This document shows, piece by piece, positions 1 through 64,000 of a stretch of 64,000 nucleotides of DNA. The position numbers were made by a program, and so were the translations under genes. The notes below the pieces were generated by a model that worked only from the letters and a program-made list of their open reading frames with translations, did not search any database and was not told the origin of the DNA. The DNA is from Reclinomonas americana ATCC 50394 (Eukaryota): the NCBI GenBank assembly GCA_048213135.1, contig PS015134.1, positions 1 through 64,000 of the forward strand, given 5' to 3'. The first letter of the stretch is position 1. The number at the start of each line of letters is the position of its first letter.

Positions 1-310
1 CGCGTCGCCTCCTCCACAGCTGCTGAGCCGGCCGCCAGCTCGGCTTGAAGGTCCAGTGGACCGGCGAATTGCGGCGAGGGTGGTCGCAGGAAGCGTGTCT
101 CGCCCGCACTCATCTCTACTGTGTGAGATGAAAAATATGACCGTTGCGTGCCGCGGTGAATTTTCACTTCCGTATCTGCATGCTCGGATGGAGCGTCTTC
201 TGCTGCGATGTGTGATGAGAGAGCGTGGGGAAGCTGATGGGGAGGAAACGCGATGCTGGTGTGGCTGCGACGAATTTGGACCTTTTGGCCTCTTTTGGCG
301 AGTGATGTCC
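1..310 (-). CDS. Possible 5' part of a spliced gene running off the window start (unknown product)
   Basis: Open minus-strand frame ...SAGETRFLRPPSPQFAGPLDLQAELAAGSAAVEEATR reaches position 1. An upstream exon-like piece (EDAPSEHADTEVKIHRG) has AG/GT borders. No recognisable domain and no start codon found. Confidence 0.3.
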
Positions 311-526
311 GGATCCGATATTGGCCAAGAAATAAGAGTCTATTAATGCAGCGAGCTCCGCTGCGTGCACACAGACAAGTTAAAGGCAAGCCACAGATCC
401 ATCGTTGCAACTTTCCTCGCGCCAACGAGCTTTGCGAAACGAAGCAGCAAGAGAGGCTCTATTTCTGGCCCTTTCCAGACATAAATAGTCGCAAAGTTGT
501 CCGTTCTATTCATTTTCCCTCAACAC

Positions 527-1081
527 ATGAGCAAACGCAACAGCCCGAGGAAGTCCGATCAGCGCAAGAGTGACGCAGCCACTGCCACTGCAGCTGCAGC
601 CGGATCGAGCTCTGAGGATCGTCGTTTTGTGACCATCGGGTGTGACATTGGCGGTGTGGTTCGCGACAACGTCTCTGGGCAGCCGATTGTGGGCTCCGTG
701 GAGGCGCTTGCGGAGTTGCAGGCTGCCGGCCACACCGTGGTCTTCATCTCCAAGTGCAAGGCGGAGATGGCGGGTCGCAGCCGGGCGTGGCTGGCCGCCC
801 ACGGCTTGGACGTTTACCCGGTGCATTTCTGTCTCGAATACGCGGACAAGGTGGAGCTCGCTGCCAAGGTGGGCGCCACTGTCATGATCGACGACAAGGT
901 GCAGGTGCTGCAGCACTTCTCGGCTGAGGTGCGACGCGTCTGGCTCTGTGACGACGAGCAGAAGATCCGTGGAATGCAGAGACACACTCCGCACTTGCTG
1001 GAGGAGTTTGAGCATGTCCGAAGCTGGGCCGACATTCTCGCCTTGTTTGCAGCCGGTGCTGCCGCAGAAGAGGAGGAATAA
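527..1081 (+). CDS. Intronless HAD-superfamily hydrolase/phosphatase-like protein (184 aa)
   Basis: ATG 527 to TAA 1081, single ORF. Motif I-like IGCDIGGVV, motif II-like VVFIS, motif III K (ADKV) and motif IV MIDDK; ends in HVRSWADI, typical of small HAD folds. Confidence 0.75.
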   Translation: MSKRNSPRKSDQRKSDAATATAAAAGSSSEDRRFVTIGCDIGGVVRDNVSGQPIVGSVEALAELQAAGHTVVFISKCKAEMAGRSRAWLAAHGLDVYPVHFCLEYADKVELAAKVGATVMIDDKVQVLQHFSAEVRRVWLCDDEQKIRGMQRHTPHLLEEFEHVRSWADILALFAAGAAAEEEE

Positions 1082-1532
1082 AGTTGAAGTCATCAGTTGT
1101 TTGTACCCGTCATCACGCTATCGAGGGTGCTTGAAGAGTAGAGAAAAGTAGGGAAAAGTCCGGTCGGTCGGTGTGGCGAATTCGAACGAGCTCGATCGCG
1201 ACGTTGTGATCCTATAGTACCTCATGTTGCTGTGCATGCCATATGTTTCGCGGACTCGCTCGCGGTGGTGATAAGGCAGCATACGGTGCTGCTGCAGCAG
1301 CTTAGATCGTCTGACCGGAAGAATATCGATACCCAGTACAATATCTTCCGGATGCATTGCTGCATCAGATTCTCAGGAAACCACTCCACCTGCAATTGCA
1401 TGCTCACCGCAGCGGCAGCATGTTATCATCCAGTGACCACCTCCGTCTGCATCACCTGGCAGCCGGAGGAGGTCCGAACTTTTTGGTTTGTTTTTCGTCG
1501 ACTGGGAGTTATTCCGCGGTCATGACGGATGA

Positions 1533-1537
1533 TATAA
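1533..1537 (+). promoter_or_regulatory. Candidate TATA box of the secreted Cys-rich gene
   Basis: TATAA in a GC-rich background, ~28 nt before a CATTCAC initiator-like site and ~100 nt before ATG 1636. Confidence 0.4.
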
Positions 1538-1635
1538 GCCGAGGGTGCTGCAAGCTGCTGCATTCACATCGCCCTCCAAGAGCCAAGAGAACCTCCTCCT
1601 CCTCTTCCCTCAATCCATCCACCCACTCTCTCACC

Positions 1636-2268
1636 ATGAAGATCATCATCGCCGTTGTGGCTTTCACCGCCCTCTTCGCCCTCGCCCTCGCCGCGCCTCC
1701 GGCCATTATCGGCGGCGGCAAGTGTTCCACCGACGCCAATTGTCTGGGTGGCAACTACCGTGACTCGGCCGGTGCGGCCGTCGACTCCAACGCCAAGTGT
1801 GTGTCGGGCAAGTGCCAGGCGACCGCCAGCGGCAACTGGGGCTCGCACTACCAGTGCCGCCAGGCTTCGCACACCGCTTGCCCCGCCGCCATTGGCACCC
1901 CGTGCACCCTGCAGTGGAGCGCCGTGTCGCCCAACAACGCCCCCGTCGCCAACGCCAACGGCGTCTGCAACGACTGCCCCAAGAACTGCTCTGGCCCCAG
2001 CAACGGCGACTGCAACCCCGACCTGACCTGCACCTGCAAGCCGGGCTGGACTGGTGCCGACTGCAGCGTGCCGGCTGAGATCCCGTGCAAGCTCGGCAAG
2101 GAGCAGGTGTGCGGCCTGTACGGCAACTGCGTCGGTGCTACGGCGTCGGTCGACGGCGTGTGCAAGTGCCACACCAACTGCCAGTGCGACGGCAACAACA
2201 TCTGCACCTGCAACAAGTGGGTGAACGACAACGGCATCGCCTGCACCAAGAAGGTCCCGGCCAACTAA
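1636..2268 (+). CDS. Intronless secreted cysteine-rich protein with EGF/tenascin-like repeats (210 aa)
   Basis: Signal peptide MKIIIAVVAFTALFALALA, 24 Cys, EGF-like CPKNCSGPSNGDCNPDLTCTCKPGWTGADCS, strong C-ending codon bias. Confidence 0.85.
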   Translation: MKIIIAVVAFTALFALALAAPPAIIGGGKCSTDANCLGGNYRDSAGAAVDSNAKCVSGKCQATASGNWGSHYQCRQASHTACPAAIGTPCTLQWSAVSPNNAPVANANGVCNDCPKNCSGPSNGDCNPDLTCTCKPGWTGADCSVPAEIPCKLGKEQVCGLYGNCVGATASVDGVCKCHTNCQCDGNNICTCNKWVNDNGIACTKKVPAN

Positions 2269-4234
2269 GTTGTGAGCTCGTCAAACAGCGCGCTTTCCTT
2301 GTACAGCATGCAGTACTTGCATGTGTTAACTGCCCTCCTAATCCAAACAATAATGATGACGAGCTCGAGAGAATGTTTTGAAGATAATGAAAAACTCGTT
2401 GTCTGTCCTCTTGCAACTCAACAACTGTCTTGGTGGGGAAGGAAGATGAGGAGAGACAACGGAATTGAGGGGGCACTGCCTTGCAAAAGAGAAAGACGGA
2501 AAGTGAAACATCACAATACTGGGTGCGATACTGAATCCGAACCCGTCGGTCGTCGAGGTCTTTCACACTTGCTGGCTGAGTTGTTGACAGAATGGCAGAC
2601 AGGAATGCGTAAAAACAAACAAAACACTTCATCCACCACATTCCAATAATTCGATAAACGCCCACAAATCCCTTGCAATTGCCGACAATGACCATCTGTC
2701 TGCATTCAACGGTGGAACCCGCTGCATTGTCTGCGTGGTCTCTGTGCCAGTGGCCGTGGTTTCTCTCGCAGAAACGCAACAACAACAACAACAACAACAA
2801 CTTTACGGAAGGCACAAGCAACTTCGAACCGGTTCTCCCCACTTGTCGGCACATGCGCTGTTCTGACTTCTCCGCAGCAGTCATCAGGCAGCTGCGCTAC
2901 GATTCTTTTGCAAAGAAAAGCACACCGTTGCTGCTAGCGCTGTTGTTGCACGACTTGTTTGAAGCGCCGAGAGCAATCGTTCGATCACAAGGTGACCTGT
3001 CGCTGCCCTCAAGACTGGTGTTTGTGTTGATGTTTTGTGTATAGTTTGGCTTGGTCATCAAGACAGCTGCTGCTTGAATGAATCAAGCTTGGTGTGTGAG
3101 CAATGCATTGAACGTCGCGTCCCAAGACAAAAACACACTTTTTCCACACCAGACGATTGTGTGCGCAACTCCCGCTCTGCCACTCAGCAAGTAGAGAGGC
3201 NNNNNNNNNNNNNNNNNNNNNNNNNNNNNNNNNNNNNNNNNNNNNNNNNNNNNNNNNNNNNNNNNNNNNNNNNNNNNNNNNNNNNNNNNNNNNNNNNNNN
3301 NNNNNNNNNNNNNNNNNNNNNNNNNNNNNNNNNNNNNNNNNNNNNNNNNNNNNNNNNNNNNNNNNNNNNNNNNNNNNNNNNNNNNNNNNNNNNNNNNNNN
3401 NNNNNNNNNNNNNNNNNNNNNNNNNNNNNNNNNNNNNNNNNNNNNNNNNNNNNNNNNNNNNNNNNNNNNNNNNNNNNNNNNNNGGAATAGAGAGAGCGAG
3501 AGGAGTGTGCACAAGCGGAGGAAGCATACACACAAGTCGGTGTGAGACATCTGCCAACATCACTCACACTCTCACACTCTCTCACTGACTGTCTTGTGTG
3601 TGTCTCTCTCTCTGTGTGTGCGTGTGCAGACTTGAGTGACTGTGTGTGTTTGTGTGTGAGAAAGGATGGGTGACGCGACAGTTTCGCGGTATTTTGTGCA
3701 GCAAAAGAACATTCGCACACAGTGGCGAGTGTTGGTGTTGCGATTGGATGGGTGAGTGTGAGTGTGTGTGTGTGAGAGAGAGAGAGTGTGTGTGTGTGTG
3801 TGAAGAGAGAGTGCATAGAGTGATTTCTGTGCATGCATTGAGATTCTCCGATGGTGACTGTGACTGAGTGTGCCTTTCTTACTCACTCACTCACTCACTC
3901 ACTCACTCTCACACACTCTCACACACTCAGTCTCTCTCTCTCTCTCACACACACCCAGTCACTCACTCACTCACTCACTCACTCACTCATTCACTCACAC
4001 ACGCACACACACACACACACACTCACTCACTCACTCTCCCTTTCCCTCACTCACTCACTCAGTCTCTCCCTCCCTCCCTCACTCACTCACTCACTCACTC
4101 ACTCCCTTCCACTCACTCTCTCTCTCTCTCTCTCTCTCTCCCCGCTCACCTCCCATCTTCCTTACCATTCCTCGCATGCTTTCCCCCTTTCATTGTCTCC
4201 TCCTTTATTCACGACAATCCCTTCTCCACTCCAG

Positions 4235-5482
4235 CTACCTCTTCATCGACCCCTCCGACGGTTCCATGAAGCGCGACTGCAAGTACGCGCAGATCAAGCG
4301 CATTGAGCCGATTCGCGGCAAGGATCGCGACTTCAACCTCGACCATCGCTCCGTCGACAAGCACGTGATTAGCGATTTTCGACCGTACGTCCTCTGTCGC
4401 TGCTACCTGGTGACCAATTACGGGCAGCCGCAGCCATTCAATGTGTCAAAACTCAATAAGAATGGAACAGTTGCGTGGCGTGTTTTGGAGAGGGAGTGAA
4501 GTAGTGGGAGCCTGAAAACCTCACCCGTCCTGTTGCGTGCAGCAAACCGAGGTCATTCTGCGTGTGTATCCGGGCCACCTGGAAGAGGTGGAGAGCATGA
4601 CGCAGCGGCGCGTGCGCTGTGACGAGCTGATGGCGCTTCGCGGCTACGCGGTGTGCTCCGACAACCCGCAGCTGCTGATGATTGCCATGCCAGGTGGCCG
4701 CTATCGGCTGTACAGCTGCCCGGATCGTGATGGACTGGCGCGGTGAGTTTGGAGTTCTTTTTGATGAACACTGCGGCACACGATTACGGACACCAGAGTG
4801 GGAACAGACAGACGTAGTGTGTGGTGTTATTCTGCGTTCGTGTGCTTGTGTTCTCAGTGTCCTTCCTCTGCACGCGCTCTTGTGTCGTAATCTTGCACCG
4901 ATCTTTCTTCCTCTGACTCTCTTGCCTTGCTCTCTCTCTCTCCATCTCTCTCCCTCTCTTTCTATCCCTTCTCTCTCTCCCANNNNNNNNNNNNNNNNNN
5001 NNNNNNNNNNNNNNNNNNNNNNNNNNNNNNNNNNNNNNNNNNNNNNNNNNNNNNNNNNNNNNNNNNNNNNNNNNNNNNNNNNNNNNNNNNNNNNNNNNNN
5101 NNNNNNNNNNNNNNNNNNNNNNNNNNNNNNNNNNNNNNNNNNNNNNNNNNNNNNNNNNNNNNNNNNNNNNNNNNNNNNNNNNNNNNNNNNNNNNNNNNNN
5201 NNNNNNNNNNNNNNNNNNNNNNNNNNNNNNNNNNNNNNNNNNNNNNNNNNNNNNNNNNNNNNNNNNNNNNNNNNNNNNNNNNNNNNNNNNNNNNNNNNNN
5301 NNNNNNNNNNNNNNNNNNNNNNNNNNNNNNNNNNNNNNNNNNNNNNNNNNNNNNNNNNNNNNNNNNNNNNNNNNNNNNNNNNNNNNNNNNNNNNNNNNNN
5401 NNNNNNNNNNNNNNNNNNNNNNNNNNNNNNNNNNNNNNNNNNNNNNNNNCGCAATCTTGCCACTGCCTATTGTTCCCTCTTA

Positions 5483-5515
<33 letters not shown>

Positions 5516-7524
5516 TGTTTTCCCCTTCCCCTTCCTCCCCCCTCCCCCTTCTCCTCCCCCCTCCCCCTCCCCCTTCCCGCCTCACCCTCCCCACCTCCTC
5601 CCTCCCCCTTCCCCCCTCCCCCCTTTCCCTTTTCCCCCTTCCCACCTTCCCCCTCCCAGGTTCTTGGCCGACACCTACGTCAACCGCCTCGGCACCAAAG
5701 TCCGCGATCTCCCCCCGGAGCCCGCACAGCAACTCCTGGCCAAATGCAGCAAGCAACGCACTGTGGACTTGCGTCCAATCCACCGCTGGCACGCCGTGAA
5801 GCTGTGCGCGCCGCGGAATCCGCGTGAGTCGCCGAACGCAGGTCCCGCTGGTGCCCCCAAGCCGCGACCCCTCTCCACCCTGGCCACTGGCCTGTGCGAG
5901 TCCGACGGACAGACCGACGTCGCGCTCTCGGTGCACTCGTACGACGACATCTACTGCATTGTGCGACCGCCAACCGACCCCACGGTGCTGATTATCCAGT
6001 ACACCAACGACTACACGCACCGCTACGCGTGCGAGCAGCGTGAGGAGGTGGTGTCGTCGCTCATTGCCATGTGCGATCGGTCGGGGAGGCGCAGCTGGGT
6101 GCGCGCGTCGATGGTGCCCGCGGGTGCCGCTCTGCTGCCACTCCAACTGACGTCGCACGAGCTGCTGTCGGATCTGGAAGAGTATCTGGTGAAGCAACTG
6201 ACGTTATCGTCGACCAAGGGACCGCAGGAGTGGAGGTGGGTGTTGGGAGGTTGGTGGGAGAGGAAAGCGCGTGGTATGCTCATCGACACCGTGTGTACAC
6301 ACAGACGTGCGGCTGACGAATTCAACGCGTCGTGCAACGTCGGTGCGTGTGTCACCAAGGACAAGAAGGCCTTCATGTTGGTGCTGGATTTGCTGTCGCG
6401 AGCCATGAGCGACAAGGACCCCGAGGTGCTCACCGCGCTTCTCAATTGTGTGGAGAGGTTCCTGGGTTCCAAGGGTGAGTGCTGAGGGCAGAGTATAGAG
6501 GGAGGGAGGGGAGGTCATTGAGAAAAGACAGGATAGGGTGAAGTTTAATGACGGCAACGCGTTTCGTAGGCGATAATGAGAAGTCACTCGTTTTCATTGT
6601 TTTTCTCGAACCGCGCCCTCTTCATTGTTATCTATTCTCAATTCCTCTCCTCCACAGCTTGCTTCACCGCTGTTCCACAACTGCAATCGGCATTCTCGGT
6701 TGTCTACCAATTGGTCACCACCTCGATGGACCAGGAAGTCGTGTATGCGGCCACGCGAGTGCTTCGCCAGGCTGCCGAGCAGGCGTTTGAGACGGACAAG
6801 ACTCGCTACGAGCAGGCCAACAAGCAGGTAAATAGACGTGTGTCAGTTTTCCTGGCACGCCAACCGCGTGGCACTCAATCAGCGCGACGCAGGCTATTTT
6901 CGACGAGAGCTCAGTCAACACGCTCATCGACCAGGCCTTCCGTCGGCTTGAGAATCAGCAGGTTCTGAGCGCCACCGGCATTTTCCAGCTGCTGTCGTCG
7001 CTGCTGCACTGGAACTACGGCTCGACGCCGAACAATGTGCTGCAGTCGGCTCTGCGTGCGCTGCAAACACGATGGGTTGCGTCTTTACTGGAGCTGGCAC
7101 TTGTTCCTTGTATTTCCTCTCACTGTTTTTTTGGTGCTCCGCGCAGTTGCAACTTGTGGAGCTGTCGCTCTCACCTGCTCTGGGCATTGCCGAGAACGCC
7201 GCGTGCCTGGTGAAGGTGCGCAGCGAGAGTTGTAGGTTTCGAAGTTGTTGATTCTTATCTATTGTGGCATGCAGTCGCTGTTGTCGCTGGTTCGTCGCGA
7301 CNNNNNNNNNNNNNNNNNNNNNNNNNNNNNNNNNNNNNNNNNNNNNNNNNNNNNNNNNNNNNNNNNNNNNNNNNNNNNNNNNNNNNNNNNNNNNNNNNNN
7401 NNNNNNNNNNNNNNNNNNNNNNNNNNNNNNNNNNNNNNNNNNNNNNNNNNNNNNNNNNNNNNNNNNNNNNNNNNNNNNNNNNNNNNNNNNNNNNNNNNNN
7501 NNNNNNNNNNNACGCAATTAGTCG

Positions 7525-7567
<43 letters not shown>

Positions 7568-10491
7568 TCTGTTTGTTTTCGTCTCTCTCACTCTCTCTGT
7601 CTCTGTTCTGTCTCTCTCTCTCTCTCTCTTTGTCTGTCTGTCTTGTCTCTCTCTCTCTCGCTCACTCACTCACACCACTCTCAAAACACACACGCTGCAT
7701 GTCGCTGAAGACTGCCTGCTTATTCTTGCACTTTTCCTTGGAGAGCGTCAGCGTCCAATCGTTCTTTTTCCTTGAAACGCCTCCCTCAGTGCTCTCGCTT
7801 GCGCTGTGCCTCTATTACCCTTCCCCCAGTTTCTCCTTCTCCTGCCTCCTCTGTTGGTCTACTCTTTGTATCTCATTATCCATTTCTGCACATCCTTCTT
7901 CTCTCCTCGTCCCTTGCATCATTCCTTCGTTTCCCCTTATCGTCGTCATCCAATCTTTCGTTCTCTTTCAACTCCCTGTTCACCCTTTCCCTTCAATCTT
8001 GTGTTCCCCACTTGTCATCTCCCCATATCCTTACCCTTATCATTTCCCCCCTCATCTCCCCTTCTCCTTCTCCTTTCCCTCCCTTTGTGTTCTCCTCATA
8101 TATCCGACTTCTCATCCTCTTCCCTTCCCCTTACGCTCCCCTCACCTCCGTCATTCCCTTTACCTTTGCCTGTCCTTCCCCTCCTTCCCGTCACTCCCCC
8201 TTCTCCCCCCTTCTCCCCCCTCACTCCCCCCTTCTCCCCCCTCCCTTCCCCTTCCGCTTCCCTTTCCCTCCCCTTTCCCTCCCCTTCCCCTCCCCTTCTC
8301 CTTCCCTTCTCCTTCCCATTCCCCTCACCTCTCCCTTTCCCTTGTCGCAGCGCCCCAAGCCTCTGGCGCAAACGTGGCCCGCGCATGGGCGACGCCGGTC
8401 CGCCACTCCCCCTCGAGCTCAAGTGGCAGAATATGTTCGAGCACGTGAGTGACGACCACCAGCGTGGCGAAGTGATTTGGAATGACCAGACGCGTGCCGA
8501 GTTCCGTCACGCGTTGCTCACCGAGTATGCCGCGTTCCGCGAAGACCTGGTTTGCGCTCCCCGCATGATGATTAGCTCCTGTACGTTGCTCCTCACTCCC
8601 CGCTCCCCGGCAGGCCAAATTCCCGGGCTCGGTGGTGGAGTGGAACTCGGACGAATTCACGGTGCGCTACGAGAGTCTGGATAACGAGCTGCGAGTCGGC
8701 GGTTTCTACCTCGGCAACTACCTGCGCGAGGTGGAACGCATGGGCTTTGGCAAGGAGAGCGAGGTCGACGATCCCATGGCCTTCCTGGACGACCTGCATC
8801 ACCGCCTGCTGTTTGACACTCGCCCGGAGACGCAAATGCTCTGCCTGAAGACCATGGTCATTGTGTACACGATGTACCGGCAGAAAGTCGGCGTGTACCC
8901 CTTTATCAATCACTTGTGTCAGGCACTGGTCAAGTTGCGTCACCACTGCCACACACACACACACACACATATCTTTGCTTGCTTTGTGTGCTGATGGGGG
9001 AAAGTACACTGTACAGCTGGGAGTACTTGCCGGCCAAGATCCAGCTGCTCACCTTCCTGCAGCAGTCGTTCTCCAGCGAGCAGAACGTGAAGCTGTTTGT
9101 CGACAATGGCGGTGTCGATTTTTGCATCTCGGTGCTGCCGCTGGTGCACTCGCTGCCGCCACCATCGCCCGACGGCGTGGTCTCTGAACGTTGCGACCTC
9201 GATCAATGCTCTCACAGTCTCTTTGGGTGGCTGCTCACCATTGTGTCGCGCGCGTGTGGTTGTTTGTCGCAGACACGGAGTTGGTGATTCTGGTGTTGCG
9301 TTTGCTCATTCGCGCCGCCTCGTTCCACCCGAGCCTCGACGAGGACGGCAATGTGCTGGTGCCGCTGCCCCGTGTCAAGCGACTCCTCAGCTCGGAACGC
9401 CTGCTGCCACACATTGCGCAGTTGCTATTCACCACCAACGACACGGTGCTGTCGCTGGTATCGCAGCTGCTGGAGACACTGATTGAGCACAATCACGAGA
9501 TTGGTGCGAGTGAGAGTCACGCGCGCTGTGTCTGATCTCTCTCTCACCCGCTGACGCATCTCTGTCTCTTTCACGTGACAGGGCATCGTCTGTACCGCAC
9601 TGGCATCTTCTTCTTCCCGTTCCTGCACGACGGCAAGCGATTCGCTGCCGTCGCACCGATCCTCTACGCAGCCCACATGGTGCAGAAGCGTGTGCCGCCG
9701 GTGGCCCTGGAAGAGATCATGCCGTACAATCTGGTGCGCTTGCTGGAGGAGAGTGGAGCGGCTACATTTGTGGCCAGTTTCCAGTCCGACATGGAGAGTC
9801 CGTCGCTCATCTGGAACCAGGTGAGAGCGCGGGCGCTTGTTGTTTCATGCTGAGAAAACAGCATGATCTGACATTGTCTCTCTTTCCTCTCTCACGTCGC
9901 AGACCATGCGACAGTCGTTGGTGGCGCACATGCGCGCGCACTTGGCGCCCTTTTATCACCAGCTGTCGGCGGCTCCGGGCACCAGCGTCTACAGCCTGTC
10001 GACCAGCTTCACGCGCATGGAATACGGCCATCTCACGCAGGAGCCGCGCTGCGGCAAGTACTTTTTGCGGTATCTGTTGGACCAGAGCCGCTGGCCCGCC
10101 GGCTTCCAGATCGCTCCCGTGTCCGAATTCCTGGCCGAGGCCACGGATCTGATGCAGCAGCTCATTGTGATTCACGCGCAAAGCAATGTCGATATTTTCA
10201 TGCTGATCGACGCCATTAACATTGTGTGGCCGCGGTATGCGGAGGATGCCGCCGTGCGCAACTTTGCGTACTTTGCGCCGTTGATTCCGTGCATGGCGGT
10301 GAGTGAAGGATAGAGGGAGGAAGAGGGAGAAGGGATTGGGGCCTCATCTTTCTCCTCTTCGATTTCCCCTTTTCTCTCCCGCTCTTCGCTGACACTTTCT
10401 CCTTGTTTGACTGTCTCGATTCCTCATCATTCTTCTCTCTCTGCTGTCTCTTCTTCTTCTTCCTCTTCTTCTTCCTCTTTTTGTTCGTCTC

Positions 10492-10523
<32 letters not shown>

Positions 10524-13500
10524 CTCCCACCCTCCTTCCCTCCCTTTTTCTCCCTCATTCCTTGCCCAACGCGCAGGTCGCTGTGCAAGAACAACAAATC
10601 ACCCTCCTGGAGCGCCTCCTTGCGCTCCTCATGACGGCCACGCGAGTCAATCCGCACGGCAACCTCAACGCGCTGGCGCAGACGTTCCAGAGCGTGGAGA
10701 CGCTGTGCCAGGTGGTCGATGCTCTGACACCGCTCCGCGACGTTTTCGTGCCGTCGCTCACCACTCTGATGAGGTTTGGACATCATGCTCTTCTCGTCGC
10801 GCAAGTATCTCATCCTTGCACTGCAGTCTGCTGGCCGAGATGACGGGCATCGACAGCGTCGCATCGGTTGTCTCCAACCAAATCACCGCACTCAAATCCA
10901 TGGTCGGCCTGACTGCGCTCACCGTCGGCAGTCCGAACACCATGGTTTGAATTCTTTTCCGCACTTTTCCCTTCCCTTTTCCCTCACCCTTCACCTCTGC
11001 GTACAGCTGCTGGAGGCCACGTTGAAGACACTCCTCAACTGCGCCGGCGTCAGCTCTGCTGTGGACTTGTACCTGACCAGTGGCATGCTGCCGGTGTTGA
11101 TCGTGCTCATTTCGTCGGCGCACGACGACGGCGAGAGCCGGCATGAAGCGCGCGCTCTGGCCACCCTCGGCGCCTCGCTGCTCTCGCGCATGTACCGCAC
11201 CTCGAACAATGGCGGTGTGGCGCAGGTCATTTCACGCCTGCTGCCGGCGCATGTCATCGACCGTCTGCGCTCTGGCGTGCAAGGCTCGGAGGTCGTCGCT
11301 GCCTTCCAGGCGGAGACCGAGTCGGCAAATGCCGTGTGGAATGCCAACACGCGCGCCGAGCTCACCTCGGCCATGCGTCACCAGGTGAGAGGGAGGGATG
11401 GAGGGGGATATAAGGAGGATGTGATTTGGGGTGCTGATTCTTGTTTCGTTTTGGTACAGGTTGCCGACATTCAGCAAGGCTTCATGAGCGGCCGGCAAGA
11501 CTTTGATCCGCAGCCACTGGCGCAGTTCGAGTTCGATTCCTTCAAGGTTCATTTTATTGTTGCTGCATTTGTTTCATGTCCGCAACATAGCATGTGTTCA
11601 CCTCTCGCGTCGCAGTCGGAGCTCAAGGTCGCCGGCGTCTTTGTGCGCCAATTCAACAAGGATCCGCGCACTGGCATTGAGCGTCCGGCCGAGTTCTTCA
11701 AGGGCCTTCTCTACGAACTGAGTGTGCAGGACGAGCCGGGGTATGTCGCGCCGTGTTTGCGCGTGGCGTGTAGCATGGGTTGCTGATCATGTCGACATGG
11801 GATTGCAGATGCTCGTTGCTGATTCTGGAGGCCCTCAACAACGTGCTGGTGGCCAATCGAAGTCTGGCGGCACAATTGTATGGCGAAGTGTCGGCGCTGC
11901 ATGCAGTGCTCGGGTCGGCGTTCCGTCACACCGACTGCGCCATTCGTGCGCTGTTTATTTTCTTTGCCACGGCCCGCGATCGGCAGTACACCGAGGCTCT
12001 GGTGCAGGTCTGTCATGCGTGGGAGAGTGGGTATGTTGCGCGATGATGCTGACGATCGCACTTGTTGGCAGGCCGGCGCTGTGCGCGAGTTGCAAAAGTT
12101 GCTAAAGATGTATGAGAATTCGTCCATCATTCAGCAGCTTGCCAATGGTGAGTGGAAGGGGAAAGCAAAGGGAAAGGGGGGAAGGGGAGTGGAGAAGGGA
12201 CTGGGGAGAAGCGTGCTTTGTTCGGTGGATTGTCTGTGCGTGGGAGGAAAACTGGGAGAAGGTAGAATGGACTGTGAATTAGCATGTCATCTGTTGTGCG
12301 TTCCTTAGATTGCTCTGTGTATTCATATGCGTGCGTGCTGCGTGTGCTCGAGTATGTGAGTGAGTGGAAGGGACTGATCGCCCTGTTTATCTTACCGTGG
12401 TTCTGCGCCTTCGCTCTTAATTTCTTTCTCTCTCTGTGTGTGCGCCAGAGCAGAATCTGCACGAGATCGAGGGCATGTATGGTCAGAACAGGTTGAGATT
12501 GCATAATTCGGTGTGTTGAGGCATGTTGAGCACACGGTTAGTTTTTCTGTGAGAGGGTTCGCTGTGTGTGTGGGAGAGGACCGCATCTCGATTTTAGTCG
12601 CCATTTTACTCACGGAAGATGGCCACAGGCGTCCTGTTCTTTGTCATTGCCGAGTGTCCGTCCGGCGCTGCACAGTTTGTGGCTCTCGGTGGCCACTTCC
12701 AGTCCCTGGTCTCGTTTGTCAACACGCAGGAGAGCGTTGCGTACGAGCGTGCGTGTCAGCTGCAACATTTTCCTTTGCTGATGTAGCTCCCTTTGTTGTG
12801 TTGCAGGAGACCGCGCGTCGCATCGCTGCCGTGCTGTTGTGTGCTACGTTGCAGAGCGAGTCAGGCCCACAAGTGCGTGCGGACATGCTGCGGTACCTGC
12901 CGCCGATTTTCGTTCGCAAGGTGTTTGAGGAGCCGACGGCTGCGGTGGCGTTTTACGACACGGTGCGTCGCTGNNNNNNNNNNNNNNNNNNNNNNNNNNN
13001 NNNNNNNNNNNNNNNNNNNNNNNNNNNNNNNNNNNNNNNNNNNNNNNNNNNNNNNNNNNNNNNNNNNNNNNNNNNNNNNNNNNNNNNNNNNNNNNNNNNN
13101 NNNNNNNNNNNNNNNNNNNNNNNNNNNNNNNNNNNNNNNNNNNNNNNNNNNNNNNNNNNNNNNNNNNNNNNNNNNNNNNNNNNNNNNNNNNNNNNNNNNN
13201 NNNNNNNNNNNNNNNNNNNNNNNNNNNNNNNNNNNNNNNNNNNNNNNNNNNNNNNNNNNNNNNNNNNNNNNNNNNNNNNNNNNNNNNNNNNNNNNNNNNN
13301 NNNNNATGAGGGGGGAAGGGAGAGAGTAATGAGAAGGGGAAATGATGAGACGAAAGAGAGAGAGCATGATAGAGAAGAGAGAGATTGAGAGAGAAAGAAC
13401 ATGAGGTGAGTGCAAGCATGAGAGATAAATGGAAAATGTGTGTATGTCTGTGTTGACACGTGCTTGAACGTCTTGTGTGATGTGTGTGAAGTGTGTTCTT

Positions 13501-14433
13501 GTACTGTACGTATGCTTGAGTCTCTTTGTGTCAGCGCATGTGTGGTGGCGTGTTTGTACTGCATGTACGCGCGCGTCTCTCGCGTGTGCATTGGTGATTG
13601 TAAGTTTGTGGGTCGCTACACAAATGTCATGCTGTGGGGAGTTTTTGTCTGTTGAGAAGCTGTCTGTTAGACGTCTCCCAGTGCACATACGCAGTTGAAA
13701 AAGAGCAATGGTAAACACACTGCGTTTCAAGAGGCGTGCCTACTAGATGTAACACTGTGTGCTCACCATATCCCGCTTCCCTCTCACAGTGGTATCAGCG
13801 AGCGATTGCGGTTATCACTGATTTTGACTGCCACGCACTTTTTGTGGAGCCCCGTTGGCCGTCAGTGCATCGATCGCAATCCGTGTTGTGCTTACTTGTT
13901 GCGAGTTTCGTCCTTGGTGATGCTGTTCGATTGGTGAACAGGAACTCATGCTCTCTCTCTCTCGATGCACTTCCGCATAGGCGTTGGGGCAAATGGGCGA
14001 TCATCTGGACCAGGGTCTGCTGGCATTGGCGCGGTTGTTGCGACATTCGCCGCAGAACCTGCTGCGTGCAGTCGTTGCGTTGGATGTGAAGGCTCAGTTA
14101 CGCTTTCGGTTGCTTGCGTGCTCACGGTCCTCTGGCAGAGCGACGGTGTTATTCCCTTCTGTCTCGGTATCATGGAGAGCGCACGACCACCGCAAGTCAA
14201 GGACCGCGCGGCGCATGTCATCAAGATGTTGGTCGCTGATGGCCGGTGAGTGTGCAACTGCACACCTTCCTCATGCGACTGTGTGTCGCTGACTGCGCCG
14301 CTGCCACAGGACGTCGGAGGGTGCTCGCAGTGCGGTGTCGACGAGTGGCATTTGGTTGCAGTACACGCAGGCCCCGGTACAGCCGCAGCCTCTTGACGAT
14401 TCCACCATTCCGAATGCGCCACCGCAGGCACAG
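4235..14433 (+). CDS. RME8: RME-8/DNAJC13-like endosomal trafficking protein, multi-exon; both ends and some exons lost in N gaps; J domain and GYF_2 absent
   Basis: Spliced GT-AG exons give RME-8 signatures: IWNDQTRAEFRHAL, WNSDEFTVRYESLDNELRVGGFYL, PLPRVKRLLSSERLLPHIAQLL, RLYRTGIFFF, ESPSLIWNQTMRQSLVAHMRAHLAPF, VWNANTRAEL, ELKVAGVFVRQF, and C-terminal VKDRAAHVIKMLVAD...IWLQY. Confidence 0.88.
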
Positions 14434-14574
14434 GTTCGTGAACTACATTGTAGGGTATTTTCCAACGTGAATGCTTTCGTGGAGATCGTTTGCGAAGAGA
14501 AGGAGTGCGTTTCTGGTGCTCTAGTATCTCTCTCTCTCGTCTCTCTCACTGTCTCATCTCTCTCTCTCTTTTTG

Positions 14575-14663
<89 letters not shown>
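14575..14663 (+). repeat. (TCTG)n microsatellite
   Basis: About 22 perfect TCTG units. Confidence 0.95.
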
Positions 14664-14665
<2 letters not shown>

Positions 14666-16034
14666 GTATCTCATTTTCTTTCCCTTTCCTGTTTATGAAA
14701 ATGGGAGAGAGAGAGAGAGAGAGAGAGCAAGTCAGAGGATTCAGTGATCACATCGAGAACACATCTGCTGAGAGCGATCAGATGTACTCTCTCCTTCTCC
14801 ATCGCCCACTCATCCCTAANNNNNNNNNNNNNNNNNNNNNNNNNNNNNNNNNNNNNNNNNNNNNNNNNNNNNNNNNNNNNNNNNNNNNNNNNNNNNNNNN
14901 NNNNNNNNNNNNNNNNNNNNNNNNNNNNNNNNNNNNNNNNNNNNNNNNNNNNNNNNNNNNNNNNNNNNNNNNNNNNNNNNNNNNNNNNNNNNNNNNNNNN
15001 NNNNNNNNNNNNNNNNNNNNNNNNNNNNNNNNNNNNNNNNNNNNNNNNNNNNNNNNNNNNNNNNNNNNNNNNNNNNNNNNNNNNNNNNNNNNNNNNNNNN
15101 NNNNNNNNNNNNNNNNNNNNNNNNNNNNNNNNNNNNNNNNNNNNNNNNNNNNNNNNNNNNNNNNNNNNNNNNNNNNNNNNNNNNNNNNNNNNNNNNNNNN
15201 NNNNNNGTGATCACGATCGTCGTGATATCGATGCCGAGGGGCATGACGCGCGGATTCCAAGACGGGCCGGTGGCGCTGTTGTTGTTGTTGCGTTGGACAG
15301 CTTGGTCAGGGACTGAGGAGGATACCAGATACAGGGGGGGGGCACACGACCATGCGGGCGGATCGCCGGAGAGGGGGTGTATGAAGAGGAGTTGTTTTTG
15401 GGTGTGTGTTTGAAAGAATCGAATTGCAACTTGGAGGTGGGAATTGTGGGTGTGCGCGATTGTGAGAGAGGAGGAAGATATTGTTCCGTGCGGAGAGAAG
15501 TGGGTGGAGGGAGGACGGAGGCGAGGTGTGCGTGTTTCCGATGGCAACGGGGGATATCAAATACCAGATGGTACCGCTCATGATCTCTCTGTCCAGGTCG
15601 CAGCGTGGATATATAGCAAGAGCTCGAGGACGTGATACTCCGTGGGTGTTAGCACTCCCGCACTTGATGAAGGAGACGACATGAGGAGCCTGGTGAGCTC
15701 GAGGGCATGCGCATTGGTATTTCGATCAACCGCAACAACAAAGAATGAGGCATGGAGCTTGTCGACACATACGTCTGAGAACTTTCGAATGTAGAGATGC
15801 AACAAGTGGAACAGTTCACGAGGAGCGCAAACTTGGACCAACCTTGTGGCCATGGAACGTCGACGTCAAGCTGCCGTCAACCTCATCAAAAATACGGGAA
15901 AAAGTGAGGAGTGCCAGCAACTACTGAGTAGATCTCCTTAACAGACGACCTGAGCAATGGAGAAAACACATGACAACTTCACAGACACTTGCATGACACG
16001 CATTACATTGACCCCAGTCATTTTTCCGAACAAC

Positions 16035-16534
16035 ATGCCACGAGCGTGGCTTCTCCTTCTCCTCCTCGCCTGCCTCTCTGCAGCACTGCTGCTCACCACA
16101 GCTGCACAGTTATTCAACAAGACGCACAGTCTCTCTCTCTCTCTCTCACTCACTCTCACTCTCTCTCACTCACAGAGAGGAAGATCCCGATGTGCTCTCT
16201 CTGGTGAACACTGCGATTGGCACAGGCGGTGATGGATATGGAGTGGGCGCGTTGCCTCCGGGAGCGCAAGTTGAGTGAGAGAGAGAGAGATTGAGTGTGT
16301 GAGAGTGTGTGTGTGTGTGTGAGAGAGAGAGGCAGACTTAGTGAGTGAGTGTGAGAAGTAAGCGATGCATTGTGAGACCAATAGTAATGCACACACACAC
16401 ACATAGAGAGAAAGAGAGAGGGAGAGAGTGTGTGTGAGTGAGGGAGGGTGGAAGACTGTGAGAGAAGGCGAGAGAGTGCGAGAAGCCGACAATGCATGGT
16501 GAGACCCATAGAGATGCACACACACACACACACT

Positions 16535-16572
<38 letters not shown>

Positions 16573-19500
16573 ATGAGAGAGGGAGAAATGCATCAACAAA
16601 GAGCAATCGGAGAAAAGCATTCTCTTGAACTTCTCTCACCCTTTCCTCTCTGTCTCTCTCTCTCTCTTCTCTCTCTCTCTTCAGGTTCCCTTTGGCTTCG
16701 CGCGCATCAGTCCCGACACCTCTCTCGATGTGATTCGCGTTCCGTGGCGACATCCCGGCGGCTACGCCTACTCGGACACCTATGTGCGCGGTTTCTCGCA
16801 CATTCACATGGTGGGCGCGGGAGTGCTGGATCTTGGTGAGTTGGAGGGGGAAAGGAGAGAGAGGGGAGGGGGAAAGAGAAGGGAGAGAGAAGGGACAGAG
16901 AGAGAGAGAGAGAGGAGGAGAGAGAGAGGAGAAGGAGAGAGAGAGGAGAGGAGGAGAGAGAGAGNNNNNNNNNNNNNNNNNNNNGTCATGCGACTCGCTA
17001 TCCTCTCCTCTCTCTCTCTCTCTCTCTCTCGCTTGAGAATTATGCTTCGGACCGCTTCTCAGGTCTCTGCTGCTCTCCCCCTTTGCCTTTCCCATTTCCT
17101 CCATCACCCACTCATCCCATGCACAGGCAACCTCGGCGTGATGCCCACATCCGACATCAGGTCTACACACACGCCATTTCCCTTCCCTTACTGCACACCC
17201 TCCCCTCACACCCTCCTCCTCCTCGCAGCAACAACCGCGTCTCCTGCTTCAACCCCATCCCGCTGAAAAAGGACCGCCTGCGCGTCTGCAACTTCCGCGC
17301 CAAGTTCTCCCACGAAGACGAGATCATGTCGCCGGGCTACTATGTTGCGTCGTCTCCCTCCCTCCCGCTGCCGTTTCGTCACTCCCGCTCATTTCATAAC
17401 TCACCACAGGCGGTGACACTGACCCCATCTCCGTCGCTGAACATCCGTGCCGAGTTCAGCTCCACGGTTCACGCCGCTGTGCATCGCTACACGTGGCCGG
17501 CGGAGGGCGGCCGCTTCGTCGTGTTTGATCTCGGCCACTCGGTCTCCATCAGCCCGAATGCCGTCAGTAACTCCACTGTCGTTGCGTAGCGCAGGGAGAG
17601 AGAGAGAACACAAGTATCAGGACGCCTCCCTTCTTCATCTGTTCAACTCTCAATTGCTTTTGCTTCTCAGGCTCACCCTCACTCACCTTCTCTCCCTTTC
17701 CTTTCCTGCTTCGTTTTGTCCATCTTCTCAGGCATCACCGTCTTCATCTCTCTGCTTCTTTTATTCACCCTCCTCTCTCTCTCTCCCTTCTGTTCCTCCA
17801 TCGTGTTCTCTGTTCGATCCGCTATTCCCTCAATCACATCACGCGGCACTCTTTCTCGCATTCCAATCGCCTTCTTTGCGTGCCTCTGCATCCTCGATGA
17901 AGCCTTCCATCAGAACTCATATTTCAACCACATTGTCACCCCCTCCCTTTCCCTCCCCCTCCCCCTTCCCCTTTCATAGGTTCTCGACCGCTCCGACCAA
18001 GAACTCTACGGCTCCATCAAAGCCGACGGCGACTACTCCAACCGCTTCGGCGGCTACACCCTCTACTTCACCGTGCGCTTTAGCCAGCCCTTTGACACCT
18101 CCGCCTCGGGCCTCTGCACGACGGGCGAGAGCGGCCAGCTGTTGCCCATGCTGTCCACACTGACGGGCCCACTCACTGGCGCCTACCTCAAATTCGCCAG
18201 CTCGGTGTCGTCGGTGGAGGTCTACGTCGGCCTCTCGCTCATCTCCGTCGACCAGGCGCGCACCAACCTGCAAGCCGAAGTCAGCAGCGCCAAGTTCGAC
18301 GACATCAAACAGCGCGCGCAGCAGCTGTGGCGCAACAACCTCTCCCTGTTCAAGGTGAATCTCGACACCAAGGACGACTACGAGAAGAGTTGCGTGTGGC
18401 GGGGGAAGGGATGGAAATGGAGAGAAGTTGGTTCTGATGTGAGTGTGTGTGTGTTGCGCAGCGAATCTGGTCAAGTTCTACACGGCTGGTGTGTGGTTTT
18501 CGTGACTGCGCTCATTTGCATCAGTTGTTTATCGTTCCTCTGCAGTGTATCACGCGTACTGCGCGCCGACGCAGCTGAACGAAGTTGGCGGGTGCGTCGA
18601 TTGTGTTTCTGTGCTTCGTGCTGCTGTTCGTCTTTCTCTTTCATCGATATTCTGTGCATTCAATCGTCGTCATGCTTCTGTGCCTTTCTTCATGATTTTG
18701 CTTCTAGCACCTCCGCAACTTGCCTCTTCCTCGCTTCGTCGTCTCTGCTCTTTTGCTCCTTTCCTTTCCCGTCTCATAACCGGTGATGATGGCTGACACA
18801 TCTTTCCTCTCTTGTCTCTCACTCTCCCTCCCTCCCTTTCCCGCTTCACAGCGTCTACGTCGGCTTCGACAAGCAGCTCCACAAACTCCCGGCCGACATG
18901 CAGAACTTTGTGCGTGTTTTGTCTCCCCCCATTTTTCTCTTTCTTCGCCCAACTTGCTGACCAGTTATTCTCCCCGCAGTACACGGATGTTGCGTGCTTC
19001 TCCAACCATCTTCCTTGCTCCTTTGCGTGCTCACTCCTTCCCCTTCACCGCCGCAGCTGTCGATCTGGGACATTTACGTTGCGTCTCTCACGATCCTTTC
19101 TCAACACTCCTCACCCGCTAACTTTCTCTTCGCACAGCGCTCCGAGTGGCCGCTCCTGGCTCTGACACAGCCGCAAGTCGCGCTCGACACGATGAAATCC
19201 ATGATGCTGGTCTTTGAGCAGATTGGTCACCTGCCCAAGTGGGCTCTCCTCTTTGTTGCGTCTCTCTCTCTCTCCCTCTCCCCTGCCCTCTCGATATCCG
19301 ATCGCTGACCGTCTCATTATCCCGCATTCAGGGCGACACGGGTGGCATGACGTTGCGTTGATTCTCGGCCCTTCCCTCTCTCTTCCTCTCGATGCTAACC
19401 TCCCCTTCCCACGCGCAGCGGCATGCACGCCGCATCAATGATCAGCTTCTCGCATGCCATTGGCCTCGGACTGAACAGCTTCAATTACACGGACGCACTC

Positions 19501-20955
19501 ACCGCCGCCGCCTCCAGCGTGCGTGGCGCCGAGGGCGGCGGCTACCTGTCGCTGGGATACGCGCCAAACTCGGGCAGTGACACACTCGACTTTGCCACTG
19601 ACGATTGGTGCGTCGGCAACCTCGCCAAGTCGCTGGTACGTGCATGAGCTCTTTCGACATCTGCGTCCCTGCATCTCATTGTGTACACAGGGACAAGATG
19701 AGATTGCGCAGGCGTTCTTCAACACGTCGCGCAACTGGGAGAACGAGTGGAGCGACAAGGTCAAGTTCCTCTGCAGCAGGAACCCGCAGGGTGCGTGGTG
19801 ATCGTTGTCGTCTTTTTTGTGCAGTGCGCGTCCTCAATACTCGCGCAGGCAAGTTCAACGAGTGCGACGAGCCGTCTCTGGTGTGGGAGTCCATGGCGCT
19901 TGACGTCTTTGACGCTTGTTGCGTCGATTTTGTTGACAGAGGAGAGAGGGGAAGCAGTGTCTCATTTGGATTCACAGACTACACGGAAGGCGATGCGTGG
20001 CACTATCGTTTCTCTGGTGCGTTGCATGCCCTCCCTTTGCTGTCACCTTCACCTCGCGCTCACTTCCATCGCAGTCCCCCAGGATATCCCCTCGCTGATC
20101 GCCAAGTACGGCGGCGCCGAGGTGTTCTACAACACGCTTCTCACCTTCATGGTTCGCGTGCTGTCGTCGCTCGTGCCTCTTGCGTTAAACTCACGTGCAC
20201 GCGCGCCCGCAACAGAGCAAGTCAAAGGAGGTCCTCAGCAACTTCTTGCCGGTGAGTATTTGCTTTTCTCCAGATGTTTAAGGCGTCAACTCACACCCGT
20301 CTTTCCGCAGAACCCTTACTACTGGGCCGGCAACGAGCCCGACATTCACGCTCCGTTCCTGTTCAACTACGTCGGGTGCGAATGTGCAAGTGTGTCGCTT
20401 GTTGGTGATGCTGCGCTCTCACATTGCTGTGCACAGTCGCCCCGACCAGACGCAGCAATACGCTCGCTGGCTGGCCGACAATCACTACACGGCCGAGCCG
20501 CCGGGCATCTCCGGCAACGATGATTATGGGTTTGTGTGCGAGAAGAGTGTCTTTCGCCTGAAGAAGCAAGAATTCCTATCCTTTACACACGCTCCGCACT
20601 CTTCTTGATATCCCCCTGTCCTAATCCCTCACCCTTCGCCCTTCGCCCCCTTTCCCCCTCCCCCAGCACCATGAGCGCCTGGCTGGTCCTCTCCGGCGGC
20701 ATGGCCATCTACCCGGAACCGTGCTCGGGAAAATTCATGATCTCGTCACCTCTCTTCCGCTCCGTCGAAGTCACCCGCGCCGGCGACTCGGCACCCTTCC
20801 TCCGCCTCCTCGCCCCGAACAACTCGCACGCCACCAACGGCCTCGTCAAGTCGGTGACGATGAATGGCGGTGCACCGCTCAACGTCGACTCGTACTTTAT
20901 CGATCCGTCGTGCTGGGCCGGCGGCAAGACGTGCACGCTCACGTTTGACATGTAA
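16035..20955 (+). CDS. Secreted glycoside hydrolase family 92 alpha-mannosidase, about 20 exons including microexons
   Basis: Signal peptide MPRAWLLLLLLACL. Spliced motifs VNTAIGTGG..PPGAQVPFGFARISPDT, GFSHIHMVGAG..DLGNLGVMP, SPGYY, HRYTWP, VGLSLISVDQARTNL, KFYTAVYH, YTDLSIWDIYRS, GHLPKW, YTEGDAWHYRFSVPQD, YWAGNEPDIHAPFLF, GISGNDDYGTMSAW. Stop TAA at 20953-20955. Confidence 0.93.
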
Positions 20956-21109
20956 CCGGCCGAGCCTCGGCCAGCCAGTCGGGTCTGCAGACTCTTTTCA
21001 ATCAGTCCATGAATCGCACATGCTTCTCTCGTGCATCGTCGGTTCACTGGCGTGTTTTGTTAAGAGTCAAGTGTGAGACGGAGAGAGAGGGTGTGTGTGT
21101 GTGTGGCTA

Positions 21110-22844
21110 TTACTGCGGCGGCGGCATTGGCGGCTGATGCGCACCGCTTCCGGGCTGCATTGGCATGCCAGGCGGAGCCGGACCCACACCGGGTTGCATG
21201 GTGAAGCCCTGCACGAGAAGAGCTCAGCTGCAAAACACGCACGGCAATGGTGACGACGCGAGACGAACCGGTGGCATCGGGTGGAACATGAGCTGCTGTC
21301 CTGGTTGCATGTACGCACCCGGTGGCGCATACTGTGTGCAATCACAAAAAAGGTCAGGAGGAAAGACAGTTGCAACACCATTTGCTATACATCACCCACC
21401 ATGACACGCTGCGTGGAATTCGCGAGTGAGCAGAATTGTTTTCAATTTCATGGGTGTGCAAAAAAAGTCAGCTCACCGGCTGCGGCGGGCCCATCGGAAC
21501 GTACGGCATCATGCCGGGCATGGGTCGCGGAGGCATCTGCGACACTGCACTGTGAGTCCCGGTGCACTTGTTCGAAGTGAATCACGACAGCATCGAACCA
21601 TTCCAGGCGGCATGTGCACCACGGGCATGCCGTCGGCGCCGATCATGGGCTGGCCCATCACAAACATCTGCAAGCAGCAGTGAGTCACACACGGAGAAAG
21701 ATGACCAGAGGGCGCGGGACACACCGGCTCGCCCGCATTCATCATGTACGGCGGCATGGACCCAGGATACGGGCCACCGACAGGCGGCATCGGCGGACCA
21801 GCCATGTGCTGTGGAACCTGAGCGACTTTGGTGGACTTGGAAGGCGGCACAAACTCGGCGGCGCTGAGATCGAGCTTGGAGGTGGGCCTCGGGGCGGGTG
21901 GCTTGGCGGCGGCGGCAGCGGCGGCAGCAGCAGGGGGAGCAGCCGCAGCAGCAGGTGTCGGAGCGGTGGTCGGAGCAACAGCAGCAGCAGCAGGTGCCGC
22001 GGCTGGTGCTGCTGGCACGGTGACGACGGTTGCGGGGACAGCAGCGGGTCTCGCGACGGACGCTGGTGCGGGTGCCGCAGATGCCACTGGTGCCACCGGT
22101 GGCTTGCCGACCTCGTCTCCAGGGCCGTGGCGCCCTACTGCGGACAGAGAGCAGTCAGGATCACAAAATACAGGCAATGAGTGAGCACAAATGCGGCAGC
22201 GTACCGACACCCTTGGTCTCCAGCTGTGACATAGGACAAGGTGAGCGATATGCATGAGAGAAACACACACGAGGCAAGACACACCTTTTTGCTAAACTGC
22301 ACGAAATCTTCAATGGCATGCCGGCGATCGCGCGTCTGATGCTTCCGCTTCTCCTCCTCCTCGCTCATGCAGTATTGCTCGAAGCGTTGACGAACGGCCT
22401 CTGTGTGTGGAGAGAGTGAGCCCGCGTGGACGAGGGGATACGGTAGGGAGAGACGACACGTGCGAACCGGAGATCTTGGGCGATGACGGCTCCAGGGCCA
22501 GGCCGGCCACCGCCTTGGGGTTGTTCAGGAACTTTTGCTGCTCCGCCGGGCTGAGCGATGTGCGTGGTGATGTGGCCTGCAATGAAGGGGAATGGCGGAA
22601 TGAGGGGAAATGAAGGGGAACAAAGAAGGTGAAAGGAGAGAATGAGAGTAAAGGGGAGACGAGGCAAGCACTCGATCGGGAAACAGCGCGTCGCAGTGAC
22701 GGAGAGGAGCGGAAAGTGAAGGAGGAGAAGGGATGAGGAATCGAAGGCAGTGGATGGCGGCTAGAGAGAGAAGCACAACAGAGCAAATGGCACCGCAGGA
22801 GACGAGGAATGCACCCAAACGAGAAAAGGAAACGCAGTGAAAGC

Positions 22845-22922
<78 letters not shown>

Positions 22923-25069
22923 GAGAAGAAGGAGACGACNNNNNNNNNNNNNNNNNNNNAAGACGACAGACAAAAAAAAAGAAGATACAAGCGACAAACG
23001 CAACATGACACGATCCTCCTCCATCATGGCTGCCACAGCACCGCCAGGCGAGCCGGGCGAGTGTGGTGCCGCTCCCGGCTGTGATGATACGTGCGTCTTG
23101 GGCGACTGCGGTGGCTTGCCCAGTGGCGGCTTGCTGCCGGCAGGCGAAGCAGCGGTGGCTGTGGGAGCGCCAGCCTGTGGGAACGTGTGCTCGGCGGGTG
23201 CGTCGGACCGCGCCGCGGGTGAGCCACCCGAGGCCACGACGGCCCACGACGTGCCGTCACCCTGTACATGCAAATGTCAAAGAGTTAGCACGCAAGCATG
23301 GCACCTCTCTCTCTCTCTCTCTCTCTCTGCGTCATTATTTTTTCTTTCTTCTCACTTCGTCTCCCTCTCTGTCACCTCGCTGCCTGACTGCCTGTCTCTC
23401 TCCCACCAGTTTCTCCCTCGACTCCTCTTTCGGTTAAGCAATCTCACCCACAAGGATATCTCTCACTCGCTATTTTCGTCACTCCCTCCTTCCCTGGATG
23501 GTAGTCTGTCCCTCTCTATTCTCCAAGCGATCTCATTCTGGTCTCGTCTTCTGTCTCTCTCACTTGCTCTCGCATTTCTCTGCATTCTCTTTCTCTCTCT
23601 AGCTTTCTCCTTGAACCTCCCTTTCCTTCTCACTTTCTCTCTTCCTATCTCATTCCGGTCTCGTCTTCTGTCTCTCGTTCTCTCACTCACTCTTGCATTT
23701 CTCCGCATTCTTTTCCCCTCTCTCTATCGCTCTCAATCTCTCACGTTCCCTCACTCTTTCTCTTTCTCCTCTCATTCTCTTTCTCCCTCTCCTTCTCCCT
23801 CCCTTTCCCTCATCCTCCCCCCCATCCACCAACCTTCTGCCGGTGAGGCGGCACATACTTGCCAGGCCCGCCAATCGCAGACGGCGAACCCGACGTCGCA
23901 AACTGCGGTCCGTCGGAGACCGATTCACGAATCACACTACTGTACCGCGTCTCTTCGTCCACATTCGAATCGTCCTCCAGTCCGCGCTCCTCGGTCAGAT
24001 GCAGGTTGCGACTGGCGCCGCGGCCGGACTTTTGCGCCTGCTGAGCACCGTTTAGCCGCCAGAATAAGACGGGCAGGGAATTCTCCACAGGGGGAAAAAT
24101 ATAGTCACCTTCAGCATTTCGGCTTCGATGCGCGCCGCACGCGCCGCATTCTCCTTGTACAACTTGGAATTCGGGTCCAACTTCGTCGTGTACTTGTTGT
24201 AGTCGTACGTGCTCTTGACGCCGTACAGACGCTCATTGACACCGAATTGGTCCCACGACGACGACGACGAGTGCGAGGCGGCCATGTCGTCCAATCCCTG
24301 CAGCTCCACACCCGAGTCCATGGCCGGCATCCACGGCTGCAACTCGCGCTCCAGGGCACGGCCGTCGCCGGAGATTTCCGTGTCGGTGCGCACGGCTGTG
24401 GAGAGTGGTGAGATTGAGGGAAGCAGGGGAAGCGAGGGGAGCAAGGGAATGGAGTGTACGAACCGGAATTGGCCACCTTCTGCGGGCCAGCCAGCACGAC
24501 GCCAGTGGTGGTAATGTAAACCACATCGCGCACGTCAAACATGAGAGACGGCTGCAACTCGATCTGTGCGAGAGGGTTGATGGTGAGAGGTGGGTGAACG
24601 GTGGATGCTACAACTCTGGCTCACTGCCATCTTCCTGCCCATCTCACTTCTGCCTCTCACAGCGTTCTCTCACTGCTCTCACTTACATTCTCTCACTCTC
24701 GCTTACTCGCGTCTCCTTCAGTCTCTTTCTCTCGCATGCACACAAACACAAGTCCATCACTTCTCTCGCAGAAACACATCTCTCATACTCTGCTGCCTGT
24801 CCTTCTCACTGACAGTGAATCTCCTTGCGCCCAAGCGAATGACGACAGCGGGAGAAGCTGATGCAGGGGCGCGAGAAAGAGAGAGAAGGACTCGATCTCA
24901 CTCTTTCGTCTTTCCTCTCACTTACCTGCTTGCTCTCTGAGCTCACGTTCCCTTCTCACAGTCTCTTTCTCTCGCGCCACAGCACACATCCCTTGTTCTC
25001 TGTTGTCTCTTCCTTGTTCACCTCCCCATCTCATGCTCTCCCTCTCACACACAGTCACTCACTCACCCT

Positions 25070-25114
<45 letters not shown>

Positions 25115-25391
25115 CTACTCTACTTCACTAACTCTACTACCCCTTACCCCTACCTTACCTACCCTTACCCCTTACCTTACCCTTCCCCTACCCTTACCCT
25201 AACCCTACCCTTACCNNNNNNNNNNNNNNNNNNNNCCTACCTACCGGTACCTACCTACCTACCGTACTACTAACCTACCTACCTACCTACCTACCTACCT
25301 ACCTACCTACCTACCTACCGTACCTACCTACCTACCTACCTACCTACCTACCTACCCTACCCTACCTACCTACCTACCTACCTACCTACCT

Positions 25392-25474
<83 letters not shown>

Positions 25475-26517
25475 CACTCTCCCAATCATCAATCACACGC
25501 AATTCCCTTCCCATTCCCCTCCCATTCTCCTCCCATTCTCCTCCCCTTCTCCTCCCCACCCAACTCACCACCACCTCGGTGCCGGGCGCGGCCGCGGCAG
25601 GCGGAGAGCGCATGTGCGCCGCCAGCAACACAACAAGCGAGGCCATGTCGCCCTCACTGCCCACACCGCGCGCCAACACTCCTTGATACGTGGCCCCATT
25701 GCGATGCACAAGAGAGACGAGACAGCCCTTTTTGCAATTGTGTGAGAGAGTGAGTGTGAGGATGAGTGTGTCAGAGTGAGTGTGCGTGTGTACCTGCAGT
25801 GCTTCAATGATAAAGTCGACGCGCGCGGCGTTCACTGCAGCACTGCGCGTGTGTGTGTGTGAGAGAGTGAGTGAGTGCGAGTGAGTGTCGTGAGACAAAA
25901 TCACTTGTCTGCGCGTGCGTTTCTCTCTCTCTCTCTCACTGTCTCTCTCTCTTTCTCTGTGTCTGCTGGGCACGCAACGTCATTCTGTCGTGTGAGTGTG
26001 AGTGTGAGTGTGTGTGTCCTGCTTTCCCGCCACTTCTGTAGATTACGCAACTGCCGCGCGATTGTGCTTGTGTAAAGGTTTGCAGCTAGCAGCAGCAAGC
26101 AACAGCTGTCTTGAGGACCAAGCGAGGCCATGTCGCCCTCACTGCCAACACCGCGCGCCAACACTCCTTGATACCTGGCCCCATTGCGGTGCACAAGAGA
26201 GACAAGACAGCTGCAGCCCTTTTTATGTGTGAGAGAGTGAGTGAGAGAGTGAGTGTCAGAGTGAGTGTGTGTGTGTGTGCGTACCTGCAGTGCTTCAATG
26301 ATAAAGTCGACGCGCGCGGCGTTCACTGCAGCACTGCGCGTGTGTGTGTGTGAGAGAGTGAGTGAGTGCGAGTGAGTGTCGTGAGACAAAATCTCTTGTC
26401 TGCGCGTGCGTTTCTCTCTCTCACACTGTCTCTCTCTCTATCTGCTGGGCACGCAACGTCATTCTGTCGTGTGAGTGCAGTGTGAGTGAGTGTGTGAGTG
26501 CCTACGTTTCCCGCCAT
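21110..26517 (-). CDS. ATXN2: Ataxin-2/Pbp1 homolog (SM-ATX, LsmAD, PAM2 motif, Pro/Met-rich tail), multi-exon; start uncertain because of a 5' tandem duplication
   Basis: Lsm-like RVDFIIEALQGCLVSLVHRNGATYQGVL; RTDTEISG..ERELQPW; LsmAD WDQFGVNERLYGVKSTYDYNKYTTKLDPNSKLYKENAARAARIEAEM; PAM2-like SKLDLSAAEFVPP. Last exon ends PMPPPQ* at 21110. Confidence 0.88.
25236..25470 (+). repeat. (CTAC)n followed by (CA)n microsatellites inside an ataxin-2 intron
   Basis: Visible tandem CTAC units, then a CA run. Confidence 0.9.
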
Positions 26518-26612
26518 TTCTGTAGATTACGCGCTTGTGTAAAGGTTTTGCAGCTAGCAGCAGCAACAATTCAGTCACCAACAAACATGCAACAGCTGTC
26601 ATGAGGACCAAG
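25634..26612. repeat. Direct tandem duplication (~485-490 bp units) of the ataxin-2 5' region
   Basis: 25634-26118 aligns with 26119-26608 (e.g. cgaggccatgtcgccctcactgcc, tacctgcagtgcttcaatgataaagtcgacgcgcgcggcg). CAAG sits at all three boundaries. Confidence 0.92.
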
Positions 26613-27025
26613 TCTAACCATATCCAAAACATCAACGCAAACACCAGTCTTGAGGGAGCAGCAGGTTCTTTGTGTGTTTGTCGTGTGTGTTCGCTCTCGC
26701 TGCGGAGCTCCGAATAAGTCGAGAACTGCTGTCTCGATGTAGCACATCAACACAAGGACCAATCTTGATGATTGCGGCAGGCTTTCCTTTCGAGTCTGTT
26801 CACGGCCGGGCTTGCAACAAGTCGACAACTGGAAATGAGCAATTCGCACTGTGTACGTGCTTCATCGTTTTCCAGGCTTTTGCACCTTGAAACAGCTGCT
26901 CCACCTTCTCCCTCACCCCTCACCCCTCACCCCTCCCCCTTCCCTCTCCTCCTTCTCCTCCTTCTCCTCCTTCTCCTCCCTTTACTGTATCTTCACTCTA
27001 TCCCCTTCCCTCTCATCCCTTTCGC

Positions 27026-30000
27026 CTACTCCACCCCCCTTATCCTCTCCCTCAACTGCTCGCACGTCTCCTGCTGCTCGTGCAACTGCTGCTGCAACAC
27101 AGTGCGCTCCTCTTGCAGCGCGCGCAATCGCGTGGCGAGACCCTCGCGCACGGCAAGCTCGGCCTCGGAGAGCGCGCGCAAACGAGCGGCCTCGGCCTCG
27201 GCACGCCGGCACTGCTCGCGCAACTTGGCGCTCTCGTCGTCGGTCAGTATCACAGACGAGGCGGTGGTCGAGCCGAGCAGGCGCAGGAGGTGCTTGCGAA
27301 GCGGGTCGAACGCCTCCCACAGCTGTGCTTTCTCCGTCGACTTGCCTGTGCTGCTCGGCAGCTGCGAAAACACACAGAGCAGCACGTGAGCATCCTTTTT
27401 TCCTCTTGTCCGCTCCTCCGCTTCCACAAACCTTGGTGCCGTCGACAATCGCCTGCACGACTTCGCGAACGTAGGCCAGCTCCACCATGGTGCCGCCGCT
27501 GCCGGGGGCCGGAGACTTTTTGCGTGATGGCGAAGGCTTGCTGAGCTGGCCGCCGCCGGTGCCGGCGCCGGGCGACAGCGTGGAGAGCGACGACGAAGTG
27601 TCGATAATGGCGGCGAGGACGCGCACCGGACTGCGGCCGGCGCCGGCACGACGCAGTGCCTCCTGCGCCGGAGGCGGCTGCTGCGGTGGAGCAACGCCAC
27701 CATCGGTGGCAGTGGTGAGGGCATTGTCGGACTGCTTCGCTTCCTCGTCGGTGCTCTTGGGCTGCGAGTGCCGGCGACGCGTCTCCTCCATTCGTGCAAT
27801 CATGATGCGCGCATCGTCCAGGGCGTCACGAGCGGCCTCGGCGACTCGACGCAGCGTATTGCACTTGTCCTTTTGCTTGCTGCACTCGGCCTGCACGGCT
27901 GTCAGCTCCGCCTCCAGGCTATGGCATCGCTCGCACTCGGCCAGCGGTCTCGATTGCTCCAGATCGGCGCAGCGCAAGCGCAGCTGGGCGACCTCTGAGT
28001 CAATCTGCGCGCGGCCGGTCCATGCGTCGTCGCGCTCGGCAAACAGCTCTGGTTGATCACAAAAAGAAGAGTATGTGAGCAAGATGTGAATAGTCTCCTT
28101 ATATGCTGCGCGGCTGCTCACCGAGGGCCTGCTGGCGCAGCGTAGCAAACACATTCTCAATGGCTCCGCGGGAGCCCGGCGACGTGCTGCGCTTGGCCGG
28201 GGCCATGGACGGATCCGCAAACAGCAACTCGGCACTTCGCTTCACGAGAGCCACCAGCTCCGTCTCGCCCATGCGTTGCACCTCACTGTCGGCGTGCTGT
28301 CGACTGAGATCCTGCAGTGCCACGTGCAGCTGCTGCACTTGCTGTGTGAGCGACTTGATTTCGTCCAGAGCCTCACGTTGGCGCGCCGCCGACGCTTGCA
28401 GCTGCTCGTGCGCCCCCTCCAGCTCGTCGCGCAACTGGGCGCTCTCGGATGAATGCACCACAGAGGAGCCGGCGACATCCACCGTTAGGTTGCTCGGGCC
28501 GACGGCGCTTGCCTGGGCGAGGGCCGCTGACGGGTCCACCATCTCGCCCATGCTTTCGCGACTGCCACGACTGACGAAAGGAAGATGAGATACGCGTGCT
28601 CGCACACACACAAAAAGAAGCTGAGTGGAACGCACCGACTGCCCCTGACGGAATCACGCGCCGTTGACAGCGGCGTGTCGCTCGAGCCGGAAATGCGCAT
28701 CAGCGAGCGATTCTCGGCGGTGAGTCGCGCATTTTGCACTTGCAAGTGGCGCACCTCGAGTCGCAGTCGACTGAGATCTGCGGCCTCGTCGGCGCCGAGC
28801 ATGATTGCTGCTGTCGAAAATGACATGGGCTGCGCAGGCTGGTTGCCCAACCGCCGATGCAACGCCTCCAGCTCGTGCTGCAGCTCGAACTTGGCGCGAA
28901 TGGCCTCCTCCAGACTGTCGGAGAGCGCTCGTCGTCGCTGACGGGCCTCTCTCTCGTAGTACTTGCGTGCCGCGCGTGCAGTGTCGCGTTCCATGCGGGC
29001 CTCGAGGAGCTGGAAGGGGAAGAGGGAAAGGTGGAGAGCGACAACGGAAGAGAGTGAGCGAAGCGAACTCTCTTCTCTTTGAAAAAGAGGAAGAAGTGAT
29101 GAAGGCAAAGGAGAAGAGAGTGAGCGATCGCAAACAATCTTCTCTTGAAGGGGAAAGAAGGAAGAAGGAGAAGCGAAAGCAAGATCTCTCTCTTCTCTTC
29201 TATTCTCTCATTCTCTTGTTTCTCAAGGAAAGAGTGTGAAAAAAGGGTGCTTTCTCAAGAGGGATCCAATTAAGGGTCTTCGATGAGGAAAGCCTCGAAT
29301 CAAAAAAGGGGAGATGGAGGAGGGTGTGAGACTAAATGTGCAGGGCACTTACTTCGCCGCGCATCTTTCGCTCCCTGGCCGTGCCGAGCACCACCGGACT
29401 CCACAGTGGTCTCTTCTCGTCCTCCACACCGGCGTTGCGCAGAGACAGTTGCAGCACGCCCGAGTTGGCAGAGGCCTCGGTGAAGTGCTCCAACTCGGCT
29501 CCGCTCCAGCACACCACCTCACCATACTCGCTGATGGTGAGCAGGTGCTGCGACATTGGCGTCACCACCATGTCAATCACACACGACGGTAGTTGGTACG
29601 TCAGCGCCGGGGCGGATTGGTTCTGTTGTTTTTGGTTGAGGTTGGTGAGATACGCGTGAAAGGCTGATGAGCAATTCCATGTGGGGACGTACCAGCAAAT
29701 CGATTACGCATAGCGCTCTCCTTGAGGCGCACCACAGGCGGTCCTGAAAGATGCCCACGGCAGCCACTCCATGTTCACGGTTGAATTGCAGTCCGCCGCC
29801 CACCGGAGTGAGAGACTGGTGGCGTACATGGGATGAGCGGCTTCAAGAGGGGGCGTGTCAAGAGATGAGGAGAAAAGATACGAACCGGCACTTTCCAACA
29901 GCGCACTTCGCCCGTGTCACTCATGCATGCGAGATACTTGCTGTCGGCCACCACCGACAGCACCAAGCCGCTGTCAGCCGTGAGCTGTTTCAAATGGTGG

Positions 30001-31352
30001 CCCTGCGCAGGGATACGAGGGTGAGGTTTAGGCAAAGAGGGTGGGATGCACAAGTGACGAACACATCGGACTGTTCTTCAAGAAANNNNNNNNNNNNNNN
30101 NNNNNNNNNNNNNNNNNNNNNNNNNNNNNNNNNNNNNNNNNNNNNNNNNNNNNNNNNNNNNNNNNNNNNNNNNNNNNNNNNNNNNNNNNNNNNNNNNNNN
30201 NNNNNNNNNNNNNNNNNNNNNNNNNNNNNNNNNNNNNNNNNNNNNNNNNNNNNNNNNNNNNNNNNNNNNNNNNNNNNNNNNNNNNNNNNNNNNNNNNNNN
30301 NNNNNNNNNNNNNNNNNNNNNNNNAAGAGAGAAAAGAGAGACAGAAAAAATAGAGAGAGAGAGAGACAGAGAGATTGATAGAGAGGGATAGAGAGAGACA
30401 GAAAACAGATAGAGAGAGAGAGAGAGAGAGTGAGAGAGACTGAGAGAGACAGAGAGAGACAGAAAGAGACACAGAGAGACACAGAGAGACACAGAGAGAG
30501 ACAGAAAGACACACGGAGAAAGAGAGAGAGAGTCACAGCGATGAACAGGTAATATTGAGAAACAGTGGCCGGACAAGCAACACCATGGATAGTTGCGACG
30601 AACCCTATCATCCATCACAAACAGCGTCTGTCCACTCGAGCAGCACATGCGCACGCGATCGGCGCTGGACGTGCGCAGCAGCGTGATGCCGGTGACTGGT
30701 GACTCAAAGGTCACCGTCACCGCGACTTGGTATGTTGTCGGATGAATCAGGTGCACTCGACCATCCTCGTCGGCCACCCACACATGCTGTTGTTGGAGTG
30801 AGCGTTGTAACACACAGAAATGCAACGTTTTGTGCCACACGCAACTCCCTTCACCGCTCGCCCCTGCGCATCCACTGCCGTGGTGCCCGTTGCGCACGCC
30901 ACCAGCCCGGAGTTCACGGGAGTGAAGCCATGCACAACCTTGCCGGTGGCCGGATCGTACACAATCACCTGCCGCCACCGACTTTCTGTTGAGTCGAGAG
31001 TCACAGAAGGCACACAAATGACCTGCTGTCGTACCTGACCGCTGAGAGTGCCGAGCCACACGAGATTGCCGACACTGCATGCGCATGTCACATGCGCGGT
31101 ACCAATGTGCAGCGAGGTCACGGACGACGATGACGAGGAGGGAGACGACGAGGTCGCAGTGGCAGCGCGTGCGTCGTCGGCGGCGAGTGCGGCAGAGGAG
31201 ACGCTCGGTGGGGTGCTCGGTGTTTGGTCCAGGTGGTCAAGGCGCTGGAAAGGGAGAAGGACGAGAGTGGATATAGGTACGCAGGCCTTTTCAAAGCTCC
31301 TCCCCGTTTTCGCGGAGAACCAATCGCACACCCCTGCCCTTGAATCCTTGTG

Positions 31353-31386
<34 letters not shown>

Positions 31387-31977
31387 CTGTGTTTGTCTCT
31401 CGCTCATCTTCTGACCGTCTCCTGTGTTGCTCTCCGGATCTTGCCCAGAAATGAAAGATCTCCCTCCTATTCTCCCTTCCCCAGTCCTTCTGTCTGTTTC
31501 CTCTCTCTCTGTGGTGGAGTATGACTCGCTCTCCTCCTTCTTTGGTCCTTCTCTCCCAGTCACTCTCTCTCTCTCTCTCTCTCTNNNNNNNNNNNNNNNN
31601 NNNNCACACACACACACACGCGCGTGTACAGAGCATGGGAGGCACTGTGCAACAAGTGAGAGTGAGAGAGAAATGGAATATTGTGGCACACGACTTGCTC
31701 ACTCTCTCCCCTTTTTTCCTCACTCTCTCAGTCTCCTCTGTTTCTCTCTCAGTCTCCCCTCCCCCCTCCTCCTCCCTCTTCCCCATCAACCCTCTCCCTT
31801 TCCTTCCCTATCTGTCGTGCCCATCTTACGACACGTGCTTGCTGTGAAATTGGTCGACTCACTCACCACAACGTGCACCAAGTGCGCGAGGCTTTCCACA
31901 TGAACCACTCGCCCATCACTCGACTCCACTCCAGTGCCACACTGCACGAGGAGGTGCTGTCGCGCAGGCAGAGACAT
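27026..31977 (-). CDS. Beta-propeller (WD40-like) N-terminus plus long coiled-coil C-terminus, multi-exon; 3' end may extend to ~26750
   Basis: ATG 31977 (MSLPARQHLL). Propeller-like strands VTCACSVGNLVWLGTLSG|QVIVYD, HVWVADEDGRVHLI, LLTISEYGEVVCW. Heptad-rich exons LRDELEGAHEQLQ.., EVAQLRLRCADLEQ... GT-AG borders. Confidence 0.7.
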
Positions 31978-32980
31978 TAACTGAACTTTTCTCGTCTTTC
32001 GCAGCAAATTGCGCGGAATCGTCCGTTACGCGTGCGCCGTGCCTTTTTTCCGAGATTGTGACTCGCATCTATACAGTGAGCGCCAAAGCACTAACAGCTG
32101 CACTGAAGGAGAGTGTCGAAGCGACATGCAGGCGTTTTGTGGAGAGAGATCGCGATCGAGTTCGAGTTCGAAGTTGAAGTCACGATCGCAGCTGCTGGAG
32201 CGAGCTCGAGCCTGCAATGATGTCGCTACTCTTGTGTGTTATTGCGTCTACAATTCCAAGCCATGTGAGAGTCTTCTTTTCGACGATGTCCTGGAGAAAA
32301 CTGCCTTTGATCGGGAAACCATTCGCCGAGCCTTATTTGCACCATCTTGATCCAGCATCGTTCGTTCCCAATCGTCATCACCGCTTGTGCACAGAGGGTG
32401 CTGCTTCACAGCTGGAAGCGAGTGATGATTGCAATTCCCGTCCTGCTAGCAACAAATCGATATCGCCGGCACCTTCATGCGTGTTTGGATCCGGCCGGCT
32501 TCCCCAACTCGATGAATCGTGCTTTCCTTGGCCATCGCACTAAGCAGTCGCCTGCACGCTGCAGCAACCATCTTCTGTCCCACTGTCTCCGCTTCTGGAA
32601 ACCGGATCCGGAGCGCACAGTCATGCGCACTTGATTGCAAGGCACCTTCCGCGAATCGCAACGCGGCGCGATCGCAAGCTTTTGCAAAAGTCAACCGACC
32701 TCACACCAAAGAGCTGCCGTCCCCTCGGGGATTCCCAATTTGGATGGCAGAATTCGAACACACGCGCAACGGTTTTTCGATCGCTCGCGGATTGACACAA
32801 ACGGCGAGAGGAGACAAGCTCTTTCCCCACACACACACTCGCACAAGGAAAGCACGCACCTTGCGCGCATTGTGTATGCGCTCGTGAGTGAGCACCACCT
32901 CCCAGTGCTCTTCACTGTCGCTGCTTGTGTGTGTGTGTGCGTGTGCTTGTGTGCGTTTCGTTCGACGCGTGCAATCAATC

Positions 32981-35019
32981 ATGGGTGCCAGCGTGTCACA
33001 CGCGCCGACCACACTCGCGCGACACGTCTCTCAGCAACAACAACAACAGCAACAACAACAACAGCAACAGCAGCGTCATGCGCATCAACAACAACACACA
33101 CCACAACAGCACTTGTCTCCGGCCTCCACTCGGAGATCAACGCTGCGACCTCCGGTGACCAACTATGCGCCGCAAGCCACCACACTGGTGGCGCCTCCGG
33201 TGCCTGAGTGCATGGAGGAGGCGGGGATTGGAGGTGGCGAGTGTGAGGTGGCGAGTAGTAGACGAGGGGTGGAGGAGGAGAAATCGACATCGGCGTCGTC
33301 GGTGGCGCATGTGTTGACGACTGTAGTTGCGTGCTGTGTGAGGGAAGGGGGGAGGAGAGGAAGGAGGAGAGGGAGAGAGAGAGGGAGGAGAGAGAGGGAA
33401 AGTGAATGCCAATCAATTGGCTGGCGTTAAGAGAGACGTACACACTTGCACACTCACTTGCACACAAGCTCAGAGAGAGAGAGAGAGATAGAGAGAGAGA
33501 AAAAGGCGTATGTTGTGATGGTTGTAGCCGCGAGTTTTGCGAGGGAGGGGACCGAGAAGGGGAGACTGGAAAGCGCATCCTGAAGAGTGGGCGAGCAAGA
33601 GCACATTAAGAAAACACAAGCGCACACACAGCGACGCATGTGGCGATGGTAGCAGCTGTGTGTTATGCGAGGGAAGGGATTGGAGGGATGAGGGTGAGAA
33701 AAGGAGCCAAAAGCGAATGTCGGAGAGTGGACGAGCAATTGAGCGCTCATGATAGACGTACAAACATACATCCATGCACACGCCACAGCCGCATATACAC
33801 TGCCAGAGTTGTTCTGCTTGTGTTCCGAGGCACTTCCGTTTGAATTTGGAGTTTACTCATTGATATCAGTCAACTGATGCATAATATGCTGCATTGTGGA
33901 CTCCCTTTCCCCCGCTGCTGCATTCTTCGTTCGTCTGGAATTGCTTGTGACTTTCAGCGGCTTCAGTATCATCTCTCTCCCTCTCTCTACTGCTTCGTGT
34001 TCTTTCTCTTTGGCTTCTCGACCTCATTTTCCAGCGTCTCGCTTCCTTTCCGTCGTCTGTTTGTTCGTCCTCACGCTCTCTGCATGCCGAAGTTTGTCCA
34101 TCTCTTCCTCTGCTTCCTCTCACTACGGGGTCTATACTCTTTGGGAGGGCAACAATCATGTCACCCCACCGACTTCTCGCTCTCACACACTCTTTGACAA
34201 CTGGCCAAGCTGCTATCCTGTGCTCCTTCACGATTTCCCACCATACTCTTCCTCACACTCCCTCTCTTTCCCTTCCCTCCCCGCAGCACGGCGACAACGG
34301 CCGCACCAAACACCTCCACCAACGACCACCCACCCCACCACTGCCGCAGACCCGCATCGAGGACGCCGTGGTGGCCATGGTGGCCGACGAATGCGGTAAC
34401 TCGACGGTGCGAACCACCGCCGCCCACCACCAGCATCGCACCACCCATGCACCTCAATATCGCATGGGTGGCGCGGGCGGCGGCGTCGGTAGCGGCGGCA
34501 GTGGTGGTGGAGTTGGCAGAGTGGCGATACCAACCGCATCGCGTCCTCACATGCCGCCTCCACCACCGCCGACGCCGGGTGACGGCAGCGAGGCGAGCGA
34601 TGGAGTGAGTGATGTCGGCAGCATGGCCGACAGCGAGACGGCCTACTTGCCGCAAATCTCCGACAGCCGAGGAGGTGTGTGTGATCGAGCACGCTCTTCG
34701 ACTTTCATCAATAACTCACAGATCCTCATTCGCCTTTTCTTTCTTACAGATGCACCAGGGGCCATCAGAAAGACCACTGTACCCGTTCTATGTGCCAGAT
34801 CCAGCGGTGGTGGTGCCGCTGCGGCGACAGCAGGTGGCGGCAGTGGCGGCGGTACTCAACAATACACCGTCATCCACGCCAGTATCCAATGTTGCGTGAT
34901 GCTCGCGTCGGTGTGAGAGTGGGAGGGACGAAGCACTCACTGCGCAATACTTCTGCACAGTTGACGCAAACGATCTCGACACGCAATGCGACGAGCTCGA
35001 GTGCATCGATGCGAGTTAA
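32981..35019 (+). CDS. Low-complexity protein with N-myristoylation motif and polyQ tract (4 exons)
   Basis: MGASVS start and a Q13 run. Exons ~32981-33199, 34287-34674, 34751-34890 and 34961-35019 join in phase and end FDANDLDTQCDELECIDAS*. Confidence 0.65.
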
Positions 35020-35063
35020 CGACACAACAAAAATACCGTCAGTGAATCCGAGAGTGTTCTCTA

Positions 35064-36054
35064 CTACAATGCCCGCACAGTCTCCTTCGCAATCCACTGC
35101 ACTGCACCGTCGGAATCAGTTTCTCGTGCGGACACGATGCTCGACCAGTCGGCCTCCTGTAGCGTCGCCCGCGCAGTGCTATCCTGCAGCACGGCACGCA
35201 ACACCGACAATGCGTGGTAGCGCGTGGGTCCATCGAGACCGCCCTCGATGCACGGACGCAGCAACTCGCTGGCGCGGGAGGCTATCAGTGCGCGCAGTAC
35301 TGCGCAGTCTGTGCGGTAGAGAGATGAGCAAGAGCGAACGGGAGAAAGAATGGTGTGTGCACTCAACTTGTCACGCCCATGTCGACCGACATGCACAAGT
35401 ACATGCGCACGGGGTCGTGAATGGTTTCCGAGTCGCGTGCTGGTGACTGGGGTGAGCAACACGAAGACACCGTCTCCAGAACGCCGTCGTCTCACCTCGC
35501 TGCAACACGATCGGCTGCGGTTCATGCGACGCTGCAACTGCCTCGTTCAACGCGTGCACCACGATTGAGAAGGCCTCCTCGAGCTGAGGTGCCTGTGAGG
35601 CGTTCTTTGCTGCACCAGGGAGGAACAGGGAGGAGAGTGACGTGAGTCTCCATGCTGCGTATTCTTCGTTCATCCCTTCCGATGCTTGTCACCCTTCTTC
35701 TCGTGGGTGATCGTGCAAGCCCAGTACCAGCAACGCGTGCGTGAGAGGCTGCATGCCTCTTGCCTCGCTTGTCTTTCTTCCACTCACATGCCTTCTTAAC
35801 AAACAATCACCTTTGCTCCTCATCTTTTCTCCTCACTTGCTGCGTCACTTCTCCAACCCTCCCTTTTTCCTCCTTCTCCCCACTCACCCAACAGACTTAT
35901 CACAGTGCTCATGCGCCCTCCAGCATGCGCGCGAGTGACTCCCTCTCGCTCACTGCTGCAGAGCACGCGAAGCAGCGCGCTCACCAGTGCAACGCTGCCA
36001 ACNNNNNNNNNNNNNNNNNNNNGGGCGATACTGTGTGACAGTGAGTGGTGGGAG

Positions 36055-36101
<47 letters not shown>

Positions 36102-36201
36102 ATTCACCATCGCTGCGCAGTGCTTGCAGATGTTCAATGGCTTCAGCTTCCTCGGCAGCGTCGGAAGTACCAGTGACGAGCACAGCAATGCCACTCTCCA
36201 T
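35064..36201 (-). CDS. Small alpha-helical (ARM/HEAT-like) protein of unknown function, multi-exon
   Basis: ATG 36201 MESGIAVLVTG..EAIEHLQAL. Exons LEEAFSIVVHALNEAV, DPVRMYLCMSVDMGVT and CAVLRALIASRASELLRPCIEG..RYHALSVLRAVL..WIAKETVRAL*; the last three join in phase. Confidence 0.65.
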
Positions 36202-36261
36202 TCTTCAAAGATGACGGGAGTTGTCGCGTTTCATGCAATATAAACAAGATCTTCCTTTCTT

Positions 36262-37556
36262 TCATTCACGATTGGTATTCAGTCGACGAGTGAGTAACGC
36301 AATGATCGCTGCACGCGAAAAAGACCCTGTGTGAGTCACGAAAGACGGAAGAAGAAGAAGAGGAATCGCCGCGGCGTACCTTTGGCCGATCGCTCATCAA
36401 TGGCCTCCAGCAGATGTGCCACCTCGCTGCTGCTGATGCTGCCGCCACCTCCTCCGCCGCCGCCGACTCCTCCTCCGCTGCCGCCTCCACCGCCGCCAGT
36501 GGGACTGGAGAGTGTGTTGCCTGGAGTCAGTGATGAACCGGTGATGGTGCCAGGGAGCCCGGCTGTCGACGGGTCGAGAAGAGCGCCGGCAGAGCTAAGT
36601 GAGCCGACACCAGCAGCGGGAGCTTGCGACTGACTGGCGCCGTCGAGCACGAGGGCGCGCTGCTGGGGGAAGAACGACACGTCTTGCTTGGCCACCTGCG
36701 TCGAGAATTTGGTGAGAATGAAACCGTGGACACAACATTGAAGGAGAACAGCTTGCGAACCAACTCGGCCACATACTGCTCCGTGCCGGTGTAATCGGTG
36801 GGGTCCGTGTGTTGCAAGTACGTCTGGGTGGCAGCAGCAGCAAGAGGTGAGCGACAGAAGCATCAGAAACAAGTACTCTTGGTGCATGAACACAGACCAA
36901 GAAAAATACATATTGCCACATGTTGTGATCGTTGTGAATGTGATCCTCGAAACCTACCACAAGAAACCAGTCAGCGATGGCTGCAAACTCCTCCCACCCT
37001 TCCCCATCCCGCACGAACCGTTGCCAAGTCTCTCAAACACGGATCGAGGCAAGTTGCAAATGAAGCAGCGGGTATCGCGGTCCTCATTGACTGCGTCCTT
37101 TTGGGCACGCAGTTCACCAAACGTGTCGAGAATGATACCTGTGTTGCAACACAGTGAGTGCGCCGGAGTCAACATGTTATCTTACATCGCAAGCCACGCA
37201 CCGAAGATGAGATTCAACGTGACGATCGTAATGATGACTGCACACAGAGAACATTGCAGCGTGAGCTCCAGCAACGACTCGCCATCTAGCATTCTGGACA
37301 TGCGTACGTACAGACTGCGCAGTGCACACAAATATGGGATGAGTGTAACGCGACGCGGCAACAAATGAGCAGCAGAACGACGCACAGAAGAACAGACTGA
37401 AGATGCCAAATCCAACAATGTCGTCGGGTTTGAACAGTTGCTGTGGAACGACAATGCAGCGTGAGCTTGCGATTGGGAATTCAAGGTATATAGAGTTGTT
37501 TGCTCACCTCAAAAAACGACGCGCCACGCAAACTGCACGAAACAACACCGGTAAGG

Positions 37557-37599
<43 letters not shown>

Positions 37600-40500
37600 C
37601 ACCACTGATTTGCCTCGATACGCACCCATAGTTGGCGTAGCTGAAGAAGCACTTGATAAAGGACTCGCACAGGTAGGTCGGACCATCGGGATCGTCCGCA
37701 TTGAGGACGAACACATTGTTGTAGAACAGGAACGTGAAAATCTGCATTGGAGGCAAGTCGAGTGAGGAATGGAGCAAAATTGCCTCCATAGGTAGATGGG
37801 ACTCACCGAAAAGTCGTAAATCAAAAATGTTCCTGCAAGGGAGAGCAGAGAAGCACTGTGAGATCAGGCATGCACAGACGATCGAGCAGCAGTGCACACG
37901 AACCAAGCACTGCAAATCGCACGCGGGCAAAAGGAAAGGAGAGGCAAGGCGTATGAGTTAGTCTGACAACTGGGTACAACGACGGCAGACACACACCAAA
38001 CTGCGCGAAATAAAAGTAAGTAAACTGATGTAATACATGAATTGCCATTGCATAGCCATCGCAACTGTGAGGAACAGCGACCAGAGGTTGCGGGTGACGG
38101 ACCGAATGACGTTCTTCAGCACCTCGAAGCGCGTAATTAATTCAAACAGGTGGAATCTGCACAAACATCGTGAGCAGCGCAGAGCACACAACAGCGATAG
38201 AGCTGGAATGAAAAAAAACGCAACGCATAGAAAAAGTATGACACGGAGAGGCCGAGGATGCTGAATACAACATAGGCCAACTGCAGCGACCAACAAGATG
38301 AGACTCACGGAGTGATTTCATCAGACAAGAGTGAAAACCACGAAACGTGATACAAGAATTCCCCGTCGCGGATGAGAAGCCAGAAGAACTTGCACCAGAA
38401 CACGAATCCACGGCGAATGCTGGAGAACGCTTCCTGCGCGATTGCAAGCACTTGATAAGCAAACGCACACACATGCACCCACATACACACACACATACGC
38501 ACACACACATATACACACACGCACACACTCGCGACAAGACATGACAAGACACGACAGACACAGCACGCAACATCAATCTTTAATGATGGCTGCCATCGGT
38601 TGACCACAGAGACGACGCCGACACCTTGCCAGTACGTGTAAACTGCAAAAAGCAAGCAGGATGAGAAAGTGTTGTGCAAGAGGACAAGTGCGCTTATCAC
38701 GCAACGTAATATCACAGCTAATATGAGTTGCATGATGCCGAGCACCACCATAATCACCGACGTCGAATCGTCACGGAAATCCACAGTGCTGCACGAATTG
38801 CAAGTCGTGAGAACACGCACACGTGCAAAATCTCATCACATATCTACTCGCGTCTTTTCTCCTCTTCTTTCCCCTCTCCCCTTTCCCCTCCCTTCCCCTC
38901 CTCCCCACTTCCGCACGCAACATGGAATCCGCGTCCGGTCGATCCTTTACCACCAGCGTCAACAGCAGAATCAAGTTCATGGCCACGGCCAACCAGAAAC
39001 TGAGCTGCTTGAAGTACCAGTTGAAGCGGTTCAGCGCGTTGAAGAAGCGCTTCCGTTGCAGCTTCTGCCGGTGATTCATGATGCGCATCATGCGGGGGTA
39101 CTCGCTGAGGAGGCCCTCGATCTTGTTGGTCGACGTGTCGCGGTTCACCGTGGCATTGAAGAGGTCCTTGGTGGCCTCCGGCAGCAAGAACGCCGACTCT
39201 GGAATGGGGAAGTAGACGCGTTCCAGGTTGCGGTCACGGACGATCTCCACGCGCCCCGTGAAACGCCTGAACAGCTTCAACTTGGCCATGTCGGCACGCG
39301 TGTCGCTCGCAAACTTGGGGTCCACATCGATGAGCTGCCGCGCGAGCGAGTAGTACTCCATGCCGTACAAGAACTTGGCGTTGTGTGCACTCTGTGACTC
39401 GGGATCGGCAGGATCGGGAGGCTCCTCGATCTTGCCGAGAGTGTAGCGGCGCTGAGGTGTGGAAGGAGGACGCAGAATGAGTGAAAAGGGGGATAAACAA
39501 GCAACAACTCCGTGAAAAGCGTGAGACGCAACGAAAGTGTCGGAGCTGCGAGCCAGAGCATGCAGCGGCGCGTGGATCTCCACCACATGTGGAAGCTACA
39601 CACGGGGTAGAAGATGAGAATAAGAGGCCCAACATGGTATGTACGCGCAGCACTCGACTCCAAACGCAACAATGATATTGCCGCCAATGGCCTCGCGTAA
39701 TACACGCGGAATGTCGGGCAGGTTGCCGCCCTCGGTCATGCTGGCAACGACGACAAGTGCACTCCGCTGTCAATCGAGCGCAATGAGCACAATGCCCCTC
39801 GCATTTCCTCACGTCGGCAGCCACACAAACCAGCAGATTGTACTTGTCGACGTCGTCGCAGTCGTCGTAGGTCTTTTCGAGAATCTTGTTCACAATGAAG
39901 CTCAGCTTGGTCGACGCCAGAGCCACCTGTGCAAACAGAATGAGTCTCTCTCTGTGTGTGTAAGCGCGCGCGTGTGTGTGTGTGTCTCTCTCTCTCACTC
40001 TCACTCTCTCTCTCACTCTCTCTCTCTCTCTCTCACTCTCTCTGTCTGTCTCCCTCTCTCACTCTCTTTCTTTCTTTCTCTCCTACTCTCTCTGACTCTC
40101 TGTCCCTCCCCTTACTGACACAAGAGTGACAAACCTGATTGGGGATGCACGGGCCCTGAATGACTTCGGCCAGCGTGTTGAGGACCTGAATCGCCACCTC
40201 GATATTCGACGCATCAATGTACCGCTCAATGCTGCTCAGATACTGCAGTACCTCGAACACCAAGTTGATCGTTTCAGCGTGATTGCTCTGCACGCGGAGA
40301 TAGTTCTGCAGGCTGTGCGAGAGACAAAGCGTCACTCACGGCACGCTTGTGGTAAGAGGGCGGGGTAAGCGCACGCAACTTGAGGTAGTGGCCCTCGCAG
40401 AAGAGCTGCAAGAAGCGCATCACTTCGCGCACAAAGCCTGTCGCCTGGAAGTCTTCACTTGCAGCCTCCAGCAGGTACTGGGCATCTCTGTAGCGCAGCA

Positions 40501-43500
40501 CGTGAGTCACCAGAGTAACAATCACGTGATCTTGCTCACACACGCAACTCTTCATCGCCATCGTCACCCGCCTCCATCTCCTGCTTGTGGAACTCCAGAC
40601 GTCGATGCAAGGCGCGCTGCTCCTTGATCTCAGCAGTGGCGCGACGAATGCGGTCGCGAACGGAGGTGAAGAACTTTTCGTCGGCAGAGCTCACAAGGTG
40701 CTTGTAGATGGCCTCTTGCACATGGCGGTTGCCTCCGTCCAGCAGCGCAATGCCAAAATCAAGAGCCGCCTTGACAATCGCATCCATGGGCGAAGTGATG
40801 AGCTGTAGGACGAGTACTGCCGCACCAAAGTCACACAGCTTGTTCTGGATTGTGGTTTGCGGAACCGGCACCTCATTGGCCGTTGTGTCCGCCGACCACT
40901 CCAACAAGTGTGTGAGGATGCGCAGGCAGGTGACAAACAAGTCGGTCTCCTGTGCGTGCACGCGTTGATCCGAGCTGCGCACATTTGTTAGCGACAGAAA
41001 ATTTGAGATCTTCCCCCGCACACAAACTGACCTCAACAAGAAAATCAGCTTCTTCGCCTCCAACAAAAAGTCCGGCGACGACGGCTGCACCACTTGTCCG
41101 TGCGAGTCTGTCACAAACACCATGGCCAGGTCGTGGAATTCAGCAGTGGGGTCGCAGCTGGGCAAAGGAACAACACAAGTGAGCCTCCAAGGCATACGAA
41201 CAAGAAAGCTGCGTATCGACGCACCCCTTGGCGATAATCTCAGACAACTGGGTGAACCGGCGCTCCTCGCCCACGTCGGTCAGGTGCACTTGAGTCGTCG
41301 ACGATGCGTCGCTTTGCGATCGCATACCCTCGCCGATTTCAAACGCCTGTCGAATGAGAAACTGTCAAAACGGCGTGCGCTTGCGTGCATGGAGAGATGA
41401 GAGACGCGATCGCAACTCGCTCATTGTGACGCGACGGTGGAAGCGCAGTGCTCGACATGATGGCAGCCATGGCGCTGCTCAGCTCGCGCTGCTCTCGATG
41501 ACCGGTGACGTACGAGTCCAGTGCCACCAGCGCATCGATGAGGCTGAGAGCCACTCGCGGACCGCGTCTGCACGCACCAGTCGTGAACACACATGTGGAA
41601 GACAGGCACTCACGCGCAGCACCCCACGCAACGGATCCGATTTCCAGTCCATTCTGTCGTCCGTGCACAGGGAGGCAACCAACGGCAACATGCGCTTGAA
41701 CAGGTACTTGCGGTAGTGACCCAGAACTCGCTCACGCTCCGTCGCGTCGGTTGGCACCAGAGAGGGATCTGAGTGGCAAAAACTTTAACATGTGCGCTGG
41801 ACAGCCGCGATGGAAGAAAGTCGCTCACCAAAGGGAGGTGCGTCACGCAAGGCAGCCTCGGCGTCGGCGTTACGCGGCTGCAGCGCCATGAAGAATTGCA
41901 CATCGCGGATCAACGACTCGAGCAGCTGGCCCACAGGTCCAGCGCAAGAGAGCAACGCCGATCGTTGCTCGACATTGACGTACACCTCAAAAATGAAGAA
42001 CACCAGTGCACTCTTGACCTCGATAATGCACCCAGGCTCCACTGCCATGTCGATGGCCACATCGAGTGGCAGCAAGCTCTGGCACTTGACTTCGACCTGT
42101 CGCCAGCGGAAATCTGCTCAGAAAGGAAGCACAATCACTCTTACTGGCGACGCGAAAGCACTCACCAAATGTAGCCTGCCCAGCGAGCACATGGCAAGCG
42201 TCTCGAGCAATGAAATGTGGTACGCCAGTGGACTCTCCTCCGCGTGTGTGATGTGATTGCGCGCCGCCATGAGCTGCAACCTGCACGCCCCCATCATGTT
42301 AGCTGACAGGATAGGGAGAGAGACACGCCCCAGTCAGAAAACACACCGTCGTGCGCGCTCTTCCGGCGTGTTGAAGAGGATCATGGTCTCGTGCTCTCGC
42401 TCAGTCAGCATCTTGATAACCAGCTGCTGGTTGCGTCGAATGGGCCGCCCGTCGACCACCAGGATCACGTGGAAAAAGTTGGTGTAGCGCTGGTATCGAC
42501 CGCGTTCGACAATCAGCGTGATAAAATGCCGAATGTACTTTTCCTTGATGCTGCTGCACAGTACGCGATTGTTGCGGTAGATTTCCTCAATGTGTTCGGC
42601 GGCCTTGAGCTTGACACTGTTCAGCGGCAGTGAGCGCGCACAGAAAGCAGGAAAAGAGAAAGGCGAGGCCAATGTCACAAACCCCATTTGTGACAGGTAC
42701 AGTTCCATCTTGATCGCACATCGGCGCTGGTTTGCACGGTTCTTCCGCACAAACTGCGATGGAAGAAGACGCGAGGTGAGTATGAACTCACGGTCCATGT
42801 CTCTCATATTCACGACGCAACGTGCTTCAGCGCCTGGTAAATCGCCAAGAACAGTCCGCGACGCGACAGCTCCGTCGGCAAGTTGGCAAATGGCAGCTCC
42901 AACAACTCGTGCAGAATGTCGTCAAAGCCGAGGTTGCGCAGAATATTCTGCTTCTCTCGTGCTCCACGCTTCTGCTGCAGCTCTGCGCACGACGCGAACT
43001 AAGTATTTCACACACCGGGCACACACTGCAGCGAAAAACTGACTGAGAAAACAAACCCGCAATGACGGCGTTGCAGAGATTCATCATCTCCACTTCATCG
43101 GCGCTGACGACCTGTGAGCCCTTGGACTGGAGGTTGGAGAGGCGATTCACCATCTCGCGCAGGCGACGATACACGGCCACACTCTCGTCTGTCACCAACA
43201 GCAGCGACGAACGGACTTGCGTGGTGAGCTCGGCGTTCGAGCTGCCAGTGAGCCACATGGTTGTCAGCAATGTTTTCACAGCATGCGTGCTGTCGAGTTG
43301 CGCACCTGAACATGCGAAACAAGAGCTTGAAGCATGCCGTGCGCAGTTTCGGGTACTGGTAATTGCACAGGTACAACAGAATGCTGCGCAGCGAGTCCAT
43401 GTTCCCCAACATGTTGCAGTCCTGCATCGGCGGCGATGAGTGAAAACTACCACCACAATCCTCGGCATGTCGACGCACCTCAAAGAAGCGGTTCATGACA

Positions 43501-46500
43501 TCGCGCGTGACGGCCATGTCGGGTGAGCGTCGAAAAGCGACCAGGAACAGTGCCAGACGCTGGTCAAGGCGAATGTCGAGGAAAAAATTGAGCAAACTCA
43601 CGCATTCGATCTTGCACTTGACAATGACCGAGTTGATCTCGCTGGGGTCGAAGCGGCTGTGCGATGATCCACCAGCTTCGGCAGAACGCTGGGTGCCACG
43701 ACCTGGTCGACAACACGAATGTGAGAGGCGAAGGAAAATAACGTCATCAGCACCCCACAGACCTCCTGCGACCAGCTCGTCGGTACGCCCGTCGAGCAAC
43801 GCAATCACGTCGGCGGCGACCTTGGAAATGTTCATCAGCTGCCGCAGCTGACCCCAGTCGGCCAGCATTACGAGAACGCGAAGAACCTGCGGAGTGTGTC
43901 GGTGAGCGAGTGGAGCGCGACCGAGTGTCTCTCCCACCCTCCTCCGTCGCTCACGCAACACTGAGAATTAGTTGATTGTGCGACGCGCGGCCATAAAACT
44001 GTTGCCGATTCGAGCCGACAAACTCGCACGCAAACGCAAGCACAGCCCGAACACGCTCGTCAATGTCGGCCAGTGACGGCACATTGTCCAGTGCCGGCTC
44101 GTAGGCATTCAGGTCGGCCTCACTCGCAGCCTCAATCAGCGGCGACATCTCGCCGTGGAAGAACGAACGCCGGCTGTGCCGCTTGCTGTGTCGCTTGGAG
44201 GTGTGCGCATGGGGGGCAGCGGCGGTCGCCGAAGATGATTCCACGGGGTGCGGGTGAGACAGCGGCATGATATCCACTGTCGTGCCCGACGATGAGGCCG
44301 ATCCAATCGTGCGCACACCATCGTTGACTTGATCGCCTTGTGCGCTCCAGATCTGCAAGGCGGCGAGGGCGAATTCAGTTACTGTGTAGGAGAGAAGTGG
44401 GCAGTGCAGGGGAGAGACAGACCTGAATGTTGTGAATGCGTGGCGCGACGAAAAACGGATCCACGTCCACAAAGAGGTGCTGAATGAGCTGCACGTAGGC
44501 ACTGCGGAGCTTGGCCGGATATTCTGACGAGCGGGCAATCTCCAATGCCATCTCAAAGGGCACCAGTCCACTGATTATCCGGTGGGCGGCAGGGTTGCGT
44601 TGCTGAGGTGGAAGACGTGCGTGAGAGAGAGAGACAATTCGCAAGAGAGCAGCGCCACTCACCATGCACAGGGCGGCAAACAACTCAATCTGCGCCACGA
44701 GATAGTTGAATACCTCGGACGTCTTGTCGCGGCAAAAATTGACCAATTCGGAGTGGCAGCGAGTGCCGTCGTCCTCCATCCATTGAATGAGCGGGTTGGT
44801 CACCGGCGGCTGTGGAAAGCGCGCAGTGAGACTGGTGCGAATGAACACAGCACAACAGCATCAGCAGCGTCGGCGACGCAGACGCAACCGTCACGTGGTA
44901 CAACAAGTGCGGGCACGCCTGCACAAAGTTCTCCAGCACGTATTGCTGATTCGTGGGCACCACCAGCTTGCCGCACTTGACCAGCATGATGAGGAACTCA
45001 ATGTACCTGCCCAGTGGCAAAGGGAGAAGAAAGGGGAAGGGGGAAGAGGGAAAGAGGAGAAGAGGGGGAAGCGCAGATGAGCAAGACAACAGAGCGAGAG
45101 CTGCTTCTCGAAAAACTCACCGACTTGAACGACCCTTACGCGGCAAGTCCACGTAGAAGCGGAGTGTCTCGGATGACATGGAGTCGAGGAGTGCCCGGTT
45201 GTCACGAAACATCTCAATGAGCAGCTGTGACGTCATGAGGTGGTAGCCGTGCTGACTTTGGATGAATGGGATGTGTGGCACCACCGCTGCGCGGCCACGG
45301 TTCGACTCGCGGACAACGTGGTACAACAGGCGGTAGCTGAGGCGCACGACCTGAGCAATGTGCTGGTATTGTGACAGCAGCATGTCATCCAGGGTGTAGC
45401 CGCGGTCAAAGGGGGTGTGAATCGCCCTCATGCAGCGGTCAACCACCTGGAGAAGAAGAGAGGGAGGGAGGGAAATGATTAGCGAGAGAGATATTGCAGA
45501 GCAACGGAGGAGGAAACTCTTGCCACTAATGCGCAACTCGTCGGTCACGTAGGAGCCGCTGGTTACGCTTGATGGGGACACCCTCGCGCTCCATCGGATC
45601 TTGCACGTGCGACTCGGAGCACATGAAGATCAGGCGAGTGAGAGCCTCCAGCACGAACTGCAGCGACAGTGGACTGCACTCGTGCTGCTGGCGATGCGGG
45701 AACTGCATGGTGGCGGTTTCGCGGTGAGGGTGGCGGCTTTCGCTCGTTTCCACTGAACAGAACACACCTGACGAACAAAGTTGTCGAGCTCGGCGAGCAG
45801 CGACGTGGCCTGGTGCAGAGACGACACATCGAGGGTGGACGCCAGCACGACGTAGAATGCGTCTTCGTCGGGTCGCACAGTGGTCAGGGAGAGCAAGTGC
45901 GGCTTCTTCTCGGTTGTATCGTAGCCGATGAGTTGGGAGAATCGCGCCGCTCGAGTGGCCTCGTCGCTGCGTCGTTTGAGAAGGGGCGGGTGAGGTGAGT
46001 ATCGTGAGGGGGAGGAGGACGCACAATGAAACTCAACTCTGCCTCCTGCTCTTGCGCCTGCGAGCAGAGGAAGAAAGTCGATCGCTTGTGTCGCAAGCGC
46101 AGGTACGACTCGACGGGAATGAAGCCCTCGCTCTGCAAATATTGAATCAATAATACGGGAGCAACCATGGAATGACGCCTCGAGATGTCACCGACCTGGA
46201 AGAGCGGAAGGAAAACAAATAGAGTGTCGGGATCGTTGCGGTTGGCCGTCATGGTGACAATCGGACGCGCTGCTGCCAGGCGATGCAGCGGATTTTGACC
46301 TGAAAAATCACACAGCGAGTGAGTGACTGAGGACTGCTCTCTCATCAGCTTACATGTTGACTTCTTCACGACTCAACTGACAGTGGTGCGACGACCGAGT
46401 CGACTGAGCACTGCGCAGGCATCGTAAACACGTACACGGTGAGTCTTGCGCGATCGGAAAGAAGAGAACGTCATCGACATGTGCACGAACATCGCTCACT

Positions 46501-48702
46501 CGCACTGCGAGCTGGAGCGGTGAGGCGGGACAGCGCGGACTGAGCGCGCGAACCGATGCCTGATGATGCTGCAGCTGCCGCTGCCGAGCCCACTGTCACA
46601 GTCGACGCCTCCGACTCGTCCATCATGTCGCTCAATAAATCCTCGTGTGGATCGCTGATCGGTTGCAGAGCGTCGGGATCGGCCTTGAGATACAGGCCAG
46701 TGGCCAAGTGCTTGAGACGGACAGTGGCTTGCCAGGGGGCGAAACCGCCTGCGCAATGTGTGAGAGAGAGCATAGCAGAAAGTGGGGAGGGTGGGCGGTG
46801 GTGGTGACGCACCGCGACTGGCATCGGCCATTTCCACGTCCCACATAAAGTTGACAGACAGCTGGTCACTGCGTTTGCTGAGAGTGGAGGGGCGGATGTT
46901 CACTGCGGCGACGAACAATTAAGAGAGCCGTGATGTGATGGATCAGAGCAAAACAATGCACTGCACCTTCCAGTTGCTCCTGACGATCGTCGGCATTCAA
47001 AAAGCCCTCGAGTTCCTTGTGATACAAGTAAATGACATCACCTGCGACACAGCAAGGTGAATGGAACGAGACCATGAGCAGGAGAGCGCGCAAACACAAC
47101 GTACCAGCTTTGAGGAATCGCTGCGCCTCACTGGGCACATACGAGGCAAACTGATGCAACGCCCAGCGTGCCGTGGTGGTGGAACCCAGAATTTCGATGC
47201 GACCGTCGGGTTCCTCGAACCGCTCCGTACTCGGCGTCACATACAAGCGGAACTTGCGACTCAACAGCTGCACACTGTCGCCGAGACGAACAGCGTCGCC
47301 TTCCGTGCGCAACTTGGTCGACGGCTCCACCACAAAGGCGCAGCCAGAGTCGCCACTCTCGATCGGAACCAGCCGGGCGCACCCGGACTGCGTCTCCGCC
47401 GCGCGACGCGACACCGACACGAAGCGATCAGAGCGTACGTGCAGCAATTGCAGCGAGGAGCCGTAGGTGACCTTGCGACCGAGCGCACGCTGCGTTTCGG
47501 ACTCGTTCTGCCGCACCTCCGAGTCGCGTTTCAACTGCAGATCCTTCAGTCGATTGTACTCCTCCAAATCGTCCTCGTTGGTGGGCGGCGGAGTGCGCGT
47601 ATAATCAAACGACGAGTCGTACGACGACTGCTCCAGCTCGCGGTGAAAGTGCTTGGCCGCCGAGTACAGAATGGGAGGTAGAACGCGGAAGATGCAGTCT
47701 GCGAGGGGAGTGATGAGAAGAGAGAGGAGGGAGGAGAAGGGGAAGGGCGGAAGAATGGGGAACCTCGAAAGTTGGCCGGCAAGTTGCCTTCGTGGCCCTC
47801 GCTGATCGCGACACGAATGTCGACAATTCTGGGAGCGCTCGTGAGTCCACTCCATAAGCATCGAGACGAAATGCAAGTCGACATTGCTTACCCTTGAGTG
47901 CTGATGTAGCCCTCGACCAATTGCGTCTTGATCTCGTGACTGCAGTGCAAGCTGATCAAGTCTGCGATCAAAAAAGGGGGGGAGAGGGAGGAGGATGAGC
48001 AAGGGAAAGTGAGTGTGAGAGGATCCGGAGGGGGAGGAGGAGGAGGAGGAGGAGGAGGAGGAGAAGAAGAAGAAGAAGGAGAAGAACGAGGAGGAAGAGG
48101 AAGAACAAGAGAACGGAGGATGAGGAGGAGAAGAAAGAAGAGAAGAAGAAGGAAGAGAAGGTGGAGGAAGAGGAAGAATGGAAGAACGGAGTCCAGATCA
48201 ACGCATGCACACTCATGATCTCTCTCTCTCTCACACACACACATCACTCACTCATACACGCACACACTCATCACTCACTCACACACACACTCACTCACTC
48301 ACTCATACAGCATTCAGTCATGATCTCTCTGCATCACTCACTCACTCTTTGCCCCTTCCCTCTCTCTCCCTTCTCTCTCTCTCTCCCTACTCTCCCTCTC
48401 CCTCTCTCACACACACTGCACCTCCATAGCTCAAGAACTCCTCCGGCTGCGTGTCCGCGCGCAATGCATCCTCCACTGCGCCTCCACTTGCCACTTGACC
48501 AACGCCCAATGAGGCAAGCACAGTGGAGGCAGGAGCGGAGGAGGAGGAGGCAGGCAATGCACTGCAGAGTGTGTGAGAGAGTGAGACGACATGTCACACT
48601 CTTTCTCTTTGTGTGTGTGTGTGTTGCTTACCCGCGCAACACGGATGGTCGCGGTAGTTGCTCGCTCGTGGCCACGACTGTCGCCTGTGATGGGCGACTC
48701 AT
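36262..48702 (-). CDS. ITPR: Inositol 1,4,5-trisphosphate receptor family Ca2+-release channel, full length, many exons
   Basis: FLSYGDLISL..EGYISTQG, DCIFRVLPPILYSAAKHF, VTYGSSLQLLHVRS, MIR-type VRLKHLATGLYL, RNQRLLRD, LIEMFRDNRALL, RIH region FLQLFCEGHYLKLQNYLRVQ, TLAEVIQGPCIPNQ, GRVEIVRDRNLERVYFPIP, TM region LKNVIRSVTRN, LNLIFGIILDTFGELR, CFICNL..HIHNDHNMWQY..DYTGTEQYV. Confidence 0.96.
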
Positions 48703-49537
48703 GAATGGCCCTCTCTCACTCTCTCTCTCTCTCTCCTTTGTTGATTAGACAATGTGTGTCCGTCCGCGCGCGTGTCCGAACATTGACTTTTTCTTGGACT
48801 CCTCCTCTCCACACAGTCTGTGTGTTGCTGCTCTGTGTAGTGCTGCCCACGCAAGAGCACGCTTTGTGTGAGGCTTGCTGGGAGACGCATTGAAACCGCG
48901 GCACTGATTGTATTTGTTCGAAAACTTGATATGTTGTGATCATGATCGACGTCGCGCGTCTTTCACGACCGTGGGAAGCTGCACTGTGAAGGACAAGTAC
49001 AGAGGTGGTGCGAGGTCTCAATTATTGTGCAGACGGGGAAAGCAATCGAGCTCGAGAACACAACCTCCGCGCCAAGAAATCCTTTTGAGGCCAAACCGCG
49101 TTTGATTGGCTTTGCCTCCTGAAAGGGAAGAGGTCTCTAGGAGAAGAGCGTGCGCCTATATTATTGGTGTGCCAAGGTCAGTGTTGGCAAGCTTGTCGCA
49201 CAATTGCAATTCGTGTAAAGCTTCGAAGTGATGTGTCCTCTCCTGAATAGGTGTGCTTCTGCTCGCCGCTTCCTTCCTCCAGAGAGAGAACCACTTGGTG
49301 GTGTAGATGGAGGGTTGCAGTCGATCGGCCTAGGCCTCGACCTCGACGTACGTCGACGTCGACATGATCATTATCGTCGACGTTGACTCTTGCCGCATAT
49401 GCATTTGAGAGGCATCAGCCACCTCCGATGATGAACTCCAGCACCGTGTGATGGGCGGTGACTGCCACCATGTGTGAAGTGCTTGCAAGAGAAAGAGAGA
49501 CATGTCCCACAATACAAGCATTTCTCCGTGAGCGTGC

Positions 49538-50617
49538 ATGTCCGCGCCATTCTCCCCCCACTCCCTCTGCCTGCACGGACACAGCGGCAGCGTGCATGCT
49601 GTGACCATCACCGCCGACGCTCGCCTCATCGTGAGCTCCGGCTCCGACAAGACGCTGCGCGTGTGGTCTCGTCGAGGTGCCGAGGTGCGTCGCATGGAGG
49701 TCCCCGACTCTGCACGCCAGTGTGCAGTCATCACCCCTGACGGCCGCCACCTGGTGACTGCCGGCGACCGTGACAAGACTCTGCGCGTGTGGTCACTGGC
49801 GACAGGAGACCTCGTGCGACAACTGGAGGGACACCGACAAGGCGTGCTCTGCGTGGCCGTCACCAACACGGGCGAGCATGTGGTGAGCGGAAGCTGGGAT
49901 TGCACCGTGCGCGTGTGGTCCGTGGAGAGTGGCGAGCAAGTGCGGCTACTGCACAGCCCCGTGCACTTTGTGCGCTCGGTCGCTGTCACGCCCGACAGTC
50001 GCTACATTGTGGCTGGTCGCGCAGACAAGATGCTGCGCGTGTGGCCACTGCTGCAGGAGGAGGAAGAAGGATGGCACCTAGGGCGACACGTGTCCGTCGT
50101 GTCGTCCGTCGCAGTCTCGCCCGACGCGCAGCTCGTGGTGGCATGCGCCAACGTTGAGTGGGCGGTGCATCTGTGGGCGCTGGCCACGGGCGAGCAAGTA
50201 CATCGTATGTGCGGGCACACTGCAATCGTGTCCGCTGTCGCCGTCACCGCCGATAATCGTTTCGTGGTGAGCGCAAGTGCAGACGCAACTGTGCGTCTGT
50301 GGTCGCTGGCGACGGGACGAGAAGTGCAACGACTGGAGGCGCATGCAGGGCCAGTCACGAGCATTGCGCTTAGTGCGGATGGTGAGCACCTGGTCAGTGG
50401 AGGCGCAGACTCGACTGTGCGCGTGTGGTCCACCCCGCGAGGTCTCGCCCGCGCGGAACTCGATTGCGCACGATTCGCGCTGCAAGCTGTGCATGACATG
50501 CAACTGGAGGAGGAGGAGGAGGAGGAAGTGCGGTGCTTGGCGGAGATCGTGCTGCGATGCTTCATGGTGGAGGAGGCCGAAGTCATTGAGATGATGGTCG
50601 CCAGTGACACCAAGTGA
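49538..50617 (+). CDS. Intronless WD40-repeat protein (~7 blades, 359 aa)
   Basis: Regular GH..V..VAVT.D...VSGS.D.T(L/V)RVW repeats, then an acidic C-terminal tail. Confidence 0.9.
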   Translation: MSAPFSPHSLCLHGHSGSVHAVTITADARLIVSSGSDKTLRVWSRRGAEVRRMEVPDSARQCAVITPDGRHLVTAGDRDKTLRVWSLATGDLVRQLEGHRQGVLCVAVTNTGEHVVSGSWDCTVRVWSVESGEQVRLLHSPVHFVRSVAVTPDSRYIVAGRADKMLRVWPLLQEEEEGWHLGRHVSVVSSVAVSPDAQLVVACANVEWAVHLWALATGEQVHRMCGHTAIVSAVAVTADNRFVVSASADATVRLWSLATGREVQRLEAHAGPVTSIALSADGEHLVSGGADSTVRVWSTPRGLARAELDCARFALQAVHDMQLEEEEEEEVRCLAEIVLRCFMVEEAEVIEMMVASDTK

Positions 50618-50667
50618 CACACCTGTCAATGCCGTCCATCAGCTTAGCCGTTGTGTGAACGCGCAGG

Positions 50668-53600
50668 ATGGAGCTCACTCGGTGCGCGTCTCTCGCCCTC
50701 TCTCTCTCTCTCTCTGGTGTTTGTTGTTGACTCACTCTTGTTTGTTTGTGTGTCTGTCAGACTCGACTTTGCGGGGTTCGGTGAGAACGATCCGCCTTCG
50801 CTGATTGGGCACTCGGCAAATGTGATCGAACACAGCTTGTTTACCTATGGTGGTGCGTGAGAGGAGGAGGAGAAGGGGGAGGGGGAGGGGGCAAAGGAGA
50901 GGGAGGGAGGGAGGGAGGGAGGAAGGGAAAGAAGAAAGAAAAGAAGAGAAAGTGATGAGAACGAGCCAAGCAGAAGAGGAGGGAGAGAGAAAGCAGAGAA
51001 CAGGGGTAGGCTGGGACGGAAGAGACCGAGAGAGTGAGAGAAAGAGACAAGAATAAGGAGCTGGAGAGAGAGGAGAGAAGGGGTGGGAGAGAGAAACTGC
51101 AAAGAGATTGAGATTGAGAAGGATGCTTGCAGGCAGACCGACTGACACACTGAGAGAGAACAGCGAGATGGAGAGACTGCGAGTGACCGCAGAGTCTCAT
51201 GCAACCTGACTGTCGCGCAGGCACAGAGAAAGAATGAATGAAAGAACGAAAGAGAGAGAGAAGGAAAGAAAGAAAGAAGGAGAGAGCGAGTGTCAGGCGG
51301 ACAGACTGACACACACAGGGAACCGAGAGTGAGAGAGAGTGGGAGAGAGAGAGAGAGGCAGGCAGGCAAACAGAACGCAGGAGAGAGAAAGAGAACGAGA
51401 GACCAAGCCAAGATTGAGAAAGAAAGACCTCATTCTCCTCCTCCCCCCGCCCCGTCCCCCCTTTGCTTCTCCCCTCCTCCTCACTTGCTATCCTCACATC
51501 AGGATGGACCTCTGGTCTCGGCTGCAACGCCGACCTCCGCGTGCTGGATCTCGACACCCGCTCGTGGCACGTATTACAGATCGAGGGCCCACACGTTCCA
51601 CGACCCAGCTACCGTCACGGATCGTTGAGTGCACTGACACGCACACACACGAGGAGGCTCATTCACGTACTCACTTTGTCTATCCGCGCACAGCACGACG
51701 ATTCTCTCCAAAATGTACCTGCTTGGCGGGTGCGAACCGCGCTCGAATGGAACACTGCGTCGACACGGCACGCTGTACGAGGTCGATCTGAACACGCTGT
51801 CGTCGGTGGCCATTGCCAGTTCGCGCTCCAGTGCCGATGCACCACCGCCGTGCAGCAGTCTCACGCTGGAGCACTGTGGCAAGCTGCTGGTGCAGTTTGG
51901 CGGCTGGGACGGCAACACCAACAACAGCAACATTCACATTCTCGATGCGCGAGTCGGCACGTGGTCGCGACCGCCAGTGCGTGGCCGGCCACCACTGCCG
52001 CGCTGTCGGCACGCCTCGGCGTCGCTGCCGGATCAGATGCAGCTGTTTGTGTCGGGTGGCATGGCGCTGGGTGGTCGCACACTGGACGACTTTTACATGT
52101 TTGACATGCGCAATCAGTCGTGGCTGACGCTGCCGTCGCTGCGCACGGGCGGCCACTTGTCGCGCTGCTCGCACACGCTGACGCCCTACCAGGGAGACTT
52201 TGTGTGCGCCGGTGGCTATCACCACTCGGAGAAGGCCGAGGGCATTCTCGGCGACCTCATCTTCTTCGACACCAAGAAGAGCGAGTGGTATGAGCCGCAC
52301 TTTTCGGAGACCTGCGAGCCGTTCCAGCCGCGGGAGAGTCACACGTGTTCGTCAGGTGAGACAAAAATGAGGGGAAAGTGAGGGAAAGGAGTGGATTGTG
52401 TGCGTGGGTTTGGCTCACGCATCACGGCTTTCTTTGTTGATTTTTGCCTTGTTGTGTCGCTCTCTTTCTCTCTCTCTCTCTTTCTCGCACTGCTTGTGTG
52501 CTTGTCCGAGTTGCATCCTTTGCAACATGATTTCTGCCATTTGCAGTCTATTCACCTCCAAATCAGATCTACCCACCTTGGATAGCACCTCGTGCATCAC
52601 CGTGGCATCTGTCTCTTTCTCTCTCTCTCTCGCACTGCTTGTGTGCGTGTCCGAGTTGCATCCTTTGCAACATGATTTCTGCCATTTGCAGTCTGTTCAC
52701 CTCCGAATCAGATCTACCCACCTGGGATAGCACCTCGTGCATCACCGTGGCATCTGTTTGTCTTCTCTGTTTGCGTGTGCGTGTGTTCGGACTTGTCTGT
52801 TGTCTGTTTCCTCTTCTGTTACGCCTCTGACTGTCTCTTGTCACTCTCACTGTCGGGTTGCTTTTTTGGGTGCCTTCTTTCTGTTGTTTTTGAGTCCCCT
52901 TCGCCCCCTATCCCCTTCCTCCCCCCTTCCCCCTCACAGGCTACGGCGGTCGCAAGCTGCTCTACTTTGGAGGCATGTCAACAGCGGCGCACTTTCAGGA
53001 CATGTTCCGCCAGGTCGACTGCATCGAGGCGCCAGACAAGTGGATTCACATTTGTCGGCGTATGAATGGTGCGACAATGACACACACCCGAATCCTTCTC
53101 TTTCCCCGTGTTTCTTCTCACTGTTGTCGATCGCAGCCTCCGTGTCACGTGTGGAGCGACAAATGAACCTCACCAGCCTGATGCAACACATGGGACGCGA
53201 CGTGTCGGAGCTGGAGCGCCTCGATGCCGAGCAGTTTGAGAAGACGGCACTCCTCGCGGCCTCTCACAGCGGCACGGTCAGCCCGAATAGCACAGCCTCT
53301 GCGTCGACGGCGCCAAGCTCCGCCGCAGCCGCGCTGGCCGCCCATCCACCGTCACTCTTCCGTCAGCGTGTGCAATCCAAGCAGCGCATCGCCTTTCTGA
53401 GCCGCACCGAGCGTTTCTGGAACACCTCTGTGGAGAAGATGCAGGAGGCCGTGACACGCCTGGTGAATCCGCTGGCCTCCAATCCGCTGCGCAGATTAGG
53501 CCGTCCTTATTCAGGTGAGCGAGATGGACAGTTTCTGCTTCTTCCGCGCATCAGTCCTCACTGCCCTTCATAGATGGCGCGCTGAAAACGCTGATTTGCG

Positions 53601-56600
53601 GTCGCGAGCGTGCTCCCGACGGAACGTTGATGCCGCGCGTCAAGTCTCCACTCACCAGTTCCGAGGATGCGCGAAGGTGCTGCTGCTGGGCCTGTATTCC
53701 TGCTGATGACTCCTTCTTCGACAGAGTCACTGACTTGATTGCTACCTGCGCAGGCGCTCCATTGCATCTGGCCAGCAGCGTCGGTCACTGGTGCTTTCGC
53801 CACAGCAAAGATCGCCGTCGCTCACGGGTGGAAGATCGGGAGGTAAGCGCAAAAATGTGTTCTCTTGACATCGGACCCCTGTTACTCACTGTTCTGTGTA
53901 CAGATGGCCTGCACTCACACAGTGTCGTTGCGTACGGAGTGATTCTGTTGGACCTATCACCTCTTGCTCACTCGCTCCACCCTCTCTCCGTATCCCCCTG
54001 CAGTCGATTGTAGTTGACTCGGTGGCGAGTCCGCGATCCGACAGCCCCGAGTCGCCGACGACGGCGGCCACCATGGAGGCGATTGGTCGCAGCCAGCAGC
54101 CATCTGCCAATCGACTGCGCGCCGCCGCGGCACATTCGCGCTCCATCTCCGCCACTCCCACGTCACGTTTGTGGGCCGCCGACGAGGACCACCGGCGATC
54201 GGCGTCGGTGATCCCACGACCCTTCACGTCGCCCATGTCGACCGAGACGTCGGGAATCGTGTATGTCGACCTCATGTTGCAGCACAAGAGTCCCAATAAG
54301 CACGGATCGCGAGTGGAGCCGTTGGACGAGTACTGCCAGTCGCCGTTTGTGCCGGCAGACGCGTTGGAGGCTGAGGTTTGTGTGAGGACGTGCGCGCTTG
54401 GTTGTCTTCTCTTAATGTCATTCTCACAACTCGCGTGATGCAGCCGTCTGTTGAAAGCGCCAAGGTATGTCAGTCGCTGACTTTTGCACACATGACAGAG
54501 GCTTACTTACCTTCCTCCATACGCAGTACTTCCCTGTCGCTCCTGCGGTCACAGAAGAACTCGAGCCAGAGTTTCCACATGCGCGAAGGTCTTTGGCGCG
54601 CATTCTTCCCAGTTGTGTGGTTGTGATGCTTTCCTGACACACCATGCACACACAGCCGAGCAGCTGCGGAACACGAGATCATGAACCGACGTGAGAAGCG
54701 TGCCGAGCGGCTGGAGCTCGAGCGTGAAGAACGCGCACGACGTGAGCGTACGAATCCGGATCTGTCACAGTTCAAGGTTTGTTTCATCATAATTTCGGTG
54801 AAAGCTGCTGCATTGATGTAACCTTGTGCGTTTGTATCAGGTGCCCGACATTGACGACTTTGTCAACACGGAGCGACCTCCCGAGTACTGGGTGGAACGG
54901 CTGGAGGCCATTGAGAGGAAACGAGCTGCACGTCGAATGGCTCGGAGAAAAGGTGTGCGCGTGCTCGCTCGCTCAACCAACCCCATGATGAACTGTACGC
55001 TCACCTTGCCGATGCGCGTTACAGGCCTGAGTATTCCGTACGATCCCGACGATGATGACACACTGCTTACCAAGGAGCGTCTGGGACCGACAAGCAGCGC
55101 CCCGAAGAACATTGCCGTCGACCAGCAGTTTGTCACGGCTGCGAATGTTGCGTTTGCCGCATGGACCCACTGATACGAAAATGTGCATTTTCTCACATCC
55201 ATCGCGCAGATTGTCAAGCGCGTGGAAGAGGCGCTCACCTCTGAAAAGGCACGCATGCGGTGGAGAGAGTGGCGTGTCGTGGTTGACGTTGCTCACGTGT
55301 GTGCATCTCCTGTAGGCATTCGACTTTTGGGTCATTACCGACACTACACGCGTGATCACGGAGCGCATTGCAGGCTACCGGCGCGTGCAGACGGCCAGCA
55401 CACCCGAGGATGTTGCGTCGCAGCAGTGGTACTCCTCGAGAGCGAGTTGTGCTGACCTCGTGGGTGAACATCGCAAACTAGGTCATGCGCCGGTGCATCC
55501 AGCTGGCCGAATCGCTCGCCAAAATGTACGCCCTCCAGCAAGACCGCGCCGAGTCGACCAAGGAGCGCAAGAAGGTCGCCGCACGTGCTGGTGTCGCTCG
55601 TCGTGTGGCGTTTGAACTGCGCAATGCCACGGTGCTCAGTCAAGAGTTTCGTGACCCCCGCACGCACGCATCAGCATTGTTGCACTCGCACTAAAAATCG
55701 ATGTTGTTGGCGACAGAGATCCAGATGCCGCACAGGGGCGCACTGGGCGAGCGTACTCTCACAGTACGGCTGCACGTCGATTCGGGAAGAAGACGGGTGA
55801 GGGTGGGGGGCGGGGTACGCGTTCTGCGTCGGCGTCCGCTGTGCCGGGAGGACGTGGTCGGCTGCCTGCTGGTGAGGGAAAAGGGATGAGGAGGGGGGAA
55901 GGGAGGAAGAGGGGAAAAGGATGAGTAGGGATGGGATAAGAGGGGAAGGGATGAGCGGGGAAGGGAGGAAGAGGTAAATGTAGGAAGAGGGGAAGAAGGG
56001 AGGAGGGGAAAAGGGTTAGAGCGGAAGGGATGAGAAAGGAAAGGGATGAGCGATAAGACCGGGAAGCTGAAGGGAAGAGTGGAAAGGGGGAAGAGGGGAA
56101 GGGATGCGAGTGGGGAAGGTTGAAAGAAGAGTGATGATGGATTGAGAGGGAAGGGTTGGGACGGTATGAGTAGAAGGGATGGGAGGGTAAAAGTTTAGGG
56201 GAATGGATGAGAAGGGAAAAGATTGCAGGGGAAGCTAAAGGGAGGAGAGGAGGGGAATGGATGAGCGGACGCAGATTGAGAGCAAACCAATGCAGAACGA
56301 CAGATATAAGATCACTTCTTAGAGATTGCAAGGCAGAGTGAGAAAAGAGGGGGGTAAAGAGTGGACAGCAGGAAGTACGTAGGGTTCTTTTCGGCTGAGG
56401 AATATTGGTGTGGAAAGACAGGATAAGCACGAGGTTTTTAGTGAGCGGTCAGAGAAGTACCTGTGGGAAAGAAGTGTTGAGCCCGAAAAAGAAGGCAATC
56501 TTCCTATTCTCTCTCTCTCTCCTTCCTGCGCTTCTACTTCTGCTGTGTATCCGTGTGTATCATACCATTGGACTCGTTACTCATGCGCACTCACCATCGT

Positions 56601-56958
56601 CTCTCACGCAGCGGGCGGAGGCGATAAGAGCGCCTCAAGCTCACGCGCCACCACACCCAAGGAACCGAGCACGCCCACCTCCGCCACCTCCACCTCCTTC
56701 TCTCAATTCCTGCCCATCCTCGACCAAAAGCTGCAGCAACTGAGCATGGCCAGCCACGTACTGCGCAGCTCACTCGGCAGCGGCTCGGCGGACCTGTCGG
56801 CGGACCAAGTGGCCAGTCCAGTGGTCGGAAGTGTGCTGGTCGCCATTGATCGCGACAACAAACCTCCTGCTCGTTCGTCCACCCTCGATAAGCCACCTAT
56901 ACTTCCGCATCATGCGCGGTCGACAAGTGGCAAGCAGCCACCACCAGCAAGAGAATAA
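50668..56958 (+). CDS. Kelch-repeat protein with long coiled-coil/low-complexity C-terminus, multi-exon
   Basis: Spliced MELTR|LDFAG..GHSANVIEHSLFTYGG|W, PRPSYRHGS|TT..MYLLGG, LVQFGGWDG, PLPRCRHASA..LFVSGG, RCSHTL, PRESHTC..LLYFGG. Later exons carry REKRAERLELEREE and end PPARE* at 56958. Confidence 0.82.
52468..52757. repeat. 145-bp two-copy tandem repeat inside a Kelch-gene intron
   Basis: tcgcactgcttgtgtgc..ccgagttgcatcctttgcaacatgatttctgccatttgcagtct..gatagcacctcgtgcatcaccgtggcatctgt at 52485 and 52630, with about 4 mismatches. Confidence 0.92.
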
Positions 56959-57065
56959 AGAGCTAACGAATTGAGCAGGACAACACGTGGTTGTCAGTGA
57001 TTGAGAGTGGAATGCCTGTGGGAGGAGGTCGAGCCTATGCCCACTCCAGTGAGCGATGGTGGTGC

Positions 57066-58632
57066 ATGCAGACACCGATGAAAGCCGGTCTCACGTGGCT
57101 GCTTCTCTCGGCGCTCTTTGTGTTTGTCGTGTATGAGGCGCGATGTGGGTCGTCGACGAGTGGATTGCGCAGTGCAGGTGGGTGCGAGAGAGAGAGAGAG
57201 AGAGAGAGAGAGGAGGGAGGAGAGGAGGAGAGAGAGACGAGAAGGAGACAAGAAGAAGAAGNNNNNNNNNNNNNNNNNNNNNNNNNNNNNNNNNNNNNNN
57301 TAGCATGTTCACTGCAAGCCTTCCGCGAGCCACCACTGCCGGCGTTCTCCAACTCGACCGCAGCACTGGATGCACTGGCCGATCGTCTCTTTGCGCCGTA
57401 CATTGCGCGACACGCGAACGTGCGAGAGCGCTTCCGCCAGAGTGCCGACGATCCCGCACTGCGCTTTGTGGTGCTCGACGACCCGGAGGGCGCCGGTCTC
57501 GGGAACAGCTTGCAGACGGCGGTGTCGGCGTTTGTGCTGGCCGTCCTCACCGATCGCACGCTGGTGCTGCATCCGCGCAGTCAGCGCTTTCGACGACTCT
57601 TCGATCCGGCCAGCGTCAACTGGGAGCTGCCGGAGCTGAGTGTGGAGCACATGGAGAATCGCAAGCAGGTGCTCACGCTGGACCAGCATCATCCGCACCT
57701 GTATCAGTCGATGTTGTGCGGCGACCTCGACGACTTGTACAGCGACACCAAGTATCTGGTGGTCAGCGGCAATCAGTACTTTGTGGAGCTGATGCGGCAC
57801 AACAAGCGCTGGAAGCGGCGCTTTGAGGAGGCCTTTGGTCCCTTCCAGGGTCGCATCTTCCGGCCGGCCATGCGCGCCATGGTGCAACCGAGCAAGAAGG
57901 TGCAGGCGCGCGTGGATCAATTCATGCGACGGCACTGGCGCGAGGCCGACAATGTGTCGACCATTGGCCTGCAGATTCGTACCAACACCATGTCGGGATT
58001 CGACTGGGGCAAGAAACTCACCACCGATCAGCTGGAGACGTTTTTCAACTGCGTGAAACGCATCGTGTATGGCGGCATGCTCAAGTCGAGCGACTATCAG
58101 GTGTTTCTCGCCACCGATTCGGAGGCGGTGAGAGACCGGGCCAAGGTGGTGAGTGGCGATGGTCGATGGACATGAAGAAGAGAATGATGTGTGTTTGTGT
58201 GCTTATGCGAGCGCATGCAGGTCTTTGGCTCGCGCCTGCTCTACCGCAACATGCCGGTGAAGAGGGATGCCACGGGTGAGGTGGACGCCTTGGTCGATCT
58301 GCTGCTGCTGTCGCAGACGGAGCAGGTCAGTGACCGTCGACTGTGGCACTCGTGCTGTGTGTTGCCCTCACTCACTGCGTTGACAGATGTTTGTGTCTGC
58401 CGGCTCGACATTTGGGTGTGCGGCGCACGCGTGGGCGGCGCTGCGACCGTTTGTCATCATGGGCGACGATCAGTGCATGCAAGACGTGAACACCGAGCCC
58501 ATCATGCATCAGTGGGGCAAGGCGCTTGTGCTCAATGCGGATGTGGAGGGCGGTGGCGCCATGTGCATGCCGAGGGAGGAGTTCCAAGACGAGCATGTGA
58601 TCAATCATGTACATCGGTGGAGCTTGGGGTGA
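57066..58632 (+). CDS. Type II membrane fucosyltransferase, GT37 (xyloglucan fucosyltransferase)-like
   Basis: N-terminal TM LTWLLLSALFVFVVY; GAGLGNSLQTAVSAFVLAVLTDRTL; IGLQIR (motif I), VFLATDS (motif II), ALVDLLLLSQTEQ|MFVSAGSTFG (motif III). Confidence 0.85.
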
Positions 58633-59603
58633 TGGAGAGGGGGTGGAGCGCATAATGAATCGAGTGAATAAAGGGAGTGGAAGGGGAGGAGAGGGAGAGG
58701 AGAGGGAGGGGGAGGGTGAGAGGAGGAGAAGGATGGGGAGAAAGAAGAATGTGCAGCGGAGGGAAAAGAGGAAGGGAAGAAACAAAAAGGAGAAGGGGCA
58801 AGGAAGAACAAGAAGTCGGTGGAGAGAGAGGAAGAGAGGAACCGAGTAAGGGACAAGAGCAAGAGAGGACTCAAGAGGCAGGCAGCGCGAGAGAACGAGC
58901 GATGCGACGAAGAACGCAAGGAAGACAGCTTATAATTGAGAGCGCCACAATAGTTCGCCAACGACGACAGGAGAGTGCGTGTGTGTGTGCAAGGGAGAGA
59001 AATCATCAGCGAGACAGACTGGGAACAAGTTCAAGGGACGCAGTCTGAGGACGCAGTCTGAGGAAGAGCAAGAGAGAACTCGGAAGCGAGTGGCGCAAGT
59101 GAAAGAGTGACATTGATTGACAAAGGAAGACGTCATGCTGGCAGAAGAGCACGCCACAAAAGTTAACGACAGGAGTGCGCAAGAGAGGAGTCGGAGGCGA
59201 GCAGCGCGAGTGACCGAGCGATGAGACGAAGAGTGAAAGGAAGGCAGCGCGCAACTGTTCGCTAACAATCACTGGAGAGAAGGATGGAAGCTCACAAGGT
59301 ACCACAAGATGAGCGACGAGAGCAAGACAGAGGATGACAACACAATGAGGAGAAGAGCAAGCAACAGCACAAGGAGCATCTGAGAACAAGGGTGATTCTC
59401 CGAGCAACAAAATGCGATCAGTTTGCACAGGAAAAAAACATTCACAACGCGGGTTCACTCATGACGAGTCATCTGCGGCCGCCTCCAAGCCCTCAACAAC
59501 CATATCCGCCTCTGCAACAGATGGAGAAAAGGAAGTGAGAAAGAGATATCCCGATGACTCTCACTCTGCTCCTCTCACACACACGGAGAGAGAGAGAGAG
59601 AGA

Positions 59604-59647
<44 letters not shown>

Positions 59648-60080
59648 AGAGAGAGNNNNNNNNNNNNNNNNNNNNGTGCGTGCAGGATTGCCTGGCAGGT
59701 GACGCAGATCGGAGCGCGCATGCACTCTGTTCATGAGAAGCTGACAGTGCATGATGTTGCATTCGCAGGCTACTTTTGCCCGTGCTGCTCCATTATCCAG
59801 TCGACGACGGCGGTGGGAGGCAGCTTGGCGGGCTCGATGGCAGGTGCTATGGTCAGTGGCATGTAATGTGCACGAGGGCAGCGAGAGATCATGATGTCGA
59901 TCTTTTTACTGTGATTTCTTGTAGCTGCGACAGTTGCTACGAGTACATCATGTGTGTACGTGTGTGTATGTGTGTGTGTGAGAGAGAGAGAGAGAGAAGA
60001 AGGTCAGAAAGAAGCACGTCATCTGAGCGGAGTGATTGAGAGCACCACGAAGAGCACAGCGATTTTTCCGACCGCACACT

Positions 60081-60354
60081 CAGTCAATCCTCCCTGCAAG
60101 CAGGCAAGAGAGGAGAGCTGGTCAACAAGCACGCCATCTCACTGTGTGTGTGAGTGAGTGTGTACGAGTTGAGTGAGACCACCCACGGAGGGTGGACTCA
60201 CCGACTTGTTTCCGACGAAGAAGACTCTCGCCCAGTCAATCCTCCCTGCAAGCAGGCAAGAGAGGAGAACAGGTCAACAAGCACGCCATCTCACTGTGTG
60301 TGTGAGTGAGTGTGTGCGAGTTGAGTGAGACCACCCACGAAGGGTGGACTCACC
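60081..60354. repeat. 122-bp direct repeat (period 152) ending in a hairpin-forming motif
   Basis: cagtcaatcctccctgcaagcaggcaagagaggag...gtgagaccacccacg(g/a)agggtggactcacc at 60081-60202 and 60233-60354. Confidence 0.9.
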
Positions 60355-60508
60355 TCACCAACACTGTGCGTCATCAAAGTGCACCACTTTGATGAGGTTC
60401 AACCCGCGCTCAGCACAACAAATGCAAACACCAATGACCGCGAAAGTGACGTCACCGGACAGAATTTGTCCGCACTTCACTATCACATAAAGAGCCCCTG
60501 CTCCTGTT

Positions 60509-61342
60509 CTACGACCAGCCAGCAATGATACCGACGAGTGTCACCACCAAAGCCACGGCCGCCAAACCAATGACGATAAACGCAGTCACGTCGGAGCTGA
60601 GACCGCGTGTGGTGTACGGGGTCGACAGGTCGATGCGTTGCTGTTGCAAGTGCTGCCGCGCGCCGAACTTCTGCTGCAGAACGCGCTTGGAGCGCAGCTG
60701 CAGCAGTGCCGGCGTGACAAAGGCAATCATGAAGCCCGTCAGGCCCGTGTACTGGAGAATCGTGTTGAGCTTGCGCACGAGCATGGCGCCGACCAGTGGC
60801 GGCACGGCGGCCAGCAGGCGGAAGAAGACCTTGCGCCGCTTGGACGGCGCCAGGCCAGTGCGCACCGAGGGAGTGAATGCGGCCAGCAGATTGTTGCCGA
60901 GCGTCAGTGCGTTCAGCGGAAACGCCGACACGACGTCAATCGCCGGGAACAGCACGACCACGTACGAGACTAATCGGGCCCACACGGGCACATTGGAGCC
61001 GAAGGGCGCGGCGCCGCGGTACGTGGAGAAATTCAGCGAGGCAGTGGGCGAGATGTTGCGTCCCCAGTACAGGACCATGACCACGCCGAGAGTCGTGTAC
61101 ATGCCAAACGTGGTGGCCATCACCGAGCCGAACACGTGAGGCAAGCGGCGCTTGTTGCGCATCGGTTCCGACAGCCCAGGCACGCTGTGGTGCATGATTT
61201 GCGAGTACATGACGACTGGCAGAATCAGCGCAATGCCCACCAGGCGGAACTCCTCGAAAAAGCCGTAGTATGGTGGGGAGGTGTGGGCAGGGGGGTCGTC
61301 TGTGAATGGGATGTTGATGAGCGGAAGGGGGGATGGAGAAGG

Positions 61343-61381
<39 letters not shown>

Positions 61382-61413
61382 GAGGGAGGAGGAGGAGAGA
61401 GAAGAAGAGAGAG

Positions 61414-61477
<64 letters not shown>

Positions 61478-62385
61478 GANNNNNNNNNNNNNNNNNNNNG
61501 AGAGAGAGAGAGAGAGAGAGAGAGAGACAAGCACATCCATACAGAGATGCTCACCTGCCGAGTTGCGATTCGAGTATGGGTCCATGTAGATGGCACCAAT
61601 GGTCACAAAAATCATCAGGAAAATGGCCACGAAACGGAAAATGGCCATGGCAATCTGCGAAGAAGCTAGTGTGAGGGCGCGCGATCAACACACGCTGCGG
61701 CCTGAGACACACAAACAGACCTGCACGATTTTCTGCTCGTGCAACTCCATGCACGTGAGCGGCACGACCACAAGGCCGAAAATCGCCACGTACACCAGAT
61801 AGTGGCCGAGACACGGCCACGACGAGTCCGTGTACACATCGCACGTGGACCACGTCTCTCCGTTGATGGAGATGGGGAACGGAATATTGGCCGTCACCGA
61901 CTGACCAAACACGGCGGCGTAGGACCACAACGCCCCGTACATGTACAACGAGATGCACACCTCGTACATGATCTTGCCCCACTGACCGAGGAAGAGCAGG
62001 CAGAGCGAGTTCATCTCGATTCTGGGTGCGATAGTGAGGCACCAAGATACACACAACGAGCAGATGCTCAAGTGACAACGAAACTTTCTCGCCAGGTCAT
62101 ACTGCGGTGATCCGACAGCCGCCTCGCCACCATCCTTGCCACTTCTGGCCACCATAGGTTCTCTGCTTTTAACGGGGGGCAGAGCAAGAAACGCTTCAAT
62201 CTCTGCACGCAGTGAAGAAGAGGGCGGAGGATGGACAGAGACTAACCCACTATCCAAGTCCACATGCAGCATGGCATTGGCTCGTGTCAGAGACTCCAAA
62301 ATCCACTGGGTGGTGATGTAGGCAATCACGCTGACGGCCACCATGAAGAACGGACCAGAGAGGAGACCTCCTTCCTGCATGCGCA

Positions 62386-62478
<93 letters not shown>

Positions 62479-62481
62479 CAC

Positions 62482-62529
<48 letters not shown>

Positions 62530-62711
62530 TACGACTACACTACGACGACCGTACGACGTACGTACGTACGACGACGANNNNNNNNNNNNNNNNNNNNACA
62601 CAGCGACAGCACGAACTAGCAATACATCACACCTCGGAATAGCATGCGGCGACACCGACGAATAGCCAACCTACCACCTCGCCACCACGTACGTGAGCAC
62701 ACACACTCTCT

Positions 62712-62765
<54 letters not shown>

Positions 62766-62991
62766 CAGCGCAACAGAATGTAGTTGAGGATGAAACAGTA
62801 GCCAGTGAAGCTCCCGTACAAGCCACCGACCTGCACACAACACTCATTCAGCACACTCACACACACTCACACTCACTCTCTTATGTTCTCTCAACTGGAA
62901 CAGTGGCTTCAGTGGGCGCTGTGCGAGACCGTGGTGAGTCGCTGACACCACCAGCGGTGCTCGAGAGCAAGCGTGAGCGCTCGTCGAGCAT
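60509..62991 (-). CDS. Amino-acid transporter, Aa_trans/SLC38 superfamily (TMEM104-like), probably lysosomal/vacuolar
   Basis: MLDERSRLL (a [DE]xxxLL sorting motif), GYCFILNYI, AYITTQWILESLTRANA, EMNSLCLLFLG, YMYGALWSYAAVFGQS, YSQIMHHSVPGL, VVLFPAIDVVSAFPLNALTLGNNL, multiple TM helices. One exon near the 62578-62597 gap is unresolved. Confidence 0.88.
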
Positions 62992-63085
62992 TTTATGTTC
63001 AAGTCCTGCAGCTGTCTGAGCGTCGACGTCTTCGATATCGGAGAAGCAACCAGGCAGCCAGGTGGATGTTGATGCTGAAGTTTAC

Positions 63086-63920
63086 TCATATCTTCAACCC
63101 CGATGTGCAGTCGCCGCTCGTCGCACACGCGGTCGCCGTCGACGTGGCCACCACGCCACTCTTTGGTACACACTGTTTTGTCGACGTAGTGAATGTCCAC
63201 GATCCGCACGCAGTCAACTGCGAGCACCACAGCGAGCATGCTTGTGGCCCAGTTGTTGTCTTAATGGCCCACGTGAGATCGCCGCCGGGTCGGTCTGCAT
63301 ACCAACAAGAAGCCACATCAGTCACGAATCCCTCATCTCTCATCTTCCGAAGAGCATTCACACTCACCGGTGCTGGTCTGGAACCCGCTGCTGTCATACG
63401 CCACCACACTCGTCTTGCGTCCCGACACCAAGCAGAAATGCGAGCCACACACGTTGCTGGTTTCTGAATTGGCGGCTACAGCCGGCACGGTGCTCTGCGT
63501 GCAACTGTAGTGAGCTAGTCGATTCCTCACAAGTTCCTGCTTATTACCGATCACGTGCCTTCAACGTGCACACACTCACTCCATACGTATTCGATGCCGC
63601 AGCAGCATCCAGGAACGTCCACGATCGACACAGTGAGGACTGGTCACATAATTCACAACACCCGACCTCGCTGGCAACAGAAGGCATCACAGCCAGGATC
63701 GCGCCGCCAGGTCGATCAACTGCCTCGAACTGGCACACTTCCAACGCCGCTGCTCGATTTGACGGAGATTGAGACGCCGATGGCCGACAACGGTGCACAG
63801 TGCGGAATCTCAACGCAACGAGCCACAATTCCATTCTGTACTGTTGCACAACCAGTATTCGTTGCTGTACACGCACAGCAATCACCGTCAGCATCGCATC
63901 TCTCTGACTGACACCCACAG
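63086..63920 (-). CDS. 3' part of a secreted-type Cys-rich protein with two PAN/Apple domains (5' end beyond the window)
   Basis: Two DRPGG(A/D)..C..C....C.SWTF....C..K modules in spliced exons, plus an upstream Cys-rich exon CGCQSERCDADGDCCAC. Stop at 63086. Confidence 0.75.
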
Positions 63921-64000
63921 CTGCGCAGAACGTGCGAGCCTAACGAGGAAATGAACATGACTGAGTGAAAGACACAGCACCCGACCACTTTCTCTTCCGT

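Follow-up and report, generated by a model that had tools for sequence, protein, structure and literature searches.

The window analysed here is a single 64-kb stretch of intron-dense eukaryotic DNA with about 8–9 predicted gene models, among them RME-8, GH92 and Kelch-repeat genes on the plus strand, an IP3R gene on the minus strand, and further genes on both strands. All gene models were made in this analysis from sequence, and their introns are GT-AG by construction. They come from a fully neutral model, an acceptor-only model (a Viterbi gene finder that knows of the donor only that it is GT, with a learned acceptor model) and a donor-aware model (the gene finder with a learned donor model added). 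A protein-to-genome alignment, also donor-neutral in that it asks only for GT/GC, was made with GH92 homologues from bacteria and archaea for GH92 and with IP3R homologues for IP3R. The putative donors of the form GTTGNG are collected in Table 1.

An earlier note on this DNA had described GTTGCG at 13 plus-strand positions (4470, 7076, 8934, 9190, 17344, 17581, 18389, 18989, 19078, 19255, 19352, 19918 and 34891) and GTTGAGT at 16270 and 51624 as frequent, frame-consistent donors. All of these motifs are read in the sequence, and the gene models largely bear out their predicted use: the acceptor-only model uses 13 of the 15 sites (missing 4470 and 34891) and the donor-aware model 14 (missing 34891), with agreement in part from the homology alignment, which picks GH92 donors 16270, 17344, 19078, 19255 and 19352 and, on the minus strand, IP3R donors 45537, 43959, 40379, 38921, 38705, 38224 and 38065. 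The two donor-neutral methods agree on both ends of 28 introns, nine of which start with GTTGCG and one with GTTGAG. The reading frame is kept across 22 GH92 and 54 IP3R introns, and the GH92 model aligns to positions 22–709 of its profile, without gaps over microexons. When scored against profiles built from homologues without any role in gene finding, the predicted GH92 protein climbs from 323.8 bits (neutral) to 455.6 (acceptor-only) and 488.8 (donor-aware), and the predicted IP3R protein from 1058.5 to 1413.4 and 1503.5 bits. Across the three models the score climbs with growing use of GTTGNG donors; compared with the signal-blind model, those with learned splice-site signals score higher by about one half.

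Table 1. Putative GTTGNG donors in the window. N, neutral model; A, acceptor-only model; D, donor-aware model; H, homology alignment ("both ends" where it agrees on donor and acceptor).
Gene	Donor	Position	Strand	Source	Intron or remark
RME-8	GTTGCGT	4470..4476	+	D only	4470-4542
RME-8	GTTGCGT	7076..7082	+	A, D	7076-7146
RME-8	GTTGCGT	8934..8940	+	N, A, D	8934-9004
RME-8	GTTGCGA	9190..9196	+	N, A, D	9190-9272
RME-8, 3′ part	GTTGCGT	12736..12742	+	D only	12736-12806
GH92	GTTGAGT	16270..16276	+	A, H both ends	16270-16684
GH92	GTTGCGT	17344..17350	+	N, A, H both ends	17344-17409
GH92	GTTGCGT	17581..17587	+	N, A	17581-17979
GH92	GTTGCGT	18389..18395	+	N, A	18389-18461
GH92	GTTGCGT	18989..18995	+	A	after 9-base microexon 18980-18988
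GH92	GTTGCGT	19078..19084	+	A, H both ends	after 21-base exon 19057-19077
GH92	GTTGCGT	19255..19261	+	A, H both ends	19255-19331
GH92	GTTGCGT	19352..19358	+	A, H both ends	after 20-base exon 19332-19351
GH92	GTTGCGT	19918..19924	+	N, A	19918-19977
Gene at 21-26 kb	GTTGCGT	22998..23004	-	D only	
Duplicated unit	GTTGCGT	25972..25978	-	D only	gene model weak
Duplicated unit, second copy	GTTGCGT	26451..26457	-	D only	
Gene at 27-32 kb	GTTGAGG	27050..27056	-	N, A	
Gene at 27-32 kb	GTTGCGT	30839..30845	-	D only	
Outside all predicted genes	GTTGCGT	34891..34897	+		candidate donor; 70-base candidate intron 34891-34960, CAG acceptor 34958-34960
IP3R, 3′ end of modelled transcript	GTTGAGT	35361..35367	-	A, D	
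IP3R	GTTGTGT	36730..36736	-	N, A	H preferred GT at 36760
IP3R	GTTGCGA	38059..38065	-	A, H (donor)	
IP3R	GTTGCGT	38218..38224	-	A, H both ends	38224-38157
IP3R	GTTGCGT	38565..38571	-	A, D	
IP3R	GTTGCGT	38699..38705	-	A, H (donor)	other acceptor in H
IP3R	GTTGCGT	38915..38921	-	A, H both ends	38921-38789
IP3R	GTTGCGT	39526..39532	-	A, D	
IP3R	GTTGCGT	39664..39670	-	N, A	
IP3R	GTTGCGT	40373..40379	-	N, A, H both ends	40379-40313
IP3R	GTTGCGA	41410..41416	-	N, A	
IP3R	GTTGCGT	41626..41632	-	A, D	
IP3R	GTTGCGT	42815..42821	-	A, D	
IP3R	GTTGCGT	43953..43959	-	N, A, H both ends	43959-43887
IP3R	GTTGCGT	44882..44888	-	D only	one of two GTTGNG donors with G at -1
IP3R	GTTGCGC	45531..45537	-	N, A, H both ends	45537-45447
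IP3R	GTTGAGT	46031..46037	-	N, A	
IP3R	GTTGAGT	46371..46377	-	A, D	
Kelch-repeat gene	GTTGAGT	51624..51630	+	N, A	51624-51693
Gene at 52.7-55.7 kb	GTTGCGT	53927..53933	+	D only	
Gene at 52.7-55.7 kb	GTTGCGT	55147..55153	+	A, D	
Gene at 52.7-55.7 kb	GTTGCGT	55412..55418	+	A, D	
Gene at 58.6-63 kb	GTTGCGC	62768..62774	-	N, A	intron spans assembly gap
Gene at 58.6-63 kb	GTTGAGA	62889..62895	-	D only	

Frequency of the GTTGCG motif and its use as a donor

The hexamer GTTGCG has 86 matches on the two strands of the window, against 48.39 expected from 100 dinucleotide-preserving shuffles (sd 6.68, largest 67), none of which reaches the observed count. No other hexamer starts as many introns in any of the three gene models: it begins 12 of 109 introns in the fully neutral model, 27 of 165 in the acceptor-only model, where the donor is required only to be GT, and 35 of 171 in the donor-aware model; GTTGCGT is thus the predicted start of about one intron in five. 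On the sense strand of gene spans its usage ratio is the highest among the 154 GT-hexamers that occur at least eight times, with 27 of 51 occurrences used as donors versus 12 of 51 for GTGAGT. The heptamer GTTGCGT occurs 35 times on that strand: 30 occurrences are intron starts, three lie in exons and two lie inside introns. Within genes, the hexamer is found 51 times in the sense and 25 times in the antisense orientation.

It is worth considering that these sites may not be donors at all, the pattern arising instead from chance enrichment of a hexamer combined with gene-model artefact. In keeping with this, 11 of the 43 listed GTTGNG donors come from the donor-aware model alone, and the four RME-8 sites have no homology support. 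Nonetheless, two methods blind to the donor apart from its GT find such sites, the independent homologue profiles favour the models that use GTTGNG donors, and both the strand asymmetry and the shuffles speak against chance, leaving this explanation highly improbable.

Exon edge, core and 3′ signals of the two donor classes

The predicted donors of this organism fall into two patterns: an ordinary donor, G/GTNNGT (the slash marks the exon–intron boundary), and an offset donor, H/GTTGCGT, in which H is any base except G and GTTGAGT is a minor variant. As the earlier note stated, donors such as GTGAGT, GTGCGT and GTACGT coexist with the offset sites in the gene models. The offset heptamer is nearly fixed as GTTG[C>A]GT, with C at +5 in 27 and T at +7 in 28 of 36 GTTGNG donors. 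Donors with T at +3 had been predicted to be enriched for GCG or GAG at +4 to +6, and within the window they are, reading GCGT at +4 to +7 in 22 of 64 cases and GAGT in 5 of 64.

The clearest contrast lies in the last base of the exon. G stands at -1 in 1 of 36 GTTGNG donors versus 38 of 44 GTNNGT donors (Fisher p 2.5e-15), in 0 of 10 versus 13 of 14 when only doubly supported introns are counted, and, when donors are sorted by spacing alone, in 38 of 44 with GT at +5/+6 versus 4 of 37 with GT at +6/+7 (Fisher p 2.5e-12). G makes up 30% of coding sequence and is rarer than this at -1 of the GTTGNG donors (1/36, binomial p 7e-5). The earlier suggestion that the core is shifted by one base agrees with this contrast and with the spacing; the offset donor is not, however, simply the usual donor with an added T. 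GC fills the two variable positions of 22 of 30 offset donors versus 6 of 44 ordinary ones, and GT and TT, common cores among ordinary donors, are nearly without an offset counterpart (chi-square p 8.9e-6). GC outnumbers GA by 22 to 5 in offset donors, whereas GA outnumbers GC by 12 to 6 in ordinary donors (Fisher p 0.0017), and the mismatched GTTGCGT (22) is commoner than the matched G/GTGCGT (6). Some donors in the ordinary register likewise have T at +3 (GTTTGT, GTTCGT), and these have G at -1. Because G directly follows only 8 of 30 offset introns, the exon–intron boundary appears to be fixed, without a one-base slide.

At the other end of the intron the two classes look alike. A CTCAC-like branch motif lies about 19–20 bases from the 3′ splice site in both, 29 of 30 offset introns having a CTNAC-like motif, with a median distance of 20 bases, as in ordinary introns, and the pyrimidine fraction is 0.68–0.69 in both classes. 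CAG acceptors end 26 of 30 offset and 35 of 40 ordinary introns, and the median lengths are 69 and 66.5 bases, respectively. With GT/AG ends, a kept reading frame, a branch-like motif and a pyrimidine tract, the modelled offset introns have the features of U2-type GT-AG introns. They resemble U12-type introns in having a rigid 5′ motif without exonic consensus beside ordinary introns. The U12-type 5′ consensus is unrelated to GTTGCGT, and, unlike U12-type introns with their own rigid branch site, offset introns share their branch and 3′ signals with ordinary ones; a U12 assignment was rejected on the donor, the branch-like motif and the pyrimidine tract. Within the predicted genes, the GTTGCGT sites are shown to be donors that form a separate class, with the offset spacing and with 3′ signals in common with the ordinary class.

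A motif that opens a fifth of introns could also have been spread by mobile or repeated introns (introner-like elements), its frequency then being due to introns gained recently and not to a splicing code, and two introns, 4470-4542 and 18389-18461, do carry the hexamer again near their 3′ ends. An all-against-all blastn of the 171 modelled introns gave 14 hits. Two of these join the only related offset-class pair, introns 25978 and 26457 (93% identity over 118 bases), which belong to a local tandem duplication. The interiors of the other offset introns are unrelated to one another, without shared length-wise sequence, and offset introns match ordinary ones in length and composition, all of which makes spread by introners a very remote prospect. 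A link to microexons, raised in the earlier note, was not seen in the window: the upstream exon is at most 30 bases long for 3 of 36 offset and 3 of 44 ordinary donors.

Recognition of the offset donors

Pairing was examined with the standard U1 5′ end as printed in Tan et al. 2016 (PMC4856993), which may not be that of this organism. By pair count, 26 of 30 offset donors do better in a shifted register, and 30 of 30 with one 5′ splice-site base bulged, than in the canonical register, the mean number of pairs being 4.47 (canonical), 6.40 (shifted) and 7.17 (bulge), compared with 7.91 for ordinary donors in the canonical register. To this extent the shifted or bulged U1 pairing proposed earlier is supported; the predicted duplexes, however, are weaker than those of random GT sites (ViennaRNA duplexfold, p 2.6e-4), with median energies of -1.0 kcal/mol for offset donors, -2.1 for random GT sites and -6.8 for ordinary donors. 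Given the standard U1, from which the organism's own may differ, duplexfold predicts a shifted helix of -4.8 kcal/mol for GUUGAGU and gives about -1 kcal/mol, without any register, for GUUGCGU. Adding G at -1 to a test oligo of our own design takes the energy from -1.4 to -5.9 kcal/mol; G at this position would strengthen every register of standard U1, and at +5 a C is expected to pair less well than an A. Affinity for standard U1 therefore does not fit the modelled offset class, with its preference for C at +5, its avoidance of G at -1 and its weak predicted duplexes.

The reader RNA of the offset donors, and its register, we infer from these patterns. The explanation that we hold to be somewhat better than an even bet is that these are major-spliceosome GT-AG introns with a second, discrete 5′ splice site, H/GUUGCGU, that is read one base offset. 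The offset site would be the ordinary spacing displaced one base into the intron: the intron's first G would occupy the usual place of the exon's last G, U would stand for the normal +1 G, and the usual +5/+6 GU would be found at +6/+7. U1 may read such sites in the shifted register or, equally by pair count, with a U bulged at +2/+3; the later U6 helix would probably carry the same bulge, and cleavage may be held to the one GU that is present. The offset class varies less than the ordinary one and departs from standard-U1 affinity, so that, besides the offset, recognition has probably been tuned to some extent in this lineage; given the same misfits, a lineage-specific recognition component may also take part.

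Taken further, the same misfits could mean that a dedicated component reads the heptamer, whether another snRNA of the U1 type, a sole U1 whose 5′ end has been re-tuned, or a sequence-specific U1 snRNP protein, so that the offset donors would be intron starts of a distinct kind and not poor sites read in an unusual register. The near-invariance of the heptamer at +5 and +7, its high specificity (30 of 35 sense-strand GTTGCGT being intron starts), pairing to standard U1 predicted to be weaker than at random GT sites, an A/C preference opposite to that of ordinary donors, and the absence of an exonic consensus, with -1 G avoided, would all follow. Yet both classes share G, then five positions, then GU, for which one reader in two registers is simpler, and their 3′ signals are identical. 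The 5′ end of U1 is very widely conserved among eukaryotes, and no snRNA gene was found within the 64-kb window. We regard this broader alternative as unlikely, if a serious one, and its narrower form, a second reader of intron starts that is a U1-type snRNA or U1 snRNP component matching GUUGCGU, as rather less probable still. Were the latter true, roughly a fifth of major-type introns would use a code distinct from the universal U1/GURAGU, with the branch-site and 3′ splice-site machinery still common to both classes, and U1 and U11 would be joined by a third means of recognizing 5′ splice sites.

A different division of labor can also be imagined, in which offset donors are an intron-side class defined by the U6 ACAGA box and ordinary donors an exon-side class defined by G at -1 and U5 loop 1; the U1 register would then matter little, the site being mainly defined after U1 leaves, and poor U1 complementarity would be harmless. 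In diverse species, as described in PMC11732430, exonic AG is anticorrelated with a strong intronic motif, and the -1 G contrast seen here is of a matching kind. Nonetheless, the ordinary donors keep both -1 G (38/44) and GT at +5/+6, and thus are not an exon-side-only class; in the canonical U6 register the offset motif would, by the pairing scheme, present C and G at positions meant for G and U, so that U6 would need the same one-base bulge; and the depletion of -1 G below background exceeds a simple trade-off. We therefore think this division distinctly improbable.

It is informative to set the favored reading, a second splice site read one base offset, beside known systems. Shifted and +2/+3 bulge U1 registers are established for human sites in the accounts of Tan et al. 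2016 (PMC4856993) and PMC9311317. In the shifted register (Roca and Krainer 2009, as cited in PMC4856993), every pair of the 5′ splice site with U1 shifts by one position. As in the sites described there, the +1 G stands in place of the exonic -1 G, the core lies one base inward and cleavage is at GU; the shifted-register example oligo in Table 2 of that paper likewise has a non-G base at -1. Human shifted-register sites, as presented in PMC4856993, are rare and heterogeneous and form a stable helix (-6.5 kcal/mol for the printed example), whereas the offset class is a single near-invariant heptamer, the commonest donor, with about -1 kcal/mol against standard U1. With the bulge +2/+3 sites (Roca et al. 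2012, as cited in PMC4856993 and PMC9311317) the offset class shares the extra U after GU, the bulge being better than the canonical register in 30 of 30; however, that register keeps the -1G:C9 pair, so that G should help, and G is at -1 in only 1 of 36. Species whose 5′ splice sites fall into two classes, to the extent covered in PMC11732430 and PMC9803359, likewise have both in one genome, with the exonic G anticorrelated with a strong intronic motif; compared with the description in PMC11732430, the intronic motif of the present donors has an additional base, is nearly invariant and prefers C where A is expected, and the ordinary class also keeps its intronic GU.

Noncanonical U1 registers are known as a rescue of rare, odd human splice sites; here the offset site would be the commonest single donor and act as a distinct class, with a rigid heptamer, almost never an exonic G before it, and poor pairing to standard U1. 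If this holds genome-wide, the organism could provide a natural system for learning how the cleavage point is set once the U1 and U6 registers move, and whether a lineage can re-tune its recognition of 5′ splice sites. Gene finders whose training assumes a purine at +3 and G at +5 will overlook the offset donors, along with the microexons that they flank.

Individual donors and adjacent exons

In RME-8, the exon after intron 4470-4542 opens a weak match to RME-8_N at residue 2 of that domain, and in the Kelch-repeat gene the Kelch Pfam matches are carried by the exon after intron 51624-51693. Donor 17581 of GH92 is ambiguous by homology alone, because the homology alignment took a GT one codon upstream, at 17578. 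The GH92 model that uses 18389 aligns to the profile across the junction, with a three-residue insertion just after it, and the exon before donor 19918 matches the GH92 profile with a 5-residue insertion. Microexon 18980-18988 is ungapped in the profile alignment and was skipped by the homology alignment, which carries an intron penalty. Confidence in donor 27050..27056 is low because its acceptor context is poor. Finally, the repeat of GTTGCG in introns 4470-4542 and 18389-18461 falls within about 10 bases of the 3′ end.

Gene models and donor use

The window is eukaryotic DNA rich in introns, with a G+C content of about 55% and 15 assembly gaps, and the genes listed in the table were located in it by Pfam matches on open frames. 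The sample is one 64-kb window with 8 or 9 predicted gene models, all built in this analysis. Introns were predicted with a self-trained Viterbi gene finder that combines a three-periodic coding model with a flat intron penalty and requires GT and AG; it was used in a neutral form (GT/AG only), in an acceptor-only form with a learned acceptor, and in a donor-aware form to which a first-order donor model was added.

Positions of genes and other features in the window
Feature	Position	Strand	Basis or remark
RME-8	~3.8-12.5 kb	+	Pfam
GH92 glycoside hydrolase	16.0-20.95 kb (15993-20955)	+	Pfam; ~22 introns
LsmAD protein	~24 kb	-	Pfam
IP3 receptor (IP3R)	~36-48.7 kb	-	Pfam
WD40 protein	49.5 kb (49538-50613)	+	Pfam; single long exon, 1076 bases
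Kelch protein	51.4-52.4 kb	+	Pfam
GH92 9-base exon	18980-18988	+	
GH92 21-base exon	19057-19077	+	
GH92 20-base exon	19332-19351	+	
Intron with second GTTGCG at 4532-4537	4470-4542	+	
Intron with second GTTGCG at 18453-18458	18389-18461	+	
IP3R junction with two possible donors	40486-40548	-	modelled donor at 40543
Low-complexity tracts, CT- or GA-rich	5450-5660, 7520-8340, 16280-17100		
Duplicated unit, ~480 bases	25840-26590	-	gene model doubtful
145-base tandem repeat	52463-52768	+	2.1 copies, 93% matches

Even in the neutral model, the commonest donor hexamer among the 109 introns is GTTGCG (12), followed by GTGAGT (7). The acceptor-only model gives 165 introns (GTTGCG 27, GTGAGT 12, GTGTGT 8, GTTGAG 7 and GTGCGT 6) and the donor-aware model 171, with GTTGCG at 35 and GTTGAG at 7. 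The earlier note had proposed fifteen such donors, and these hold up well: its 13 GTTGCG positions are all present in the motif match list, its two GTTGAGT sites (16270 and 51624) were confirmed by reading, and the acceptor-only and donor-aware models take 13 and 14 of the fifteen, respectively, as donors. The site at 34891 lies within no predicted gene and resembles the start of a 70-base intron. In total, 43 GTTGNG donors were listed, 11 of them supported by the donor-aware model alone.

The motif is also overrepresented and concentrated at predicted intron starts. The two strands together hold 86 GTTGCG sites, compared with a mean of 48.39 ± 6.68 in 100 dinucleotide-preserving shuffles of the window, none of which reaches 86; inside predicted gene spans, 51 are sense and 25 antisense. 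When the 154 GT-hexamers with at least 8 sense occurrences in gene spans are ranked by the fraction used as donors, GTTGCG is at the top (27/51), with GTTGAG at 7/15 and GTGAGT at 12/51. The heptamer GTTGCGT has 35 sense occurrences in gene spans, of which 30 are intron starts, 3 exonic and 2 intronic; likewise, GTTNNGT accounts for 30 of the 165 predicted donors and for 119 of the 7786 GT sites of the window.

Support from homologous proteins was sought with a protein-to-genome aligner written for this analysis, in which any GT or GC donor is allowed. The GH92 profile was made from six bacterial and archaeal GH92 proteins from plasmid records, and the IP3R alignment used 14 full-length homologues from a representative library, the best of them just 37% identical; the homologous-protein search gave no match for one GH92 open frame or for one RME-8 exon. 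Specifically, the aligner picked the GH92 donors 16270, 17344, 19078, 19255 and 19352 and the IP3R donors 45537, 43959, 40379, 38921, 38705, 38224 and 38065. Because an aligner with an intron penalty skips microexons and chooses arbitrary sites under weak homology, it was used only where it agreed with the gene finder. In GH92 and IP3R, 28 of 71 acceptor-only introns match the aligner at both ends, and this doubly supported set contains GTTGCG 9 times, GTTGAG once, GTNNGT 14 times, GTNNG followed by a base other than T 3 times, and one other donor.

Homologue HMMs that were kept out of gene finding score the predicted proteins progressively higher, from 323.8 bits (GH92) and 1058.5 bits (IP3R) in the neutral model to 455.6 and 1413.4 bits in the acceptor-only model and 488.8 and 1503.5 bits in the donor-aware model. 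The donor-aware GH92 protein spans profile positions 22-709 in the alignment, which runs ungapped across the 9-, 21- and 20-base exons, each of which is followed by a GTTGCG donor. In RME-8, the four GTTGCG sites are supported by the gene finder alone; in a Pfam search of 19 RME-8 exons, the profile runs on across the intron 8550-8613 only, leaving these four donors uncovered.

Several features of the gene models deserve separate mention. At one IP3R junction, a GTTGCGT precedes the modelled donor, GTGTGT at 40543, by 5 bases, and the acceptor sequence is CAGAG; pairing the GTTGCGT at 40548 with the CAG acceptor keeps the frame and gives an IP3R profile score of 1504.3 bits, against 1503.5 for the modelled junction, so this could be either a mis-modelled or an alternative junction. 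The GH92 gene is an intron-split gene of a eukaryote, and the closest of the homologues fetched are bacterial and archaeal (26-34% identity over one exon). The WD40 gene stands uninterrupted amid intron-dense surroundings, and the best relatives of its protein in a large protein collection, at most 45% identical, are mostly metagenome or bacterial-type WD40 repeat proteins, with some fungal ones. Each copy of the 145-base repeat has an acceptor-like end, and the gene finder took both copies as acceptors. The low-complexity tracts are long, occupy larger introns and adjoin assembly gaps.

The offset donors as a separate class

Class figures were taken from the acceptor-only set; this contains no donor model, and the figures therefore cannot be shaped by one. 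Its 165 predicted donors divide into 44 GTNNGT (hereafter ordinary), 36 GTTGNG (offset), 26 GTNNG with a base other than T following, and 59 that fit no class, some of whose introns are surely wrong. The offset donors have C (27), A (7) or T (2) at +5, and T at +7 in 28 of 36. What sets them apart most clearly is the last exon base: G is at -1 in 38 of 44 ordinary donors and in 1 of 36 offset donors (Fisher p 2.5e-15), and in 13 of 14 versus 0 of 10 in the doubly supported set. The same division appears when +3 is disregarded, with G at -1 in 38 of 44 donors that have GT at +5/+6 and in 4 of 37 that have it at +6/+7 (p 2.5e-12). T at +3 alone does not mark the class: there are also GTTTGT and GTTCGT donors, which follow the ordinary register and are preceded by G at -1. 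Across modelled introns window-wide, -1 G is the only informative exon feature, with no signal at -2 or -3, and 22 of the 44 ordinary donors have G at +7.

Ordinary (G|G-T-N-N-G-T) and offset (|G-T-T-N-N-G-T) donors can be laid in a common seven-base frame, in which the offset form has its second G replaced by T and is cut one base earlier. A one-base slide of the offset cut was considered and rejected, as G follows just 8 of 30 offset introns; at the GH92 19078 junction, conserved residues on both sides agree with the GT cut. The suggested link to microexons did not survive: the upstream exon is 30 bases or shorter in 3 of 36 offset and 3 of 44 ordinary cases, with no enrichment.

U1 registers and what they leave unexplained

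Human sites are known to pair with U1 in shifted registers, in which every pair is moved by one position, and in bulge registers, which loop out a base at +2/+3 (Tan et al. 2016, PMC4856993; PMC9311317). Counted against the standard U1 5′ end (PMC4856993), from which the organism's own U1 may differ, offset donors average 4.47 canonical pairs, a figure that rises to 6.40 when the register is shifted and to 7.17 when +3 is bulged, and ordinary donors average 7.91 canonical pairs. Offset donors would thus be recognised in a U1 register displaced by one base. Such a register regains most of the complementarity and accounts for the spacing rule, and this is the preferred reading.

Pairing with a standard U1 nonetheless leaves much unexplained. 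The median nearest-neighbour energy of offset donors is -1.0 kcal/mol, compared with -2.1 for random GT sites (p 2.6e-4) and -6.8 for ordinary donors, and the dominant form, GUUGCGU, has a predicted duplex energy near zero. At the two variable positions, GC outnumbers GA by 22 to 5 in the offset class, although A, not C, pairs with U1, whereas GA outnumbers GC by 12 to 6 in ordinary donors (p 0.0017; p 8.9e-6 for the distributions of all variable cores). Furthermore, a G at -1 strengthens every standard-U1 register, taking an idealised site from -1.4 to -5.9 kcal/mol, yet its frequency in offset donors (1/36) is lower than the 30% share of G in coding sequence (p 7e-5), and the mismatched GTTGCGT is found 22 times against 6 for the matched G|GTGCGT. 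These weak energies, the GC bias, the depletion of G at -1 and the excess of the mismatched form together indicate that the offset class is not shaped by how strongly its donors bind a standard U1. Donor strength on the exon side is generally anticorrelated with that on the intron side, as described in work on "two major classes" (PMC11732430); this may contribute to the -1 G contrast, but it does not explain the extra base or the rigidity of the class. Either the U1 or U6 side is tuned differently in this organism, or the heptamer has an additional reader.

The window itself is without an snRNA gene, the Rfam search at gathering scores having given no matches; at E up to 1, Rfam returned no snRNA, and the low-complexity miRNA and snoRNA look-alikes at ~16.5-17.1 kb include spurious miRNA-like matches caused by the long CT- or GA-rich tracts.

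Among the top-ranked literature matches, none describes such a donor class for this motif in splicing, and none on shifted registers or U1 in other lineages describes a lineage with such donors; passages of a tunicate study raise a shifted register merely as a possibility for non-canonical sites (PMC13326754). What appears to be new here is that 5′ splice sites of noncanonical register, already known as such, are raised to a major, discrete class.

Shared 3′ signals and the origin of the introns

Distinct 3′ signals for the offset class were looked for and rejected. Offset and ordinary introns are alike in median length (69 and 66.5 bases; Mann-Whitney p 0.80), pyrimidine fraction (0.68 and 0.69), use of a CAG acceptor (26/30 and 35/40) and the median distance from the 3′ splice site of a branch-like motif, mostly CTCAC (20 and 19 bases). 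These common features argue for one spliceosome serving both classes, and against a minor-spliceosome-like system.

It is also worth considering whether the offset introns descend from an introner-like family. Comparison by blastn of the 171 modelled introns gave 14 matches, among which only one pair of offset introns is represented, and that pair is a local tandem duplication; since offset introns otherwise do not resemble one another, such an origin was rejected as unlikely. In the duplicated unit, tiny modelled exons and introns are repeated, with identities of 93% and 86-95% between paired introns, and GTTGCGT starts an intron in both copies. Finally, the introns 4470-4542 and 18389-18461 each carry a second GTTGCG 8-10 bases before the 3′ end, which may be coincidental or a relic of intron origin.

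What the first reader, a model, noticed from the sequence alone, without database searches (positions are those of the whole stretch)
37386..37741. IP3 receptor with a non-canonical selectivity filter (GLRGASFFE instead of GLRxGGGxGD)
Seen: splicing 37626-37741, the 25-nt exon 37508-37532 and the next exon gives CESFIKCFFSYANYGLRGASFFEQLFKPDDIVGFGIFSLFF. Established: IP3R and RyR pores carry a highly conserved GGG(V/I)GD filter directly after GLR. Here the glycines are replaced by Ala/Ser/Phe while the pore helix, TM6, gate region (LNLIFGIILDTF) and C2H2 Zn site are intact. Inference: altered selectivity or conductance, or a non-conducting regulatory subunit.
Basis: partly seen in the sequence, partly recalled or inferred. 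Interest (0 to 1): 0.7.

Follow-up and report, generated by a model that had tools for sequence, protein, structure and literature searches.

The report
IP3R-like channel with aromatic-glutamate filter
A protist gene for an IP3-receptor-type calcium-release channel really lacks the usual glycine-rich pore filter, but amoeboflagellate relatives share the same odd filter type, so it looks like a conserved, unstudied pore design rather than a one-off defect.

Summary
On the minus strand, exons 37741-37626, 37532-37508 (25 nt) and 37440-37386 splice in frame through canonical GT..AG sites. They read ...CESFIKCFFSYANYGLRGASFFEQLFKPDD... No frame of the gene span encodes GGGxG[D/E].

The gene (about 47.9-36.5 kb) belongs to the IP3R family: Ins145_P3_rec, two RIH, RIH_assoc, TM6, the Zn-site Cys/His and the Ca2+-activation Glu/Glu/Thr are all present.

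The filter is not unique. A 14-row group has the same design, R-x-x-x-(F)-(W/F/L)-E-(D/N), and the same short loop. Its named members are Naegleria and Willaertia proteins, most annotated as hypothetical or MIR-domain proteins. The closest filters are Naegleria fowleri GLRTGGFFEDQF and Willaertia GLRTDGFFEDNF, against GLRGASFFEQLF in the window. Two of three trees place the window gene as sister to this group (SH-aLRT 98 and 99). AU tests reject neither that placement nor the rival one.

The best reading is a gated cation channel whose filter uses a conserved glutamate ring with aromatic residues. Conductance and selectivity are untested. No RNA evidence was obtainable. I found no paper on this filter type.

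The parts
46869..47699 (-). Large N-terminal exon region (open frame): suppressor / beta-trefoil domain of IP3R type. It contains a short in-frame intron-like insert.
   Evidence: Pfam Ins145_P3_rec, 2e-20, 73.3 bits. PDB phmmer gives IP3R1 66 bits against RyR1 28 bits.
45120..45629 (-). First RIH domain exon
   Evidence: Pfam RYDR_ITPR, 9e-08. tblastn is colinear with homologues.
42337..42921 (-). Second RIH domain exon
   Evidence: Pfam RYDR_ITPR, 1e-09.
40132..40486 (-). Two exons (40486-40373 and 40311-40132) of the RIH_assoc region. They carry the two Glu of the Ca2+-activation site (FCEGH, AEVIQGPC).
   Evidence: Pfam RIH_assoc, 66.1 and 25.7 bits. Both Glu columns are E in the window. 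Residue roles come from PMC9522344 (passages).
38921..39445 (-). 175-aa exon before and into TM1
   Evidence: Open frame. It matches P0001 at 61 bits and homologues by tblastn.
38027..38155 (-). S4-S5 linker / TM5 exon (FHLFELITRFEVLKNVIRSVTRN...). It probably ends at the weak donor A|GTTTAC.
   Evidence: tblastn with P0009 covers 38155-38027. Pfam Ion_trans gives 19.4 bits, below the cut-off. The donor is inferred from the sequence.
37807..37832 (-). 26-nt exon (..TFLIYDFS) in TM5 / start of the luminal loop
   Evidence: Read from the sequence: acceptor cag|GA, donor TCG|gtgagt. It is needed to keep the frame between its neighbours. Inferred, not confirmed by RNA.
37626..37741 (-). Pore-helix exon: IFTFLFYNNVFVLNADDPDGPTYLCESFIKCFFSYANYG
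   Evidence: The Cys pair aligns with the family's conserved pair.
37533..37625 (-). 93-nt intron with a (GT)n microsatellite. It is in frame and has no stop.
37508..37532 (-). 25-nt microexon encoding (G)LRGASFFE. This is the filter position.
   Evidence: It ranks first of 1710 alternative splicings and aligns column for column with GLRSGGGVGD and GLRTGGFFED.
37386..37440 (-). Exon QLFKPDDIVGFGIFSLFF: short luminal loop and start of TM6
   Evidence: Loop length is 25, against 25-27 in the non-GGG group and a median of 30 in the others.
37202..37237 (-). TM6 exon (F)IITIVTLNLIF(G)
37019..37138 (-). TM6 end / gate and first half of the Zn site: GIILDTFGELRAQKDAVNEDRDTRCFICNLPRSVFERLGN(G)
   Evidence: PDB phmmer gives RyR2 31.8 bits and IP3R3 23.7 bits.
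36898..36953 (-). Exon FEDHIHNDHNMWQYVFFL: the two His of the Zn site
   Evidence: C,C,H,H all present.
36752..36823 (-). Exon TYLQHTDPTDYTGTEQYVAELVRK. It carries the Thr of the Ca2+-activation site.

Best explanation
The window carries one intact, multi-exon gene on the minus strand, about 47.9 to 36.5 kb, for an IP3R-family intracellular cation-release channel of a poorly sampled protist. The pore loop is correctly read through a 25-nt microexon and has no glycine-rich GGGxGD filter.

The sequence GLR-GASFFEQ has the same design as the filters of a group of heterolobosean and unnamed paralogues. That design is R-x-x-x-(mostly F)-(W/F/L)-E-(D/N), followed by a luminal loop about 5 residues shorter than usual. 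The window gene is most likely the sister lineage of that group, so the odd filter would be an inherited, selected feature and not a lesion.

Proposed mechanism (inferred). The protein forms a tetramer gated like other family members; the Ca2+-activation Glu/Glu/Thr, the TM6 gate and the Zn site are all kept. The narrow part of the pore is lined by a ring of four conserved glutamates, packed against aromatic side chains, instead of glycine carbonyls plus an Asp ring. It would still conduct cations, with conductance and selectivity that differ from canonical IP3R/RyR.

Shown here: exon structure by comparison, family membership, the shared filter type and its conservation.
Inferred: tetramer formation, Glu-ring permeation, the ligand.
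For: Gene and family:
- Pfam finds Ins145_P3_rec, RIH twice and RIH_assoc.
- The N-terminal exon matches IP3R1 at 66 bits and RyR1 at 28 bits.
- tblastn is colinear with 2400-3400-aa homologues from 47.7 kb to 36.7 kb.

Exons:
- Six pore exons are in frame with GT..AG sites.
- The model ranks first of 1710 alternatives and second of 282.
- No GGGxG[DE] occurs in any frame of the gene.

Shared filter:
- Alignments place the window's GLRGASFFEQLF under P0167 GLRTGGFFEDQF, P0017 GLRTDGFFEDNF, P0011 GFRGESFWEDIY and P0045 GLRGGGFWEDIT.
- Identity over the 12 filter columns is 7/12 to P0167 and 3/12 to the vertebrate-type P0050.
- The window's pore scores 49.0 bits against the group HMM and 32.6 against the HMM of the other 26 rows.
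- Loop length is 25, against 25-27 in the group and a median of 30 in the others.

Constraint within the group:
- R is present in 14/14 rows and E in 13/14.
- P0045 and P0120 are 46% identical overall but 12/12 in the filter.
- P0017 and P0167 are 61% identical overall and 10/12 in the filter.

Phylogeny with the filter columns removed:
- The window is sister to the 14 rows with SH-aLRT 98 (41 rows, LG+G4).
- Support is 99 with 30 rows under LG+C20+F+G4.

Gating parts kept:
- The Ca2+-site E, E and T are present in the window, and in 14/14, 13/14 and 12/14 rows of the group (roles from PMC9522344).
- The Cys pair and the Zn C,C,H,H are present.

All 13 named heterolobosean proteins whose pore I read lack GGGxGD. 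No canonical heterolobosean paralogue appeared in either search.
Against: - There is no RNA evidence: no run was listed.
- The first tree (28 rows) put the window with the canonical sequences, as a weak sister (SH-aLRT 84) of P0009+P0025. It lay on the far side of a 98-supported branch from the non-GGG group.
- AU tests reject neither placement: p 0.355 for window plus group on the 28-row data, and p 0.248 for window plus P0009/P0025/P0180 on the 41-row data.
- The window's TM6 (LNLIFGIILDTF) and C-terminal linker (RLGNGF, without the group's 3-residue insert before ANEG) look canonical. The TM6 exon is 51-56% identical to P0009/P0025 but only 37-42% to group members.
- The window has Q where the group has D/N.
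- It lacks the R and D at the luminal start of TM6, having F and S. R is kept in 14/14 and D in 12/14 group rows; each is kept in 22/26 other rows. This could mean relaxed constraint.
- The window row used for the trees is a concatenate of homology-supported segments, not a verified cDNA, and its composition differs from the alignment's.
- Ion conduction, tetramer formation and the ligand were not tested.
Confidence: 0.6

Rival explanations
1. Convergence. The window gene belongs to a canonical-filter lineage, near the amoebozoan-type sequences P0009/P0025/P0180. It lost the glycines on its own and reached a similar aromatic-Glu solution.
For: - Tree 1 places the window as sister of P0009+P0025 (SH-aLRT 84), inside a 98-supported set that excludes the non-GGG group.
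- The AU test does not reject window+P0009+P0025+P0180 (p 0.248).
- TM6 and the C-terminal linker are of canonical type, and the TM6 exon is 51-56% identical to P0009/P0025.
- The highest overall identity is to P0180 (33-34%).
Against: - Both larger trees give SH-aLRT 98 and 99 for window plus non-GGG group with the filter columns removed.
- The constrained alternative is 24.6 lnL units worse.
- The filter is 7/12 identical to P0167, and the same short loop is shared.
- The pore scores 49.0 bits on the group HMM and 32.6 on the HMM of the other rows.
Confidence: 0.2
2. Pore-dead or regulatory subunit. The protein no longer conducts. It acts as a sensor, scaffold or modulatory partner of another channel subunit.
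For: - The glycines, on which published mutagenesis shows conductance depends, are gone (PMC2995152, passages).
- The window also lacks the Asp-equivalent (it has Q) and the R/D pair at the luminal start of TM6.
Against: - The replacement motif is conserved across paralogues and genera, with Glu in 13/14 rows.
- The gate, the Ca2+ site and the Zn site are kept.
- No canonical heterolobosean partner subunit appeared in either search, and no second IP3R-like gene lies in the window. The rest of this genome could not be searched.
Confidence: 0.15
3. Artefact or pseudogene. The microexon is a wrong gene model, the assembly around the (GT)n repeat is collapsed, or the locus is decaying.
For: - The exon is only 25 nt and lies next to a microsatellite.
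- The window has 15 runs of N.
- No RNA support was obtainable.
- The window's own protein did not appear in the protein searches.
Against: - The model ranks first of 1710 alternatives, and no alternative gives GGxG.
- The splice sites are canonical and the frame is kept through six exons.
- The motif matches independent proteins from other organisms.
- There is no N run inside 36023-57261.
- Homology is colinear over the whole gene.
Confidence: 0.06

Closest known systems
Heterolobosean IP3R-like paralogues. Examples: P0167 'hypothetical protein FDP41_012062 [Naegleria fowleri]', P0017 KAL9643554.1 [Willaertia magna], P0168 'inositol 1,4,5-triphosphate receptor 2 [Naegleria gruberi]'.
   Same: - Same domain order.
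- Same filter design, R-x-x-x-F-(W/F/L)-E (P0167 GLRTGGFFEDQF).
- Same short loop from filter to TM6 (25-27 residues).
- Cys pair, Zn site and Ca2+-site residues are kept.
- The window is sister to the group in two of three trees.
   Different: - Only about 28-31% identical overall.
- The window has Q instead of D/N after the Glu.
- It lacks the 3-residue insert before ANEG in the C-terminal linker.
- It has the canonical-type TM6, LNLIFGIILDTF.
- It lacks the R/D pair before TM6.
- I found no paper characterising any of these proteins.
Metazoan IP3 receptors (ITPR1-3)
   Same: - N-terminal beta-trefoil, RIH, RIH_assoc and six-TM channel.
- GLR before the filter.
- TM6 LNLIFG-IIDTF-like.
- C2H2 Zn site.
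- Ca2+-activation E/E/T.
   Different: - GGGVGD is replaced by (G)ASFFEQ.
- The luminal loop is shorter.
- The IP3 contacts are only partly kept: R265 is R, R269 is L, R504 is K, K508 is R, R511 is R, Y567 is S, R568 is N and K569 is R. The residue list itself is recalled.
Paramecium Ca2+-release channels (CRC-I to -VI)
   Same: These are protist IP3R/RyR-like channels in which the GGG(V/I)GD motif is reduced to GG(V/I)G, varied, or absent (CRC-VI). The authors leave their permeation properties open (PMC3213138, passages).
   Different: The ciliate-type filters seen here are GF-K-x-(N/D)-GG-(I/L)-GG (P0198, P0204, P0108), not aromatic-Glu. In the trees P0108 and P0198 lie far from the window.
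Oomycete ITPR homologues
   Same: Protist ITPRs with filter variants that are still regarded as cation channels (PMC7399828, passages).
   Different: Their variants keep the three glycines (GGGIGD or GGGLG(G/S)). The window keeps none of them.
Ryanodine receptors
   Same: The TM6 / C-terminal exon scores higher against RyR2 (31.8 bits) than against IP3R3 (23.7 bits). The Ca2+-site residues are shared.
   Different: - The locus is about 11 kb including introns, too small for a protein of about 5000 aa.
- The N-terminus is IP3R-like.
- No SPRY or RyR-repeat hit occurred in the exons scanned.
- The filter is not GGGIGDE.

Membership tests
IP3 receptor family (ITPR) | N-terminal suppressor / beta-trefoil domain (Pfam Ins145_P3_rec) | tested here: met
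   2e-20, 73.3 bits against a cut-off of 23. IP3R1 N-terminal structures match at 66 bits.
IP3 receptor family (ITPR) | MIR domain | tested here: inconclusive
   An 88-aa exon piece gives MIR at 22.8 bits, below the 25.6 cut-off. The whole domain is split over exons that I could not join for a tool.
IP3 receptor family (ITPR) | Two RIH domains and RIH_assoc | tested here: met
   RYDR_ITPR at 9e-08 and 1e-09. RIH_assoc at 66.1 bits against a cut-off of 28.5.
IP3 receptor family (ITPR) | C-terminal channel domain with pore helix, TM6 gate and C2H2 Zn site | tested here: met
   Alignments. The Cys pair and C,C,H,H are present. The TM6 exon matches RyR2 and IP3R structures. Ion_trans scores only 19.4 bits on a 43-aa exon.
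IP3 receptor family (ITPR) | GGG(V/I)GD selectivity filter | tested here: not met
   The window has GASFFEQ at these columns. No GGGxG[DE] occurs in any frame of the gene. None of 1710 alternative splicings has GGxG.
IP3 receptor family (ITPR) | Ca2+-activation site (two Glu in ARM3, one Thr in the linker) | tested here: met
   E, E and T are present in the aligned columns. Residue roles come from PMC9522344 (passages).
IP3 receptor family (ITPR) | IP3-coordinating residues (R265, T266, T267, G268, R269, R504, K508, R511, Y567, R568, K569 of IP3R1; list recalled) | tested here: inconclusive
   The window has R, P, S, T, L, K, R, R, S, N, R at these positions. Non-metazoan canonical homologues also lack YRK, so these residues do not decide whether IP3 is bound.
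IP3 receptor family (ITPR) | IP3-gated Ca2+ release | not testable with these tools
   This needs expression and functional assays.
Ryanodine receptor | About 5000 aa with SPRY and RyR-repeat domains | tested here: not met
   The locus is about 11 kb and is colinear with 2400-3400-aa IP3R-like proteins. The N-terminus matches IP3R at 66 bits and RyR at 28 bits. No such Pfam hit occurred in the exons scanned; not every exon was scanned.
Non-GGG (heterolobosean-type) IP3R-like group | Filter R-x-x-x-(F)-(W/F/L)-E-(D/N) | tested here: met
   The window has R-G-A-S-F-F-E-Q. In the group, R is 14/14, F 9/14, W/L/F 13/14, E 13/14 and D/N 13/14. Only the last position differs (Q).
Non-GGG (heterolobosean-type) IP3R-like group | Short loop between filter and TM6 | tested here: met
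   The window has 25 residues. The group has 25-27. The others range from 24 to 35 with a median of 30.
Non-GGG (heterolobosean-type) IP3R-like group | C-terminal linker with a 3-residue insert (..FD-x-(K/R/H)-AN-(E/Q)-G) and TM6 of the VVFG-x-(V/I)L(D/E)SF type | tested here: not met
   The window has RLGNGF without the insert, and LIFGIILDTF.
Non-GGG (heterolobosean-type) IP3R-like group | Phylogenetic placement with the group | tested here: inconclusive
   The window is sister to the 14 rows with SH-aLRT 98 and 99. It is placed elsewhere in the 28-row tree. AU p values of 0.355 and 0.248 reject neither placement.

The most novel reading that the evidence does not exclude
The IP3R/RyR superfamily holds a second, old pore design. 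In it, four glutamates backed by aromatic residues replace the glycine-carbonyl filter. This design is the only release-channel pore in Heterolobosea, and through this gene it extends to a distant protist lineage. It gives a selectivity unlike the weakly selective canonical channels, for example much higher Ca2+ selectivity as in glutamate-ring channels, or a preference for another cation.
Probability: 0.3. Interest if true: 0.65.

Novelty: new variant of a known kind. Interest (0 to 1): 0.45.

Why it matters
Almost everything known about permeation in IP3R and RyR channels rests on the GGGxGD motif. Published point mutations within it change conductance (PMC2995152, passages).

Here the motif is replaced wholesale while the gating machinery is kept. 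The replacement is conserved across several genera, including a human-pathogenic amoeba. That makes it a natural experiment on how this channel family selects ions, and it is directly testable by expression in IP3R-null cells.

It also bears on annotation. Pipelines or surveys that use GGGxGD as the mark of a functional release channel would misjudge these proteins.

The interest is moderate rather than high. Divergent filters in protist members have been reported since 2011 (PMC3213138). Relatives with this filter are already in public databases, although I found no paper that discusses them.

Tried and rejected
- RNA evidence: the look-up of sequencing runs on window:36400-46300 listed no RNA holder, so read laying could not be used. 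None was listed; this is no evidence either way.
- Own genome: none is held, so paralogues elsewhere in this genome, for example a canonical one, could not be sought.
- Earlier findings: none for this genome.
- The search for homologous proteins with the 175-aa exon and 'longer' lengths gave one hit, P0001, which is truncated before the pore. With the 41-aa TM6 exon it gave 3 candidates and no hit. That tool reads only proteins up to 2000 aa in 'longer' mode.
- The pore-helix frame gave no IP3R or RyR match against PDB sequences at E<=10.
- The metagenome scan gave two distant loci (32% identity). L001 ends before the pore. L002 has a canonical-type GLLLGGGIGD. Neither helps with the microexon.
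- Structure prediction of the window protein was not run, because a spliced product is not accepted by the folding tools. I did not fold a homologue or run complex prediction. A monomer model or a pass/fail tetramer score would not show the filter geometry.
- Literature: searches found no paper on a Naegleria or heterolobosean IP3R pore, or on an aromatic-Glu filter. In one search, 6 papers hold Naegleria plus IP3R; judged from titles and abstract starts, none is about IP3R channels or their pore. In one search, 1 paper holds Naegleria plus InsP3R, and in the passages shown the two terms occur in unrelated places. Subscription journals and supplements were not searchable. Alzayady et al. 2015, which I recall only from a citation in PMC7016017, was not seen.
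- Considered and rejected: retention of the 93-nt intron (in frame, adds 31 residues, mostly from the (GT)n repeat). It scores lower than the spliced form. Skipping the microexon breaks the frame (read).


Full report
**1. What is in the sequence**

The finding lies on the minus strand. Reading 38400 to 36800 and translating three frames shows a chain of short exons.

IFTFLFYNNVFVLNADDPDGPTYLCESFIKCFFSYANYGLRGASFFEQLFKPDDIVGFGIFSLFFFIITIVTLNLIFGIILDTFGELRAQKDAVNEDRDTRCFICNLPRSVFERLGNGFEDHIHNDHNMWQYVFFL

- Every junction is GT..AG. Donors are of one type (G|GTGCGT, G|GTGAGC, G|GTTCGT), and acceptors sit behind pyrimidine-rich tracts.
- The intron before the microexon (37625-37533) is 93 nt, holds a (GT)n repeat, and is in frame without a stop.
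- No GGGxG[D/E] is encoded in any of the six frames of 37202-37741 or of 36400-48000. The 7 matches elsewhere in the window are poly-Gly runs.

**2. Is the microexon more than a convenient reading?**

I enumerated all combinations of 0, 1 or 2 GT..AG introns between 37741 and 37386, using 47 donors and 11 acceptors and holding the third intron fixed. This gave 1710 distinct in-frame, stop-free peptides. I scored them against an HMM of the pore region built from 40 database homologues.

- No peptide contains GGxG.
- Varying introns 2 and 3 (282 peptides) puts the model second, behind a variant with a 3-nt exon that only adds one Phe.
- The HMM columns derive from an alignment made with the window row present, which favours the model slightly.
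- No RNA run could be listed, so the exon stands on comparison alone.

**3. The gene**

Pfam finds the following on exon translations:
- Ins145_P3_rec at 2e-20 on 46869-47699.
- RIH at 9e-08 on 45120-45629 and at 1e-09 on 42337-42921.
- RIH_assoc at 66.1 bits on 40132-40311.
- A sub-threshold MIR piece and a sub-threshold Ion_trans piece.

Against PDB sequences, the N-terminal exon matches IP3R1 at 66 bits and RyR1 at 28 bits. The TM6 / C-terminal exon matches RyR2 at 31.8 bits and IP3R3 at 23.7 bits. tblastn with eight, and then with all, long homologues is colinear from about 47.7 kb to 36.7 kb and finds no second such gene in the window. The locus is about 11 kb including introns, so it is an IP3R-sized gene and not a RyR-sized one.

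**4. Relatives**

A HMMER search of 1.84 billion representatives with the N-terminal exon gave 469 proteins at E<=1e-3. The best is 39% identical, so no close orthologue is in the library. The window's own protein did not appear.

Of the listed proteins of at least 1000 aa, 27 showed the filter region. Seven of those had a non-glycine filter of one type. Two more of the type, P0017 and P0019, were missed by my first pattern. A second search seeded with the pore region of P0011 gave 58 proteins.

Names show that every named member of this type comes from Heterolobosea: Naegleria fowleri, N. lovaniensis, N. gruberi and Willaertia magna. They are annotated as hypothetical, predicted or MIR-domain proteins. 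One is annotated 'inositol 1,4,5-triphosphate receptor 2'. Other members are unnamed (ENA, Logan, JGI).

Their filters:

| Filter | Proteins |
|---|---|
| GLRTGGFFEDQF | P0167 |
| GLRTDGFFEDNF | P0017 |
| GFRGESFWEDIY | P0011, P0161, P0162 |
| GLRGGGFWEDI(T/V) | P0045, P0120, P0168 (T); P0169 (V) |
| GFRSE(A/S)SWEN | P0163, P0164 |
| GFRAEASWEN | P0026 |
| GFRSGSFWED | P0165 |
| GFRSDSAFEN | P0166 |
| SVRSEAFLEN | P0086 |
| FVRGEGFLED | P0126 |
| GIRTKFVLEN | P0170 |
| WLRDEGFPEG | P0005 |
| GLRSGGGWDIF | P0019 |
| GLRGASFFEQLF | window |

All 13 named heterolobosean proteins whose pore I read lack GGGxGD. No canonical heterolobosean paralogue appeared in either search. That is weak evidence that none exists.

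**5. Column-by-column comparison**

Two MAFFT alignments (28 and 41 rows) align the window without a gap to both types.

- S-G-G-G-(V/I)-G-D of the canonical rows lies over G-A-S-F-F-E-Q of the window and over T-G-G-F-F-E-D of P0167.
- In the 14-row group, R is 14/14, the third Gly position is F in 9/14, the V/I position is W/L/F in 13/14, the last Gly position is E in 13/14 (P0019 has a gap), and the Asp position is D/N in 13/14.
- In the other 26 rows the three Gly positions are G in 20, 24 and 24 rows.
- Over the 12 filter columns, the window is 7/12 identical to P0167, 6/12 to P0011 and 3/12 to the vertebrate-type P0050.
- The stretch between the Asp column and TM6 is 25 residues in the window, 25-27 in the group, and 24-35 (median 30) in the others.
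- The window's pore scores 49.0 bits on the group HMM and 32.6 bits on the HMM of the other 26 rows.
- Within the group the filter is conserved beyond the background. P0045 and P0120 are 46% identical overall and 12/12 in the filter. P0017 and P0167 are 61% overall and 10/12. Other pairs are less striking: P0086 and P0126 are 45% overall and 6/12.

**6. Where the window differs from the group**

- It has Q at the D/N position.
- It has the canonical-type TM6 (LNLIFGIILDTF) and C-terminal linker (RLGNGF), without the group's 3-residue insert.
- It alone lacks the Arg and Asp at the luminal start of TM6, having F and S. Arg is 14/14 in the group and 22/26 in the others. Asp is 12/14 and 22/26.
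- No alternative splicing restores these residues.

**7. Phylogeny**

The window row is a 1840-aa concatenate of 15 homology-supported segments plus the spliced pore and one further exon, with stops at intron read-throughs set to X. The filter-to-TM6 columns were removed from all trees.

| Tree | Rows, model, columns | Placement of the window |
|---|---|---|
| 1 | 28 rows, LG+G4, 2175 columns | The seven non-GGG rows form one group (support 100). The window is outside it, weak sister (84) of P0009+P0025. |
| 2 | 41 rows, LG+G4, 2160 columns | Sister to all 14 non-GGG rows, SH-aLRT 98. |
| 3 | 30 rows, LG+C20+F+G4 PMSF, 1874 columns | Same placement, SH-aLRT 99. |

- The AU test on the Tree 1 data does not reject window plus the seven rows as one group (delta lnL 4.3, p 0.355).
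- Tree 2 adds nine group members and seven others. P0100, P0118 and P0128 were left out of it.
- Tree 3 drops 11 long or outlying rows: P0200, P0194, P0207, P0191, P0188, P0028, P0115, P0125, P0132, P0209 and P0190.
- The alternative grouping of the window with P0009, P0025 and P0180 is 24.6 lnL units worse but is not rejected (p 0.248).
- All trees are 'quick' searches, and the window's composition departs from the alignment's.

I read this as shared ancestry being favoured (about 0.7) but not shown.

**8. Gating parts**

- The Cys pair of the pore helix and the C,C,H,H of the Zn site are present.
- PMC9522344 (passages read) names three residues as the Ca2+-activation site of IP3R1: rat E1978, E2042 and T2657.
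- These map to P0050 E1969, E2033 and T2651. The E-to-E spacing is 64 in both. The E-to-T spacing is 618 in P0050 and 615 in rat.
- The three residues are E, E and T in the window. In the group they are kept in 14/14, 13/14 and 12/14 rows.
- The IP3 contacts are only partly kept: R, P, S, T, L, then K, R, R, then S, N, R. The residue list is recalled. P0050 shows RTTGR at 265-269 and R, K, R, Y, R, K at the positions shifted by 15.
- Non-metazoan canonical homologues also lack YRK, so the ligand stays open.

**9. What is known**

- GGGXGDX is conserved in IP3R and RyR, and point mutations within it change conductance (PMC2995152, passages).
- Parasite homologues were reported to keep GGGXGD (PMC3194816, passages).
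- Oomycete ITPRs have GGGIGD or GGGLG(G/S) (PMC7399828, passages).
- In Paramecium only three CRCs keep the full motif. Many have variants, and CRC-VI has practically no similarity in this region. The authors leave permeation open (PMC3213138, passages).
- I found no paper on a heterolobosean IP3R pore or on an aromatic-Glu filter. Subscription journals and supplements were not searchable.

**10. Mechanism**

The step from sequence to function is inference. The filter type is conserved, one Glu is almost invariant, aromatic residues flank it, and the gate and Ca2+ site are intact. This points to a working gated pore whose cation site is a ring of four glutamates rather than glycine carbonyls plus Asp. 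Such rings give high Ca2+ affinity in unrelated channels (recalled). I therefore expect cation conduction with different selectivity and probably lower conductance.

The window protein has only this one acidic residue in the filter (Q follows it) and lacks the R/D pair before TM6. It may therefore differ further from its relatives, or be under weaker constraint.

**11. Verdict**

- The gene is a divergent member, or the sister lineage, of an undescribed but database-visible IP3R-like group with a glycine-less filter.
- Interest is moderate.

Noticed in passing
window 37533-37625 (minus strand): The intron before the microexon is 93 nt, in frame, free of stops and mostly (GT)n. Intron retention would insert 31 residues into the pore loop without breaking the frame, and repeat-length changes in steps of three dinucleotides would keep it in frame.
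   Followed up: partly
window 37807-37832 and 38027-38155 (minus strand): A second tiny exon (26 nt, ..TFLIYDFS) is needed to keep the frame in TM5. The exon before it seems to end at a weak donor, A|GTTTAC. TFLIYDFS and the following IFTFLFYNNVF look like two copies of one short motif.
   Followed up: partly
window 37386-37440 (minus strand): The window protein has F and S where nearly all family members have Arg and Asp at the luminal start of TM6. Arg is kept in 14/14 and 22/26 rows; Asp in 12/14 and 22/26.
   Followed up: yes
window 49532-50614 (+), 51638-52378 (+), 57303-58172 (+), 60512-61201 (-): Neighbouring open frames give Pfam hits: WD40 repeats (5.4e-55), Kelch repeats (3.8e-46), a xyloglucan-fucosyltransferase-like domain (3.9e-08) and an amino-acid transporter (7e-08).
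   Followed up: partly
whole window: There are 15 runs of N (20-467 nt). Open frames show many (GT)n and (GA)n microsatellites and poly-Ser, poly-Gly and poly-Glu/Arg low-complexity stretches. GC content is 43-59% in 4-kb windows. This looks like a draft eukaryotic scaffold.
   Followed up: no
proteins P0209, P0211, P0191, P0207, P0198, P0204, P0108, P0127, P0131, P0196: Other non-canonical filters turned up among protist homologues. GFRGEYG(M/V) occurs in P0209 and P0211. P0191 and P0207 have no recognisable motif. A further type, in named ciliates (P0198 Blepharisma, P0204 Tetrahymena) and several unnamed proteins, reads (G/S/A/E)(F/L)K-x-(N/D)G(G/A)(I/L/V)GG.
   Followed up: no
L002 1355-1873 (+): A metagenome contig encodes a canonical-type pore in which the Arg of GLR is Leu (GLLLGGGIGD).
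   Followed up: no
window 36400-36530 (minus strand): Downstream of the last recognised exon, one frame reads a long Gly run (..GGGGGGSGGGVGGGGGGGGS..). It lies after the C-terminal domain and is not a filter. Whether it is coding is unknown.
   Followed up: no

Follow-up and report, generated by a model that had tools for sequence, protein, structure and literature searches.

Can part of a transmembrane helix of a calcium-release channel be encoded by exons of only 4 and 6 nucleotides? This question is raised by a locus of Reclinomonas americana ATCC 50394, in the stretch of 64,000 nucleotides analysed here (contig PS015134.1; hereafter the window). The sequence-only reading of this DNA had proposed that two minus-strand segments, TTTG and TGCTTG, are ultra-short exons that build the fifth transmembrane helix (S5, or TM5) of an IP3 receptor. 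The features of the locus are as follows, with a slash marking each exon-intron boundary.

36336..48197 (approximate extent), minus strand: IP3R/RyR-family channel gene of about 12 kb, assigned from Pfam domains, profile matches and the C-terminal model
38066..38156, minus strand: 91-nt exon, S4-S5 linker, end ...SVTRNLWSLFLT, donor aca/GTTGCG; aligned to ITPR2
38001..38065, minus strand: intron, 65 nt; CTTAC branch-like motif about 20 nt upstream of the acceptor, T-rich tract, cgcgcag
37997..38000, minus strand: candidate microexon 1, TTTG, 4 nt; codon F and the first base of the following codon
37910..37996, minus strand: intron, 87 nt; donor ttg/GTGTGT, CTAAC some 57 nt upstream of the acceptor, long pyrimidine tract, ttgcag
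37904..37909, minus strand: candidate microexon 2, TGCTTG, 6 nt; V completed, L encoded, first base of G
37833..37903, minus strand: intron, 71 nt; donor ttg/GTTCGT, CTCAC some 29 nt upstream of the acceptor, then a pyrimidine tract and ttgcag
37807..37832, minus strand: 26-nt exon; G codon completed, then TFLIYDFS, mid-S5; from the profile fit
37742..37806, minus strand: intron, 65 nt; donor tcg/GTGAGT, CTCAC branch-like motif
37626..37741, minus strand: 116-nt exon; last part of S5 as IFTFLF..., then a luminal loop bearing two Cys and the first part of the pore helix, ...SYANYG

Judged from its sequence, the minus-strand gene at 36336..48197 is a member of the IP3R/RyR family of calcium-release channels. 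Ins145_P3_rec (PF08709) is the N-terminal suppressor/ligand-binding beta-trefoil domain. In the Pfam search it was found in the ORF at 46866-48197 (E 6.9e-21, 74.8 bits, cutoff 23), followed by two RIH domains (PF01365) at 45120-45629 (E 9e-8) and 42337-42921 (E 1e-9), and by RIH_assoc (PF08454) at 40036-40335 (E 8.1e-19). The MIR match at 46474-46899 was weak, and its 23.8 bits lie under the cutoff of 25.6. A profile built from 27 full-length homologs gave 17 ordered exon-level matches along the gene, and a homolog profile matched ITPR2 at E 3e-155. The top matches of the gene among solved structures were IP3Rs, rather than RyRs, and the exon preceding S1 matched IP3R1 2157-2286 (E 7e-8) in the same kind of search. 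The six-helix C-terminal channel domain is conserved in the gene model, including S6 (...NLIFGIILDTFGELR), and the CxxC...HxxH motif is intact (CFIC...HIHNDH). Like these matches, the span of about 12 kb would be compatible with an IP3R-sized protein (the class size is about 2,300-2,800 aa). The predicted protein is also divergent outside S5, for example in the selectivity filter. The canonical filter G-G-G-[IV]-G-D is absent, and the exon at 37532-37508 reads G-L-R-G-A-S-F-F-E. Among 57 homologs the filter was canonical-like in 42, had an aromatic pair as in this gene in three and was of another type in six, the region being missing from the remaining six.

The two segments were located at 38000-37997 (TTTG) and 37909-37904 (TGCTTG) on the minus strand, and their positions and flanking hexamers were exactly as the earlier reading had given them. 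In that strand the contexts are ...tttcgcgcag/TTTG/gtgtgtgtctgcc for microexon 1 and ...gcgatttgcag/TGCTTG/gttcgtgtgc for microexon 2. The next exon stands at 37832-37807 as cccttgcag/GAACATTTTTGATTTACGACTTTTCG/gtgagt, and the 116-nt exon begins from 37741 as atgcag/ATTTTCACG.... Joining the exons by coordinates reproduced the proposed translation, ...SLFLT, FVLG, TFLIYDFS, IFTFLF.... It had also been claimed that both microexons sit between normal-sized introns, and this holds, the flanking introns of 65, 87 and 71 nt being compared with a mode of 63-68 nt for the gene. Nine of the 12 other C-terminal introns measure 63-74 nt, and small exons of 25, 26, 36, 55 and 56 nt are common nearby. A possible introner-like origin was rejected, since an all-against-all blastn of 24 introns found a shared TG microsatellite only and no repeated intron family. 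On the upstream side, the 30 aa of the 91-nt exon align over their full length to ITPR2 2369-2398 (ending ...SVTRNGRSIILT; E 0.05), and its 12 best solved-structure matches are all IP3Rs. Its donor hexamer GTTGCG is reused at 38571 and 38224, and a literature search on this hexamer found nothing relevant. Read-through at the donor at 38065 was considered and rejected, since a stop is encountered and no canonical in-frame donor is available at the correct spacing. On the downstream side, the 116-nt exon matches positions 418-457 of the homolog profile (E 2.5e-5) and is in frame in the C-terminal model; its 38-aa translation alone gave no IP3R match in the solved-structure search.

With both microexons included, the C-terminal model comprises 16 exons and 1806 nt and stays open to the stop at 36336, and all of its 15 introns are GT-AG. 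The earlier statement that the frame breaks without TTTG was upheld in part: it is correct provided that the exons of 6 and 26 nt are retained, but omitting all three small exons stays in frame because 4+6+26 is 36 nt. The spacing of S5 was compared with distant relatives of about 25-48% identity, from which the homolog profile was made. Fifty-seven homologs span S5 among the 150 best matches; in the remaining 93, no single profile match extends across the region. No indel was found over 27 columns around S5 in any of the 57, in agreement with the gapless alignment proposed before, and exactly 10 nt are therefore needed between SLFLT and the 26-nt exon. The TM5 sequence given in that reading agrees with ITPR2 (...SVTRNGRSIILT AVLA LILVYLFS IIGFLF...), which has the same spacing. 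The Y, F and S of the 26-nt exon occupy positions +9, +11 and +12 of the profile; of the 57 homologs, 51 have Y/F, 54 have F/Y and 48 have S/A there, respectively. Position +3 is L in 42 and position +4 is G in 24 of them, and neither R at +4 nor C at +1 is among the residues listed for any of the 57. An exhaustive search of representative proteins found distant homologs only, the best with 48% identity over 80 aa. No relative at E <= 0.001 was found among proteins of 481-2000 aa searched with the large exon, none of the 130 pattern matches in metagenome contigs was related to the locus, and the ESM Atlas search gave sub-threshold bacterial look-alikes only.

The number of ways to supply these 10 nt is small. 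When donors could be either GT or GC and the flanking exons could be extended, five chains were possible and two of them were stop-free; of the stop-free chains, FVLG alone fits the homolog profile. In dinucleotide shuffles of the 233-nt stretch, a 10-nt AG..GT chain fitting as well as FVLG arose in 2/3000, 3/3000 and 0/3000 cases with minimum introns of 30, 45 and 60 nt, respectively. The full 12-residue insert scores 15.2 bits, within the homologs' own range of 8.6-32.3 bits. An equally good chain over the whole 324-nt stretch was obtained in 1/2000 shuffles, and of 9774 stop-free 12-mers taken from all three reading frames of the gene's minus strand, none reached 15.2 bits.

Splice-signal strength was evaluated with PWMs trained on self-curated introns, nine upstream ones of which were chosen by eye from lists containing alternatives; the result was robust to a stricter training set of 11 introns. 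The acceptor of TTTG scored 10.0 bits, at the 99.0th percentile of 616 decoy AGs (98.1th with the stricter set), and its donor GTGTGT scored 7.0 bits, at the 99.0th percentile of 825 decoy GTs (99.9th). The donor of TGCTTG, GTTCGT, which is also a donor at 37018, reached 7.5 bits and the 99.8th percentile (99.9th). Its acceptor was only moderate (1.3 bits, 85.9th percentile), lying within the training leave-one-out range of -1.6 to 12.0, and the CTAAC of about 57 nt before is unusually distant from it. The donor of the 91-nt exon was mediocre, with 4.5 bits (83.5th percentile), or 0.3 bits (49th) with the stricter set. Over both strands of the 64-kb window, two AG/GT pairs 1-12 nt apart scored at least as high as the TTTG pair, one of them being TTTG itself and the other lying within an ordinary exon; with the smaller, stricter set TTTG is the sole such pair. 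A second microexon-like signal at 42175-42166 was rejected as the interior of an ordinary exon.

Other splicing patterns have to be weighed against these results. The 10 nt could come from a single exon, TGCTTGGTTC (37909-37900, donor ttc/GTGTGC), giving S5 as LT, CLVR, TFLIYDFS and making TTTG with its flanks a chance look-alike within a 156-nt intron. One tiny exon instead of two would give the same length of 10 nt and the same spacing, the downstream intron would have the modal length (67 nt), and the donor, at 4.0-4.8 bits, is inside the true-donor range. However, CLVR scores -7.9 bits in the profile versus +7.7 for FVLG, and it places Arg in the helix at the position that is Gly in 24/57 homologs and Arg in none among the residues listed. 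The donor also stands at the 79th-86th percentile only, weaker than the GTTCGT bypassed 4 nt upstream (99.8th), and the top-1% acceptor/donor pair around TTTG is left unexplained, so that we consider the single exon highly improbable. Extremely unlikely, too, are two further choices: TTTG alone, which costs two residues, and TTTGGTGTGT with TGCTTG, which adds two by means of a donor placed 6 nt deeper in the GT repeat. Each of them keeps the frame and contains no stop, and staggered donors are offered by the GTGTGTGT run, but both violate the spacing that is invariant in 57/57 homologs, and TTTG alone requires an intron of 164 nt in which a strong donor is passed over.

Somewhat less remote, but still quite unlikely, is that 38066 is joined to 37741, either in the main mRNA or in an isoform under regulation, the 4-, 6- and 26-nt exons being skipped jointly as unused or cassette sequence. 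The loss of 36 nt removes 12 S5 residues in frame, the leftover stretch is still hydrophobic, and such a model is the easiest for a gene predictor to produce. Against it, S5 indels occur in 0/57 homologs, the resulting intron would be 324 nt versus a mode of about 65 nt, and the skipped DNA encodes the missing 12 residues, with the conserved L, G, Y, F and S matched at a score that chance attained in the one shuffle and in none of the null 12-mers described above. A decaying or misassembled gene copy, in which the microexons are an artefact of a forced frame, would account for the non-canonical selectivity filter and for another, ambiguous junction (38963/38789), and the assembly is a draft, with 2117 N in the window. 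Yet there is no N between 36023 and 57261, the 16 exons are open to the stop with GT-AG introns, S6 and CFIC...H..H downstream are intact and so are the upstream domains, and misassembly would not produce matched AG/GT flanks with pyrimidine tracts. We regard this explanation as very unlikely.

Taken together, these results suggest that TTTG and TGCTTG are very likely real internal coding microexons. They may be constitutive, as the earlier reading proposed. S5 would, with the same likelihood as the microexons, be spread over five consecutive exons (91, 4, 6, 26 and 116 nt), separated by GT-AG introns of 65, 87, 71 and 65 nt. The microexons very probably contribute together the 10 nt between ...SLFLT and TFLIYDFS, coding for F, V and L and providing the first base of G, and very probably encode the first four S5 residues after the conserved LT. 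With introns of about 65 nt, recognition of single introns by intron definition would be expected. Since splicing complexes could not occupy both sides of a 4-nt exon simultaneously, the flanking introns would have to be removed in turn, and the exon would grow from 6+26 = 32 nt to 36 nt. The tiny size may be offset by the unusually strong donors that follow the two microexons and by the strong acceptor of TTTG. An unlikely variant is that the cell includes or skips the three small exons together as one in-frame 36-nt block. Such a switch would yield either a channel with full S5 or a subunit 12 residues shorter, which would probably be non-conducting or dominant-negative, and the control point would be the ordered, one-at-a-time splicing that tiny exons require.

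The gene resembles animal ITPR1-3 in its domain order (Ins145_P3_rec, the weakly matched MIR, RIH, RIH, RIH_assoc and the six-helix channel), and its S5 is as long as that of ITPR2 and shares V, L, Y, F, S and I with it at equivalent positions. The identity to ITPR1-3 is only about 25-35%, and the filter is G-A-S-F-F-E versus G-G-G-V-G-D in ITPR2. Animal IP3 receptor genes are not known to have such microexons in S5. Internal coding microexons of 15 nt or less with canonical flanks are described for plants by Yu et al. (2022, Nat Commun 13:820, PMC8831610). They code for portions of conserved motifs, annotations usually lack them, and because their length is often not a multiple of three, a model that misses them is frameshifted. 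One-nt microexons were validated in APC11 and VPS55, the flanking introns are removed consecutively, and constitutive microexons have stronger splice signals (PMC8831610). TTTG and TGCTTG would likewise be internal coding exons of a few nt with canonical flanks in a conserved motif, but they lie in a channel gene of a non-plant eukaryote, among introns that measure about 65 nt. The same source reports an adjacent pair of 5 and 12 nt in a rice transcript, confirmed by RT-PCR; the candidate R. americana pair is smaller (4 and 6 nt) and is directly followed by a 26-nt exon. The plant cases given there come from RNA-seq and RT-PCR, whereas those of R. americana are predicted from sequence analysis.

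That gene predictors tend to miss tiny exons is already a known phenomenon, and the R. americana case leaves the general picture of microexons unchanged. If the microexons are real, automatic gene models of this channel would be frameshifted, truncated or short of 12 residues of a pore-lining helix, and with such a faulty model the organism could appear to be without an intact IP3R-type channel. They would also be a clean case, open to testing, of ultra-short exons in tandem in an organism that is neither plant nor animal and whose genome has introns of near-minimal length. The combination of such introns with tiny exons bears on the intron-defined splicing of exons that are too short for two splicing complexes. 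Even without regulation, exons of 4, 6 and 26 nt between introns of 65-87 nt would put the minimal size of an intron-defined exon to one of the most extreme tests in nature.

The exon at 39451-38964 (minus strand) matched residues 2157-2286 of the animal IP3 receptor IP3R1 in a search of solved structures (E 7e-8), a region just ahead of the first channel helix. In the ORFs upstream, Pfam detected Ins145_P3_rec (E 6.9e-21), two RIH domains and RIH_assoc (E 8e-19), together with a weak MIR match, and a profile from 27 full-length homologs gave 17 exon-level matches in order, from about 47700 down to 40129. Because of these matches, the predicted gene is assigned to the IP3R/RyR family; it spans about 12 kb, from 36336 to at least 48197 (minus strand). 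Elsewhere in the window, two other ORF pieces on the plus strand gave Pfam matches: 19702-20523 to Glyco_hydro_92 (E 1.4e-7), and 1315-2268 to a Teneurin-like EGF domain (E 5e-5, just under the cutoff).

An exhaustive protein search returned distant homologs only (211 at E ≤ 0.001), the best with 48% identity over 80 aa. Among the best 150 of the 211, 57 span the helix S5 in one profile match; the remaining 93 are either fragmentary or without such a match. The 25-nt pore exon (37508-37532, minus strand) encodes G-L-R-G-A-S-F-F-E, placing G-A-S-F-F-E where the canonical selectivity filter has G-G-G-[IV]-G-D. In the 57 listed homologs, the filter was canonical-like in 42, an aromatic pair in 3 and of another form in 6, and 6 were without the region; an aromatic pair followed by E, as here, was seen only in P0004, P0010 and P0076. 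Judged from these sequences, such filters may mark a subfamily with different ion selectivity. Because the protein is divergent and its filter non-canonical, we describe it as a putative IP3R/RyR-family channel and not as a proven IP3 receptor.

The C-terminal part was curated from homology and GT-AG rules as a model of 16 exons (488, 217, 87, 56, 91, 4, 6, 26, 116, 25, 55, 36, 120, 56, 63 and 360 nt), totalling 1806 nt and open through to a stop at 36336. All 15 introns are GT-AG (175, 138, 66, 68, 65, 87, 71, 65, 93, 67, 148, 63, 65, 74 and 65 nt); they cluster tightly at 63-68 nt, about 65 nt being typical of this part, and almost every one has a CTCAC-type motif lying 17-30 nt ahead of the AG. 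The channel domain (36336-39451, minus strand) is split into tiny exons of 4, 6, 25, 26, 36, 55, 56, 56 and 63 nt; the upstream exons (40036-48197, minus strand) are hundreds of nucleotides each. The ambiguous S1/S2 exon junction 38963/38789 (minus strand) is uncertain because the loop is not conserved: the frame is kept only with the donor ct/GTTGAC at 38963, which the model adopts, and the more obvious donor gtg/GTAAAG at 38950 mismatches the acceptor in phase. Long (TG)n microsatellites lie in the introns 38434-38571 and 37533-37625 (minus strand). Comparison of 24 introns revealed no introner-like repeat family, (TG)n being the sole similarity between them.

The region of the two putative microexons is arranged as follows.

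38156-38066, minus strand: 91-nt exon, 3' end ...CTGTTCCTCACA, then the donor gttgcg
38000-37997, minus strand: microexon 1, TTTG, flanked by cgcgcag and gtgtgt
37909-37904, minus strand: microexon 2, TGCTTG, flanked by ttgcag and gttcgt
37832-37807, minus strand: 26-nt exon
37741, minus strand: start of the next exon

The coordinates and flanking sequences on which the sequence-only reading had built its two microexons were all correct on the minus strand, and joining the exons reproduced its translation, ...SLFLT, FVLG, TFLIYDFS, IFTFLF.... Translated, the 91-nt exon gives 30 residues that match 2369-2398 of the animal IP3 receptor ITPR2, ...SVTRNGRSIILT, over their whole length (E 0.05, a short query), and the 12 best solved-structure matches of this exon were all IP3Rs. 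Beyond these residues, the homolog profile runs on gap-free along ITPR2 (AVLA LILVYLFS IIGFLF). Because exon and profile align gap-free through ITPR2, the microexon stretch is, on this alignment, the start of the helix that we take to be the S5 (TM5) of the IP3R structure literature.

The gap-free alignment with TM5 proposed in the sequence-only reading was borne out, since the 27 columns around S5 are free of gaps and insertions in all 57 listed homologs, a set from which the single-match criterion could drop homologs with large indels, though not small ones. Numbered from the conserved T (position 0; T in 52 of 57), these listed homologs have L at +3 in 42, G at +4 in 24, Y or F at +9 in 51, F or Y at +11 in 54, and S or A at +12 in 48. 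The 91-nt exon ends on T, and the residues Y, F and S encoded by the 26-nt exon reach +9, +11 and +12 only with four residues (10 nt) between. The downstream landmarks (pore helix, S6 ...NLIFGIILDTFGELR and the CFIC...H..H motif) are likewise in frame only with 10 nt added between these exons. A related locus was not found in metagenome contigs.

Canonical sites allow 11 frame-restoring, stop-free chains at introns of at least 45 nt and 8 at 60 nt or more; with GC donors and flanking-exon extension allowed, five chains have exactly 10 nt, two of them stop-free. On a position-specific S5 score derived from the 57 listed homologs, FVLG (TTTG plus TGCTTG) obtained +7.7 bits, and CLVR, encoded by the rival single 10-nt exon TGCTTGGTTC (37909-37900), -7.9 bits. 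Over the full 12 residues, the score was 15.2 bits with FVLG, which falls within the 8.6-32.3 bits (median 25.2) of the homologs themselves, and -0.4 bits with CLVR. Some 10-nt chain arose in 724-1547 of 3000 dinucleotide shuffles of the 233-nt stretch, and one matching the FVLG score in 2, 3 and 0 of 3000 at minimum introns of 30, 45 and 60 nt, respectively. For the 36-nt version over a 324-nt stretch, an equally good chain appeared once in 2000 shuffles, and none of 9774 stop-free 12-mers from the gene's three frames reached 15.2 bits. An mRNA without the 4-, 6- and 26-nt exons together is a different rival: they sum to 36 nt, and omission of all three keeps the frame. The frame loss claimed for skipping of TTTG therefore holds if the 6-nt and 26-nt exons are kept, and not if all three are omitted. 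Read-through of the donor at 38065 (38030-38065, minus strand) gives a 12-mer of 0.6 bits on the S5 profile, in the top 0.3% of the 9774 null 12-mers and far under the spliced 15.2 bits; this score may reflect chance hydrophobicity or a relic.

Position weight matrices were trained on 21 other introns of the gene, 12 C-terminal and 9 upstream, the latter chosen by eye from candidate lists with possible bias; a stricter set comprised the 11 best-anchored introns.

Splice-site scores (percentile among decoys in the gene; 11-intron training in brackets)
Acceptor before TTTG: 10.0 bits, 99.0 of 616 decoy AGs (98.1)
Donor after TTTG: 7.0 bits, 99.0 of 825 decoy GTs (99.9)
Acceptor before TGCTTG: 1.3 bits, 85.9 (87.4)
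Donor after TGCTTG: 7.5 bits, 99.8 (99.9)
Donor of the rival 10-nt exon: 4.0 bits, 79 (86.1)

The TGCTTG acceptor and the donor of the 91-nt exon are middling. AG/GT pairs 1-12 nt apart and scoring at least as high as that of TTTG occurred twice in the whole window on both strands, as TTTG and one exon-internal pair, and under the stricter matrices TTTG was the only one found. Looser, TGCTTG-level thresholds gave 12 pairs in 128 kb, both microexons among them. Like almost all the other introns in the model, each of the three introns contains a CTNAC branch-like motif; in the middle one it lies unusually far upstream. The donor hexamer GTTGCG, far from the usual GTRAGT, occurs at three well-anchored introns (38571, 38224 and 38065, minus strand) and at four likely upstream donors (probably 45537, 44888, 42821 and 40379, minus strand); a literature search on this hexamer found nothing relevant. 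A 10-nt segment at 42166-42175 (minus strand), where a very strong acceptor-like site scoring 12.3 bits stands directly ahead of a true donor, appeared microexon-like to the matrices. It was rejected as the interior of a normal exon encoding conserved ...LAYHISLLETLAMC..., and exemplifies the kind of false hit that the signal scan can give.

Spacing, profile score, shuffles and splice signals thus support the two-microexon interpretation in silico, and both microexons are probably used as proposed. With introns of 63-68 nt, splicing would proceed by intron definition, a mode that takes no account of exon length. Because a 4-nt exon would be too small to hold complexes at both sides at once, its flanking introns would be removed one after another. 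A plant microexon study (Yu et al. 2022, Nat Commun 13:820; PMC8831610) describes consecutive removal of the introns flanking microexons, often downstream first, and stronger splice signals at constitutive ones; the top-1% donors behind both microexons would agree with this pattern. The same study establishes that plants have coding microexons of extremely small size, some of a single nucleotide (1 nt), and includes an adjacent 5-nt and 12-nt pair confirmed by RT-PCR. Compared with that pair, the predicted arrangement of 4 and 6 nt followed by 26 nt is somewhat more extreme and lies in a channel gene. Ultra-short tandem coding microexons are thus already known from plants, and what would be new in R. 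americana is a somewhat more extreme pair in a channel gene.
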